Below are positions 1 to 64,000 of a stretch of 64,000 nucleotides of DNA, in pieces. Origin of the DNA: Octopus vulgaris (taxonomy: Eukaryota); the NCBI GenBank assembly GCA_951406725.2, contig OX597816.1, positions 161,014,001-161,078,000 on the forward strand. The letters are read 5' to 3'. A program made the position numbers and the translations under genes. The notes below the pieces were generated by a model. The model saw nothing but the letters and a program-made list of their open reading frames with translations, made no database searches and was not told the origin of the DNA. Every line of letters begins with the position of its first letter. The first letter of the stretch is position 1.

Positions 1-700
1 ACCAGATGAGGGATTGGGGGACCCTGTCAAAGGCTTTCTCCTTGTCAACAAAACCCAGGTACAGAGGTATTTCTCCTGCAGCTATCTTACCAGAAATATA
101 GCATCAGTGGTGCTTTTCCCTGGCACAAACCCAAACTGCATCTTATCTAAACTAACTCTCTCCCTATTTAGTTGGGCTATGACCCTCTACGTGACTTTCA
201 TTACCTGATCCAACAACTTGACACCTCTATAATTATTCATATCTAATGTATCACCTTTACCTTTGTAGCAGTTGACTATGGTGCTGCTACACCAGTCGTT
301 GGTTATGACTCCTTCATGTATTACCTGATTGACTATATGGGTGACTAGACTATAGCCGACACCGCCAGATATTTTAAGCATCTCTGCGGTGATTCGTGAT
401 GGGGGCTTTCCTTGTCTTCATACCCTTAATTGCTTTATCTACCAAGGTACTGTCAATTTGGATAGATGGTCTCTTTGTTGGGTCAACATTTGGCAAACTC
501 TCTTTCTCCCATTCATTCTCTTCATTTAGCAACCTTTCATAGCGGTGTCTCCAAATCTCTCTCTTTGCAGGCTCATTAAATGCAACTGAACCATCATCCA
601 TGCAGACACATTTCTTTCCTATGACATCATGATTCTCTCTCACACACTGTCTTGCAACATGAATCACTTCAAGTCTTTGGTCCTCACGACATAGACAACA
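1..700 (-). mobile_element. Decayed RTE-clade LINE, reverse-transcriptase fragment
   Basis: Minus ORFs 374-667 and 187-381 give WCSSTIVNCYKGKGDTLDMNNYRGVKLLDQVMKV, followed by FGFVPGKSTTDAIF and FVDKEKAFDRVP. These are non-LTR RT motifs, broken by frameshifts and stops. Confidence 0.9.
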
Positions 701-1067
701 GGCTTATTTTAGTTTCTGTCTACCAAATCCACTCACAAGGCTTTAGTTAGCCTGAGGCTATAGTATAAGACACTTGCCCAAGGTGCCACACAGTGGGACT
801 GAACCTGGAACCTTGTGGTTGGGAAGCAAGCTACTTACCACACAGCCACTCCCACACCTAATAGAATAAATACTAAACATGCAAAAATAAGTATTGGAGG
901 TGATTTGTTCAACCAAACTTTTAGTCTTAGTCTTCCATATTGCTTGGTGATCTTGTTGGAGCTGGTGCTGCATAATAAGCACCTACTACACTTTGTAAAA
1001 TGGTTGGTATTAGGAAGGGCATCAGGCGTAGAAATCAGCAGAGTTTGGCACAATCCTCTGGTTTACC

Positions 1068-1283
1068 AAGGCAGCGAGCTGGCAGAAGCTTTAGCATGCC
1101 AGGCGAAATGCTTAGCGGCATTTCGTCTGTCTTTATGCTCTGAGTTGAGATTCCGCAGAGGTCAATTTTGACTTTCATCCTTTCGGGATTGATAAATTTA
1201 GTACCAGTTGCGTACTGGGTTTGATGTAATTGACTGGTAACCTCCCCCAAAATTTTGGACCTAGTACCTAGAGTAGAAAAGAA
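1068..1283 (+). mobile_element. SINE family A (tRNA-like head, Meta-like central domain GCCTTTCATCCTTTCGGGGTCGATAAATTAAGTACCAGT)
   Basis: ~210-bp repeat recurring at about 3071-3290, 7297-7700, 10711-10930, 11065-11270, 11491-11700, 14139-14525, 45688-46077, 55332-55490 (+) and 29988-30495, 42515-42720, 58674-58885 (-). Confidence 0.85.
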
Positions 1284-1384
1284 TTCTCTGGCTCACCACC
1301 TTCTGTCAAACTGTCCAGCCCATACCAGCTTGGAAAAGGGATGGTAAATGATGATGATGATGATGATGGTTATCTATACATATA

Positions 1385-1792
1385 TAGGCACAGGAGTGGC
1401 TGTGTGTTAAGAAGCTTGCATCCCGACCACATGTTCTGCATTCAGTCCCATCGCATGGCATCTTGGGCAAGTGTCTTCTACTATAGCCTCAGGCTGACCA
1501 TAGCATTGTGAGTAGATTTGGTAGATGGAAACTGAAAGAATCCTGTCATGTATGTGTGTGTGTGTGTGCGTCTGTATTTGTGTGTCTGTGTTTCTCCCCC
1601 CTCCTCATCATCGTTTGACAGCCGGTGTTGGTATGTTTACATCCCTGTAACTTAGTGGTTTGGCAAAAGAGACCAATAGAATAAGTACTAGGCTTACAAT
1701 GAATAAGTCTTGGAGGTCGATTTGTTCAACTAAAAAGGCAGTGCTCCAGCATGGCTGCAGTCAAATGACTGAAACAAGTAAAAGAATAAAGG
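1385..1792 (+). mobile_element. SINE family B (tRNA-derived, ~400 bp, internal TA/TG microsatellite, AAAGAGT tail)
   Basis: Head GGAGTGGCTGTGTGGTAAG..GGTTCAGTCCCAC (A/B-box-like), then ACCTTGGGCAAGTGTCTT; about 20 full or partial copies in the window. Confidence 0.85.
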
Positions 1793-1921
1793 AATATATT
1801 TTTACAGTCAAACATATACATTTAAATAGCTTCCACAGTTTTGGCCATGTAAGGCATATTGTGATCATATAACAAGCAAAAAAAAAAAAAAAAATGAAAG
1901 AGATAAAAATAATGGGATAAA

Positions 1922-2310
1922 GCTCTTTTGTTTGTTTCAGTCATTTGACTGTGGCCATGGTGGAGCTCCACCATTAGTCGAACAAATCGACCCCAGGACT
2001 TGTTCTTTATAAACTTTGTACTTATTCTATCGGTCTCTTTAGCCGAACCGCTAAGGTATGGGGATGTAAACACACTACCATCATTTGTCAAGCGATGGTG
2101 TGGGGACAAACACAGACACACAAACATATACATATACATATATACATACAACAAGCTTCTTTTAATTCCCATCTACCAAATCCGCTCACAAGGCTTTGGT
2201 CGGCTCGAGGCTATAGTAGAAGACACATGCTCAAGGTGCTATGCAGTGGAACTGAACCTGGAACCATGTGGTTGGTAAGCAAGCTACTTACCATGCAGCC
2301 ACTCCTGTGC

Positions 2311-2313
<3 letters not shown>
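1922..2313 (-). mobile_element. SINE family B copy
   Basis: Reverse complement of the 1385-1792 element. Confidence 0.85.
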
Positions 2314-2349
<36 letters not shown>

Positions 2350-3467
2350 AGTTATATTTATATATATATATGTATATGATGATGATGATGATATTTATAG
2401 TTATATCCTTATTCCCGTTTGGATTAACCTTATATATATATATATGTATATATGTGTGTGTGTGTATGTATGTATATACGACTGGCTTCTTTCAGTTTCC
2501 GTCTACCAAATCCACTCACAGGGCTTTGGTCAGCCCGAGGTTATAGTAGAAGACACTTGCTGATGGTACCACACAGTGGAACTGAACCCAGAACCATGTA
2601 GTGGGAGGCAAGCTGCTTACCACACAGCCAACATTGACCAAATATAGTTGGGAAAATGAACCAAAATAAAAAAGTGTTGAATGCAAACAGCCAAGGAAAA
2701 TTACCGGATCTTAATATGTGATATAAAATAATAGCTTATTTTTGGACTGCATTTAGAAATAGTAACTTTCCAGGATGTTGGCTTCGCTTGTTTTGGGGTT
2801 TTCTGTTGTATTAACGTTTTTTTTTTCTCTTTTTTTATTCTTCATTTTGTATTTCTGTATAAATTACATTTCCATTAATCAGTCTAGTCTTTGACTGTAT
2901 TCAGAAAACACATGTGCACACACACACATGTACACTCGTGCATGCACTCACACACACACACACAAAACATGTATGCACACACACACGCACACACACATAC
3001 ACACACATACACATACACACAAATGTGCGTCTATAAATAAAAATTGATTTTTATATTAATCTGACTCTGATAAGGCGGCAAGCTGGCCGAATCATTAGCA
3101 TGCTGGGCAAAATGCTTAACAGTATTTCATCTGTCTTTATGTTTTGAGTTCAAATTCCACTGAGGTCGACTTTGCCTTTCATCCTTTCGGGGTCGATAAA
3201 TAAAGTACCAATTGTGTACTGGGGTTGATCTAATCAACTGGCCATCTCCCCAAAAATTCCAGGCCTTGTGCCTTGAGTAGGAAAGGATATTAATCTGATG
3301 ATGGCTTAACTGGTTGTAACTTTGAGATCACTATTAACAATATTCTTGTTTAACCTTTAAATGTAATGCTTGTTTATTTATATTGTTTTGAATTAATCAT
3401 GCATTATCCTGTTGCTTAGAAATTTTGATGATGTGTTTGTGTGTATATATATATATGTGTGTGTGTG

Positions 3468-3542
<75 letters not shown>

Positions 3543-3547
<5 letters not shown>

Positions 3548-3659
3548 CAACTAAAAACTTTTCCGGTAATAGCCGGCTGTAGTTGCAACTAGGCTTCATG
3601 TACCTTTGCATGTCGTTTAAGTCCTCCTGCTATTACCGGAAAAGTTTTTAGTTGCCAAT
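3543..3659. mobile_element. MITE-like element with perfect 31-bp terminal inverted repeats
   Basis: ATTGGCAACTAAAAACTTTTCCGGTAATAGC (3543-3573) is the exact reverse complement of 3629-3659; it abuts a (TA)n tract. Confidence 0.7.
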
Positions 3660-3866
3660 TCTGTACAAAACATTGTAGACTTTTAGCTGGGCTAAAAGGT
3701 CACATTCGATCACAGCACCAATAACAGTTAAGCTTCATGCAATGGCCATACTCGATAATGAGGGGGCAGCCATCATATATATATATATATATATTTACCA
3801 GAGCAAGCACATAAATGTGAAACAAGGTGGAAAAAATAGTACTCGAATACCAGAGGTATTAAAAAG

Positions 3867-4008
3867 CAGCAAAGATATCACAAAAACTGTTACTCAGAGT
3901 TCCATGTTCCCATCCATTGGACAGTTTTGTTCCCTTCTAAATAAAACTGTCCGACGAACGGGAAAGTGAAACAGAAAAAGAGAAACAGTTTTTGTGATAT
4001 TTTTGCTG
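3867..4008. mobile_element. Fold-back PLE pseudo-LTR remnant with two degenerate hammerhead motifs
   Basis: Inverted arms. Combined consensus: AAAACTGT CCGACGA ACG-GGAA-CGT GAAA CTC-T-GAGTA ACAGTTTT. Confidence 0.65.
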
Positions 4009-4278
4009 TGAACAGAATAAATTTATTCTAAAAAACCTTACTACTAATCAACCATTTAATTTGAATTTAAACACTTAGCTTGTTGTTGTTTGAATAATAT
4101 AAGATAGCAGGAACAACTTAATAATGTTGTAATGTTGTAAAACTAATAAAATTAATAGAATTTATCTTAAATTTCAAATGGTCTTCCCTAGTTTGAGTTT
4201 ATAAAGTATTTCAACTATTCCTGCTACTCTTCCTAATTTGATGCATTTGTCAGTGGAATTATTTATTTACTTACAGTG

Positions 4279-4617
4279 TGAAGATGCATGGCTCAGTGGT
4301 TAGAGTGTCGAGCTTACAATTGTGAGGTTATGAGCTTGAATCCCAGACTGGGCTGCGTGTTGTGTTCTTGCGCAAGACACTTTATTTCATGTTGCTCCAG
4401 TTCACTCAGCTGTAGAAATGAGTTGCGACATCACAGGTGCCAAGCTGTATCAGCCTTTGCTTTTCTCTTGGATAACACTGGTGGTATGGAGAGGGGAGGC
4501 CGGTATGCATGGGTGACTGTTGGTCTTCCATAAACAACCTTGCCCAGACTTGTGCCTGGGAGGGTAACTTTCTAGGTGCAATTTCAAGGTCTGTGTCATG
4601 ACCTAAAGGGGTCTCTC
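4279..4617 (+). mobile_element. SINE family C (tRNA head, V-domain-like TGTGTTCTTGAGCAAGACACTTTA)
   Basis: Near-identical copy at ~15003-15326 and a partial copy at ~7060-7147. Confidence 0.8.
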
Positions 4618-4805
4618 AGATACAGCGTAAACAGAGTTAGCAGTTATAATAACTGACTAAGGGATAAAATATCTGTATGTACTATCGATATCCTTTACCC
4701 ATGTTATCCCTGGGCATTGGTGGGCAGGTACACTATGCATGTAGAGTGCAGGTAACAACAGAATAAACAAGAGTTTATCAGGAAACGAATACAAGTACTG
4801 CTTGA

Positions 4806-5202
4806 TTGGCACTTGTGCCAGTGGAACGTTAAAAGCACCGTCCAAGGGTAAGCATTGCCAGGGCCACTGACTGGCTCCTGTGCTGGTGACACATAAAAAG
4901 CACTATTTGAGCGTGATCATTGCTAGTGTCGCCTTACTGGTACATGTGCCACTGGCATGTGAAAAACAACATTCAAGCATGGCCGTTGCCAGTGCCACCA
5001 GACTGGCTCCTGTGCAATTGGCACATAAAAGCACCCACTACACTCTCAGAGTGGTTGATGTTAGGAAGGGTATCCAGCTGTAGAAACTCTGTCAGATCAG
5101 ATTGGAGCCTGGTGCAGCCATTTGGCTCACCAGTCCTCAGTCAAACCGTCCAACCCATGCCAGCATGGAAAGTGGATGTGAAACGATGATGATGATGATG
5201 AT
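4806..5202 (+). mobile_element. SINE-like family D ((GAT)n tail, repeated ~60-65-bp 5' module)
   Basis: ..GTTAGGAAGGGCATCCAGCTGTAGAAAC..CCAACCCATGCTAGCATGGAAA..(GAT)n. Other copies at ~10955, 13063, 23478, 23960, 33402, 41321, 48340, 51923 (+) and 5595, 38385, 46330, 53349, 60013 (-). Confidence 0.8.
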
Positions 5203-5300
5203 GGAGAAAACCTCATATTAATAAACACATTAATTGTACACATTTGCTGCTTATTTTATAATATTCAAAGCATGACATAACAAATAGGTGACGTAACAAA

Positions 5301-5412
5301 TCTTATGGCTGTTTCTGCATTCGTTGCCAAGTGCTGTCTATAAATAATTGTGAAAATAAAATTCTTCATCTTCATAGGACATTCGGATTTAGGCATGGAG
5401 CTTCATCAGAGT
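5301..5412 (-). ncRNA. Degenerate hammerhead motif with long stem II, in a pLTR-like element (4630-4800 + 5204-5412, split by a SINE)
   Basis: Minus strand: CTGATGA AGCTCCATGCC..GGCAACGAATGCA GAAA CAGCCA TA AGA. Homologous to 56946-57061; the downstream part matches 37560-37925. Confidence 0.55.
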
Positions 5413-6296
5413 AAAAATCAAGAGCATCCAATATAAAAAAAGGGAAGAAGGAATATACATATATATTATAGGCACAGGAGTGGCTGTGTTGTAAGTAGCT
5501 TGCTTACCAACCACATGGTTCTGGGTTCAGTTCCACTGCATCATCATCATCATCATCACCACCACCACCACCATCATTGTCATTGCCACCATCATCATCA
5601 TTTAATGTCCACTGTCCATGCTGGCATGGGTCGGACAGTTTGACCAGGGTTGGCAAGCTGAGGGACTGCACCAGACTCCAGTCTGATTTGACACGGTTTC
5701 TATCTATGGCTAGAATCCCTTCCTAAAGTCAATGCCCATAATTTTTTGACACTTAAGCTAATGTAAATTTATATATTTAGGAATTGGATACTAATTTAAA
5801 ACTTATAACTACCTATGTAGCTTTATTTTACACATAAGTTTAATTATGCCCATACAAGTCACATGCTGCCTATCATATCTTTTCCATTTCTCTATTAGTT
5901 TATATTATTCTATTTTGCTTTATTTATTTACCATTATTGCCATTGTAATCATAACTGCTCAATTTTTCTTTGAGACTTTCTTAAATCTGTATATATTAAT
6001 CCTCAATACAGTTTATCAATACACTACTTAGCTGTATTTCTCTTGTGTATTCTATTTATTTTACTATAACTAAACTATAAACATGTTTTAAATCTCTGAG
6101 CAAGAGAAATACAGTAACAGTACCAGATAGTAATGTTTATATACCAACATAACATGGCAGTCCTGTAAAGAACAATGTTACTGTTGTTTTAGCCTCAGGG
6201 AAACATCTTTTCCAGCTGGCTAATGACACACAGTCTGTGTCCATATACAGCATTTGCAAGGGAGGTCATCACTACCATCTCTAGTCTTATGTGATA

Positions 6297-6340
6297 CTCA
6301 CAGACCTAGGTTTCTGGATGTTATCTGTCCTCAGTGTGAG
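6297..6340 (-). ncRNA. Minimal type-I hammerhead ribozyme motif
   Basis: CTCACA CTGAGGA CAGAT-AAC-ATCCA GAAA CCTAG GTC TGTGAG: perfect stem I, canonical core, GUC site; stem II partly mismatched. Confidence 0.8.
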
Positions 6341-6412
6341 ACACTGTGTGTTGCTTAAAGAATATATAATATTTGTGAGTGGAGATAGCTTTCGTCATTA
6401 TCTGGTGATTAT

Positions 6413-6456
6413 CTTACACCGAGGATGGATAACATCCAGAAACCTAGGTCTGCGAG
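6413..6456 (+). ncRNA. Minimal type-I hammerhead ribozyme motif (U4C)
   Basis: CTTACA CCGAGGA TGGAT-AAC-ATCCA GAAA CCTAG GTC TGCGAG; perfect stem II. Confidence 0.8.
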
Positions 6457-7296
6457 TATCACATAAAGCTAGAGATGGGAGCAATGTCCTCCCTTGCAAA
6501 TGCTATATACATACACAGACTGTGTGTCGTTAGCCAGCTGGAAAAGATGTTTTCCTGGGGCTAAAACAACAGTAGCATCCTCCTTTGCAGGACGGCCACT
6601 TGATGTTGGCATATAAACATAACTAAACTATAAACATTCATACATATCAAATTGAAGAAAATAGATTGGAGGTACTGATCTTATCTACCTGTATATCTCA
6701 TCAACCTGTATATCTCACTATTATGAGCACACCACACAATAAAATATAATTTTGTACACTGTCTCTTTACAATTAAGGCTGTCAGTTACTTCAAAGAATT
6801 CACAAAGCCATTTGTAATTTTGGCACTGGTCTTTGTGATAATAAATTTTCACTGTTAGTCTCTGATTCTAGGGGGAGCCAGCAGATTTAGTTGAAGATGA
6901 AATATGCCATTCAACTTTTCTTCTATTTTCTATCATTTGTTCTATTCAATTATAGTTTGTCTCCCATCCTCTTTCCACTTGGGAAATCAATCTTTCACTG
7001 ACAGCCTATTTTGCACTATCAACAAATACTGATTATCCAGTTATAATCCTACCTAGTGAAGGCAAATGGCTCAATGGTTAGAGCTCACAATCATGAGGTA
7101 GTAAGTTCGATTCCCAGACTGGGCTGTATGTTGTGTTCTTCAGCAAGTATTCAGTACATCAGTCATTGACTTATTTTCTCCAAAATTCATGCCACTGACC
7201 TATTTGAACAATCATACTCAGCTTCTTCACATCCTTTTTTTTTCTGCTTAAATTCCATATTCCACATACTGGCATGCCAATAACCATTGTACTTCT

Positions 7297-7707
7297 AAGG
7301 CGGTGATCTGGCAGAATCGTTAGCACTTCAGGCAAAATGCTTAGCGGTATTTCATCTGTCTTTACTTTCTGAGTTCAAATTCTACCGAGGTCGACTTTGC
7401 CTTTTGTCCTTTTGGGGTTGATAAATTAAGTACCAGTTGCGTACTGAGTTCGATCTAGTTGACTGGCCCCCTCCCCCAAAATGTTGGGACTTGTCATAGA
7501 GTAGAAAAGAATTTTTAAAGCAGCGATCTGGGAGAATCGTTAGCATGCTGGGTGAAATGCTTAGCGGTATTTCATCTGCTGTTACGTTCTGACTTTGCTG
7601 AAGTCGACTTTGCCTTTCATCCTTTTGCATACTGGGGTTGATCTAATCAACTTGTTCCCTTCCCCAAAATTTCAGGCCTTGTGCCTAGAGTAGAAAAGAA
7701 ATGAATG
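7297..7707 (+). mobile_element. Tandem pair of family A SINEs with target-site duplication
   Basis: ACCATTGTACTTCT at 7283-7296 and ACCGTTGTACTTCT at 7708-7721 flank the pair. Confidence 0.8.
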
Positions 7708-8340
7708 ACCGTTGTACTTCTGCTTTTTCATAAATGAATTTTGCTCCAAATTTTGATACTTGGTCTAGCTAACTTCTTTCTGCTCCAGTTCTTTCTGCTA
7801 CTTCTGTTTGACAAAACTAATAGCATGTTTTTCAATATATAGTCATTTAAAATCACACCAGCATAAAAGATATTTTCATTGATGTATTGAAAGCAATATC
7901 TCAATTTCCTGTATTCTGTAGAAGTGTAATTAAAAGCTTGTGTTCGCAGACAAAAGAAGGTGGGATTATTTCAGTTATAAAGCTGTAAGATATATGTAGA
8001 ATATAAACATGGCTACTGTTGCAACAGATAGATGAGACATTATACAGTATGGAATTTTCTCTGAATTCGCTTTTCAGATTTAATTTTCTCTAAAAGATGC
8101 CTTACTTTACATGAAGTAAAATTTGATTCTAATTTATATAGATGCTATTTTCACTTCTGAGTTCAGGAATTTGTGTTAGAAAGGGATATAATTTTGCAAA
8201 ATAAAAGTCCCAATGTAATATATGCCTTGCAGGAAGACGAAACCTAAAGAAGTGTATGCATATATATGTACAAACACACACACACACAAACACATCAGGC
8301 ACATGCCATCAATAATTATATATATATATATATATATATA

Positions 8341-8640
8341 GGGAGAATTCACTAAAAAACAAAAGACGAAGACAGGTGGTGTAGACAACAAACAGATGTA
8401 TTAGTATAATGCTCGGGAAGTGAAAAAGTCTTTAACATTTCAAGCCTACGCTCTTCCACAGAGAGGAACACAGAAAGAAACACGGAGATAAATGAAGAAT
8501 GTGTAGTGGCTAGCGATCTATCATGGTGAATGCCAGACAGAAGGGTCACACAGGAGAGCTAGGGAGAAGGGGAGATAATAAAGTAGTGGTGATTCCAAAA
8601 TGAAGGTGCATGTGCATGTGTATAAGAGAGTTTGTATGTG
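8341..8640 (-). mobile_element. Non-autonomous pLTR-like element with A6U hammerhead motif (8430-8465)
   Basis: Minus: CTCT CTGTGGA A GAGC-GTAG-GCTT GAAA TG TT AAAG. Same family at 18899-19102, 28085-28235 and 57080-57190. Confidence 0.65.
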
Positions 8641-9721
8641 CATGTGAAGAAAGCTGGTGATCTTAACGTGTGTGTGTGTGTATGTGCAGATGTAAAAATG
8701 TGGGTCTGGGAAGTGGTCACAGTGCTGATGTGTGCTTGGTGGTGTGTTGTGATGTGATGTTTTGAGTGGTATGGTGGTGTAAGATGTAGTGGTGTGTGGT
8801 GTGATAGTGTTGGGAAGTGGGGGAGGCGAGAATGGGGAAAACAAGTGTGAGTTAGGCTGAGGGTGGGGGTAGAGGTGGGTAGGTGGGTAGGTGGAGGTAG
8901 GGATGGGGTATATGGGAGTGGGTGTAAAGGATGGGGTGGGGTGGGATGGGGAAGGATAGGGAAGGTGGGGTGGAATGTGTAGGGGTCGAATGTGTAGGGG
9001 TGGGGTGGGCTTACGAGAGAGGGGTGACGATGAAGGGGAAGGAGGTGGGTAGGAGTGAAGAGAGAGAGACACACACACACACATGCACACACACACACAT
9101 GCACACACACACACATGCACACACACACACACATGCACACACACACACACACACACGAAACATTCCACATATTTTTGTTAACTAGGCAAATGACACTTGT
9201 CTTGGATAAATATGTGGTATTGATTCCAAAACCCCTATCAGTTTTGAGTTATGATGTGCATTTCACCAAATCCTGCTGTGAAAGGGAAAAACATTGGTTC
9301 AACCATAGGAACCCATCGTAACCTAATCTTCTAATATCATGCTGTCTGCTATAAACATCACCTCTATTCCAAAGTACGTAGTTTCTGTCTTCATGTTCTT
9401 TCTTTACCTTATTGCTCAGTATCTTTATTATCAGGTATACGTTTACAAGCAGTCTGAATATTTCTATCAGATAATATTTTTCTCGTTTTGCATTTTCTAA
9501 TTCTGGCAATTTAGAATGAAAAATGAAACACCATCAGCCTTTTACTTCTTTTCTACTTAAAAAAGATACCTATTTTTGTTTTATATTGCCCTGCTTGCTC
9601 GTTATGAGGTATATTTTAATTGCTTAACCCATTCAAGGCCATAATTCAACTATAAGTATTATTTATAAACTAGCTGCCCCTATGATATTACAATGAGAGT
9701 TACCGGGATTTAAGCAACTGT

Positions 9722-9845
9722 AATGAAAGTTTCAAGGATCAAAGTTTTAGTCATAAAATTACTGAGTTCAGAGTTACTAGGATTAAAGTTACAAGGGTCA
9801 GAGTTTCTAGGGTCAAAGTTACTGTAGTCAAAATTACAAGAAGCT
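9722..9845. repeat. Degenerate 15-bp minisatellite (~8 units, consensus ~AAAGTTACTAGGGTC)
   Basis: AAGTT/GAGTT/AATT recur with a 15-nt period. Confidence 0.7.
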
Positions 9846-10184
9846 GTTTCCAAGGAAAGTAAATTTCCCCCATGGCCCATACATATACATACCACAAGCC
9901 ACTTTCAGTTTCTATCTACCACATCCATACTCAAGGCTTTGGTCAGCTTGGAGCTATAGTAGAAGACACTTGCCAAGGTGCCACATAGTGGGACTGATCT
10001 CAGAACCATGTAACTGGGAAGCAAATTTCTTAACCTCCATGCTATGCCTATATACATCATGTTTGTCTGTTGGTATGTGTGTGCATGTGTGTGTGCACCT
10101 ACACCAGTATAAGTGACTGTCACTGAAAAATACAAGCTTTGGATTTAGATGTTTTAGAATATACAAACTGAAAGGCAGTGAGCC

Positions 10185-10259
<75 letters not shown>

Positions 10260-10502
10260 TGGAGGAGGAGGAGGAGAATGTGCTAAAGTAAAGGTACAAG
10301 ATATGGTTTATGATGATGGTGTGAAAGGCTTACAATTGGATTCAGTACAACAGACTATTATCGTCCAGATTGCCCACTTCTTGCTTGAAAATGTATTGAA
10401 AAGTTTGATTAAATATTTATAGAGAAGAAATGACAAATATATTTTAGCTCTTAGAAGATAACATGTTAACATGATGTTGAATGCAGCTGCTGTTTTAGTT
10501 CT

Positions 10503-11706
10503 TCAGAACTGGCTGGAATATAAGATTCCTGGAAAAGAAAATATAAAGATTATTGGGTTTATATACTTGTTTTACAAGATTCTTGATGTGAGCTTGTGTG
10601 CTGAAACAGATATTGTTATATTTAGGGATGATCATTTTGCCAATAAACACACACACACACTATGTATTTGATCATCATTTTAGCTTTATCATTATTATTA
10701 TTCGTTTATTAAGGTGGTGAGTTTGGCAGAATTGTTAGCATGCTGGATGAAATGCTTAGCAGTATTGCACCTGTTGCTATGTTCTGTGTTCAAATTCTGT
10801 TAAGGCCGACTCTGCCTTTCATCCTTTTGGGGTCAATAAATTAAGTACCAGTGAAACACTGGGGTCAATATAATCAACAAGTCCCCTTCCCCCAAATTTC
10901 AGAACTTGTGCCTATAGTAACAAAGATTATCATTATTAGTTTATTTTGTAAAGTGAGATCTGACTGGGCCTGATGAAGCCTTCCGGCTTCACAGACCCCA
11001 GTTGAACCGTCCAACCCATGCTAGCATGGAAAACGGACGCTAAATGATGATGATGATGATGATGATGTGACTTTGCAGAATCGATAGCATTCCAGACACA
11101 ATGCTTAATGGCATTTCGTCCATCTTTATGTTCTGAGTTCAAATTCAGCCAAGGTCAATTTTTCTCTTCTTCCTTTCAGGGCGATAAAATAAGTACCAGT
11201 TGAGCAATGGGAGTTGATGAAATCAACTTATCCCCTCCACCCAAATTGCTGGCCTTGTGCCAAAATTTGAAATTATTAATTTTACTTCACCTGTAAGAGT
11301 TCTTTCATTACAGATTCTGTGACCTCTCTAATGACAATCCATTCTGCATATCTCCTCTTCTCTCTAGTCTTGTCCTGTCTATTCAAGATGGAATAAACAA
11401 GACAAAACCAGAGAGAAGAGGAGACATGGAGAAGAACAGGTTGGCATTAAAGGGATCGCAGAATTTGTGTATATATAGATATATATATATAAGGTGAACT
11501 GGCAGAAATGTTAGCATGCCAGGCAAAATGCTTAGCAGTATTTCATCTGTGTTTATGTTCTAAGTTCAATTCCTCCAAGGTTGACTTTGCCTTTCATCCT
11601 TTCAGGGTCGATAAATTAAGTACCAGTTGCATACTGGGGTCAATCTAATCAACTGGTCCCCTCCTACAAAATTTTGGGTCTTGTGCCTAGAGTTGAAAAT
11701 AATATT

Positions 11707-11757
<51 letters not shown>

Positions 11758-13791
11758 GAAAAAGAAGTTGAAAATGCACTTGGATTCATTTAGATATTTT
11801 ATTTTTAAAAACCTAACCGGTTTCATAGATTTTTCTGATTTTCAAAAGTTGAAATGAGTTAGAAAAACAGATGCAGCTTTCCCTCCTCTATCTCACAAAC
11901 AACAATGCTTGAAACATTATACACCCACTCTTTTTTCCATCTTATACTGAACATCAAATTAATGCATTCCATTTGTACATCCTTTTGACTTTGGCTGTTT
12001 TGTTATTTGTTGTTTTTAATTTGCCTAAGTGTGTGTGTATGTGTATAGAAGGAAGTACTCAACACATCTGGTAGGAGTTTACATACATTTATTTAATAGC
12101 TGTTTGATTTGGCTCCATGTAACTTAAAGTTTCATAGCCATATCATATGAACCTAGCTCATCAGGCTTAGGTAACTGAATGGAAAGATGGAAGAAGTTCA
12201 AAATGGCTGCTGGAGATTGGGATATTATTGGTCATGGTGGGCCACATGGTGTTGCTACTGGTATTGAAATATCAGAACATCAAATACATCAAATTTAAAT
12301 CACAACTTGTATTTCTCAGATTGCATAGTTGGACAGAATGTTGGTGGCACCTTGCACTCTAAGTAATATGGGCAAGAATCTTTAGCCACAACAGCTACCT
12401 ATGTGGGTATGTGTGTGAGTGTGCCTGCTGCATCAGTATGTGAGTATGCATATCTAAATATAGATAAACATCAAATTCTTAATCGATTTAAACAGTTCCT
12501 TTTGGAAGCCCTTACCCATTACTCTTTACTCTTTTACTTGTTTCAGTCATGTGGCTGTGGCCATGCTGGAGCACCTCCTTTAGTCAGGCAAATCGACCCC
12601 AGGACGTATTCTTTTTAAGCCTAGTACTTATTCTATCGATCTCTTTTTACTGAACCGCTAAGTTATGGGGATGTAAACACACCAGCATCGGTTGTCAAAT
12701 GAAGTTGGTGGGACAAACACAGACACATAAATACTCACACACATATATATACATATATACAATGGGTTTCTTTCAATTTCTATCTACCAAATCCACTCAC
12801 AAGGCTTTGATCGACCTGAGGCTATAGTAGAAGACACTTGCCAAAGGTGCCATGCAGTGGGACTGAACCCGGAACAATGTGGTTCATAAGCAAGCTACTT
12901 ACCACACAGCCTCTCCTACACCTTACCTTGAATTTTTATCTCTTTATTTGTCACTCCTCCATTCAGTACCTGAAACCAACGTTCATGATGCACAGTTTTC
13001 ACATATGACTTTTACATGTCATTTTGTTCACTGATTTATAAATTTATATGTATATTTATTTCTGTGCTGGTGGCATGTGTAAAAGGATTCGAGCGAGGTC
13101 GTTGCCAGTACCGCCTGACTGGCCCCCATGCCGGTGGCATGTAAAAAGCACCCACTACATTCTCAGAGTGGTTGGCGTTAGGAAGGGCATCCAGCTGTAG
13201 AAACTCTGCCAAATCAAGATTGGAGCCTGGTGCAACCATCTGGTTCGCCAGCCCTCAGTCAAAATCGTCCAACCCATGCTAGCATGGAAAACGGACGTTA
13301 AACAATGATGATGATGATTTCGTTGTGTGTTTTAAATTATGCTTTGGAATTTGTATTGATTGCTTGGATGTGTTCCTTCTATAATTTCCCTCATCTAAAC
13401 ATAGATAGGCATATAATTCGTGTGCATGCATGTATGTGTGTGTAAAGTGACTGTATGTATGTATGTGTATGTTTACAATAAGGTTTTTCTGAAAACCACT
13501 AGCTACACATGATGCAGCTGTTGTCATTTCTACTGTCAACAAATTGGCTGCTGGCTTTTCAGTTTCAAAGATGCATGAAATAAGAAATCACTTAACAGAA
13601 AAACAAATGTAAGTTAATAACAGGAAAGACATCCCAATGTAAAACAATGCCTCAATAACATATTCATCTAACCCATGCTGTCATGGAAAAACGGACGTAA
13701 AAATGTATAAAACAAAGAAGGGAAGCCCATCACTTCTAGCAGAACTCTGGTTTTGCAGGATAAACAAAATGATTTTCTAAAAATTCATGGT

Positions 13792-13847
<56 letters not shown>

Positions 13848-16800
13848 TGAAGGGGGTGGTTAGTAATATCTGTAGATGAGGAAGAGTGCTAGAGTAAAGA
13901 ATAAAAAGTTATTTTATATAAAGAATAAAGAAAAAAGAGTTCTTTTATGTTTACACCTTAATATTTTAAGGTACCTCTACAAACAGAGATGATGAATGAT
14001 TAGACGGCAGTTTTGGAGATTACTTGAGATGTTATTTTAAACATCATGAAGACACTTTCAGAAATGGTTACATAAACAGTGTTGGATTCCATGTAGAGAA
14101 TTGCAGAATCTACACTTGGTACAATATATGAGGTTGGTAAGGCGGGGAACTGGCAGAAACATTAGCACGCCAGGCGAAATGCTTAGCGGTATTTCGTCTG
14201 CCACTACGTTTTGAGTTCAAATTTCACCGAGGTTGACTTTGCCTTTCATCCTTTCAGGGTCGATTAAATAAGTACCAGTTACGCACTGGGATTGATATCT
14301 GTTTGTCTGTCCTTGTTTGTCCTCTCTGTGTTTAGCCCCTTGTGGGTAGTAAAGAAATAGGTATTTTGTCTGTCTTTACGATCTGAGTTCAAATTCCGCT
14401 GAGGTCGACTTTGCCTCTCATCTTTTCAGGGTCAATAAATTAAGTACCAGTTGGATACTGGGGTCGATCTAATTGACTGGCCCCGTCTCCAAAAATTTCA
14501 GACCTTGTGCTTAAAGTAGAAAAGACTACATGAGGTTGGTTGAGGTGCAATAGAAAATGGTCAGTAACATAAAATCAAGCTTTTGGAGCAGTAATGAACA
14601 TGCTGTTCAAATTGATGGGCTGAGTGTGACAGTGACATGTAGAAAGGACATTTACTGGGTCATCGCTCTAGCAGGGCTTAGTTGTAAACTTGTCGTTGGT
14701 CATACACAATATTAGAAGAGGTGTGTGTGAAGGACAGAATGACAACACTAATATTTTTATAAGTTTCCATATTTTTATTACCCATAACATTTTCATTTAC
14801 AAATGTACAACAATTATTTTAATTAAACAGAATGCCAAAGATAGTGAATGTGATAGATAAAAGTATTTATTGCATAAAATATTTATATGACAGTTCATAA
14901 TTACTAATGATTGAGTAAGTAGAAAAAGTGAGAACACTTTATCAGAAAAAACAATCAACAGAGTTTTGTGTAGAACCTAAGGTTGTTCTGATAGGCTGAA
15001 TGTTCATGGCTCAGTGGTTAGAATATCATGAGGTAGTGAGTTTGATTCTCAGACCAGGCTGTGTGTAGTGTTCTTGAGCAAGACATTTTATTTCACATTG
15101 CTCCAGTTCCATCAGTTATAGAAATGAATTTTGATGTCACTGGTGCCAAGCTGTATAGGATTTTGCCTTTCCTTTGGATAACATCAGTGGCATAGAGAGG
15201 AAAGGCTGTTATGCATGAGTGACTGATGGTCTTCCATAAACAACCTTGCCCAGACTTGTGCTTCGGAGGGTAACTTTCTAGGTGCAATTCCATGGTTGTT
15301 CATGATCAAAGGGGGTCTTTACCCTTTACTCTTTACCTTCTGACAGGAAGATCAGTATACCAGCTTTTATAGCATTCAGTTAAAACTTCTAGAATTTTTG
15401 AATAAATTTTCTATTTTTAGTAACTTGGTTTTCCTAGAATTTATATTTATCACAAAGAAAACCCTAAGGTTATACCTATATATGCATTTCTCTTGACAGT
15501 CAAGTTTGCTTTGCCTTCAAATGCCAAAAGTCAAGATGAGGAAGAAATCTAAAATTCCATTAGAGAAATGAGCACAGATTGAAATTTTTAAAACAATGGA
15601 GAACAAAGTGAGGGAGATAGCAAGTGGTTTGTCTGTATATCCATCAATTGTTTCAAGAACCCTGAAAAGAATTGAAGAAACTGGAAATTATTCAAGCTAT
15701 GATCACTCAAGAAGGCCAAAAGTAATAACACCACAAACTGATCATTTCATTCATTGCTTTGCAAGAGCAAATCCCTTCTCCTCTCCAAGTGAGAAACAAG
15801 CACAGTTACCAACAAATAATAACAATAATAAAACATCAAGTCTATCAATGATTAACCCTTTTGATACCAACCCGGCTGAAACTGCCTCTGGCTCTGAAGT
15901 ACAAATGTCTTGTTTTTATAAGTTTTGAATTAAAATCTTCCACCAAACCTTAGTTGCAATTCATGTTCCTAACACTAACTTAATGATAACTAAGTTATTT
16001 TACTAAATTCTTTGTTATATTTAAAATGAATCGAAAGAAACATAGAACATCTAAAAATAAATAGAGTAATGAAAGGGTTAAATATAATTTGGTAACAGAT
16101 TTTAAGCTGAGAGCAAACCAGCAAAATAAAATACCTTAGTTGAGCAAGAAAAATATTCAAGATCAAATAAAATTTTGTGAAAGATATGAACATTGTACAC
16201 CAATTGAATGGAGCAAAGTAATGTTTACTGATGAAGCATTTATTTCTCAATACCAAGTTATCAACCTCAAGTAAAAAGACTAAGTGGTAAGTGTCCGAAT
16301 GAAAGGTATACATAATAAAAATCTATTCTTTCTGCATCTACAGTTATGATTTGTGTGTGTGGGGGTATTTCAGACAAGAGCAGATCTGCCCTGAAGATTA
16401 ACATTAGAAGCAAAAGATTATCTAGAAATTTTACAGGAAAAAGTGCCAAGATTTATTATAGTTACAAATTGCTCAATCATGCAACATGATGGCGCTCCAA
16501 TCCACTCAGTAATGATGGTTAAAGAACGGTTTTAAGAGCAACAGTTTTATCTCTTACAGGAATGGCCAGGAAACTCTCTCAATTTAAATTGCATTGAAAA
16601 TTGTTGGAATTTCCTTAAGAAAATGCTTCAACAAAAGCAGCCATCAAATTACCACAAAATGATGGAGAGTTAAAGAAAATATAGATGACTGAAATAACAC
16701 CAGAATATTTCCAGAAGCTCATGGAATTCATGTCATTGAGAATAAGAAGATGTCTGAAAGCAAATGGTTCATATACTAATTATCAATTGTTCATTTATTT

Positions 16801-16990
16801 ATTATTTATTGCTATTTTTTGTTTGAGGTCTTCATTTTAATGCAATAAAGTGTTGTTTCATTGATTAAAGAAAATTTTCTTTCTGTTGTTAAACTTTCTT
16901 GTATGTGTATATAAGCATATATATACAAATATATGCATAATCTCACACATATGTATGTGTATTCAGATGAGAGTGTGAGTGAGTGTGAGA

Positions 16991-17023
<33 letters not shown>

Positions 17024-17166
17024 CATGTGTATGTGTGTGTGTGAGAGAGAGAGAGTGTGTGTGTGTGTGAGAGAGCAAGAGTGTGTGTGTGAGAGAGATA
17101 GAGAGAGAGAAAGAAAGAGGAGAAAGAGAGAAAGAGAGAGGGAGAGGAAAAAGAGAGGAAAAAGTG

Positions 17167-17235
<69 letters not shown>

Positions 17236-20200
17236 TGTCTTGAGATTTTTTAAACTGGTAACATTATCATTGTTTGGAATTCCAAAAGTCATGATACTTA
17301 AAAGTACTGAAATAATTTTGGATCTTGTCATCAAAGCTGATGCTGATGAAAGAGAAATGTCTGTAAGTATGGTATTATCGTGTTGAAGCCATAAATATAA
17401 AATAAAATGCATTTCAAGAGGATTTCTTTGAACAGAATTGCACCTCTAGCGATGGCTTTTGTGTATGGTGAAAAGATTATGGTTGGACAAAAGCATTAGG
17501 CTTTTGTAAAAATATATAGTTGCAGGCATAGCTGTGTGGTCAAAGAGTTTGCTTCTCAACCACATGGTTTTAGGTTCGACCCCACTGCACACCACCTTAG
17601 ACAAGTGTCTTCAACAAAAGCCTTTGGTTGAGATGAGCCTTATGAGTGGATTTGGTAGATGGAAATTTTATGGAATGTACTGGGTGCTTTTTGCATGACA
17701 CAAGTACAAGTGAGATTGCTATGTAGCAAGCAAGACAAAGATTCACATTGACTGAATGTGATTACAGTAGAGTGGGAAGTTACTTGATGCTGGGTGATGA
17801 AAAGATCATATATTGAAGGAAAAGCCCAGAACAGTATTTGTCAAAAATGTGAAGGCTTATTTCTGTCTCCTTTCAGTACTTAATATTTCTGCTTCAAGCC
17901 TCACTCCATTGTCTTCTCATATTTCATTTTATCCTCTTTCTGTTATTCCTATTCACTTTGCCTCAACCCTTCTGTTTCTTCTGGTGTTTCTCATTATTTT
18001 GCAGCATTTCTTATCACACTACATCTCTAATTCCTTATCTCTTGCTCCACCTTTCTTCTTTCTATCTCTCCTCTCTTAATCAGGCTATGCTTCCTTTCTC
18101 ATTCTTTTCTCCGTCTCTCACTATATTTCACTGCCTGCTTACCTGCTTCCATGTCTCACATTCTCCTTATTTTCCTATTGCTTTATATCTATTTCCCTTA
18201 CTATGTATTTCTCCCACTCTGCTAGTCTCCCACTTAAATATGTATATAGTAATATACCTCTCTTTGTAGTATATCATTTCTGTCTCTTCCATCGCATGCA
18301 ATACAGCCACTAATTTCTTCTTCCACATTCTTGTTGTTTGAAAGAAAGAGGAAGCCAGCATAATAACAAAGCATGTGAATCTTGATAGTTTGTGATATAG
18401 ATAATCAACTCTAATTTAATAGTGAAAATGAACTACAGGCCCAATTATGGCATCTGAATTATGTATTTACTGCTGTAGAGTGACAACCTTATCAATTGCA
18501 CCACAGAGCATCTGTCAGTTCATCCTCTCAAATTAGATATTATTATAGTTACTGGAGTACAATATGATCTTGAATATAACATGATCCTCCCCACTTTCTG
18601 TATCTAAAAGTCAGTAATAGACTTTACTGTCTTCTCTGTCTTAAATGTATTTTATGTAATATGCTGATGTTTTATGTTAAATTTCTTACACTATTCAAGA
18701 GTAAATACAATATAGGCGTAGGAGTGGCTGTGTGGTAAGTAGCTTGCTTACCAACCACATGGTTCTGGGTTCAGTCCCACTGTGTGGCACCTTGGGCAAG
18801 TGTCTTCTACTATAGCTTCGGGCTGACCAAAGCCTTGTGAGTGGATTTGGTAGGCGGAAACTGAAAGAAGCCCGTCATATATATGTATATATATATAACG
18901 GGAAGCTTTATGAAAATAAACAAAAGACGAAGGCAGGTGGAGTACAAACAAACAATTGTATTAGTATGGCACTCAGGAATATAAAGTAAAACAAGTCTTT
19001 TACGTTTCGAGCCTATGCTCTTCAACAGAAAGATACACAGAAAAGAAACACAGAGAGAAACAAGGAGAGAAAAAAATGCGTGCAGAAGCTAGCGATTCAA
19101 CATGTGTGTGTATATGTTTGTGTGTCTGTGTTTGTCCCCACAACATTGCTTGACAACCAAAGCTGGTGTGTTTACGTCCCCGTAACTTAGCGGTTCGGCA
19201 AAAGAGACCGATAGAATAAGTACTAGGCTTACAAAGAATAAGTCCTGAGGTCGATTTGGTCGACTAAAGGTGGTGCTCCAGCATGGCCACAGTCAAATGA
19301 CTGAAACAAGTTAAAGAGTAAAAGAGAGTATGCATAACTTGTTAAGGTTATCTCTACAGACTTTTTACTGAAATTATAATCAGCACTGATTTTGTTACGA
19401 TGCTTTGTATCTGAGGTGCCTGATGTATACAATAAAGGGATCAAAGATGAAAAATGGGTAATGTGCATATATGCCATAATAAACTACAGGGTATACTCTT
19501 TTACTCTTTTACTTGTTTCAGTCATTTGACTGCGGCCATGCTGGAGCACCGCCTTTAGTCGAGCAAATCGACCCTGGGACTTATTCTTTGTAAGCCCAGT
19601 ACTTATTCTATCGGTCACTTTTGCCGAACCGCTAGGTGACGGTGACGTAAACACACCAGCATCGGTTGTCAAGCAATGCTAGGGGGACAAACACAAACAC
19701 ACAAACACACGCACACATATATATATTTATATACATATATACGACAGGCTTCTTTCAGTTTCCGTCTACCAAATCCACTCACAAGGCATCGGTCGGCCCG
19801 GGGCTATAGCAGAAGACACTTGCCCAAGATGCCACGCAGTGGGACTGAACACGGAACCATGCGGTTGGTTAGCAAGCTACTTACCTAAATGTTTTTATAA
19901 GTCATTGCTTATATTGACTTTGTATGTTCATCATCATCATCATCATCATCCTCGTCATCCTCCTCCTCCTCCTCCTCCTCATCATCATCATCATTTAACA
20001 TCTGTTAAATGATGATTATGATGATGGGTGGAGGTGCTTGTCTCCACTTTGAAAACATAAGGACACAGCAAATGTGTCAAGTTCGACAGGAAACGGTGTT
20101 TCCTAGGACTAAATAACAGTAACATTCTTCCTTTTTATGGGACTGTCACATTAAGTTGACAACATGCTATCACTTTATGACACATATGCCCATTACCCAT

Positions 20201-23055
20201 TTTTTGTCTTTGATCTCTTTGTTGTTTACATCAGACATCTCAGATATGAAGCATTGTAACAGAATCAAGGCTGGCTATAATTTCCAAAGAAAAATCTGCA
20301 GAGCTAAACTTAGCAAGTGATGTAATAGCACTGCTAACACAGTAGAACACAATTTTGGCTGATAAAAACGTTTTGTATCCTTTGTAGTATATTACGGTTG
20401 CTTAACGAAATACTGTCCCTACAGGTCACAATTTTTCTTTTTTTATTCTTTTTATTTGTTTCAGTCATTTGACTGTAGCCATGCTGGAGCACCACCTTTA
20501 GTTGAACAAATCAATCCAAGGACTTATTCTTTGTAAGCCTAGTACTTATTCTATCGGTCTCTTTTGCCAAACCACCAAGTTATGGGGATGTAAGCACACC
20601 AACATCGGTTGTCAAGAGATGGTGAAGGGTCAAACACAGATACACACACACACATACGATGGGCTTCTTACAGTTTATATCTATCAAATTCACTCACATG
20701 GCTTTGGTTGGCCTGAGGCTGTAGTAGAAGACACTTGCCCAAGGTGTCATGCAGTGGGACTGAACCAGGGACCATATGGTTGGGAAGCAAGCTTCTTACC
20801 ACACAGCCACTCCTGTGCCTATTTATATATATTTTTATCTATTTTAACAATGTTCTTCTATCTCCACAAGTATCTCTCTTGTTTCACTGAAACTTTATTA
20901 TACATTTAGCACTACCAGCCTAGATTGTTCTTTTATACCCATCATAGCAAGATGGCATGCCTTAATTTGTTGTATGAGGTGGATACCAGAAGTAGGCTTC
21001 ATAGACACCCAAAACTTTGTTTTCATGATCATCTCAAGCAGTCTCTCATGTTATGTGGTGTCCCTCCCAACCAGTTGAAACCCCTGGTGGTTACTCACAG
21101 GCAAAGCAGTCCATGTGTGATGCTGGAGCAGAGTGTTTTGAAACTGAATGCAAGAGACCACATGAAGAGAAGAGGAGACATTGTCATCAACTCCTTGCAG
21201 CTGTTGATCAGGGTCACTTTCAGTGCCCTTAGTCCCACAGGATCTGCCGATCTAACATCGGTCTCATCTTGTCAGCTTCTCTATTCCCATGAGAAACAAT
21301 GTGCTGGAGGTGGAGGAGGATGAATGTTTTGGATTGATGCTGTTGTCACCTTTGATGGGCTGCCATAAGCAAGTAAAAATAAAGGTAAGAACCATATTAT
21401 TCAATCACTGGAACTGGTATTTCCCTCTGGTACTACTATGAGTTTCTGGGGTTATTTTTTCTTTTTCTATTATTTTTTTTCTTGTTCTTTGAGACAAATG
21501 AAGAATGTAGAAGAAAACAGCAAATTCATTTCACGCTTATGAAATATTATTCATGAAAAGAAAAAATAAATCCTTTAAAAAGTCACACCAGATAGTGATT
21601 TGAGGGAAATTTGACTGCTATTTCTTGCACAAATCAGATAAAGTATCATAGGTCTGTTCTAATTGAGCTGGTCTATGATGAAAGGTATTTCAAGTATCTA
21701 GGGCCATATCTGAGCTTAAGCAACAACAACAGCAACAATAGTAAGAATATTAGCAGCAGCAAAAATAACAACAATAACATAAAGGTATTGTAAAATCAAC
21801 TGCGTGCCACTTTTGGTAAAAAAAAATTAATCTAGATTAATGAACTCAATCGTTAGACCTATTTATTTCTCATTAGACCCCCATTCATACACACACATAC
21901 ACACACAAGCTTATATTATAATATTGCACTCCATAATTTTAAGCTTCATAATCTGGTTGCATTCCTTACGTTCTGTTTTGTTGCTTGAGAGAGAGAATTT
22001 AATGTAATTAAATTATTTTTTTCACAGTTTCTTTGCACTGAAAAGTTCTAATTTGCAGTTTTAAAATAAAGCAATTTAAAAAATTAATACAAACATAATA
22101 TGATTATGTGCAAACATGCCCATACATACATACTGATACACATACACACACATGCAGGCTTTCTTGATTATCTAAATTCAGCCTTTGACCTACTTGAGGA
22201 TAGATAGGTTGATTTCAATAGTGCATGTGGTAAAACTCGCACGGGTTTATGTTTTATTTTTCTGTTGCAATATGCAATACTGAAAGCTATGTTGTCTAAG
22301 CAAGAATAGCTCATCTTAACATTATGTACATTAAAAAACTTGCAGTATTTATGTGCGCATGGGAAGTGTTAGGGATAGAAAGTCGTGGTTATTTCTTGAA
22401 GGACAAGTTTAAGAAGAGGATTGAATCAGCTTATTTTTCTCCTCCTAACTCTATTGTGGGGTATCCTCTGCATATAGTAACTTCTCACTTCAGCCCCTGT
22501 TTTCTTACAGGTCACTGTAGTAGGATGCAACTCTGTCAAGATATTTCTACCTGAGGATTGATGGAAAATAATTGCTATAATTTGGCAAACGACAGACATT
22601 TGAAGTGATAAAATAGCATTAATTAAGATCACATCAATATAATCCTTTTGCTGATATAGAAACTTATTATAGCACTGGAAAACAAAAATTAATTTTTACT
22701 GCTTCTTTTTTCTATTTAATTTTCTTCCCTGACTAATTAATTCTTACCAATGTTTTGCTTTGTTTGTAATATATAAATGTGATCTTTTAATCACACCCAG
22801 CCTGGTACATGTATAGAAAGACAACTATGTATATCTTAGACAACATGTATATCTTAGACAACTCAGTTTCTTCCAACAAATTACTTTTATACATTGTTCT
22901 GATGAGTTTGATCTGTCATTTAAATGCTACTTAGAAAGTAGTCAGTAGCTGCATATTCTATTGCATAATATGGCAAGATTTATGAGATTTAATTCAGATG
23001 AAACAATTGTAAATTGATGTATTAAAAAGACTTGCTCACTCAATTCTTCTTGTTG

Positions 23056-23128
<73 letters not shown>

Positions 23129-25664
23129 TGTGCATTTAAACACATAAGATATGACCATAATAGGACATCTGACTCACTAGAAAGAGCAGTTAAAACTCCA
23201 AACCACATATTTTTTTATGAATAATATATAGTCTATTGACTATTCTTTCTTTCTCGCTAGAGCGCTGGTAGCGGAGAATTTTTCTAGAATTTTTCTAAAA
23301 TTTTTTTGCTACCCTAACATTTATTAAATATATATATATGGGGTCTTATGGAGGCAAAGTGGCTGAGTTCCTTTTGTGTGCTGGGCCTCATGGAGGCAGT
23401 GACCAAAACCTTTGGCGTTATGTCATGATTGAGAAGAAGACGCATCAAGAAGATACTGATGACACACAAATTGGCAGCTGTGCTGGTGGCATGTAAATGT
23501 ACCCTGGTGTCACACAAATGGTACTCATGCCGGTGGCACATAAAAGCACCCATTACACTCTTGTAGTAGTTGGCATTAGGAAGGGCGTCCAGCCATAGAA
23601 AAATTATGGCAAATCAGACTGGACAGCGGACATTAAGTGGTGATGATGATGATGATGATGAAGAACTGAAAGTTGAAACTCAGAGTCATACAAATAAAAT
23701 TTCAGAATAAATTGTCATGTGTATGCATGTACTTATGTATATGTTTTTGTTTTCTTCTTTGAAACACTTTTACTCATTTATTTTTATTTTCTTTCTAATG
23801 AAGGCCTGGCACTTAAAGTGTGAAAAACTTTTCCTTTTAAACTTTGTATAAATAACACCTTTGCTAAAGCTTATATCTCTCATTATGTTCTTTTCTTCTT
23901 TTTGGCTCATTCATCATGTGTGTGTGTGTGTGTGTATGATGTAAAAAGCAGTGGTGATGGTGCCACTTAAAAGCAACCCAGTACACTCAGTGGAATGGTT
24001 GGCATTAGAAAGGGCATCCAGCTGTACAAATCAAGCTAAAACAGACTATGGCACCTGGGTGTGGCTCTTGGTTTTGTCAGCTCCTGTCAAGCCATCAAAC
24101 CCATGCCAGCATGGAAAACAGACATTAAATGATGATAAAAATATATATATTAAAAGTGGGGAAGGCCGGATTATGGGATCACCCTGGGTTTCCCATCCAT
24201 AAAGGGTTTAGATTTATGGTGTATCGTCAGACCCCAAAATCTGTTGGCCTAAGACCTCTTCAAAATATGGACGGGAAAACCCTCGCTACAAAGGTAACCA
24301 ATAGGGTATTATCTCCCTTCGCCATGGGCTATCGACTATGGGAGAGAAGGAGAGAGAGAGGGAGATATACACACAAACATATATGCATACATGCACACAT
24401 ACATACGTTCATGAAATATAAATGAGAATATTATTGTTTATAATGATATCAGTGGCTGGATCTTTTCAGTTTGAACGGCAGTTTTTTCTAGCAGCGTCAT
24501 ATGAAATTGTCACCCATAATTATGACCCTAGTATCGATCTATTGCATTTCAATCTGTTTCAGGGTTAGGGTTAGAGTTAGGATTAGTTATGGTTAGGGTT
24601 AGGGGTGGGGGAAAGGGTATCTTTTTTTCTTCAGAAATGTAAATAAACCTAATCTGTTTCTTAAACAAGGGACATATTCATACGGCACAGAATGTTTTCA
24701 CCTCAATAGACCTCATTGATTGGTTGAAATTGCAGAAATTGAAGAAAAAAACAACAAATATCTTACAAACTATAGAATTTTCTCAATAAAGCCAAGAGAA
24801 AAAGATGTTTTATAAATGCATTCTACCAATATACGAAGTTTAAAAGTGTTTAGTTACATAGAAATTATTTAAAAAAACTGCCATTCAAACTGAAAAGATC
24901 CCAGTTTATTCATCTCAGTCAATGTGTACGGTGACTGTTTTTAATGCCGCAGCAAATTTGAAAAAGGTGATTGAAGTGAATAAAAATTGTTTAAATATGT
25001 ATGAGGATATTATTGTTGATAATAATATCAGTGGCTTAGCATACATTTATGTATATTCATATTCTCACATACACCTATGCACACACATATGCCTACTACA
25101 GACTTCATATCTGTTTCAGTGGATAAACAAATAAGGAATAATTTTCTTCATTCATATTTATGTACCAAGATGGGGTTTGGTTAAAGAAACAAAAAGGAGA
25201 AGACAACTCATAACAATAACAGTAAATGCTTTCAGGACTGTTTCATACAATGATTATCTTTTCCTCATTACCACTGCCACCACCATCTACTTCTTCTGCC
25301 TACACCTTCTCATCTCTCTTCTCTCTACAGTTGGTCTTTGACTATAAATACTGCCTATTCTCCTCTCTCTATCTCTCTCCTTCTCTCTCTCTCTCTCTTC
25401 TTTTATGTTTCGTTTCTCTGATGATAAAACTTAATAGTTGACTGATAACTACAAAATCTAAAGTAATTACTATTTTGTTGTGATACTTCATGCTTGGTGA
25501 AGATATGAAAGACTAAAATGGAAAAAGAAAACGTTAAGTAAAATGTAATAAGTATAATAAAGTTGGAACGTTTTATAAATAGTATTGTGTCAATGTGTGT
25601 GTTTGTGTCTGTGTACATACAGACACACACACATATATGTATGTGTATGTGTGTGTGTGTATAT

Positions 25665-25706
<42 letters not shown>

Positions 25707-25971
25707 TATGCATATGTATGTGTATATATTTATATATATAAACACACACATATATGTATATGTGTATATGCATGCATGTTTGTATGTGTGTGTGTGTGTG
25801 TGTCTGTGCATATATGTATATTTATGACATAAATATGTAAATACATATATACATCTGAATGTATGTGTTTGTGAGTGTATGTAATTACATGTATGTATCA
25901 ACATGCATACACACACACACACACACACATATACATTTATATATATATATGCATATATATGTGTGTATATG

Positions 25972-26049
<78 letters not shown>

Positions 26050-26186
26050 TATATGCATATATACATATACATACGTACATATGTATACACACATATATAT
26101 AAACACATACATATATATATATGCATATATGCATATACATACGTACATATGTATATACACACACATATATATATACACATACATAT

Positions 26187-26266
<80 letters not shown>

Positions 26267-26972
26267 GTATGTATATATATATAAACAAATACACTGTACC
26301 TATATATTTTCACATTCATGTATATACATATATCTATGCGTGTTTGTATGTGAACTTATATGTGAATTTATATGTGTGTGTGCGTATATATATATACATA
26401 TATATATATATACATATATATATATACATATATATGACCATGTGTGAGTGTATGTGTGCGTGTGTACCTGTGTATATTTATTCATATGTTGCATTGTTAG
26501 GCAATTATTCAATTTATTCATTCATACATTAAAAAAAAACAACATGAATAAAACACAATCAAACAAAAACAAGTAACAAGCATAAAAATTCCAAGAAAAA
26601 TACATAAATATATGAATAAATAAAAATAAAGGAACAAAGAAAGAAGAAAAGAAAGAAGGAATTGCAGCAAACTCATTTCTAATTGAACAGACTATATTTC
26701 TGATATAGATTTTTGCTGGAATCTTCAAATTTATTTTTACTAGATCAATCATTATTGTGTATTGATTTCTTCTGGCATTTATTGTAGTTTACCTGATTTT
26801 ATTGAAATTACAATAATCTCTCTGATTCTCTCTTTTGCTTCCCCCCTCTCTCTCTCTCTCTTTCCCACTCTCTCTCTCTCTTTCCCACTCTCTCTCTTTC
26901 TCTCCCTCTCCCACTCTCTCTCTTTCCCTCTCTCTATCTGTCTACCATCCTACGTATTGACATATCTATCTA

Positions 26973-27044
<72 letters not shown>

Positions 27045-27065
27045 CCTACCTACCTACCTACCTAC

Positions 27066-27106
<41 letters not shown>

Positions 27107-27290
27107 CATCCATCTGCCTGACTGCTTGTCTGTCCGTCTGTTTTTGTCTGTCTGTTTGTCTATCTATTTATCTATCTACCTATCCATCTTTCTATCTATT
27201 CATTTTTTGTATGTCCATCAGTTTGTCTGTTTGTCTATGAGCCTCCATCCATGCCTATCTATCTGTCTGTCTATCAATCAGTCTAACTGT

Positions 27291-27349
<59 letters not shown>

Positions 27350-27521
27350 CTTACCGACCTACCTACCTACCTACCTACCTACCTGCTGACATACATATAT
27401 CTGTCTGTCTGTCTATAGGCCAGTCCATCTATCTATCTGCTTGCTTGTCTATCTACGTATCTAAAAATGTATGTATGTATGTATGTATGTATGTATGTAT
27501 GTATGTATGTATGTATGTATG

Positions 27522-27572
<51 letters not shown>

Positions 27573-28254
27573 TTATCTATCTACCCATCTGTCTGTCCGC
27601 CTATCTGCCTCTCTATCTGTGTGTCTGTGTCTCTCTTTCTCTTGCTCTATTCTGATTGGATTTTAGTCTCTCTTCTTCACTCTTTATCTCCAATTATTTT
27701 TCAAACATATCATTCACATACACACACACATGCATACACACACACGTATTCACACACATGCATATGCACATGCACACACACACACACACACACACATTTA
27801 CACATGCATACATCCAAGGCCTTTGAAATTTTTCTTTTCCTTTGGTGGTGCGCTTCCTTTCTGTGAACGCTGGTCTTTAATAGATGTAAACATTTATTGA
27901 AGTCCTAGACAATTACTGGTCCTGGGCATGGTGAATCAGTGCACCCCACTTTCAGTGGCACTGCTCTCACCTATATGCACTCCTTCCTATACCAATTCCT
28001 TATTTTCAGTCAATTCAACACATGCAGCTGTTGATTCAAATGTGTTTTTTTTGCCTCTGCAATTTTTTTTTTCACCTTTCTCTATTTGATTTCTCCCCTC
28101 ATTCCATTCTGTATGAAGAGCATAGGCTCGAAACATCAAAGACTCTTCCATTTTCTCCTGAACATCAAACTAATACATTTTGTTTGTTGTTCCCTTATCT
28201 GTCTATCTTTTGTTGTTTGTTTTTTTATACAATTTTGAATCATACGTTATATTT

Positions 28255-28286
<32 letters not shown>

Positions 28287-28341
28287 TTTATGTATGTATA
28301 TATATATATAATAATTATTATTTGAGGGAATAAAATCCAAA

Positions 28342-28390
<49 letters not shown>

Positions 28391-29382
28391 CGTCAGGCTA
28401 TTGTTAGGAATTTTCCTAAGAATTCTAGGTATTACTCTATTATCAATTCACAGATGGTTAGGATTGGTTTTTCCAACACAAAAAATCTCTTACAAATTAT
28501 CTCTTTGCATAATAACAACCTGTTAAACATTAATACATTTACTAATACTAACATTAATTTAGCTAATACCATCCATCCCTCTAGAAATATTAATAACAAA
28601 GTTATTGTATCTGAAGTCAATTCCAACAGAATTAAGTTTATGTCAAGTAACTCTAAAATTAAAAATTCTATATACCAGTGTATAATGAGTACTCGTAATA
28701 ATGTACGATTTTACATTGGAAGCATGTCATTAGAGTTATCTAAAAGAATTTCAATCCATTACTCAACATTTAGGGATAGGAATAAACATAACAGTACTGG
28801 GCTCAGTAAATTAATTTGGGATCGAAAAGACCACAATGAACAATTCAATTTAGAATGGTTAATTCTCTCAATCTCGATATCTTATGACAAAGGCAAGGAA
28901 TTCTGTCTTCTCTGTAATTCTATTTTTCATTATTTTTTCTAAAAATCCCCCTAGTAAACACGGTTATAGAGCATGCATACCGATGTAAACATTGGCAAAA
29001 ACACACCTTTAGTTCATATAAGTAATCTCTATCATTATATATAATTTAAACATTAATTTTCTTTTTATATTTAACATTCACTAAAAAAAAATATTCCTCC
29101 TCTTTCTATAGGTTACTTCTGATGTTATATCATATAACGTTTTTTCAGACAATATTAATAGCGTTCAGTAAATCACTATACATATCCATCATTTTCTGTT
29201 AAAATGTCTTATTGACGAGTTTCATTTCTTCACTTCCCTGAAGAGAAGATTACATTACTTTACACCTTTTATACTTTTGAATAATATCAGTGAAATCTTC
29301 GAAACATGTGTCAGAAGTAAAAGTATTTGAATTATACCTGTGTTAAAAACCCATTTATTTATCTATATATGTGTGTGTGTGT

Positions 29383-29431
<49 letters not shown>

Positions 29432-31391
29432 CGTGTGCATGTGCGTGTGTGTGCGTGTGTATGTATATATATATTATATATACAGGCACAGAAGTGGCTG
29501 TGTGGTAAGTAGTTTGCTTACCAACCACATGGTTCTGGGTTCAGTCCAACTGCATATAACCTTCAACAAGTTTCTTCTACTATAGCCTCGGGCCGACCAA
29601 ACCCTTGTGAGTGGATTTGGTAGATGGAAACTGAAAGAAGCCTGCTATATATATGTATATGTATATGTGTGTGTGTGTGTGTTTGTGAGTCTGTTTGTCT
29701 CCCCAACATTGCTTGACAACCGATGCTGGTGTGTTTACATCCCCATATCCCCATAACTTAGCAGTTTAACAAAAGAGACTGATACAATAAGTGCTAGGCC
29801 TACAAAGAATAAGTCTTGGGCCAATTTGCTCGACTAAAGGTGGTGCTCCAGCAGGGCTGCAGTCAAATGACTGAAACAAGTAAAAGAGTAAAAGAGTAAA
29901 GAGAGTCCTGGAACTTTTTAATACCACCCCTACACACCTGTTCAGTCATACACATATTTACTCACACACAAACATAAATATTGATTTCAAATTTTGGCAC
30001 AAGGCCAGCAGTTTCAGGAGCAGAGGTAAGTCATTTACATTGAACCCAAAACTCAACCGGTACTTATTTTATCAGCTTCAATACTAAAATGGTACTTATT
30101 TTATCAACCCCCAATACTAAAATGGTTCTTATTTTATCGACCCCCAAAAGGTCAGAAGATGACCTCAGCAGAATTTGAACTCAGAATGTAAAGATGAACA
30201 AAATACCACTGAGCATTTTATCTTGCCTAGCATGCCAATGATTCTGTTGGCTGATAACCTTAATACAAACATAAATATTCTTTTCTACTCTTGGCAAAAG
30301 ACCCGAAATTTTGGGGGATGGGGTGATTTGATTAGACTGACTTCAGTACACAACTGGTACTTAATTTATCTACTCTGAAAGGATGAAAGGCAAAGTCGAA
30401 CTCGGTGAAATTTGAACTCAGAATGTAAAGACGGACGAAATACTGCTAAGCATTTCACCCGGCATGCTAACATTTCTGCCAGCTCGCCAGCTTCACAAAT
30501 ATAGAAATTAACACAGGCAAACTCACTTACATACTCACACTAACTCTTTATCTTAACTTCAGTTATTTTCTTTATCTCTGTCTCTGTCTGTCTGCCTGTC
30601 TCTCTCTCCCTTCTATTTAATTAATCTCATTTCTTTATCAAACTCACAAACTTGGTAGCAGTTGAACTCAAAGTAAACAGCTTCAGAAATAAACAATGTG
30701 GTATTCATCAGGTGGTTTAATGACTCAAATACTCTGGCAAGTGGGAAATTTCATGGATCATTTGGACATATTAAGATTATTTTGCCTCTTGTATCACAGT
30801 AAAAAAAAACAACAAAAAACCCCAAACAAAAACAATACAAGAAGCTAGAAAGACAATATTTGGAATCAAAATATTGCCATAGTTTCTTTCCTCTACCATA
30901 AAGCCATTTCTTGATCTACTGTAGTTCCACTCTGTCAAATGGGTTCTCAGTCCTGCAGGCTGCAAGGCAACCTCACTAATGCTGGTGCTAGAAATATTGC
31001 ACCCAGCACATGATGTAAAGTGGTTGGCATTAGAAAGGGCTTCCAGCCATAGAAATCATGCCAATTTAGTAAGTTCCATGGATTGTTTGGACATGTCAAG
31101 ATTATTTTATCACTTGATTCACAGTAAACAGAAAAAAACCCCCAATTTTGGCTTAGTGGGCTGCATGGCGACCTCACTAGCACTGGTTCTATGAAAAATA
31201 CCACCACCACCACCACCACCACCACCACCGCCACCAAAGCATTCAAGGGCATCTGTAGAATCCAAAGTAGACACTGGAGCACTGTGCAGTCTTTGATCCC
31301 ATCGCCATCATCGTCATCATCATCATCATCATCATCATCATCACCACCACCACCACCACCTCCACCACCACCATCATCATCATCATCATCC

Positions 31392-31431
<40 letters not shown>

Positions 31432-31701
31432 TATCATCATCACCATCACCATCATCATCATCATGCAGCATCTGTTTTCCATGCTGGCATGGGTTGGATG
31501 GCTTGACAAGAACTGACAAGACGAGAGGCTGCCCTAGGCTTCATAGTCTGTTTTGGCTTGATTTTTTACAGCTGGACAACTGCCTGACCCATGCCAGAAA
31601 ACACATCGGAGCACAGTGCAGTCTTTGGACTTGTCGGATCCCGTCAAGCTATCCAACACATATCAGCTTGGCACATGGACTTTAAATGATGACGATGATG
31701 A

Positions 31702-31735
<34 letters not shown>

Positions 31736-31758
31736 GGTGGTGGTGGTGGTGGTGGTGG

Positions 31759-31800
<42 letters not shown>

Positions 31801-33314
31801 GGAGGAGGAGGAGGAGGAGGAGGAAATGAATCTCTGGACAATATTGTGAAGCAATCAGAGGATAATACAGACTGACCAACAAAGATACGGATCATTTCAA
31901 TATTATTAAACATATTATGAGAGATTTATAGTTTTAATTGAGGCATTCTTATACTTTAATACTGATTTGAGCGAACTCCAGACATTTAATTGTTACTTTA
32001 AATAGAAATGAAAAGCTAAATGAAGCACACGATGTGAAGTCATGTGGTGTTTGTTTCTTTCCCATATCCTGAAAGTAACCCCGCCCCCCCCACTACACAT
32101 GGAATCTAATAATTATATCACTATACTACCTACCTCGTACTATAACCATCATCATCATTATCACAGTTGTCTCCGTCGTCATTGTCGTCTTCATCATCAT
32201 CATCAACATCATCATCATCATCATCGTCAAGTGTACAGTGACTACCACAATCACTGCTACCTCCATTGACGCCACCACTATCACTATCCATCATTATCAT
32301 CATCCTCCTCTTCACCTCGGCCAGTACCACCGCAACTAGTACCACCACAACCATTACTACTACAACCACCATTACTACTACAACCACCACCACCACCATC
32401 ACCACCACCACCACCACCACCACCACAACCGCCACAACCATCACCACCACCACCACCATAACTATCACTATTACCTTACCACCACCTCCACCACCGCCAC
32501 CTCTGCCACCACAACTACCACCATTTTTGCCGCCGCCACTGCCTCCGCCACAACTATTGCCTCTACCACAACCACCACCATCACTACCACCAACATCACT
32601 ACCACCAACATCACTGCCACCAACATCACTACCACCACCACCATTGTCACCACAACCGCCACACCCATCACCACCACCACAACCACCACCACCACCACCA
32701 CCACCACCACCACCACCACCACTACCGCCACCACCACCGCCACCAGGAGCAGCAACATCACCTTATCTGCAACAGTATTTATTGCTTTTTAATTCAATAA
32801 TCAGTCTCTCCTATTATTGATTCTTCGTACTCACTAACGTAGGGATCAATATGGAAGAATTTGCTTTGAGAACATTACAGCTAAAAATTACAAGAATTTA
32901 ACAGGCAAAAAAAAAAAAAAATAAATATGATAAAAAAAATAAGAGAAACAAATTAAGAAAAAAGATGAAGTTAAATAAGAAAAAAAAAAAAAACAAATGT
33001 GGAAAAAAGAAATGGAAGACTAGGAAATGGCTACAACCAAAATTCAAATAGATAAATAAATAATCATATAAATATACAATTATTTTTCGTCCCACTGCCT
33101 TCAATAGAGTTTCTATTTCTAGCCAGAGAAATTGGACATTTCAATTTATTTGTTTGTTCAACGTCTGAAATCGTATTTTTTTTATTGTTTACTTTCTTTC
33201 CCTCCCCATTTCTCCTTCCCCTTCCCCTTCCCCTTCCCCTCCCTACGTCTCCCTCTCCCTTTTCCCTCTCTCCTTCTCTGGCCCTCCCTCCCACACCATC
33301 TCTCTCTGTCTCTA

Positions 33315-33404
<90 letters not shown>

Positions 33405-33478
33405 GCTTCACAGACCCCAGTTGAACCATCCAACCCATGCTAGCATGGAAAACGGACGCTAAATGATGATGATGATGA

Positions 33479-33541
<63 letters not shown>

Positions 33542-34214
33542 CGTGTGTGTATGTTGTGGGTATGTTTTTCGGTGTGCACGTGCATGCATATGTGTATGTA
33601 GAAGTGCATGCATGTGTGTGTGTGTAATTTTTTTATGCCCCTATTCTTTTATGCATTTCAGCCCTGTGGATGTGGCCATGCTGGGGCATTGTCAATATCA
33701 TCACCAGTATCATATATTTGGCTTTTGGAGTAGGAGTGTGTTTGATATTTCTGCTCTCTTTTGAGTTTCCTGCCATGATGTAGGTTCATCTGTCATCTTG
33801 GAAAGTGAAAGGTCAAGGTGCTTCTTGAAAAATTCTACTCCATCCCTCCCACACACACCATGTACATCTTTCAGGTGTTTTAGCATGATATTAAATAGTT
33901 TAGGGCTTTCGAATCCCAGGTTATTGCAGAACCTGGTCCTCATTCTAGATAGGATGAGTAGGATCTTTGGAACAGGGCAGTGCTGTTTTGTTCAGGTGCT
34001 GGTATAACTCTAAATATCAAAATGTGGTGCCAACTCCTCAAAGATCTTCCATAGGCATAGGAGTGGCTGTGTGATAGGTAGTTTGCTTATGAACCACATG
34101 ATTCTGGGTTCAGTCCCACTTCGTGACACCTTGGGCAAGTGTCTTCTACTATAGCCTCAGGCTGACCAAAGCCTTGTGAGTGACTTGGTAGATGGAAACT
34201 GAAAGAAGCCCGTC

Positions 34215-34251
<37 letters not shown>

Positions 34252-37200
34252 CATATATATACACATACATATATATGTATGTATGTGTGTATGTATATGT
34301 TTGTGTGTCTGTGTTTGTCACCCTCCCCCCACAACATCGCTTCACAACCGATGCTGATGTGTTTACATCCCCGTAACTTAGCGGTTCGGCAAAAGAGACC
34401 GATAGAATAAGTACTAGGCTTACAAAGAGTAAGTCCTGGGGTCAATTTGCTCAACTAAAGGAGGTGCTCCAGCATGGCCACAGTCAAATGACTGAAACAA
34501 GTAAAAGAGAGTAAAAGAGTAAAGAGTATGTATATCCTTGCATATTTTATCAGTCTTTGCTCCATATAATAGAGCCATAATTCTTCCAGTCTCTCCTGTC
34601 TCAAATTCCGCTCTTAATTTGACACCATGGAGTGACCATAGTTGAGAACAATAGTCCAGACAGCTGAGAACAAAAGTCCTCCATAGGACGAGCATACTTT
34701 CCTGGTCCCTTGCTCTGAAAGTTCTCAGGATCCATCTGGCCATTTTCCTGCACATTACTGCCATCATGGTGATATGTTCATGAAATGAGGCATCATTGCT
34801 CATATCAATACCCAAGCAGTATATCATGTTTGACTCCAGAACTGCAGCTCCCTTTGGTCCAAAGTATCTTTGTTGTGATATCTTAGCACTAGCTGGCTGC
34901 TAGCAGAGGACTTGGAATTTTCCTGCATTAAATTGCATGTTGTTTTCTTCAGTTCATTTATATATGGCATCTAGATCTTTCTGCCAAAGATTAGCACTGA
35001 GAGGTTCTTTGACTACTTGTGTTACTTTTGTATCATTGGCATAGGTAGTTATTGTGGCAGTCTGTGTAATTGGTGGCATCTCTGAGAGAGCCACCACAAG
35101 TGGCAATGGTCCCAAGATAAATCCCTGAAGCACTCCGTTTGATATTAATGTCTCCTTGGAGAGAGTCCCAATGGCTGCCACAGCCTGGCTTCTGTCATTG
35201 ATGAGGTCATATAACCACTTTCCTAGTTTTCCAATTATGCTGAATCTTTGTAGCTTGTGACATATCATGCAGTAATTAACCTTATCGCACTCACATTTGA
35301 GTAGTTCATTAGTTGTTTCAACACCCAGTCATAATGCTGCAGAAGCTGTGTTAGGCAGTTTTTTTTTTTCTGACTGGAAGCCATACTGAGTATCAAGGGT
35401 TAAATTATTATCTTCTTGGAATCTGATCATCTTCCTTCCTTTATTCAGAACTAGCAGTATCGCCCGGCGTTGCTCGGGTTTGTAAGGGAAATAACTATAT
35501 TAGCATTTTTAGAGAGTTACTTCCCTTACATAATAGCAAAAAAAATGGGAAAAAATGATGGTAAATTTTTTTTTAAATCGTAGACTCATCATAGACGCGT
35601 GCTAATACCCAGAAGGGCTCGATATAAGATACACGCTTTTGGTTAAACTGCACCACAAAATGTGGGAGTAGTTAGGAATCTAAATCGTAGGAGACAGACA
35701 CTCACACAACTTCACTTTTATATATAAAGATGTTACCAGCACCTTCATGCTGCTATTGCACTTGGCAATATTAAAAACTCTTCAGACATGTTGACTGGAA
35801 GTGCATAGATATGTATAAACCCTAGTTAACTTTGTGTTGGTAAAAAAATCAGAGTAAAACATTGTGAAAAAATTATAACATTTTCTGGGAGAGAAAGATG
35901 AATCACTTCCTGTGGAATGATGTTAGTCATGTTCGAATTTTGTCAATTGTGTGTCCGTATATACATGTCACTCTCTAGTAGAAAATTGCCAAATTGCCAA
36001 AGTGGATTTCTGCTCATGAGGACAGCATCCAAATATTTCTCTTTTTGAATCCGTGAAAGAACTTGGATTGTGTGAATTTTTAGAATGATTCTCCTTTTTG
36101 TCAAGCAAAGTTTGTAATACTTCCTTCCATTTAGATATGGCCCAGGTCATTCCAGTAATATCCAGTTGGTTTTGTACACTGTTGCTTCATTTTTTAATTG
36201 TCATAAATAGCTAGTTTATGTAACACTGTGCCTCTCTTGGATAGTGAAAGAGAGCCATGAAAATCATACCAAAACACACTCAGAAGCATGGAGCAGGCTC
36301 CCACTTGGCCAGCTCCTGTCACACTATCCAACCTATACGAGCATGGAAGGAGGATGTTAAACAATGATGATATTTTGATGATGATGATAATCTGCGATTA
36401 TTCTACCTGGCCTTAAAGTGGCCCTCCACTGTACCAACATATATATCTATATGTGGGTTGCTTTGATATTGTTGGTTGACATTACACCTGCTTTGTAAGC
36501 CATTGTTTCATGTAGTGTACTGACCATTCACTGGGCATTCATTGTAAATCCTATGTGAGTATACTGCTTCTTCCTGTGATCTAAAGGTTCTCACTAATAT
36601 TTTTAATGATAGGCTCACCCTCACACATATATATATATGCATACACATGCATACACACACACATATATATGCATACTCATTCATACACACACTTCACATA
36701 TACAGCATCAATACCAAAGAAAATTCTGTTAGCTCTTAAAATATTTCTCTAGCAATATTTTTGATGTGTGTCATTCGGGTAAGAAACTTGAAATAAAAAG
36801 AAAATTGTCAACCTGTTTCTATCTCTTTCCCATGCTGTAACCTGTAAATGCCTACATTAAAGCAGCCTCTATCTTTACTACACTTCCACTTCATCAACAG
36901 GGATCTTTAGTCTTGCAAGTTACATGGTGACCTGACTAGTGCTGGTACCACCCAGTAGATTCTGTTGAGTGGCTGGTATTAGGAAGAGAATCCAGTCATA
37001 GAAACCAAGCCAGAGCAGATATTGGAGCATAACACATCCCTCTGGATCTTGTTGAATTATCCAACCCATGTCAGTATGGAAGACAGATGGTAAATGTAAA
37101 TAGGAGTGGCTGTGTGGTAAGTAGTTTTCTTACCAACCACATGGTTCCGGGTTCAGTCCCACTGCATGGCACCTTGAGCAAGTGTCTTCTACTGTAGCCT

Positions 37201-37263
37201 TGGGCAGACCAAAGCCTTGTGAGTGGATTTGGTAGATGGAAACTGAAAGGATCTTGTCATATA

Positions 37264-37305
<42 letters not shown>

Positions 37306-38385
37306 GATGTGTGCATGTGTGTGTGTGCCTGTGTGTGTCTGTGTTTGTCCCCCTACCATCGCTTGATAACAGATGTTGGTGTGTTTACGGCCATGTAACT
37401 TTGCAGTTTGGCAAAAGAGACCAATGGAATAAGTACCAGGCTTACAAAGAATAAGTCCTGGGGTCGATTTGTTTGACTAAAGGCAGTGCTCCAGTAATGG
37501 CTGCAGTCAAATGACTGAAACAAATAAATGAATTAAAGATATATATATATATATATACTGCAAATAATCAGAAAATAAAGAAAACCACAGATTAACCAAC
37601 ACATCGATTGGACCACATTTATAGCTTTTTTAATACAAAGCATGACATAACAAAATAGACATTTTGTTATGTCATGCTTTGTATTAAAGAATAAGCTATA
37701 AATGTGATCCAATCAATGTGTTTGTAATTCTGTGGTTTTCTCTATTTTCTAATTATTTGCTATTGGTTCCTGATAAACTCTTGTTTGTCCTGTTGTTATC
37801 TGCACTCTATATGTATGGTGTGCCTGCACTCCATTACCTGGTGATAATACAGGTAACGGATCGAATACCAAAAGTATATACGGTATTTTATCCCTTAGTT
37901 AGTTACTATAACCACTAACACTGCTTACATATATATTGGGTTGGCAACTAAGCTTCTGCTGTTTTTTTAAACTTTGGAATTTATTACGTTTTTAAATTTT
38001 GAAATCTATTTTTTTTTTGAGAATTGAGAGCTTGGTTGGATCAATTTTTCAAGTCGAAATTGGGTGATTTCTACCAATGAGGTATTGAAAATCTAGTTGA
38101 ATGTTGGGAAGAAGTTGTAAACAACAAGGGTGAATACATTATTGATTAATTAGTTGTTAATTTTTATTAAACCTTTTAAAAAATTTAAATTTAAAAAAAA
38201 ACGGGTTGAATGAATTGACCCCAGCAGTACTTATTTTTTTAAAACCTGGTACAAATTGTAACAATTTGTTTTGCTGAACTAAGTTACAGGGGCATAAACA
38301 ATACCAACGCCAGTTGTCAAATTGTTGTGGGGGGGGTGGTGGTGTTGGTGGGACAAACAGACACAAAGTCACAGACACATAGATT

Positions 38386-38434
<49 letters not shown>

Positions 38435-39103
38435 GCATCAACATCATCAGCATTTAACATCCGTTGTCCATGCTGGCATGGGTTGGACGGTTTGACCAGG
38501 GCTGGTAAGCTGGAAGGCTGCACCAGACTCCAGTCTAAATTAGCATGATTTCCTATGGGTCGATGCCTTTCCTAATGCTAACCACTCCAAGAAAGAGATA
38601 GGTGCTTATAGATATATATTTAGATTTATGCGACAAACTTCTTTCAATTCCCATCAACCAAATCCACTCACAAAGCTTTGTCTGGCTCAAGGCTACAGTA
38701 GAAGACATTTGTCCAATGTGCTACACACTGGGACTGAACCTGGAACCGTGTGGTTATGAAGCAAGCTTCTTACCACAAATCCACACCTGTCTCTACTCTT
38801 TTTCTTTTCTTTTCCTCTCTTTTTTCTCTTCCCAACCTCTCTAGAATTTTACAAAGGTCTCTGTCCAAGACAATATACTTCTATTCTAAAATTTTTATCT
38901 TTTTTCCCTTTTATGTTAGTATTAGCCTAATAATAGTATCTTTGGTTTTTTGTTGTTATCTGTTATTCGTATTTGCTTTATTACACACACACACACACAC
39001 ACACACACGTACACACACACATACACAGATTGGCACATATATATATATATACATATATATGTATGTGTGTGTATAATATATGCTAACTGAGCATTTCAGA
39101 GAG

Positions 39104-39166
<63 letters not shown>

Positions 39167-39417
39167 ATGTATATATGTATATATGCGTATTTGTTAACAT
39201 ACATATATACCTACACACACACACATACACATAGATATACACACATATATACATACATATACATATACATATATATCTTTATATATATATATACATATAT
39301 ATACACACACACACACACATACATAGATATACACACATATATATACATACATATACATACATATATATATATGTGTGTGTGTGTATAATATATGCTAACT
39401 GTGCATTTTAGAGAGTG

Positions 39418-39450
<33 letters not shown>

Positions 39451-41282
39451 TGTGTGTGTATATGTATGTATGTATGTACGTATGTATAAATGTGTGTATT
39501 TTGTTAACATACATATATATATACCAACACACACACTTATATAAATATGTACATGTACATTAATATAATTTCATTTTATTTTACTTCATTGCTGTACTTA
39601 TATGCAGTTTCTCTCTCTCTACACACACACCACCCAAACACATGCACACGTGTGTATGCAAATATACAGGAAGAGTTTAATAAATACTCACTTGCAAATA
39701 CACACATCATCATTATAATTATATAATGTCTCTCAATATGAGTTTGCTTGTGTATCCATGTGTTTGCATGTATTTAGTATTGTCTCTCTGTGTGTTTATG
39801 TGTACGTGTCTGTGAGTCTGTGTGTCTATGTTTAATGTCTGTACATCTTCACATTGAAGGAGATAAAGGTATAAGAGGAAAACCAAATACAATTATTTTA
39901 TCGATCAGGAAACATTGTCAAAATGTTTGGCTGTGCTTCACATCTCTGTGCAGTCATCTAAGATATCAAGATTGAATCAGAAAATGAATGCAGCAAAATC
40001 ATGTCTCTGTTTATGATTGTACTGATTCATTGTTTAGCCCCAGGTCAACTCTGATCAGCCAAACATAAGGTCAAAGGCAATCTCAATCTATAAGACCTAA
40101 GATCAAACCCAGCTTCAATCAAGTGGACCAAAGGTCAAAGACAGCCTTAACCAAGCAGATCTAAGATCAAACACAGCCTTAATCAAGTTGACCTAAGATC
40201 AAAGGTAGCCTCTATGAAGCAGACCTAAGATCGAAAGCTGCCTGAGTCAAGCTGGCTTAAGGTAAGACCTAAGATTAAAGGCAGTCTCAATCAAGCAGAC
40301 CAAAGGTCAAATACAGCCTTAATCAAGCAGATATAAGATCAAAGACAGCCTGAATCAAGTGGACCTAAGATCTAAGGTAGCCTCAATGAAGTAGACTTAA
40401 GATCAAAGGCAGATTGAGTCAAGCAGATCAAAGGTCAAAGACAGGTTTTTGTAGTTCACTCATACATTTGCTTGATTTCTCCATATCTTCCATTGAAAAG
40501 ACCTCAAATTCATGGTTGGTGTCAAAAGGGTTAACCAAGCAAATCTAAGATCACAGACAGCCTCATTCAAGTGGACCTAAGATCAAAGGCAGCCTCAATG
40601 AAGCAGACCTAAGATCAAAAGCTGCCTGAGTCAAGCTGGCTTAAGGTCAAAGATAGCCTTAATGAAGCAGACATCAGATCAAAGACAGCCTTGATCAAGT
40701 GGATCTAAGATCAAAAGCAGCCTCAATAAAGCAGACTTTAAGAAAACCTAAGATCAAAGTCAGTATCAATCATGCAAAGATTAAAGGTACTTCAGCCATG
40801 ACCATCCTATTTTTTAAGGCTATGTATGATTACTCTATTGAATGCAGCAGTTCTGAAACACCAGTGCTTCATAACACTGAAAAATATTTTTGAAATTTTA
40901 TTTACTCTTTCTGTTCTTCATCAAAGGGGAGAGAAAATAGAATCTTCTTCCATTTAATTCTTCTTTTTTTGCCATTCAAAAAAAAATTTAGTTTATTTTA
41001 AACTAAATGAGAACAAACATGGAGGGTCATTAGACAAGAACAAGAGTAAAATAGTGAATGCTGGAGAAATGTTTTCTTTGACAAGAGAAAAGATAGGAGA
41101 GAGGGATTTTTTTTATATCCAGTCCTTAGGACGGTCCTGAAAGAAAAGAAAAATGATCACGTGAAGAAAAGAAACATATGGAATTAGAGAAAAGGATGAG
41201 AGAAAAACAGTATAGAGTCGCATCAAAAAGATAAAAATAAACTTACTTGGAAATGGATATATATATACACATATGTACATAC

Positions 41283-41323
<41 letters not shown>

Positions 41324-41624
41324 AAGGGCATCCAGCTGTAGAAACACTGCCAGATCAGACTGGGCCTGGCGCAGCCTTCTGGCTTCCCAGACCCCAGTTG
41401 AACTGTCCAACCCATGCTAGCATGGAAAGCAGACATTAAACGATATTGATGATGATGATGATACAACGAGCTTCTTTCAGTTTCCGTCTACCAAATCCAC
41501 TCACAAGGTTTAGGTTGGCCTGAGGCTTTAGTGGAAGACAGTTGCCCAAGGTGCCACACAATGGGACCGAACCTGGAACAATGTGGTTGGTGAGCAAGCT
41601 ACTTTCCACACAACCAACACACAC

Positions 41625-41708
<84 letters not shown>

Positions 41709-41953
41709 CATATATATACTTTCGTTGTTGCAGCATCTATAGTAGTAATAGTAGTGATGGTGATGTTGACAGTGGTTTTGGCATTTGTGGCAATGGTGGT
41801 ATTGGCAGCAACTGCATCATCATCATCAACATCATTATCCTCAACAATCAGTAGCAGCAACAACTGTAACAACAGTAGCAAGACCAGAAACGGTTGCAGC
41901 AGCAGCAGCAGCAGCAACAGCAGCAGTAGTAATTTTCTGAGTTACTGCACACC

Positions 41954-41988
<35 letters not shown>

Positions 41989-44900
41989 TAGATAGATATA
42001 TAATATATATATCTTTCTCTTTTTTTCTCTTTTTTTTTTTTTCACTTGTTTCAGTCATTTGACTGCGGCCATGCTGGTGCACCGCCTTTAATCGAGCAAC
42101 TCGACCCCGGGACTTATTCTTTGTAAGCCCAGTACTTATTCTATCGGTCCCTTTTGCCGAACCGCTAAGTGATGGGGACATAAACACACCAGCATCGGTT
42201 GTCAAGCAATGCGAGGGGGACAAACACAATACTTAATAATCAATTATCAGCAATGATAGTCACATCAATAATGATGCTGATGCCATCAACAGCAGCAGCA
42301 GCAGCAACAGCAACAGGGACAGCAGTAACAATTGCAGCAGCAGTAACAGGAATAATGATCCTAAAACAGCACACCAGTGACATTAGATCCTACCTGTAAA
42401 GCAGAGCAAAGCGCCTGCAATGGCAGTTCTTTTTTTCTTTTTTTTTCATTATCCTGTTGCCTAAAATAAATCCAAGGATATATGGTTTACTGCTTTACAG
42501 ATAATTTAGTTTCATATTTTGGCACAAGGCCAGCAATTTCGATAGGGAGATAAATTGATTATGTTGACCTCAGTGCTCAACTGGTACTTATTTTGTTAAC
42601 CCTGTAAGGATGAAAGGCAAAGTCAAATTTGGCAGGATTTGAGCTCAGAATGTAAAGATGTACAAAATGCCACTAAGCATTTTGCCTGGCATGGTAACAA
42701 TTCTTCCAGCTCACCACCTTTTCCAATCAATGTTTCTCTTGACGCATTGATTGAAACCAATAGAAACTAGAAAATGAATTCGTTCAGGAATGTCATTTCA
42801 GAATTTTTCCAACCAAAATTGTATAGCTTCTATTTTGTACTCAATGTTTTGGACTTTTTAAACCATCTTCCAAGCAAAACCAGCAAGGACTCTCTTTTGG
42901 TCTCCTTCAATGTAATAAACCTCTACATTTCTATTCTTTGCAAATACAAAATATAGAAGCTATACAATAAATCTGGGTGGGAAAATTCCCAAATGACATT
43001 CTTGACTGAATTGGGAAAGGATTTATCAGTGATGGACTAAAATTCATCTTACAAAATAACTTTTTTAATTTCAATGAAAACATCTATGGATAAAAGTCTG
43101 TAACTATGATGGGAACAAAGGTAGCCCCCCACTTTTGCTAATTTTGTCATGGCACACTTAGAAGTCCAAATATACACACCAGACTGAAATGTCAAAAATA
43201 CTCCGAAAAATACTTACACACCAAATGGAAACGTAACCTTGATCAACTCTTGAATTTTAAAAACTTAATTAATAACATTAACCACAGTATCTAGTTTACA
43301 ATAGAATACAGTCACATACAGCTACCCTCTCTGGACATTTTAATCATAAATAGTGATACTAACATTGATACTGACATCTACTTTACACCAATAATAACTT
43401 ATATTCTTTTCCTGCCATCCAAAGCATACAAAAATCAAAATACCTTCTAAATTGGCAAGAAGAATTTGCATGATTGTATCCAATCCTGAAACCCAGGATA
43501 AATGACTCCAAGAACCTTAAAATATTTTAAAGAAAATACATGATTAGCTTAATCAAAAACAGAATAGAATGTGTAAAAATGATAGAATTCAAGAATTATG
43601 ATAAACAAGAAAACCTTCAGACACACTTAAAACTTTGTCTTACACATCAACACACAATCATGGAAGCATACAACATCAGCCATCAGAATATACCTCTCCT
43701 GTTGAATGACCTGTGAATGAAAAAAGCACTCAAAGTACCTAAAATTATTAAAAGTAAAAGACAATCCAATCCCCAAAAAGGTTACTTATCAGTCCCAAAT
43801 TACCCACCAAAAATACAACCCCACTAGTCAAAAAATGCAACTGCCCTAACTGCGGGACCTGCATCAACTTTATGGAAGGTTCAACATATGAATTCAAGTT
43901 AGGTCAAATATTCACCATAAAAAAATCATTTCACCTGTGCATTGAAGAACTTAATTTATGTTCTCAAGTGTGGTAGGTATGGTGGTGACGACTACATAGG
44001 TCGAACAGGCTTGACCTTGAGCGACGGACTGATGGTACACAGACAACAGATTCAGAGCCCCACGACCAGGGAAATTCCTGTATGTAAACACTTGGATCAA
44101 TGCTCTGCAATCAGAAATCTAAAATACCAGATTTTCCCTCTCTGTTAATGTACCAGAAACACTTCAACCCAATTCCAATTAAATAAAGAAAGTGTGCTTA
44201 ATAAAAATACAAATCACAAATAAATATTCTCTAATAATACACTAGAAAGAGAAAACCCAAGTTATTCATGAAATATGACCAGAGACAACAGATACAAATC
44301 AAAAAGTTTATGAAACAGGCTTCCTCAGGGAATCAAAACCCCAACTCCAAATTACTGTGCAATAACACCATACACCTTTTCAAACACTAGTTGCTGATGT
44401 CACCTCAGACTAAACCAATGAGATTTTTCTCTGGTCAAAACCGGACTCTAAGTTAAAAACAAATAAGCTTCAAGCCAACCAAGCCAGTGGTTTCTTAAGG
44501 GAACCAACCAGCCTGAACACTAGATGTACATAAGGCAAAATCAGGTTACCAAGTCCTCACCAGGAAGTCAACCAAGCAGAACATTGAACTTTGCCAAGTT
44601 AAAAATATTTTGATGAAAACTAAAATGTTTGACCATAACAAATGATGTCACTAAACACAATCAGAACTTGATCCTTTACAGTGGTCAGCAAGGAATGAAA
44701 ACATTTGACAAATAAATGACATCACCAGGAAGTTAACTTACCAGAACACTGGACTTTGCCAAACAAAAATATGTTGATCAACATACCCACTAGAAAAACA
44801 GAAGCTGTCATCAAATTTACAACCAATCAAAACTTGATCTTTTGCCATAAAAACATATATGCTAAATGAATTTTTACTTATAACATTTCGATCTCTAACA

Positions 44901-47475
44901 AGCAACCAATATGAAAAACCTCATGTATTACAGCTGAAATTGAGAAAGAACTCCTTCATGCATTACGACAGAAATTATAAAAAAAAAAAAAACGTTTTTC
45001 TTTCTCTCCATCTTTTTCTCTTTTTTTGTTATTATAAAAATTCAATATAACTGAACTTTCAGTCATGTATATTTGTTATGATCTTCAGTGAACATTTAAA
45101 CATTTGATCATTTAGACATGTTTTCCCAAATTTTTCCTTGTAACTTTAAACTATCCAAAACCCTCTATTTATAAGTTTTATCACTGATAAGCAAAAAATT
45201 GTTGAAACCGGTTTGGTATTTGAATAAATTTATTACAAAATTTTAAAATGACTACACATTTTGAGACTCAGGTGCATTTTCAAGCCATAAAACAAATTCT
45301 TCTATATATGTATCTATGTACACACACACACAGAGAGGATGTTCAGGCTAAATTTGGCATATTGCATTAAAGGAAAAGAAAGTACAATATCCCATTCAAA
45401 AATAAAAGCATTTTAAAAGATCAAAAAATATCAACCAGGTTATGGCTGAGAGATGTAAAAGTTTACTCAAAGTAGCCATCATCAACTTCCATCAAAGCCT
45501 CAAGACAGCTCTGGAACTAGGTGCATGCATTCCTGGGGAAGATCTTTGAGCAGCTTCTTGATCTTGGCCAACAGCTTGGCCTTGGTGTTGCACACAGAAC
45601 TGTTAGTGTTTTTTACAGGACATTGAACAACAATCATGATGTTGACGGTTTGATACCCAACACAAATCATCATTTGGATGGTTTCCAAGGCAGTGAGCTG
45701 GCAGAAACGTTAGCATGCTGGGTGAAATGTTTAGCGGCATTTCGTCTGTCTTTACATTCTGAGTTCAAATTCTTTAAACAAAAATGTACTGGGGTCAATT
45801 CATTCAACTAAAATTCCTCAAGGTGGTACCCCAGCATTACAGCAGTCTAATAACAAAAAGAAGTAAAAAGAAAAAAAAAAGAAAAAGAAAACATTCTTAG
45901 ACAATATTGTATTTCGTCTCTTGTTATGTTCTGAGTTCAAATTATGTCAAGGTCAACTTTGCCTTTCATCCTTTGAGAGTTGAAAAATTAAGTACCAGCT
46001 GCATACTGGGGTCGATCTAATCGACTGGCCCCCTCCCCCAAAATTTCATGTTTTGTGCCCTAGAGTAGAAAAGAATATTTAGATGGTTTCCAGTCCTCTT
46101 TGCCAACTAACTTCTTTTCAACTACAATTTTAATCATTATCATCTCCAATGCTGTTGACTTTTACCAATGCATCAAGCTGTTCCTAAAAAGAGGAGACAT
46201 TAAAACATTCTGTGTCAAAATATTCTGTGTGTGTGTGTGTGTGTATGTATGTGTATATATGTGCAGCATGGAAGGCAGACATTAAATGATGATGATGATG
46301 ATATATGTGCATATATACATACATAAATCATCATTTAATGTTCATTGTCCATGCTGGCATTGGTTGGACAATGTTACCAGAACTGGTACGGTGGTGGAGA
46401 GCTACACCAGACTCCAGTCTGATTTGGCATAGTTTCTACAGGTCGATGCCCTTCCTAACACCAGCCACTTTACAGAGTATATTGGGTGCTTTTTCATGGC
46501 ACTGCATAAACACTTTTACATAACACCACATGAGCACTTTTACACCACCAGAAAGATTGGTCTTAACACTTCTGCTGTGGAGTACAGGTCTTCTTGAGTA
46601 CAGCAAGGTGCCTGGTATCTCAGTCCGTGGACATCTCATGTCTTCCTGGGTCTCCCATTTCCACTGGTTCTATCAACTTTGAGAGATTAGCATTTCTTTA
46701 TGGAGCTGTCGGCATCCATCTGCATCACATGACCAAACCAGCACAGTCTTCTCTCTTGTACACAGCAACCAATTGCTCTTATGCCTAACTTATCTCTCAG
46801 AACACTGGCACTCTGTCAAACCTGTACACATATATTACACATCCAGCAGAGCATACTAGCCTCATTCCTTTCTGACCTTTGCGTGTCCTCTACATTCAGG
46901 GCCCACGTCTCATTACCATGTAGAATTGATGTCTGTATATATGCATCATACAATCATCCTTTCACTCAGAGAGAGAAACCTTTCATGGCCAACACAAGTA
47001 ACAACTCTCAGAATTTCCTCCATCCTATTCTTATTCTAGATATCATACTCTTCATGCATCCTCTGCCACTACCAATTTGGTCCCTCAGGTAACAGACTCA
47101 GGTGCCTGGTGCAGCCTCCACTGCCTCTAATGAGCCACCAGAGCTTTTGAGAGAATTAATTTCCTGAGTCTCTAAAGTTTTTATGGATTGTGTGCATCTT
47201 CTACATATGAAAACTATCTTCTCTGATAACCATCCAATTCACCCACTGCACCTCTTGTATGTCCATAGGTTACACTGGGTACACTGTAGGGAGTTCCTGC
47301 TAACCCCTTTCCTACAAAATGAACAGGTCCACCTGCCTGAGCAGGATAGGTACCTATCAGTTTTCTTGCTTATTAGGACCTTAGTCATTGTTAAGTTAAC
47401 CCTAAGACCCTTTTCCACACCTGGAATTTTTTATCTATCCCTATATGGAATCTGCTATGAGGACAAAATCATCAG

Positions 47476-47526
<51 letters not shown>

Positions 47527-48230
47527 GGTTATGAGAGGTAATGGTGTCAATAAAACCTAAAGGTGTCAAGTAATGCTGAGTAAGTGCTATGGACAGACCA
47601 TAGATAAGCTCCAGGTTCAGTGATTATGTGAATAAGGAGTCCAACGTAGGTCATATATCAGCATGTGTATATATAAAAAAAAAATTCTTTTTGGAATGAG
47701 ATAAAAAGCCAAGGCAGTGAAGATTTTAGAACATTTATAAATAGAAAGTCTTAAAATTGAACCTAAAACCATGCTAGTGGGAAGCAAACTTTATAACCAC
47801 ACACCCTTATATGTGTTTATATGTAACATACAGAAAAGGAGAGGTGGCACCCTGAGCATTAACAACCAATAACACAAAGTAGTAATGACATACATACATA
47901 CATGATGGTAGTCCACTCGTGACTGAAGAAGACCATTGCTGACCTTCAGGAACATTGCGTGCTCTAGGACTAACATATTTTGCATTTGTGGCTCCGTTGG
48001 TGGCTAATGAACCCTGCACTTGACAAGCATATACAACTGCAAACATTGCAAACTAAGCTTTCCCCATTCACTACACCAACAGTGCACTTTCAAGCAGCAT
48101 GCTTAAGTTCTTCATAAAGAATATGTGCTCTCCCAAAAGTGTCAATACCCCTCCTTAACCTGCTTCCTTCATCTGTGGTGATGACAGGCATTGTTCTCCC
48201 AGCCAGTCTCCTGCATATCACATACACACA

Positions 48231-48286
<56 letters not shown>

Positions 48287-48796
48287 TACATACATACATA
48301 CATACATACATACATACATACATAGATACATAAATACATAGGAAGGGTATCAACCTGTAGAAATTCTGCCAGATCAGATTGGAGCCTGGTGCAGCCATCT
48401 GGTTCGGCAGTCTTCAGTCAAATCATCCAACCCATGCTAGCATGGAAAGCGGATGTTAAACGATGATGATGATGATGATGATGATATATATATATATATA
48501 TTGATTGTTAAAAAGAATAACAAACATTAAGGCAAGGCAACCATCTTAAGTCATATACAATATCATTATCGGAAAATTTTTTTTCCTATAATAATATTGT
48601 ATATTACTTGAGATGTTTGCCTTGCCTTAATGTTTTCTGTCTTGTTTAACAATTATATATCTGCAGCATCAGAAATCTGCAAAGGATCCATAACTACTGT
48701 CTCAGCTATAACCTTGGAGTCTTAGTAATCCCTTACAGCACTTACTTAGTATACCTAATCGTTTAGATCACTTGTGAACTAAACCCTCATACTTTG

Positions 48797-48833
<37 letters not shown>

Positions 48834-49224
48834 ATGTGTGTGTGGTAAGTAGCTTGCTTATTAATCACATGGTTCTGGGTTCAGTCCCACTGTGTGGTAC
48901 CTTAGGCAAGTGTCTTCTACTATAGCCTCGGGCCGACCAAAGCCTTATGAGTGGATTTGGTAGACAGAAACTGAAAGAAGCCTGTCGTATATATGTGTAT
49001 GTATATATATGTGTGTGTGTGTTTGTGTGTCTGTGTTTGTCCCCCCCAACATCACTTGACAACCGATGCCGGTGTGTTTACGTCCCCGTAACTTAGCGGT
49101 TCGGCAAAAGCGCCTGATAGAATAAGTACTAGGCTTACAAAGAATAAGTCTTGGGGTCGATTTGTTCAACTAAAGGTGGTGCTCCAGCATGGTCGCAGTC
49201 AAGTGACTGAAACAAGTAAAAGAG

Positions 49225-49261
<37 letters not shown>

Positions 49262-52200
49262 GTATACATACATATGTGTGTGTGTGTGTGTGTGTGCAAA
49301 GTGCCTCCTTAATGTTTCCTTCCACCAAAACCACTCACAAAGCTTTGGTTGGCCTGGAACCATGGTAGAAAACACTTGGCTACGTTGGCCATGCAGTAAA
49401 ATTGAATATGAAACTATGCTGTTGGGGAAGCAAACTTCAAAACCACACAACCATACCCATACCCATACTTAAATGTAACCTACAAAAAAGGAGAGGTGGC
49501 ACCTTGAGCATTAACAACCAATAACATAAAGTAGTAATGACGTTGTTACTAGTATTTACTAATTCCATTATATGCTAACTTGCTCTTCCATAATAACAGC
49601 TTCCAGAAAGAGTTCACAAGAGCATTTATTTCGTAAATGTACTTCCATAGTATTTATAGTCCAACTACATGTTTATTGATTACAGTTGTCTGAACATTGC
49701 AAATGGATCAACGACCTACTTTGTATGCTAACCTACACATGACTTGATCAAACATCCCTCTGCAATACTAGAATCTTTGTCTTATTTATTATCTCATGCG
49801 TTTCTGTCTTTCTTTCTCTTCCTCTATTTTTCTCAGTCTGTCTGTCTGTCTGTCTGTCTATCTGTCTGCCTCTTTCTGTATACAAATACATACATACATA
49901 CATGCATACATACACATGCATATATGCATACATGCATACATACATACACACATACATGCCTACATACATACACACATACATACATGCATGCTGATATACA
50001 TACACATGCATACATATACATACATGCATACATATATACACACATACACACATACAACCATGCATACATGTGTGCTGACTACATATACACACATACATAC
50101 ATACACATATATACATACATACATACACACATACATATATGCATACATGCATACATACATACACACATACATACACACATACACAATACATTCATGCATA
50201 CATACATACATACACAATACATACATGCATACACACATGCATACTTACATACACACATATATACATACATGCATACATACACATACATACATACACACAC
50301 ACATACACACATGCATACACACACACACATACATACAGGCATACATACACACATACATATACATACATACATACCATACATACATACATACATACATGCA
50401 TGCACACACACATACACATGCACACACACTCCATATAATAAAAAGGGAGGAAAAGACAACAGAAAGAGAAGAAAAGAAAAAAAGAAAGAAAGAAGGATGA
50501 GAATATAGAAACAAATATAAATACACAAATATAGAAAGAAAAGCGAAAGAATATCAAAATATTGAAAATGGAATAAAAATGAAGGGATTTTCATTTTGCT
50601 TTACAGTTTCATCATTGCCAATCTCTCTCACTCCTTGTCTTTCGTCTCTCTCTCTGTTTCTTTCATTCTCTTTCTTGCCACCCACTCTTATCTGTCTCTT
50701 ATAGAAAGTCAATTTATATTTTCAAATACAAATACTACACACAAATGTCATATTCCAATCTGTTGGACAGATATTGTCTTATTTATACCATCTCCTTTCT
50801 TTGTTTCTTTTCTTTCCCTTGTTCTTGACTTCCATTCTATTTCAGTTGTCTTTCTTCTTTTTCTTTTTACTTTTCTAGATTTCTCTAACGTCTGTAGCAA
50901 GTTGTCACCTTCAATTTGTCCTTTTTGAGAACTGATAAAGAGATCATGTTACATCTGCACGACAAATGACTCAGATATTGATAATCATCCACACATTTCC
51001 TGCTCAGTTTTCTACTCATGAATATCCATGAATCTCTACATGTTGCTAGCTATAGATTCTCCAAGATAGAGCTTCACTTCTACAGACAATCATTATTATT
51101 GGTATTAGTTTATAGATGGCTTAAGAGTGGTGGTTTTTATAGAACCAGTAATGCAACTAAGTGTCAGCCTTGATTGAGCAGACTCATGACCAAAGTTTAC
51201 TAGCTATGATCATCCCACATATATTTATTAATTAATATTTATTATTGCTTACAGACAGATTTTCGAAATCAGTAACAGTAGTTACTGGGAAAAACATTGA
51301 ATAGATATTTGCAAACAGGTCTCTCTTCATCGAAAACCGGTGATTACCGTACGTTGACAAGAGGCAAATACCTTGAAACTGCAGTCCGTGCGTATCACTT
51401 AGGTTTACGAGAGAGGGATGACCTCCCTTTGCAAATACCATAAGGGCACAGAAAGTGTGCCTAAAGCCAGCTGGAGACGATGATCTCCTGGGGCTAAAAG
51501 CTACAGTAACACCCACCCTTAGTGGTTAGCCGTATTGAGATGGCTAGTATATTTTACATTGTCGAGCGGTTACTGTTTACATCTCATTCAGAGATTTATT
51601 ATTGCTTTATTATTCTAGTTTATTTTTAACCTGATGAGTGGCTATATTTAATCGAAGTGATTTTACTACTACTTTTAATTTTTTTTACTATAATCATTTC
51701 TTAAATATAGCCACAAAACATGTGTTGTTATTCTATGAAATATATACGTTTTTATTATTATTTTGCAATTTACTTAATCATTGGTATATTATTGTTATTT
51801 TATTTTTGATATTTCTATTATATGTAATTTTCTAGATGGTGTAATTTAATTGTTCATTTTGAATTGATAAAAGGTGTTTTTTTTTCTAATTTTTATATAT
51901 ATATAGAGTGGTATATATATATCTCGGAGTGGTTGGCGTTAGGAAGGGCATCCAGCCGTAGAAACACTGCCAGATTTGACTGGGCCTGATGAAGCCTTCT
52001 GGCTTCACAGACCCCAGTAGAACCGTCCAACCCATGCTAGCATGGAAAGCGGACGCTAAACGATGATGATGATGATGATGATGATAGGTTATAAGAGTAA
52101 TGGTGTCATTGAGACCCAAAGGCGTCAGGTAATGCTGAATAAGTGCTAATAGACAGATCATAGTTAAGTTCCAGGTTTGGTGATTTTGCAAATAAGGGGT

Positions 52201-53723
52201 TCAACGTTGGTCATATGTCAGCATGTGTATATAAGAATTTTTTTTGCGTAATGAGATAAAAAACCAAGGCTGTGTAGATATTAGAACATTTATAGATAGA
52301 AAGTCTTACAGCTGTTTCCAGGATATTAATTAATTATATCCCTTCATCGGAGACAGTGTGAGAGGATAGTTAAGTAATAATTAATTTAGATGGGATACAA
52401 AATAGAGAGTGAGGTGGAGGAAAGAAAATAGATGTGAGATATGTAGGGAAATTGAATTTGTAGATCCATTTTTTAGGCAGAATAGTATATATGTAAGATT
52501 CCAATACCTAATGAGAAAAGTCCTACATCATTTAAAATTGTTCATTCTAAAATGAACAATTTTAAATGCTGTTGGGCTAGGGTGTGTGAAAAGTTTTATT
52601 GTTACATGTGGGTTGAACATACATTGCTTCTAGAACTCAGTTTTGCTGATGTGGGTGGGTTTTCTCAAGAATCTCATATCACCAGACATCTCAATCTATT
52701 GTCATTTCCTCTGTGAGGCCCAAAATCCTGAGATCAGTCCTCACCACTTCGTCGTATGTCTTCATGGGTCTCCCTCTTCTACAGATACCATCCACTTTCA
52801 GTGATCAGCACTTCTTTATCATGGCACTCTGTTGGTTATGACGATGAGGGTTCCAGTTGATCTCATCAACAGAAAAGCCTGCTTGTGAAATTAACGGGTA
52901 AGTGGCTGAGCACTCCACAGACATGTGTACCCTCGGCGTAATTCTTGAGGAGATTCAGCATGACACAGTGTGTGACAAGGCTGGCCCTTTGAAATACAGG
53001 TACCACAGAAACAGGAAGAAAGAGTGAAAGAAAGTTGTGGTGAAAGAGTACAGCAGGGTTCACTATCACTCCCTGCCAGAGTATCATGGGGCTTTAGGTG
53101 TTTTCACTCAATAAACACTCATAATGCCTGGTCTGGGAATTGAAACTGTGATCCTATGCACTGCCCTAACCACTGGGCCATTGCTCCTCCACACTTCTTT
53201 ACGCAACATAGTCATCACATGTCCAAACGAACATTAGCACAAAAGCAGTACCACAGCCAATGAGAGTTATCCAAGGCATGGTTATTGCTCAGAGTAAACT
53301 ATTCCCAGTTCTCACTATATATGTATGTGTGTATATATATATTGTATATCATCATCATCATCATCATTGTTTAACGTCCGTTTTCCGTGCTAGCATGGGT
53401 TGGACGGTTCGACTGGGGTCTGGGAAGTCAGGAGGCTGCACCAGGCTCCAGTCTGATCTGGCAGTGTTTCTACAGCTGGATGCCCTTCCTAACGCCAACC
53501 ACTCCGTGAGTGTAATGGGTGCTTTTTACATGCCACCAGCACAGGTGCCAGACGAGGCTGGCAGCAGCCATGATCGGTTGGTGCTTTTTACGTGCCACCG
53601 GCACAGAAGCCAGTCAAGGCGGTGCTGGCATCGGCCACATTCGGATGGTGCTTTTTACGTGCCACCGGCATAGGTATCACAACTACTATTTCCATTTGAT
53701 ATTTATTTCGATGTTCATGTATA

Positions 53724-53788
<65 letters not shown>

Positions 53789-54901
53789 GTAATATTTCTC
53801 ATTAAAATGTGTGTGTATTTGTGTGTGTGCATGTGTGCATGTATGAGAGTGTGTGTGTGTGTGTAAGGTACTCTGGGGAAATAGGGCCCAGCTAACTACA
53901 TTGTTCAGTTAAAACAATGGCAATCTGTATATATTGTTATTCTTTTCTTATGAGTTGCAATTTGTAAACCTGAGGTAAAATACCAGTTATATACAGTGTT
54001 CATATATGTATGTATGAATGTGTATGTATGTGTGCATGCACATACAGTGGCTCTGCGCCATATCGTGGTTCACCTATCACTGTTTATTATTTAAGCTTAT
54101 GTCAATTCCTCCATGGTGTTGTTTTGCATTTATTCCGTCCAACCTGTGCTAGCGCGGAAAACGGACGTTAAACGATGATGATGATGATGAATAAAATAAA
54201 TATATACAAATTATAAAAATATTAAAAAAAAGTATATAGTTCAGTACTGTTTCTACTTCGTGGATTTTCACCTATTGCAAGGGTTTTTGGAAATTACATA
54301 CCTGTGTATGTAATTATATACTTGTGTATATATGTGTGAGTATGTATGTAGGCATCTGTGTTTGTGTATGTTGGTATGTGTGTGCCTGTTAGCTGCATGT
54401 GCATATGTGTGTATATACATGCATATCTGTATGTATGGGTAGATATGTGTATGAAAATTTATAAATATTTGCATTTGTGTATACATGTCTGAGTATGTAA
54501 GTACATATGTATGTTTGTATGCGCTTGTGTGTATATATGCATATATGTGTGCATTAGTACATTTGTGTATATATATCCAACCCATGCTAGCATGGAAAGC
54601 AGACGTTAAACGATGATGATGATGATGATGATATATATATATGTATGTATGTATGATTACCTGTATGTGCATGAGTCTGTGTATGTTACCTTCTATAATA
54701 AATGTAAGGAACACAGAAATACTGAAGTTAACTAATGTCAGCCAGCAAACCCCCATATTCTTCCTGTAAACCTGTAGTTATAATGGTAGACTGATATTTC
54801 CCTCCAAAAAAAGCCACTCGGTGGATAAGATTTCATAATAGCTGCTTCATACAGGGAAAATTACCAATTTTAATTCTGTTAGCCAGGAAACAGCCTGTCA
54901 T
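10503..54901 (-). CDS. Speculative 6-exon small ORF, or spliced lncRNA, 113 aa, no recognisable family
   Basis: Candidate exons 54865-54923, 42394-42460, 32835-32880, 25471-25512, 22551-22674 and 10503-10528 have pyrimidine-rich AG acceptors and GT donors, and all junctions are in frame. Exons were hand-picked and there is no homology support. Confidence 0.3.
11310..11468. repeat. Imperfect inverted repeat (~75-bp arms, 6-nt loop)
   Basis: TCTCCTCTTCTCTCTAGTCTTGTCCTGTCTATTC pairs with GAATAAACAAGACAAAACCAGAGAGAAGAGGAGA; the outer ACAGATTCTGTGA pairs with TCGCAGAATTTGT. Confidence 0.75.
12520..12922 (-). mobile_element. SINE family B copy
   Basis: Full-length match to family B. Confidence 0.85.
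14139..14527 (+). mobile_element. Dimeric family A SINE with TSD
   Basis: ATGAGGTTGGT at 14128-14138 and 14530-14540; the body is internally duplicated. Confidence 0.8.
15521..16785 (+). pseudogene. Decayed Tc1-like transposase
   Basis: HTH region [30 protein letters not shown]; catalytic motifs [18 protein letters not shown] and [16 protein letters not shown]; stops and frameshifts. Confidence 0.9.
15856..16077. mobile_element. piggyBac-type MITE inserted in the Tc1 relic
   Basis: TTAA (15852-15855) CCCTTT...AAAGGG TTAA (16078-16081). Confidence 0.75.
16968..17232. repeat. (GA)n/(GT)n microsatellite
   Basis: Seen directly. Confidence 0.95.
18714..19330 (+). mobile_element. SINE family B copy interrupted by an HHR element (18899-19102)
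   Basis: 5' half at 18714-18880, 3' half at 19105-19330; the insertion sits in the internal (TA)n. Confidence 0.8.
18996..19033 (-). ncRNA. Minimal hammerhead motif, A6U variant
   Basis: TCTTT CTGTTGA A GAGC-ATAG-GCTC GAAA CG TA AAAGA: stems I and II perfect, ACGU palindromic stem III, GUA site. Confidence 0.75.
19495..19885 (-). mobile_element. SINE family B copy (well conserved)
   Basis: CpG-retaining, near-full-length match. Confidence 0.85.
20025..20165 (+). mobile_element. pLTR 3' fragment carrying the four-hairpin module
   Basis: Colinear with 6475-6612 and 51410-51546. Confidence 0.6.
20445..20820 (-). mobile_element. SINE family B copy
   Basis: Match to family B. Confidence 0.8.
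20935..21370 (+). mobile_element. RTE-like LINE 3' end remnant
   Basis: [32 protein letters not shown] resembles the RTE C-terminal LLYG..R..GRPKLRF.D.LK motif. Confidence 0.6.
24175..24235 (-). ncRNA. Hammerhead motif with non-canonical GUG site
   Basis: GGGGT CTGACGA TACA-CCATAAA..TTTATGG-ATGG GAAA CCC-A-GGG TG ATCCC. Confidence 0.65.
24458..24901. mobile_element. Non-autonomous TIR element containing telomere-like repeats
   Basis: 30-bp TIRs GGATCTTTTCAGTTTGAACGGCAGTTTTTT / AAAAAACTGCCATTCAAACTGAAAAGATCC; TTAGGG variants at 24561-24604. Confidence 0.8.
25590..27810. repeat. Compound microsatellite field (TA, CA, CT, TATC, TGTC, TACC, TATG)
   Basis: Seen directly; an A-rich and unique stretch lies at ~26500-26840. 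Confidence 0.95.
28105..28141 (+). ncRNA. Degenerate A6U-family hammerhead motif
   Basis: CATT CTGTATGA A GAGC-ATAG-GCTC GAAA CA TC AAAG. Confidence 0.55.
28389..29024 (+). pseudogene. 5'-truncated Penelope-like element: linker and GIY-YIG endonuclease
   Basis: [32 protein letters not shown]; [34 protein letters not shown]; RCKH after a frameshift. Confidence 0.88.
29232..29318 (+). ncRNA. Hammerhead ribozyme motif in the PLE 3' pseudo-LTR
   Basis: ACTTCC CTGAAGA GAAGATT..AATCTTC GAAA CATGT GTC AGAAGT, about 210 nt downstream of the GIY-YIG ORF. Confidence 0.8.
29484..29900 (+). mobile_element. SINE family B copy
   Basis: Match to family B. Confidence 0.85.
31199..32745. repeat. Trinucleotide repeat field (CAC, CAT, GAT, GGT, GAG)
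   Basis: Seen directly; partly expanded tails of family D elements. Confidence 0.9.
33700..35445 (-). mobile_element. Decayed CR1/L2-group LINE RT, split by a family B SINE (34053-34525)
   Basis: [37 protein letters not shown] (YADD-like); [28 protein letters not shown]. Confidence 0.88.
35451..35730 (-). mobile_element. Non-autonomous Helitron
   Basis: Minus strand starts TCTTTATATATAAAA and ends CCCGAGCAACGCCGGG (hairpin) CGATACTGCTAG; inserted between A and T. Confidence 0.85.
35850..36270 (-). mobile_element. Possible highly decayed piggyBac transposase C-terminus
   Basis: [12 protein letters not shown] and RKCYNFF resemble PGBD C-terminal motifs; weak. Confidence 0.25.
37101..37540 (+). 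mobile_element. SINE family B copy
   Basis: Match to family B. Confidence 0.85.
37560..37925 (+). mobile_element. Fold-back pLTR element
   Basis: Inverted arms 37560-37656 / 37661-37760; the body matches 4630-4800 + 5204-5285 on the opposite strand. Confidence 0.7.
37934..38200 (+). mobile_element. Internally deleted mariner
   Basis: TIR-like TATTGGGTTGGCAACTAAG; C-terminal [41 protein letters not shown]. Confidence 0.85.
40035..40810. repeat. 31-bp minisatellite with higher-order structure
   Basis: Unit ~GACCTAAGATCAAAGGCAGCCTCAATCAAGCA (e.g. starts at 40191 and 40222); about 20 diverged units; interrupted at 40444-40534 by a fragment ending AAAGGGTTAA. Confidence 0.9.
42790..45300 (+). 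mobile_element. Decayed Penelope-like element (Neptune-like): RT, Cys linker, GIY-YIG and 3' region
   Basis: [11 protein letters not shown]; [28 protein letters not shown]; SCHPKHTK; CNCPNCGTC; [25 protein letters not shown]. Confidence 0.88.
45180..45217 (+). ncRNA. Degenerate hammerhead motif at the 3' end of the PLE
   Basis: ATCA CTGATAA GCAA-AAAA-TTGT T GAAA CCGG TT TGGT; carries G8A. Confidence 0.55.
45335..46230 (-). mobile_element. Internally deleted Tc1/mariner-superfamily relic split by SINE insertion 45688-46077
   Basis: [37 protein letters not shown]; TSD TTTRGATGGTTTCCA at 45673-45687 and 46078-46092. Confidence 0.65.
46640..47460 (-). mobile_element. RTE-like LINE 3' portion
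   Basis: [24 protein letters not shown]; a similar end ([15 protein letters not shown]) lies at 52660-52820. Confidence 0.8.
47525..47753 (-). mobile_element. pLTR fragment homologous to 52085-52308
   Basis: Colinear match that stops next to the predicted HHR cleavage site. Confidence 0.75.
48504..48653. repeat. Fold-back inverted repeat next to (TA)n
   Basis: AAACATTAAGGCAAGGCAACCATCTTAAGTCATATACAATAT / ATATTGTATATTACTTGAGATGTTTGCCTTGCCTTAATGTTT. Confidence 0.75.
48838..49225 (+). mobile_element. SINE family B copy
   Basis: Match to family B. Confidence 0.85.
49880..50430. repeat. Degenerate (CATA/CA)n tract
   Basis: Seen directly. Confidence 0.95.
51349..51391 (+). ncRNA. Hammerhead motif, U3:A8 variant
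   Basis: GTACG TTGACAA GAGG-CAAATA-CCTT GAAA CTGCA GTC CGTGC. Confidence 0.7.
51627..51730 (+). ncRNA. Hammerhead motif with long stem II (G12A, GUU site)
   Basis: TAAC CTGATGA GTGGCTATATTTAA..TTAAATATAGCCAC AAAA CATGT GTT GTTA; 14-bp perfect base of stem II. Confidence 0.7.
52303..52354 (-). ncRNA. Hammerhead motif (U4C), largely intact
   Basis: GTCT CCGATGA AGGGATAT..ATATCCTG GAAA CAGCTG TA AGAC. Confidence 0.8.
52830..53192 (-). mobile_element. SINE family E (tRNA-like head) inserted in an RTE remnant
   Basis: Minus-strand head GGAGCAATGGCCCAGTGGTTAGGGCAG..TTCAATTCCCAGACCAGG. Confidence 0.6.
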
Positions 54902-55146
54902 CCTCTCACTCAGCTAAAACATCCTATAAATAGAAGCAAAATGATGTATTATAAATTATTTTTCCTTTGGGTTATTATTATTATTATATTATTATTGTTG
55001 TTGTTGTTGTTATTATTATTATTATCATTATCATTATTATTATTTTGTAGTGGCTGGGGAGAGTCATTCTCCTTTAGTGCTTTATTATTTAACATTCATT
55101 TGTCTATGTATATATATGTGTATGTGTGTGTGTGTATTTGTCTATG

Positions 55147-55207
<61 letters not shown>

Positions 55208-55273
55208 GAAAAGGTTGCAAGATGCAATGAAAATTTTAGGAAAAATAAATAAGTAAATGAGTGGAAACTTTAC

Positions 55274-55333
<60 letters not shown>

Positions 55334-56945
55334 GGTGGCAAGCTGGCAGAAACGTTTGCACACTAGGCAAAATGCTTAGCGGTATTTCGTCTGTCTTTAT
55401 GTTCTAAGTTCAAATTCCACCAAGGTTGACTTTACCTTTCATCCTAGTCCCCTCCTGCACAATTTTAGGCCTTGTGCCTATAGTAGAAAGTAACTCTATA
55501 TAAAAATAAATATGTCTATGCATATATGTCTATCTAAATTCATCAACCTGACATCAGTAATTTAAACTTGTTAAGTGATATCAGGACTGAAATGTTTTTT
55601 TCTCACACAATAATCAGTCACACCTAATGTGTTAGTCATTGTTCTCTGTCACCTGTTCAATACAGGAGAGATTTATGAGATTTTCAAACAAGACAGAATG
55701 AAACAAACAATTAGTAATGGTAAAAAATTTAAAAATAAATCGACAGTACAAAACACACAAAAATGTCAAGTTACGCCATTGGTCCACATATGGTTGTGTG
55801 ATTGAGAAGTTTGCTTCTAAACTACAAGGTTTTTAATTCAGTGTCAATCTGGGCAAGTGACTTCAGCTATAATGCCATGGTGACGAAAGCCTTATGAGAA
55901 GATTTGGTAGAAGGAAACAGGAAGAAATGAAAGAAGCCCGTCATGTGTGTGTGTGTGTTCTTTTATTCTTTTGCTTCTTTCAGTCACTTAACTGAAGCCA
56001 TGCTGGAGCACTGCCTTGAAAATTTTTAGTTGAACAACTGGACATCAGGACTTTTTTTTCAAGTCTTGCACTTATTATATTGGTCTCTTCTGCTAAACTG
56101 CTAAGTCATGGGGATATAACCACACCAACACCAGTTGTCAAGCAGTGATTGGGGTGGACAAGCCCAGACACAAAGACACATGCACACACACACACATATA
56201 CACAATGAACTTCTTTCAGTTTCCATCTATAGTAGAAGACACTTGCCCAAGGTGCCACGCAGTGGGACTGAACAGGAAACCATGTAGTAACTGATTTCTG
56301 TAACTGATTACTGTGTGGACTGATAGCCAAGTCCATAAGCAGATCCTTCTGTGATAGCTGCACAATTCTCTGAATCCATATCATGTACTACTTTTAATTA
56401 CAGTTTAATTAAAGTCTCTGTTAGTTAAGCCATCATCGGACTGCAATGCATTGAAGTTAATCTTGGCTTTATACAGTTTCTCTTGAGTTAAAATCTTCCT
56501 CGAGTATGTGAGTTAGAGTTGGGTGATAATCAGGTTTTAGGGTGGATTGTTATGGAGAGGTGTTTTGGAGGAGTTTTTATTGATTAGATTTGGGGTTATT
56601 CTATTGTTTACAATTTATTCATGAATGTAAAACTTTGTAAGCAGGTGTGAATATTTAGGTGTGTCCCTTTTGGTAGGTAGGTATGAAATATGCCAGTAGT
56701 TTCAGTTATATTTCATTTTAATGACAATGTAAAGATCAAAGGTTCAAAGTTTAATCCAGCATTTAAGAACTATTTTATACATAAATACATACACACCTTT
56801 TACAATGCTCCACTTTTGCATATATCCAGAGACTAAAATAATATATTATGTATATATATAATTTAAATTAAGCAGAAAATGGAGAAATCTTGATCAACAA
56901 CAATAGACTACCATCGATTACTATTTTTAATACAGAACTTATCCC

Positions 56946-57061
56946 ATCTAACAGCTGTTTCTGCTTCCAATGTCCTACAGTGTTGCAAGTGAAAATTCTT
57001 AGAATAATATTCATCATATATTGTAACACATCTGATCTGGAACATGGAGTTTCATCAGAGC
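56946..57061 (-). ncRNA. Degenerate long-stem-II hammerhead motif
   Basis: CTGATGA AACTCCATGT..ACATTGGAAGCA GAAA CAGCTG TT AGAT. Confidence 0.6.
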
Positions 57062-57139
57062 GAAGAAAAATATTTAAATAGACAGGTGTATGAACAACAA
57101 GCAGGTGTATTAGTTTAACACTCAGGAAAGTGAGAAAGT

Positions 57140-57175
57140 CATTTACATTTTGAGCCTACGCTCTTCAACAGAAAG
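57140..57175 (-). ncRNA. A6U-family hammerhead motif (G12A)
   Basis: CTTT CTGTTGA A GAGC-GTAG-GCTC AAAA TG TA AATG. Confidence 0.55.
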
Positions 57176-57189
57176 GAATAAAAGAAAAT

Positions 57190-57236
<47 letters not shown>

Positions 57237-57246
57237 TTGAATTTTA

Positions 57247-57314
57247 GTTCACGGACCTTCAGTACTACATTTGTGGACCACCAGGGGTCCATGGACCCCA
57301 GTCTGGGAACCACT
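57247..57314. mobile_element. hAT-type MITE end
   Basis: GGGGTCCATGGACCCC subterminal palindrome and GGGAACCACTG terminus. Confidence 0.5.
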
Positions 57315-57754
57315 GATATCTACAGTGACTGATATAAGCCTCATGTGACCATGTGACCTGTTAGAAATAGCAGCCAGATCTTCCATCAAAAAGAGTATAT
57401 TAGATAATGTATAATCTTACATACTTTTTGCTCTATCTTGAAAGGTCATTATGCCAATAATAATAATCCCATGCACTGGTTCTATTTCACTTCTTTAATT
57501 CTATTAGTTAATTGGTTAACCATTTAACTGGTTAACTAACTGATTGTTTGATTAATTGATTGATCAATCAATCAATGACTCTCTCTTGACACAAGCAAAT
57601 ATATTTCAATGTATGAAGTCAAAAGGTGATCTGGACGTGACCACCTTGTCAATTTTATTGGTTTGTTTTTCATGTTTTAACCAGCACAATGTAAATAGGA
57701 CTACATCATCTAATGGTCTTTTTTCTTTCTGCAAACGAAATACAAAAATGGAAT

Positions 57755-58080
57755 AGTGAGTGGCAAGAAGTTTACTTCTCAGCCACATGGTTCCTGGTTC
57801 AATCCCACTGCACAGCACCTTGAGCAAGTGTCTTCTACTATAAACTCAGGCCAACAAAGGCCTTGTAGGTGGATTTCATAGCCGTAAACTGAAAGAGGTG
57901 TGTGTGTGTGTGAGTTTGTGCATGTGTTTACGTCCCCCATAACTTTGTGGTTCAGCAAAGGAGATCAATAGAATAAGTGCCAGACTTACAAAGAATAAGT
58001 CCTGGGGTTGATTTCATTAACTAAAAGGCAGTGCTCCAGCATGGCTGCAATCAAACAATTGAAACAAATAAGAGAATAAA
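57755..58080 (+). mobile_element. SINE family B copy (diverged)
   Basis: Match to family B. Confidence 0.75.
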
Positions 58081-58501
58081 AGAACAAAGAATTATCTCAT
58101 TGCTTTGAGATTTCGATGATGGGATTGTTCACTCATAGAATAACATTATTGGGTGAGTATGAAAAGCCAGGTTTGGTCAGTTTGAACCCAAAGCAGATAG
58201 AATATTTGAGTCAGTTGAGTTGGTTTAAATGCTAAAGGGCTAAAAAACATGAACGGATGAGATGGTCATGACTGAAATGCCTATGATCATTTAGGGCTGA
58301 CCTGGTAGCAAACAACAAGAATAGCAACTCTCTCCAATGAAGGACATATATAACGTTTTGCAGTGTGTCCAGAAAACAAGACAGGATGGCCACAGTTGGG
58401 ATGTCTTTGATTATAGCTCTGCTCAGTCAGAACCAACTTACAACAAAATAATATAAATACTACTACTACTACTACCACCACCACCACCACCACCACCACC
58501 A

Positions 58502-58553
<52 letters not shown>

Positions 58554-59087
58554 AACCATCAACACCACTATTAACACCACCACTACTACTGCTACTACTA
58601 CTATTACTACTGCTACAACCACCACCACCACCACCACCACCACCACCACCACCACCATCACTGCTATCATACTTTTCTACTCTAAGCACAAAGCCCGAAA
58701 TTTTTGGGGAGGATGCCAGTCGATTAGATCAAACCCCATACACAACTGGTACTTAATTTATTGACCCTGAAAGGATGACAGGCAAAGTTGACCTAGGTGG
58801 AATTTGAACTCAGAACGTAAAGACAGACGGAATACTACTAAGCATTTCGTATGGCGTGCTAACGTTTCTGCTAGCTCACTGCCTTCTACAACTATCATAC
58901 TGCCATTACACAATGCTACCAAAACACCAGTATTTCATTATCAGAACTGAGAGTTTTCAGGAAAATGACAGAAGTGGGTGGCTGGTTGTTTTAGTGCAAA
59001 ATTGGCAATTGGGAAACCTGAAATGTTTTTCATAAATCAAAACCAGTGTGTGGGATTTGAGAGTAGAATTGCAGTTTGAATCAACAT

Positions 59088-59156
<69 letters not shown>

Positions 59157-60542
59157 TGATTATGACGACAACAATTTTTTTTTTTCTGAATTAATTTTTT
59201 TTATTGATTTAAATCTAAATTTCAATATCAGTGTTTAGTTTTGAAAAAAGAATTCAATTCCACTCTCTCTCTGAGTTTGGCTTATGAAAAACATCTGTTT
59301 TATCAATACAGAAAATAAAATTTCAAGATGATAAATAGTAAATAAATAAAATTTAAAAAGAAGCAGTAAAAAAAAATCACTGTCCCCACCCACTTTCCCC
59401 CTCCAAAAAACTCCCACTGAAAAATGCTTTGTTCAAAATTTTCAATGTCTTTTAAATTTTTTTTTTGTTTTTTCTTCCATTAAATGTCTTCATATTAATT
59501 AATTTTTCATTCATTCTCTTTTAAGATAATTCACTCTCACCACTGTAAACCACAAAGATACTCATCAACCTTAGTACTCTGATGACAAGTTGCTTCTCCA
59601 TCACCACCACCACTCTCTTCCCCAGGTTCTTATTCTTCTTTTCTCTTTCTCCCTATGCTTTTCACTTGCTTATCTCTAAGTGGAGCAGGATGAGTTTAAT
59701 GCCCTTCCCAGCTCAGACCTAACCACAGCTTACACACAATAGAACTTATTAGTCACACTATGTTGACATGTCATTCATTTAACAATTGTGGTGGGGTTTT
59801 TTGGAGTTTTTTTTTCCATTATTGTTGTACCAACAACATTAAGATAAAAATCATCATCAGGAATGGCTGTGTGGTAAGTAGGTTGCTTACCAACCACATG
59901 GTTTCAGGTTCAGTCCAACTGTGTGGCACCATGCGCAAGTGTCTTGTACTATAAGTGGAAAGCCGGCCAAAGCCTTGTGAGTGGATTTGGTAGCCGGAAA
60001 CTGAAATAAGCCCATCATCATCATCGTTTAATGTCCACTATCCATGCTGGCATGAGTTGGATGGTTTGACTGAGGACTGGCAAGCCAGAAGACTGCACCA
60101 GGCTTCAATCCGATCTGGCAAAGTTTCTATAGCTGGATGCCCTTCCTAATGCCAACCACTCTGAGAGTGTAGTGGGTGCTTTTTACATGCACCAGCACAG
60201 GAGCCAATCACCCCCACTACAGGCTTGGTCGCCTAGGTAGTGGAAGCTTCTAGAGGGGGCTGAGGACTGATCCTTGGGGAGCCCCTACTTGTACCCAGAA
60301 TTCTTCACTATACTCATTGCTAACCCTCACCTTACTGACATCATCTCTGTACAGGGCTTGTACAACTCTTACCAACCACTCGTAATATATATATATATGT
60401 GTATATATATATATATATTACAGCAAGTGACCTGATCTGAGATCATGTGCTGGAACAAAAACAATTGCAGCGTGGAAGGTGTTTATAAGCCATTTAAGAA
60501 ACACACAAAAACCGTTACATTCACTTCAACATTTAAATTTAT

Positions 60543-60595
60543 TTTTGTCAAAATATTTTCGTTGCTTTGAGACTGCAACCTGTTCACTGACAAAA
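60543..60595 (-). ncRNA. Hammerhead-like motif with swapped G3:C8 core
   Basis: TTTTGTCA GTGAACA G GTTGC-AGTCTCAAA-GCAAC GAAA ATAT TT TGACAAAA; within element ~60420-60631, which has a short inverted tail. Confidence 0.7.
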
Positions 60596-60871
60596 TTCCA
60601 TGCTGCATCATGGAATTTTGTTAGTGAACACATGTGTGTGCACATACACACATATATGTATATATGAGAATGTATATAATCATTTTACTTGTTTCAGTAA
60701 TTTGATTGTGGCCATGCAGGAGCACCACCTTTTTGTGGGAAGATGAATGGAAGCATGACATCACCATCACTAGTGATCACTCCAAATACCATGATGTTGA
60801 CTGGGTGTTTGATTTTTATCACCCTTGGTACATGTCCTCAGATTGCCCTGCTCTCAGATTGGCAATGAGGG

Positions 60872-61140
60872 CCAGTCAGACAGTACTGGCATCGACCACG
60901 TTCGAATGGTGCTTTTTACGTGCCACCTTCATGAGACCAGTCAGACAGTACTGGCATCGACCACATTTGAATGGTGCTTTTTACGTGCCACCTTCATGAG
61001 ACCAGTCAGACAGTACTGGCATCGACCACATTTGAATGGTGCTTTTTACGTGCCACCTTCATGAGACCAGTCAGGCGGCACTGGCATTGACCACGTTCGA
61101 ATGGTGGTTTTTACATGCCACTGGCATGGGTGCCAGTCAG
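60872..61140. repeat. 65-bp tandem repeat (4+ units) of the family D 5' module
   Basis: Units start at 60872, 60937, 61002, 61067 and 61133. Confidence 0.92.
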
Positions 61141-61196
61141 GTGGTATTGTCATCACCCATGACAACGACAACAACAGCCTGGTCTGTCACATGACA

Positions 61197-61237
<41 letters not shown>

Positions 61238-61244
<7 letters not shown>

Positions 61245-61426
61245 GTTGTATACTGTCAATTTAACGTGACAGTAGGTGATTACACCACTGCTGTTTAGCC
61301 CTAGGAAGCATCGACGCTCCCTGATGGCTTCGACACATTTTTTTCCATCAGGAAGCGTCGATGCTTCCTAGGGCTAAACAGCGGTGGTGTAATCCACCGT
61401 TAAATTGACAGTATACAACCATTCTA
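61238..61426. mobile_element. Near-perfect fold-back pLTR 3' fragment
   Basis: ~85-bp inverted arms; shares TAGGGCTAAA and its hairpins with the 6.1-6.6 kb element. Confidence 0.8.
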
Positions 61427-61498
61427 TTGCCCCACCACCGTACATATCTCTATGAGATATTTAGAAATTTTATATTTCTGATATATATATATATACAT

Positions 61499-61561
<63 letters not shown>

Positions 61562-61564
61562 CAT

Positions 61565-61608
<44 letters not shown>

Positions 61609-61981
61609 CTGATTGAATTGATTGGATTGATTTATCTGTTGATCATTGTGATCGGTACAGCCCAACCTAGAACTTTGTTCATTCATGTACCCTCAAGTGG
61701 GATTTGAGGCCAAAGTCAGATGCATTAATGGCTGCCACTTATTGGACACACAATGACATGCTCTGCTGATTTAGTTCTAGCCTTCATTGCCGCACACATT
61801 TTCACTTGGCTGACTCATTTTTTCATTTTCGTAGGCCTCTATTCTCATTTGAATTACTTGCCTCTATTCAGACCTGTTCATGGCCATGATTACCCATTGC
61901 TCTTCATCAATGTGACATGCACACCCACACAGACACAGACAGATACAGATAGACAGACACACATAGACACAGACACACACA

Positions 61982-62039
<58 letters not shown>

Positions 62040-62194
62040 CGACAGGTTTCTTTCAATTTCTGTCTACAACATTCATTCACAAGGCTTTGGTCAGCCTAAG
62101 GCTATATAATAGAAAATACTTGTCCAAGATACCATGCAGTGGGAATGAACCCAGAACCATGTGGTTGGGGAAGCAAACTTGCCACAGCCACCCC

Positions 62195-62277
<83 letters not shown>

Positions 62278-62960
62278 TCATACAACACAACATACAAATT
62301 ATAGGAAGTGTTTATTTTTTAATGCTTTTAAGCATGAGTTCATGGGCTGAATGCTTTTTATAAAGTGGATATTTGAATAAAATATTGGAGGTGTGATTTT
62401 ACGGTCAGTTGCACATTATACTACCAACAAAACAGCAATGAACTAACACCAATGATTCATCTAACTAGAATGAAATAAAGAAAGTTATAATATGCCTGGC
62501 TTGGCATCACAACACATTGCTAATGGCAGAAAATAAAATACATGACTATCATAAATATTTATCGGCTATGAATGTTTATCAAGCAAGCCTAGACCTTATG
62601 ATCAAAAGGTGATCTAGACATGACCACCATGTCAATTTTATTCGTTTTTGTTTTTCATGTTTTAACCAGCACAATGTAAATAGGACTACATAATCCAATG
62701 GTCTTTTTTCTTTCTTTTATTAAAACAGTATAGAGTGATTTGAGTGTTATTTGACTGCTATTTTTGGTTGGTCAAGCAATTGCATTGAGGCTCTCTTGTG
62801 GTGTGTTGTGGTTGAGGTGATGAAGATAAAGATGGTATGGTTTTTAACTTGAGGTCAGCTTTGATATAACAAAGTTATGACGAGAGGTATTTGTGATTTG
62901 ATCACCTAGCCAATGAATCTAGCACAACATGATCCATCGTATCCTTCCTCTTTTATGTGT

Positions 62961-63036
<76 letters not shown>

Positions 63037-63058
63037 CAAAATTTCTTATCTTGGACAC

Positions 63059-63119
63059 AGAGTTACCCATGGTTTCGTATCCACAAAGCCAAAGCCTTGT
63101 GGACAGCTCATTAGACTCT
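63059..63119 (-). ncRNA. Hammerhead motif (G5A, probably dead) in the PLE 3' pLTR
   Basis: AGAGT CTAATGA GCTGTCCACAA..TTGTGGATAC GAAA CCATGG GTA ACTCT. Confidence 0.7.
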
Positions 63120-63268
63120 ATATAAAGACAAAAATTTAAAATTTTTTCATCACAGACTTGAAGAAACACTCAGAAATCAAGAAATACATCTTAACAAAAG
63201 AACGTTCATGAGGACAGCTTGTCTCCCCTGAACCAGAGTAAAACCAATCCTTAAAAACCCGAAGGGGC

Positions 63269-64000
63269 CTAACCAGCAAACAGAGAGATCCAGTTTCCCA
63301 GTAAGTAGCACTTGAAGTGGACACATTTAGAAAACACTTCTTTACAACAATTACACACTCCAGGTTTCATATAGTCCTTAAGAATTTTGGCTCTTTCTGC
63401 AATGCAGATCTTGTAATAGCCACTTCCATTAACATATGGGCCTGGACGATCAATTAATTTCCACCTGATATCACACAGGGTCCCTTGATCTTTAAGGTGC
63501 CACACATGGCGAGCCAAGGACATGACAAACCATTTTTCAGGGACTCTGAAGGATGACTGGTGGTTAAGAAAACGTCGCTTGAAAGAAATACTGGCAGATC
63601 TAATATATTTACAAACATGGGCTGTGGCCTTATTCACACTCCTGGTAACATATGGTGCGAGGCCAGTCATCCCATCGGTGTCAAAGATAATTATTTGGTC
63701 ATCATCTGTGGTGGTGGTACTGGTGGTGGCGCTGGATACCTCCTCAACATCTCTGGTCCTGAGATGATCATCATTTCTAGGTGTGGTAATTGTACTCGTG
63801 GTAAAATATGTTGCATGTCTGATCACTCTATCTGTGTCTATAATTTGTTTATTATCTGTGGGGGAGTGGTGGTACTGGGGTCTTTGATAATGTTCTCTGA
63901 GATGTTATCCCGGACTGTTTATTATCTCAGGGCATGGCAATTGTACTGGCGTGAGATCTGGTTAATCTGCTAATATTGCTCTTGGATGGTACATTACTGT
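63269..64000 (-). pseudogene. Penelope-like element GIY-YIG endonuclease region (runs off the window)
   Basis: YIRSASISFKRRFLNHQSSFR..SLARHVWHLKD..IRWKLI..YKICIAE..EVFSKCVHFKCYLL. Confidence 0.85.

Follow-up and report, generated by a model that had tools for sequence, protein, structure and literature searches.

Introduction

Metazoan non-LTR retrozymes are described as non-coding units of about 350 nt that carry a type I hammerhead ribozyme (HHR) with a weak, palindromic stem III, have a GC content under 50%, occur as monomers and tandem arrays, and are proposed to be mobilised by Penelope-like elements (PLEs). In the parts of the accounts cited, these features match the octopus repeats described here (PMC7229834; PMC7761336; Li et al. 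2026, bioRxiv 10.64898/2026.07.22.740005). Reported mussel units are 350-390 bp long, against 340-366 nt here. According to the portion of a 2020 review cited here, animal retrozymes have no conserved motif pointing to a mobiliser (PMC7761336). The structures accompanying the published metazoan retrozymes, as far as these sources present them, are single-sequence MFE folds, whereas a covarying fold, linked to two fixed insertion ends, is common to at least 13 diverged representatives of the repeats analysed here. In Xenopus, homology between retrozymes and PLE pLTRs has been reported (Li et al. 2026, bioRxiv 10.64898/2026.07.22.740005); in contrast, we found none to the coding PLEs sampled here.

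A second comparison is PAc, the Poseidon PLE of Anolis carolinensis (Frangieh et al. 2024, PMC11167929). The purified anole protein depends on RNA that follows the HHR, and its RT starts at two internal sites that match genomic tail ends. The likeness to the present elements lies in the order of an HHR and then a protein-required RNA region (a putative one here), in two 3' ends bounding a tail, and in internal RT initiation, which in PAc falls in an AC-rich stem-loop. The required region of PAc is the first 172 nt of the ORF, whereas the element here is non-coding. The tail is 30-40 nt in PAc, against about 47-60 nt here, where it pairs back across the first insertion end, and the main text on PAc gives no comparative structure (PMC11167929).

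The EN+ PLEs of the Neptune and Hydra clades, as far as described in the sections cited, show the same 5' truncations, partial tandems, inverted head-to-head copies in which a single arm carries the tail, (TA)n as a common target and an HHR near the 3' end (PMC8557442, PMC3846280). They differ in that the elements here have no RT or GIY-YIG ORF, and the coding families sampled here lack the H2-H3-P5-H4 arrangement described below. In rotifers, pLTR sequences are reported to be enough to mobilise a host gene in trans (PMC3846280).

Four families of non-coding hammerhead repeats

The window is a 64,000-nt stretch of the Octopus vulgaris genome (assembly GCA_951406725.2, contig OX597816.1, positions 161,014,001 to 161,078,000). 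Its initial annotation described a module of four ordered hairpins, H1 to H4, downstream of an HHR in one pLTR lineage. The hairpins were confirmed at 6477-6612 (+), with an inverted twin at 6130-6281 (-), at 20025-20165, at 51410-51546 and, as an H3/H4 pair on both strands, at 61237-61482. The assignment to a pLTR lineage did not hold, as every module-bearing copy examined is a non-coding retrozyme unit of about 350 nt and the coding PLEs sampled lack the module.

The four window copies are members of four high-copy families (A, B, C and D) of non-coding type I HHR repeats, i.e. non-LTR retrozymes. About nine further families were found, which gives 13 family representatives. The nine units measured are 340-366 nt long, with GC 0.39-0.43 and a longest Met-ORF of 30-56 aa in each. 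By-eye inspection revealed no LTR, PBS or PPT in the units, and they contain no ORF for the telomerase-like RT and GIY-YIG domain that define an autonomous EN+ PLE. The families bear the insertion marks of PLEs (5' truncation, partial tandem, inverted 5' copy and optional tail), and tandem, partial-tandem and inverted head-to-head forms occur across them. Family C includes a head-to-tail array on contig C4 of about 10 units of 355 nt, with an HHR in consecutive units; outside family C only partial tandems were seen. Genomic density is about one insertion in every 100 kb, estimated from 97 unbiased stretches (964 kb) of which 9 were positive. A degenerate H2-H3 pattern had no match in JGI metagenome contigs. 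Contigs of four runs under three organism codes cover the family C unit, a type of evidence that cannot show transcription, strand or circularity.

The HHR core, stem II and GAAA-N-UH are present in natural units of all 11 families folded, with a core change in one J copy and one M copy. HHRs had been noted upstream of the module in two window elements; both cores are there, and full-length copies of all four window families also carry an HHR. The family C copy (51237..51607, +) comprises one 357-nt unit plus a 14-nt terminal overlap and terminates at the second of two fixed insertion ends, called end 1 and end 2 below. Its type I HHR (51339..51399, +) has the core TTGACAA at 51354-51360, the motif GAAAC-TGCA-GTC with a palindromic minimal stem III, and a predicted cut after 51386. 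The core U3:A8 is covariant in 30 of 30 family C loci, a variant also known from S. mansoni PLEs (PMC4209133) and seen in this genome's Neptune-like family. The family A copy (6343..6625, +; module 6477-6612) is 5'-truncated and stops at end 1. Its HHR core is CCGAGGA at 6419-6425 (U4>C here, CTGAGGA in most others), with GAAAC-CTAG-GTC and a predicted cut after 6450. Head-to-head with it lies an inverted copy (6080..6341, -) that has an HHR, the module (6130-6281) and a tail, and runs to end 2. The family B copy (20026..20178, +) is 5'-truncated just after the HHR and ends at end 1. Family D is represented by an inverted arm (61237..61343, -) with H3 and H4 that ends at end 1 against (TA)n, and by a direct arm (61345..61482, +) with H3, a partly deleted H4 and the tail, ending at end 2, also against (TA)n.

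A larger predicted fold with covarying helices

The predicted RNA fold that at least a dozen families have in common is larger than the four hairpins and includes them. In the family C copy, all on the + strand, a predicted hairpin H7 (51269..51288; of the type CAGTGA..TCACTG in most families) lies between the tail end and a predicted rod (51306..51437) with the HHR at its apex. The rod is closed by the predicted helix P0 (51306-51315 with 51428-51437), whose 3' strand is the TTGCAAA stretch. There follow H2 (51444..51462) and H3 (51465..51495), the latter with an outer stem, a conserved 4x3 internal loop and an inner stem in which 5 of 6 pairs have changed on both sides. The stretch CAGTA(A/G)C pairs with the PLE-type tail to form a helix, P5 (51503..51576), here between 51503-51510 (CAGTAAC) and 51569-51576. 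P5 encloses H3b (51513-51525), H4 (51527-51546) and a single-stranded stretch that contains end 1 (about 51560). The tail runs from end 1 to end 2 (51561..51607, 47 nt) and holds the 3' strand of P5 and the hairpin H5 (51581-51595), which is conserved and has no compensatory change in tree-aware counts on either alignment.

H2, H3, P5 and H4 covary across the 13 family representatives. In a plain MAFFT alignment of these (A4, mean pairwise identity 59%), 21 of 37 pairs have changed on both sides, a number reached by 0 of 500 column shuffles, while slid controls gave 4-10. The covariation first noticed by eye thus exceeds chance also when phylogeny is modelled: in A4, 20 same-branch compensatory events were counted against 6.7 +/- 2.3 expected under a home-made tree-aware null (maximum 14 in 1000). 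The strongest signal is P5 (10 same-branch events against 2.2 expected). The alignment fitted to the covariance model (A6), and hence to the structure, gave 29.4 events against 7.1 +/- 2.5, again under a home-made null, with 11.5 against 1.7 for P5 and 8.1 against 2.5 for the inner stem of H3, which is not significant on the plain MAFFT alignment (2.0 against 2.6). RNAalifold, which was not supplied with the structure, recovered H2, the outer stem of H3, P5, H4 and H5. In an unbiased helix scan P5 ranked first (8 bp, 90% paired, 7 compensatory types), a rank matched in 1 of 400 neutral simulations and there only by a 5-bp helix. The evidence is comparative and not thermodynamic, because the module alone folds only modestly stably on the + strand (single folds, z = -1.0 to -3.0).

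The TTG(C/A)AAA stretch, at first read as a linker, would be a strand of P0, whose predicted partner lies upstream of the HHR. Cognate P0 duplexes have an energy of -16.5 kcal/mol against -9.5 kcal/mol for non-cognate ones (permutation P 5e-5), the cognate pair being the best in its own row in only 4 of 11 families. H1 (51412-51430 in family C, predicted) competes with the rod. Its predicted pairing probability is about 0 in the circle and in the linear monomer of 9 of 11 families; it is predicted to form in F and I and, when the upstream strand is removed, at 0.5-0.9 in 6 of 11 families. The initial chain of four hairpins joined by linkers therefore survives in part: covariation backs H2, H3 and H4, the linkers are strands of helices, P5 and the predicted P0, and H1 in the intact monomer of those nine families is predicted to yield to competing pairings. 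In the two window copies with the HHR cores given above, the ribozyme does lie upstream of the module, and H1 starts 24-27 nt past the predicted cut, not about 20 nt.

Rfam searches with full units of families C, E and B gave best scores of 10-17 bits, far under gathering thresholds, and a whole-window scan placed none on the module among the 150 of 303 matches listed. Neither tRNA, 5S, 7SL and snRNA nor other Rfam families showed similarity at E up to 10. Origins from tRNA, 5S or snRNA, as well as SECIS and H/ACA identities, were considered and had no Rfam support. Literature searches found no published description of the fold. The view that this is a selected structured RNA beside an HHR in a PLE-type element, without an Rfam match, thus stands.

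Bases that are unpaired in the fold, namely the H3 internal loop, the TT of the H4 loop and the bases at end 1, are conserved in 11-13 of the 13 representatives. A conserved internal loop and junction would suit a second ribozyme of a new kind (ligase or nuclease), another early suggestion, in an element that already bears one ribozyme. We regard this as highly improbable, given that the Rfam searches matched the module to no ribozyme family, the unbiased helix scan gave no covarying pseudoknot, and copy boundaries do not cluster inside H2-H3.

Departures to G-U and to A-C are equally frequent (28 against 24; 49 against 45), so wobble pairs fix neither the strand nor whether RNA or single-stranded DNA is under selection, and folds of the reverse strands are at least as stable (z -1.7 to -3.3). 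Both results would fit a structure at work in antisense RNA or cDNA, on the opposite strand or in single-stranded DNA, for instance as a substrate on which a GIY-YIG endonuclease resolves the insertion and sets the two ends. The endonuclease of D. virilis is reported to need the tail for recognition (PMC11167929), and an antisense template has been proposed for PLEs in the part of that study cited here (PMC3846280). Such a role is nevertheless rather improbable: the HHR is on the + strand with the rod extending its stem I, truncations run 5' on the + strand, and PAc RT initiates on sense RNA in vitro (PMC11167929).

Insertion ends inside the fold

Across eight families, with loci taken as best BLAST hits and not as a random draw, 105 of 310 3' ends fall at alignment columns 129-140 (mode about 137), inside the P5-closed junction (end 1), 185 lie at or past the tail end (end 2) and 20 elsewhere. 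End 2 sits about 47-60 nt 3' of end 1, and the spacing from H4 to end 1 is constant in the eight families. A (TA)4 follows 0 of 17 ends in B, 1 of 20 in K and 5 of 7 in E, and these family-specific flanks of end 1 may reflect several mobilisers. The 5' starts of copies, in contrast, do not peak at the HHR cut site and become more frequent only over a broad zone, from about -30 to +20. Family A rows at +150 to +190 were disregarded, since a (TA)n stretch in the reference copy produces them artificially. Many copies run through the HHR into the previous unit. The module is tied in position to the 3' insertion ends, which argues against the suggestion that it chiefly caps the 5' end of the self-cleaved product.

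Since many copies stop at a single fixed position within it, the fold is likely the signal at which the RT binds and starts. Our preferred reading (probability roughly 0.6) is that a Penelope-type RT supplied in trans binds the RNA at this site and starts copying internally, in agreement with the RT-binding or template-positioning signal proposed at first. Copies that stop at end 1 lack the 3' strand of P5, which still covaries with its partner; the template therefore reaches beyond end 1, and initiation there would be internal. We envisage that dimeric HHRs would cut tandem transcripts and that the P0-closed rod would hold the resulting ends close enough to be ligated into a circle. Docked on H2-H3-P5/H4, the PLE protein would nick AT-rich DNA and prime at one of two places, the loop of the P5 junction for end 1 or, for end 2, a site about 47-60 nt 3' of it. 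Copying beyond one turn could yield partial tandems.

Conservation of the predicted structure extends over the entire circle and takes in the rod, P0 and H7, which lie at a distance from the insertion ends. This could mean that the fold serves the RNA itself, by releasing the HHR during co-transcriptional folding, by aiding the joining of the ends through a host ligase or by protecting the circle from nucleases. In that case the 3' ends would be fixed only where single-stranded RNA is open to an undiscriminating RT. Animal retrozymes are reported, in the part of the study cited, to accumulate as abundant circles (PMC7229834), and the coding PLEs sampled from this genome have two fixed ends although they lack the fold. 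We find this explanation fairly unlikely, as stability alone requires neither the conserved unpaired bases nor the constant spacing between H4 and end 1.

RT docking in trans would bear on how animal retrozymes borrow an RT and on where the two alternative 3' ends of PLE insertions come from, and the fold yields predictions at the level of base pairs, ready for compensatory mutation, at the exact insertion ends. Since PLE RTs form the sister group to telomerase RT, a defined RNA partner would be informative about template positioning in telomerase-like RNPs and about the making of compact cargo RNAs for PLE-based insertion. More tentatively, these retrozymes may possess a dedicated RNA domain for RT docking, retained or newly evolved and with phylogenetic support, whose junction of several helices is closed round the initiation site by the folded-back Penelope tail. 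Such a template-positioning RNA for a telomerase-related RT might use a circular template and might be absent from the coding partner, as the aptamer of a trans-acting parasite. The proposed domain has a functional likeness in the template-boundary and TERT-binding elements of telomerase RNA.

Search for a coding partner

A mobilising partner normally shares the recognised end. We looked for one with a GIY-YIG search, two Hydra-type EN searches, covariance model scans, nhmmer and tblastn of the module flanks, sampling the Neptune-like and Hydra-like PLEs among the families of this genome. None of the coding loci sampled carries the fold (covariance model scans; nhmmer over 424 kb of PLE loci), and at about 190 module loci no PLE ORF is continuous with a unit. 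The sampled coding elements have HHRs, and their 3' regions are short, AT-rich and unrelated. Among the proteins of this genome, young and intact Neptune-like (781 aa) and Hydra-like (778-aa frame) PLE proteins are candidate partners.

A fold confined to non-coding families would be explained if the module bound a host factor (a promoter factor at the DNA level, or a ribosome or RNP factor, comparable to SRP9/14 on the Alu domain) and the RNA was thereby brought to where it can capture new PLE protein, with no contact between the module and the RT. A stretch at H3 common to families A, C, F, K and M presumably resembles an A box. This reading appears improbable, since no B-box-like motif was seen, the Rfam comparisons above revealed no kinship to host RNAs, and paired covariation is unexpected for a double-stranded DNA promoter.

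Several candidate links between the module and coding elements were rejected. Module matches near ORFs (loci L109, L118, L046 and L228) are independent insertions and not coding partners. Weak R2 matches in a Neptune-like 3' UTR (19-20 bits) are antisense and AT-rich, a P5-like pairing in the 781-aa Neptune family, judged by eye, is inconsistent between subfamilies, and a by-eye likeness of a Hydra-family tail to H5 plus end 2 did not score.

Retrozyme families in the window and the genome

The window repeats are non-LTR retrozymes, non-coding repeats with a hammerhead ribozyme (HHR), and they bear insertion marks of Penelope-like elements (PLEs). The hairpins H1-H4 of the initial annotation (the module) are present in the window copies at 6475, 20025, 51410 and 61238 (only H3 and H4 in the last). 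These copies do not form the single pLTR lineage proposed there; each belongs to a separate high-copy family (A, B, C and D, respectively), with at least 3148, at least 2385, at least 2993 and at least 618 candidates in a first-look search of the genome (2.8 Gb, 227 contigs), lower bounds in which related families may share candidates. The HHR is present in full-length copies of all four families. In two of the window copies the module is preceded by a type I hammerhead whose one-pair stem III carries a palindromic loop, with predicted cuts after 6450 and after 51386; the module does lie just 3' of the ribozyme here, but H1 starts 24-27 nt after the cut rather than the suggested ~20 nt.

Additional families came to light when R1, a covariance model built on the module, was applied to PLE flanks and to spaced genome stretches; searches with four of them gave 2724 candidates for family E, 2252 for F, 2734 for K and 1239 for M. 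In natural partial tandems, the units are 340-366 nt long with a GC content of 0.39-0.43, and none has a methionine-initiated ORF longer than 56 aa. Identity between units of families is 54-83%, and family C includes an array of ~10 units of 355 nt each. Copies occur as 5' truncations, partial tandems or inverted head-to-head pairs, with the tail (the stretch between two fixed 3' insertion ends, end 1 and end 2) on one arm only, for example at window 6080-6625 and 61237-61482. With a second module model (R2), 15 matches of at least 60 bits fell in 9 of the 97 unbiased stretches surveyed (964 kb), an insertion density of roughly one per 100 kb.

The U3:A8 covariant of the HHR core (families C, E, G and H and loci L097-L117) is fixed in families C (30/30) and E (20/20) and in a young Neptune-like PLE. 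The related families A and F retain C3:G8, and family M copies mostly have C3 with A8.

A fold that extends beyond the four hairpins

The conserved structure extends beyond the module. Circular folds of natural units predict one plan in nine families: a long HHR-tipped rod, H2, H3, a junction closed by the long-range helix P5, and the extra hairpins H5 and H7. The family C window copy is predicted to adopt the same plan when folded alone. Two supposed linkers are helix strands: CAGTA(A/G)C forms the 5' side of P5, its partner being the tail, and TTG(C/A)AAA is the predicted 3' strand of P0, the long-range helix closing the rod. Within the ordered series H1-H4, covariation is seen in H2, H3 and H4, but H1 is at most a conditional hairpin, because 9 of 11 intact monomers are predicted to lack it and 6 of 11 to form it once the upstream strand is removed. 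No Rfam family, hammerhead models included, matches the retrozyme units, in agreement with the earlier view that the module is not a named motif; that it is a second ribozyme we consider very improbable.

Covariation across families

The RNA fold is real and selected. Thirteen representatives, each a single copy, were aligned in a plain MAFFT run (A4). From this alignment RNAalifold recovers H2, the outer stem of H3, P5, H4 and H5, and P5 comes out on top when all helices are scanned without bias. In A4, 87.8% of the pairs are paired (31-47% in slid controls) and both sides have changed in 21 of 37, a paired-change count reached by none of 500 shuffles. Because kin inflate pair counts, the tree was kept in the event counts: 20 same-branch compensatory events were observed against 6.7 +/- 2.3 expected (maximum 14 in 1000) under nulls that, here and below, are home-made and not those of R-scape. 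Paired bases change together across copies, as first noted. P5 accounts for 10 events (2.2 expected), H4 for 2.5 (0.3), H2 for 2.3 (0.7), the H3 outer stem for 2.0 (0.3) and the extra hairpin H3b for 1.4 (0.3); H5 has none in A4, and the H3 inner stem, misregistered by gaps, has 2.0 (2.6 expected). When 27 copies were aligned to the covariance model, and so fitted to structure (A6), the H3 inner stem reached 8.1 versus 2.5 expected and the total 29.4 versus 7.1. A helix as good as P5 arose in only 1 of 400 neutral simulations. P0 is not alignable by column and was therefore tested by duplex energies, which are -16.5 kcal/mol for cognate and -9.5 kcal/mol for non-cognate strands, with the cognate partner best in its own row in only 4 of 11 families.

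Departures to G-U and to A-C are equal in number, and the data are thus compatible with an antisense or single-stranded DNA role. A fold that acts on the other strand, which the missing excess of G-U over A-C favors, or that serves as an endonuclease substrate, is in our estimate improbable.

Insertion ends and a possible platform

Ends were mapped at 178 loci of eight families, with duplicate and array loci dropped, and 310 alignments reach the 3' half. A total of 105 stop at columns 129-140 (end 1), a position ~15 nt downstream of H4 and 10 nt upstream of the P5 3' strand; 185 end at the tail end or run past it, and 20 end elsewhere. For family C, end 1 and end 2 lie at window 51560 and 51607. 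The selected template reaches past end 1, because the P5 3' strand, although missing from copies that stop at end 1, covaries with its partner. There is no spike of 5' starts at the HHR cut; starts are scattered and many copies read on past the HHR into the unit before it, the pattern expected of a circular or multimeric template. That the fold serves circle processing and stability is conceivable, if unlikely.

We favor, with a probability of about 60%, a role of the H2-H3-P5/H4 domain as the platform on which a PLE reverse transcriptase (RT)-endonuclease acting in trans would recognize the RNA and initiate internally; cleavage, circularization, binding and priming are each steps that we infer. 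The anole Poseidon PLE (PAc) is similar in that its protein depends on RNA lying 3' of the HHR, and its two start sites are internal and correspond to the tail ends (PMC11167929).

(TA)4 follows end 1 in 6/11 copies of family D, 5/7 of E, 6/15 of A, 5/12 of F and 3/9 of C, and in 0/17 of B, 1/20 of K and 1/14 of M; this target preference differing by family possibly reflects different mobilizers. A 5'-truncated family C piece has been captured and amplified by a separate repeat, which has a 3' hairpin and a CTAG end and is presumably Helitron-like given its resemblance (L163:1671-1782, minus strand; L289:2564-2678, plus; L309:399-531, minus; L065:1-45, plus). The piece comprises the P5 5' strand, H3b and H4 and stops at end 1, and the repeat is found in 3 of the 97 unbiased stretches.

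Within this element class, which is already known together with its PLE link and tail, the RNA fold is apparently undescribed so far. Neither a covarying fold common to retrozyme families nor back-pairing of the tail across the first initiation site is described in the covered portions of PMC11167929, bioRxiv 10.64898/2026.07.22.740005, PMC7229834, PMC4209133, PMC8557442, PMC3846280 and PMC7761336 or elsewhere in the literature searched. For animal retrozymes, PMC7761336 reports no conserved motif pointing to a mobilizer.

Coding Penelope-like elements and other window features

The main weakness of the PLE platform reading is that the fold was found in no coding PLE: the 3' regions of the Neptune-like and Hydra-like families sampled gave no score with R1, R2 or an nhmmer profile. 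Binding of a host factor by the fold is improbable in our judgment. Coding PLEs of the genome include two Neptune-like families, one of them young with ORF1 and a 781-aa frame, as well as Hydra-like families; these names rest on motif resemblance to PMC8557442 and not on a tree. All coding families sampled have HHRs and short, AT-rich 3' regions.

The young Neptune-like PLE (L111-L117, e.g., G000:C6:133343500-133350000) has two ORFs, a coiled-coil-like ORF1 and an RT/GIY-YIG frame of 781 aa that is intact in many copies; its minimal HHR lies ~70 nt before the (TA)n-targeted 3' end. The 3' end of a young Hydra-like PLE lies at window 28334-29340 (plus strand); its family has 778-aa frames elsewhere in the genome and an HHR stem II insert of ~50 nt. 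An older Hydra-like 3' end with a degenerate HHR lies at 63030-63904 (minus strand), and the tail of this family has a CTCT..AGAG hairpin that is H5-like by eye and without score. A Hydra-like endonuclease fragment lies within 1.5 kb of 4 of 30 family M loci (L356, L360, L362 and L373), not continuous with the unit, which may reflect shared target sites.

Elsewhere in the window, a U4 snRNA match at 53231-53360 (plus strand) reaches 46.7 bits, where the gathering score is 46, and weak Pfam scores mark a transposase-like HTH fragment at 15572-15928 (plus strand) and LINE-like RT fragments at 34420-35328 (minus strand).
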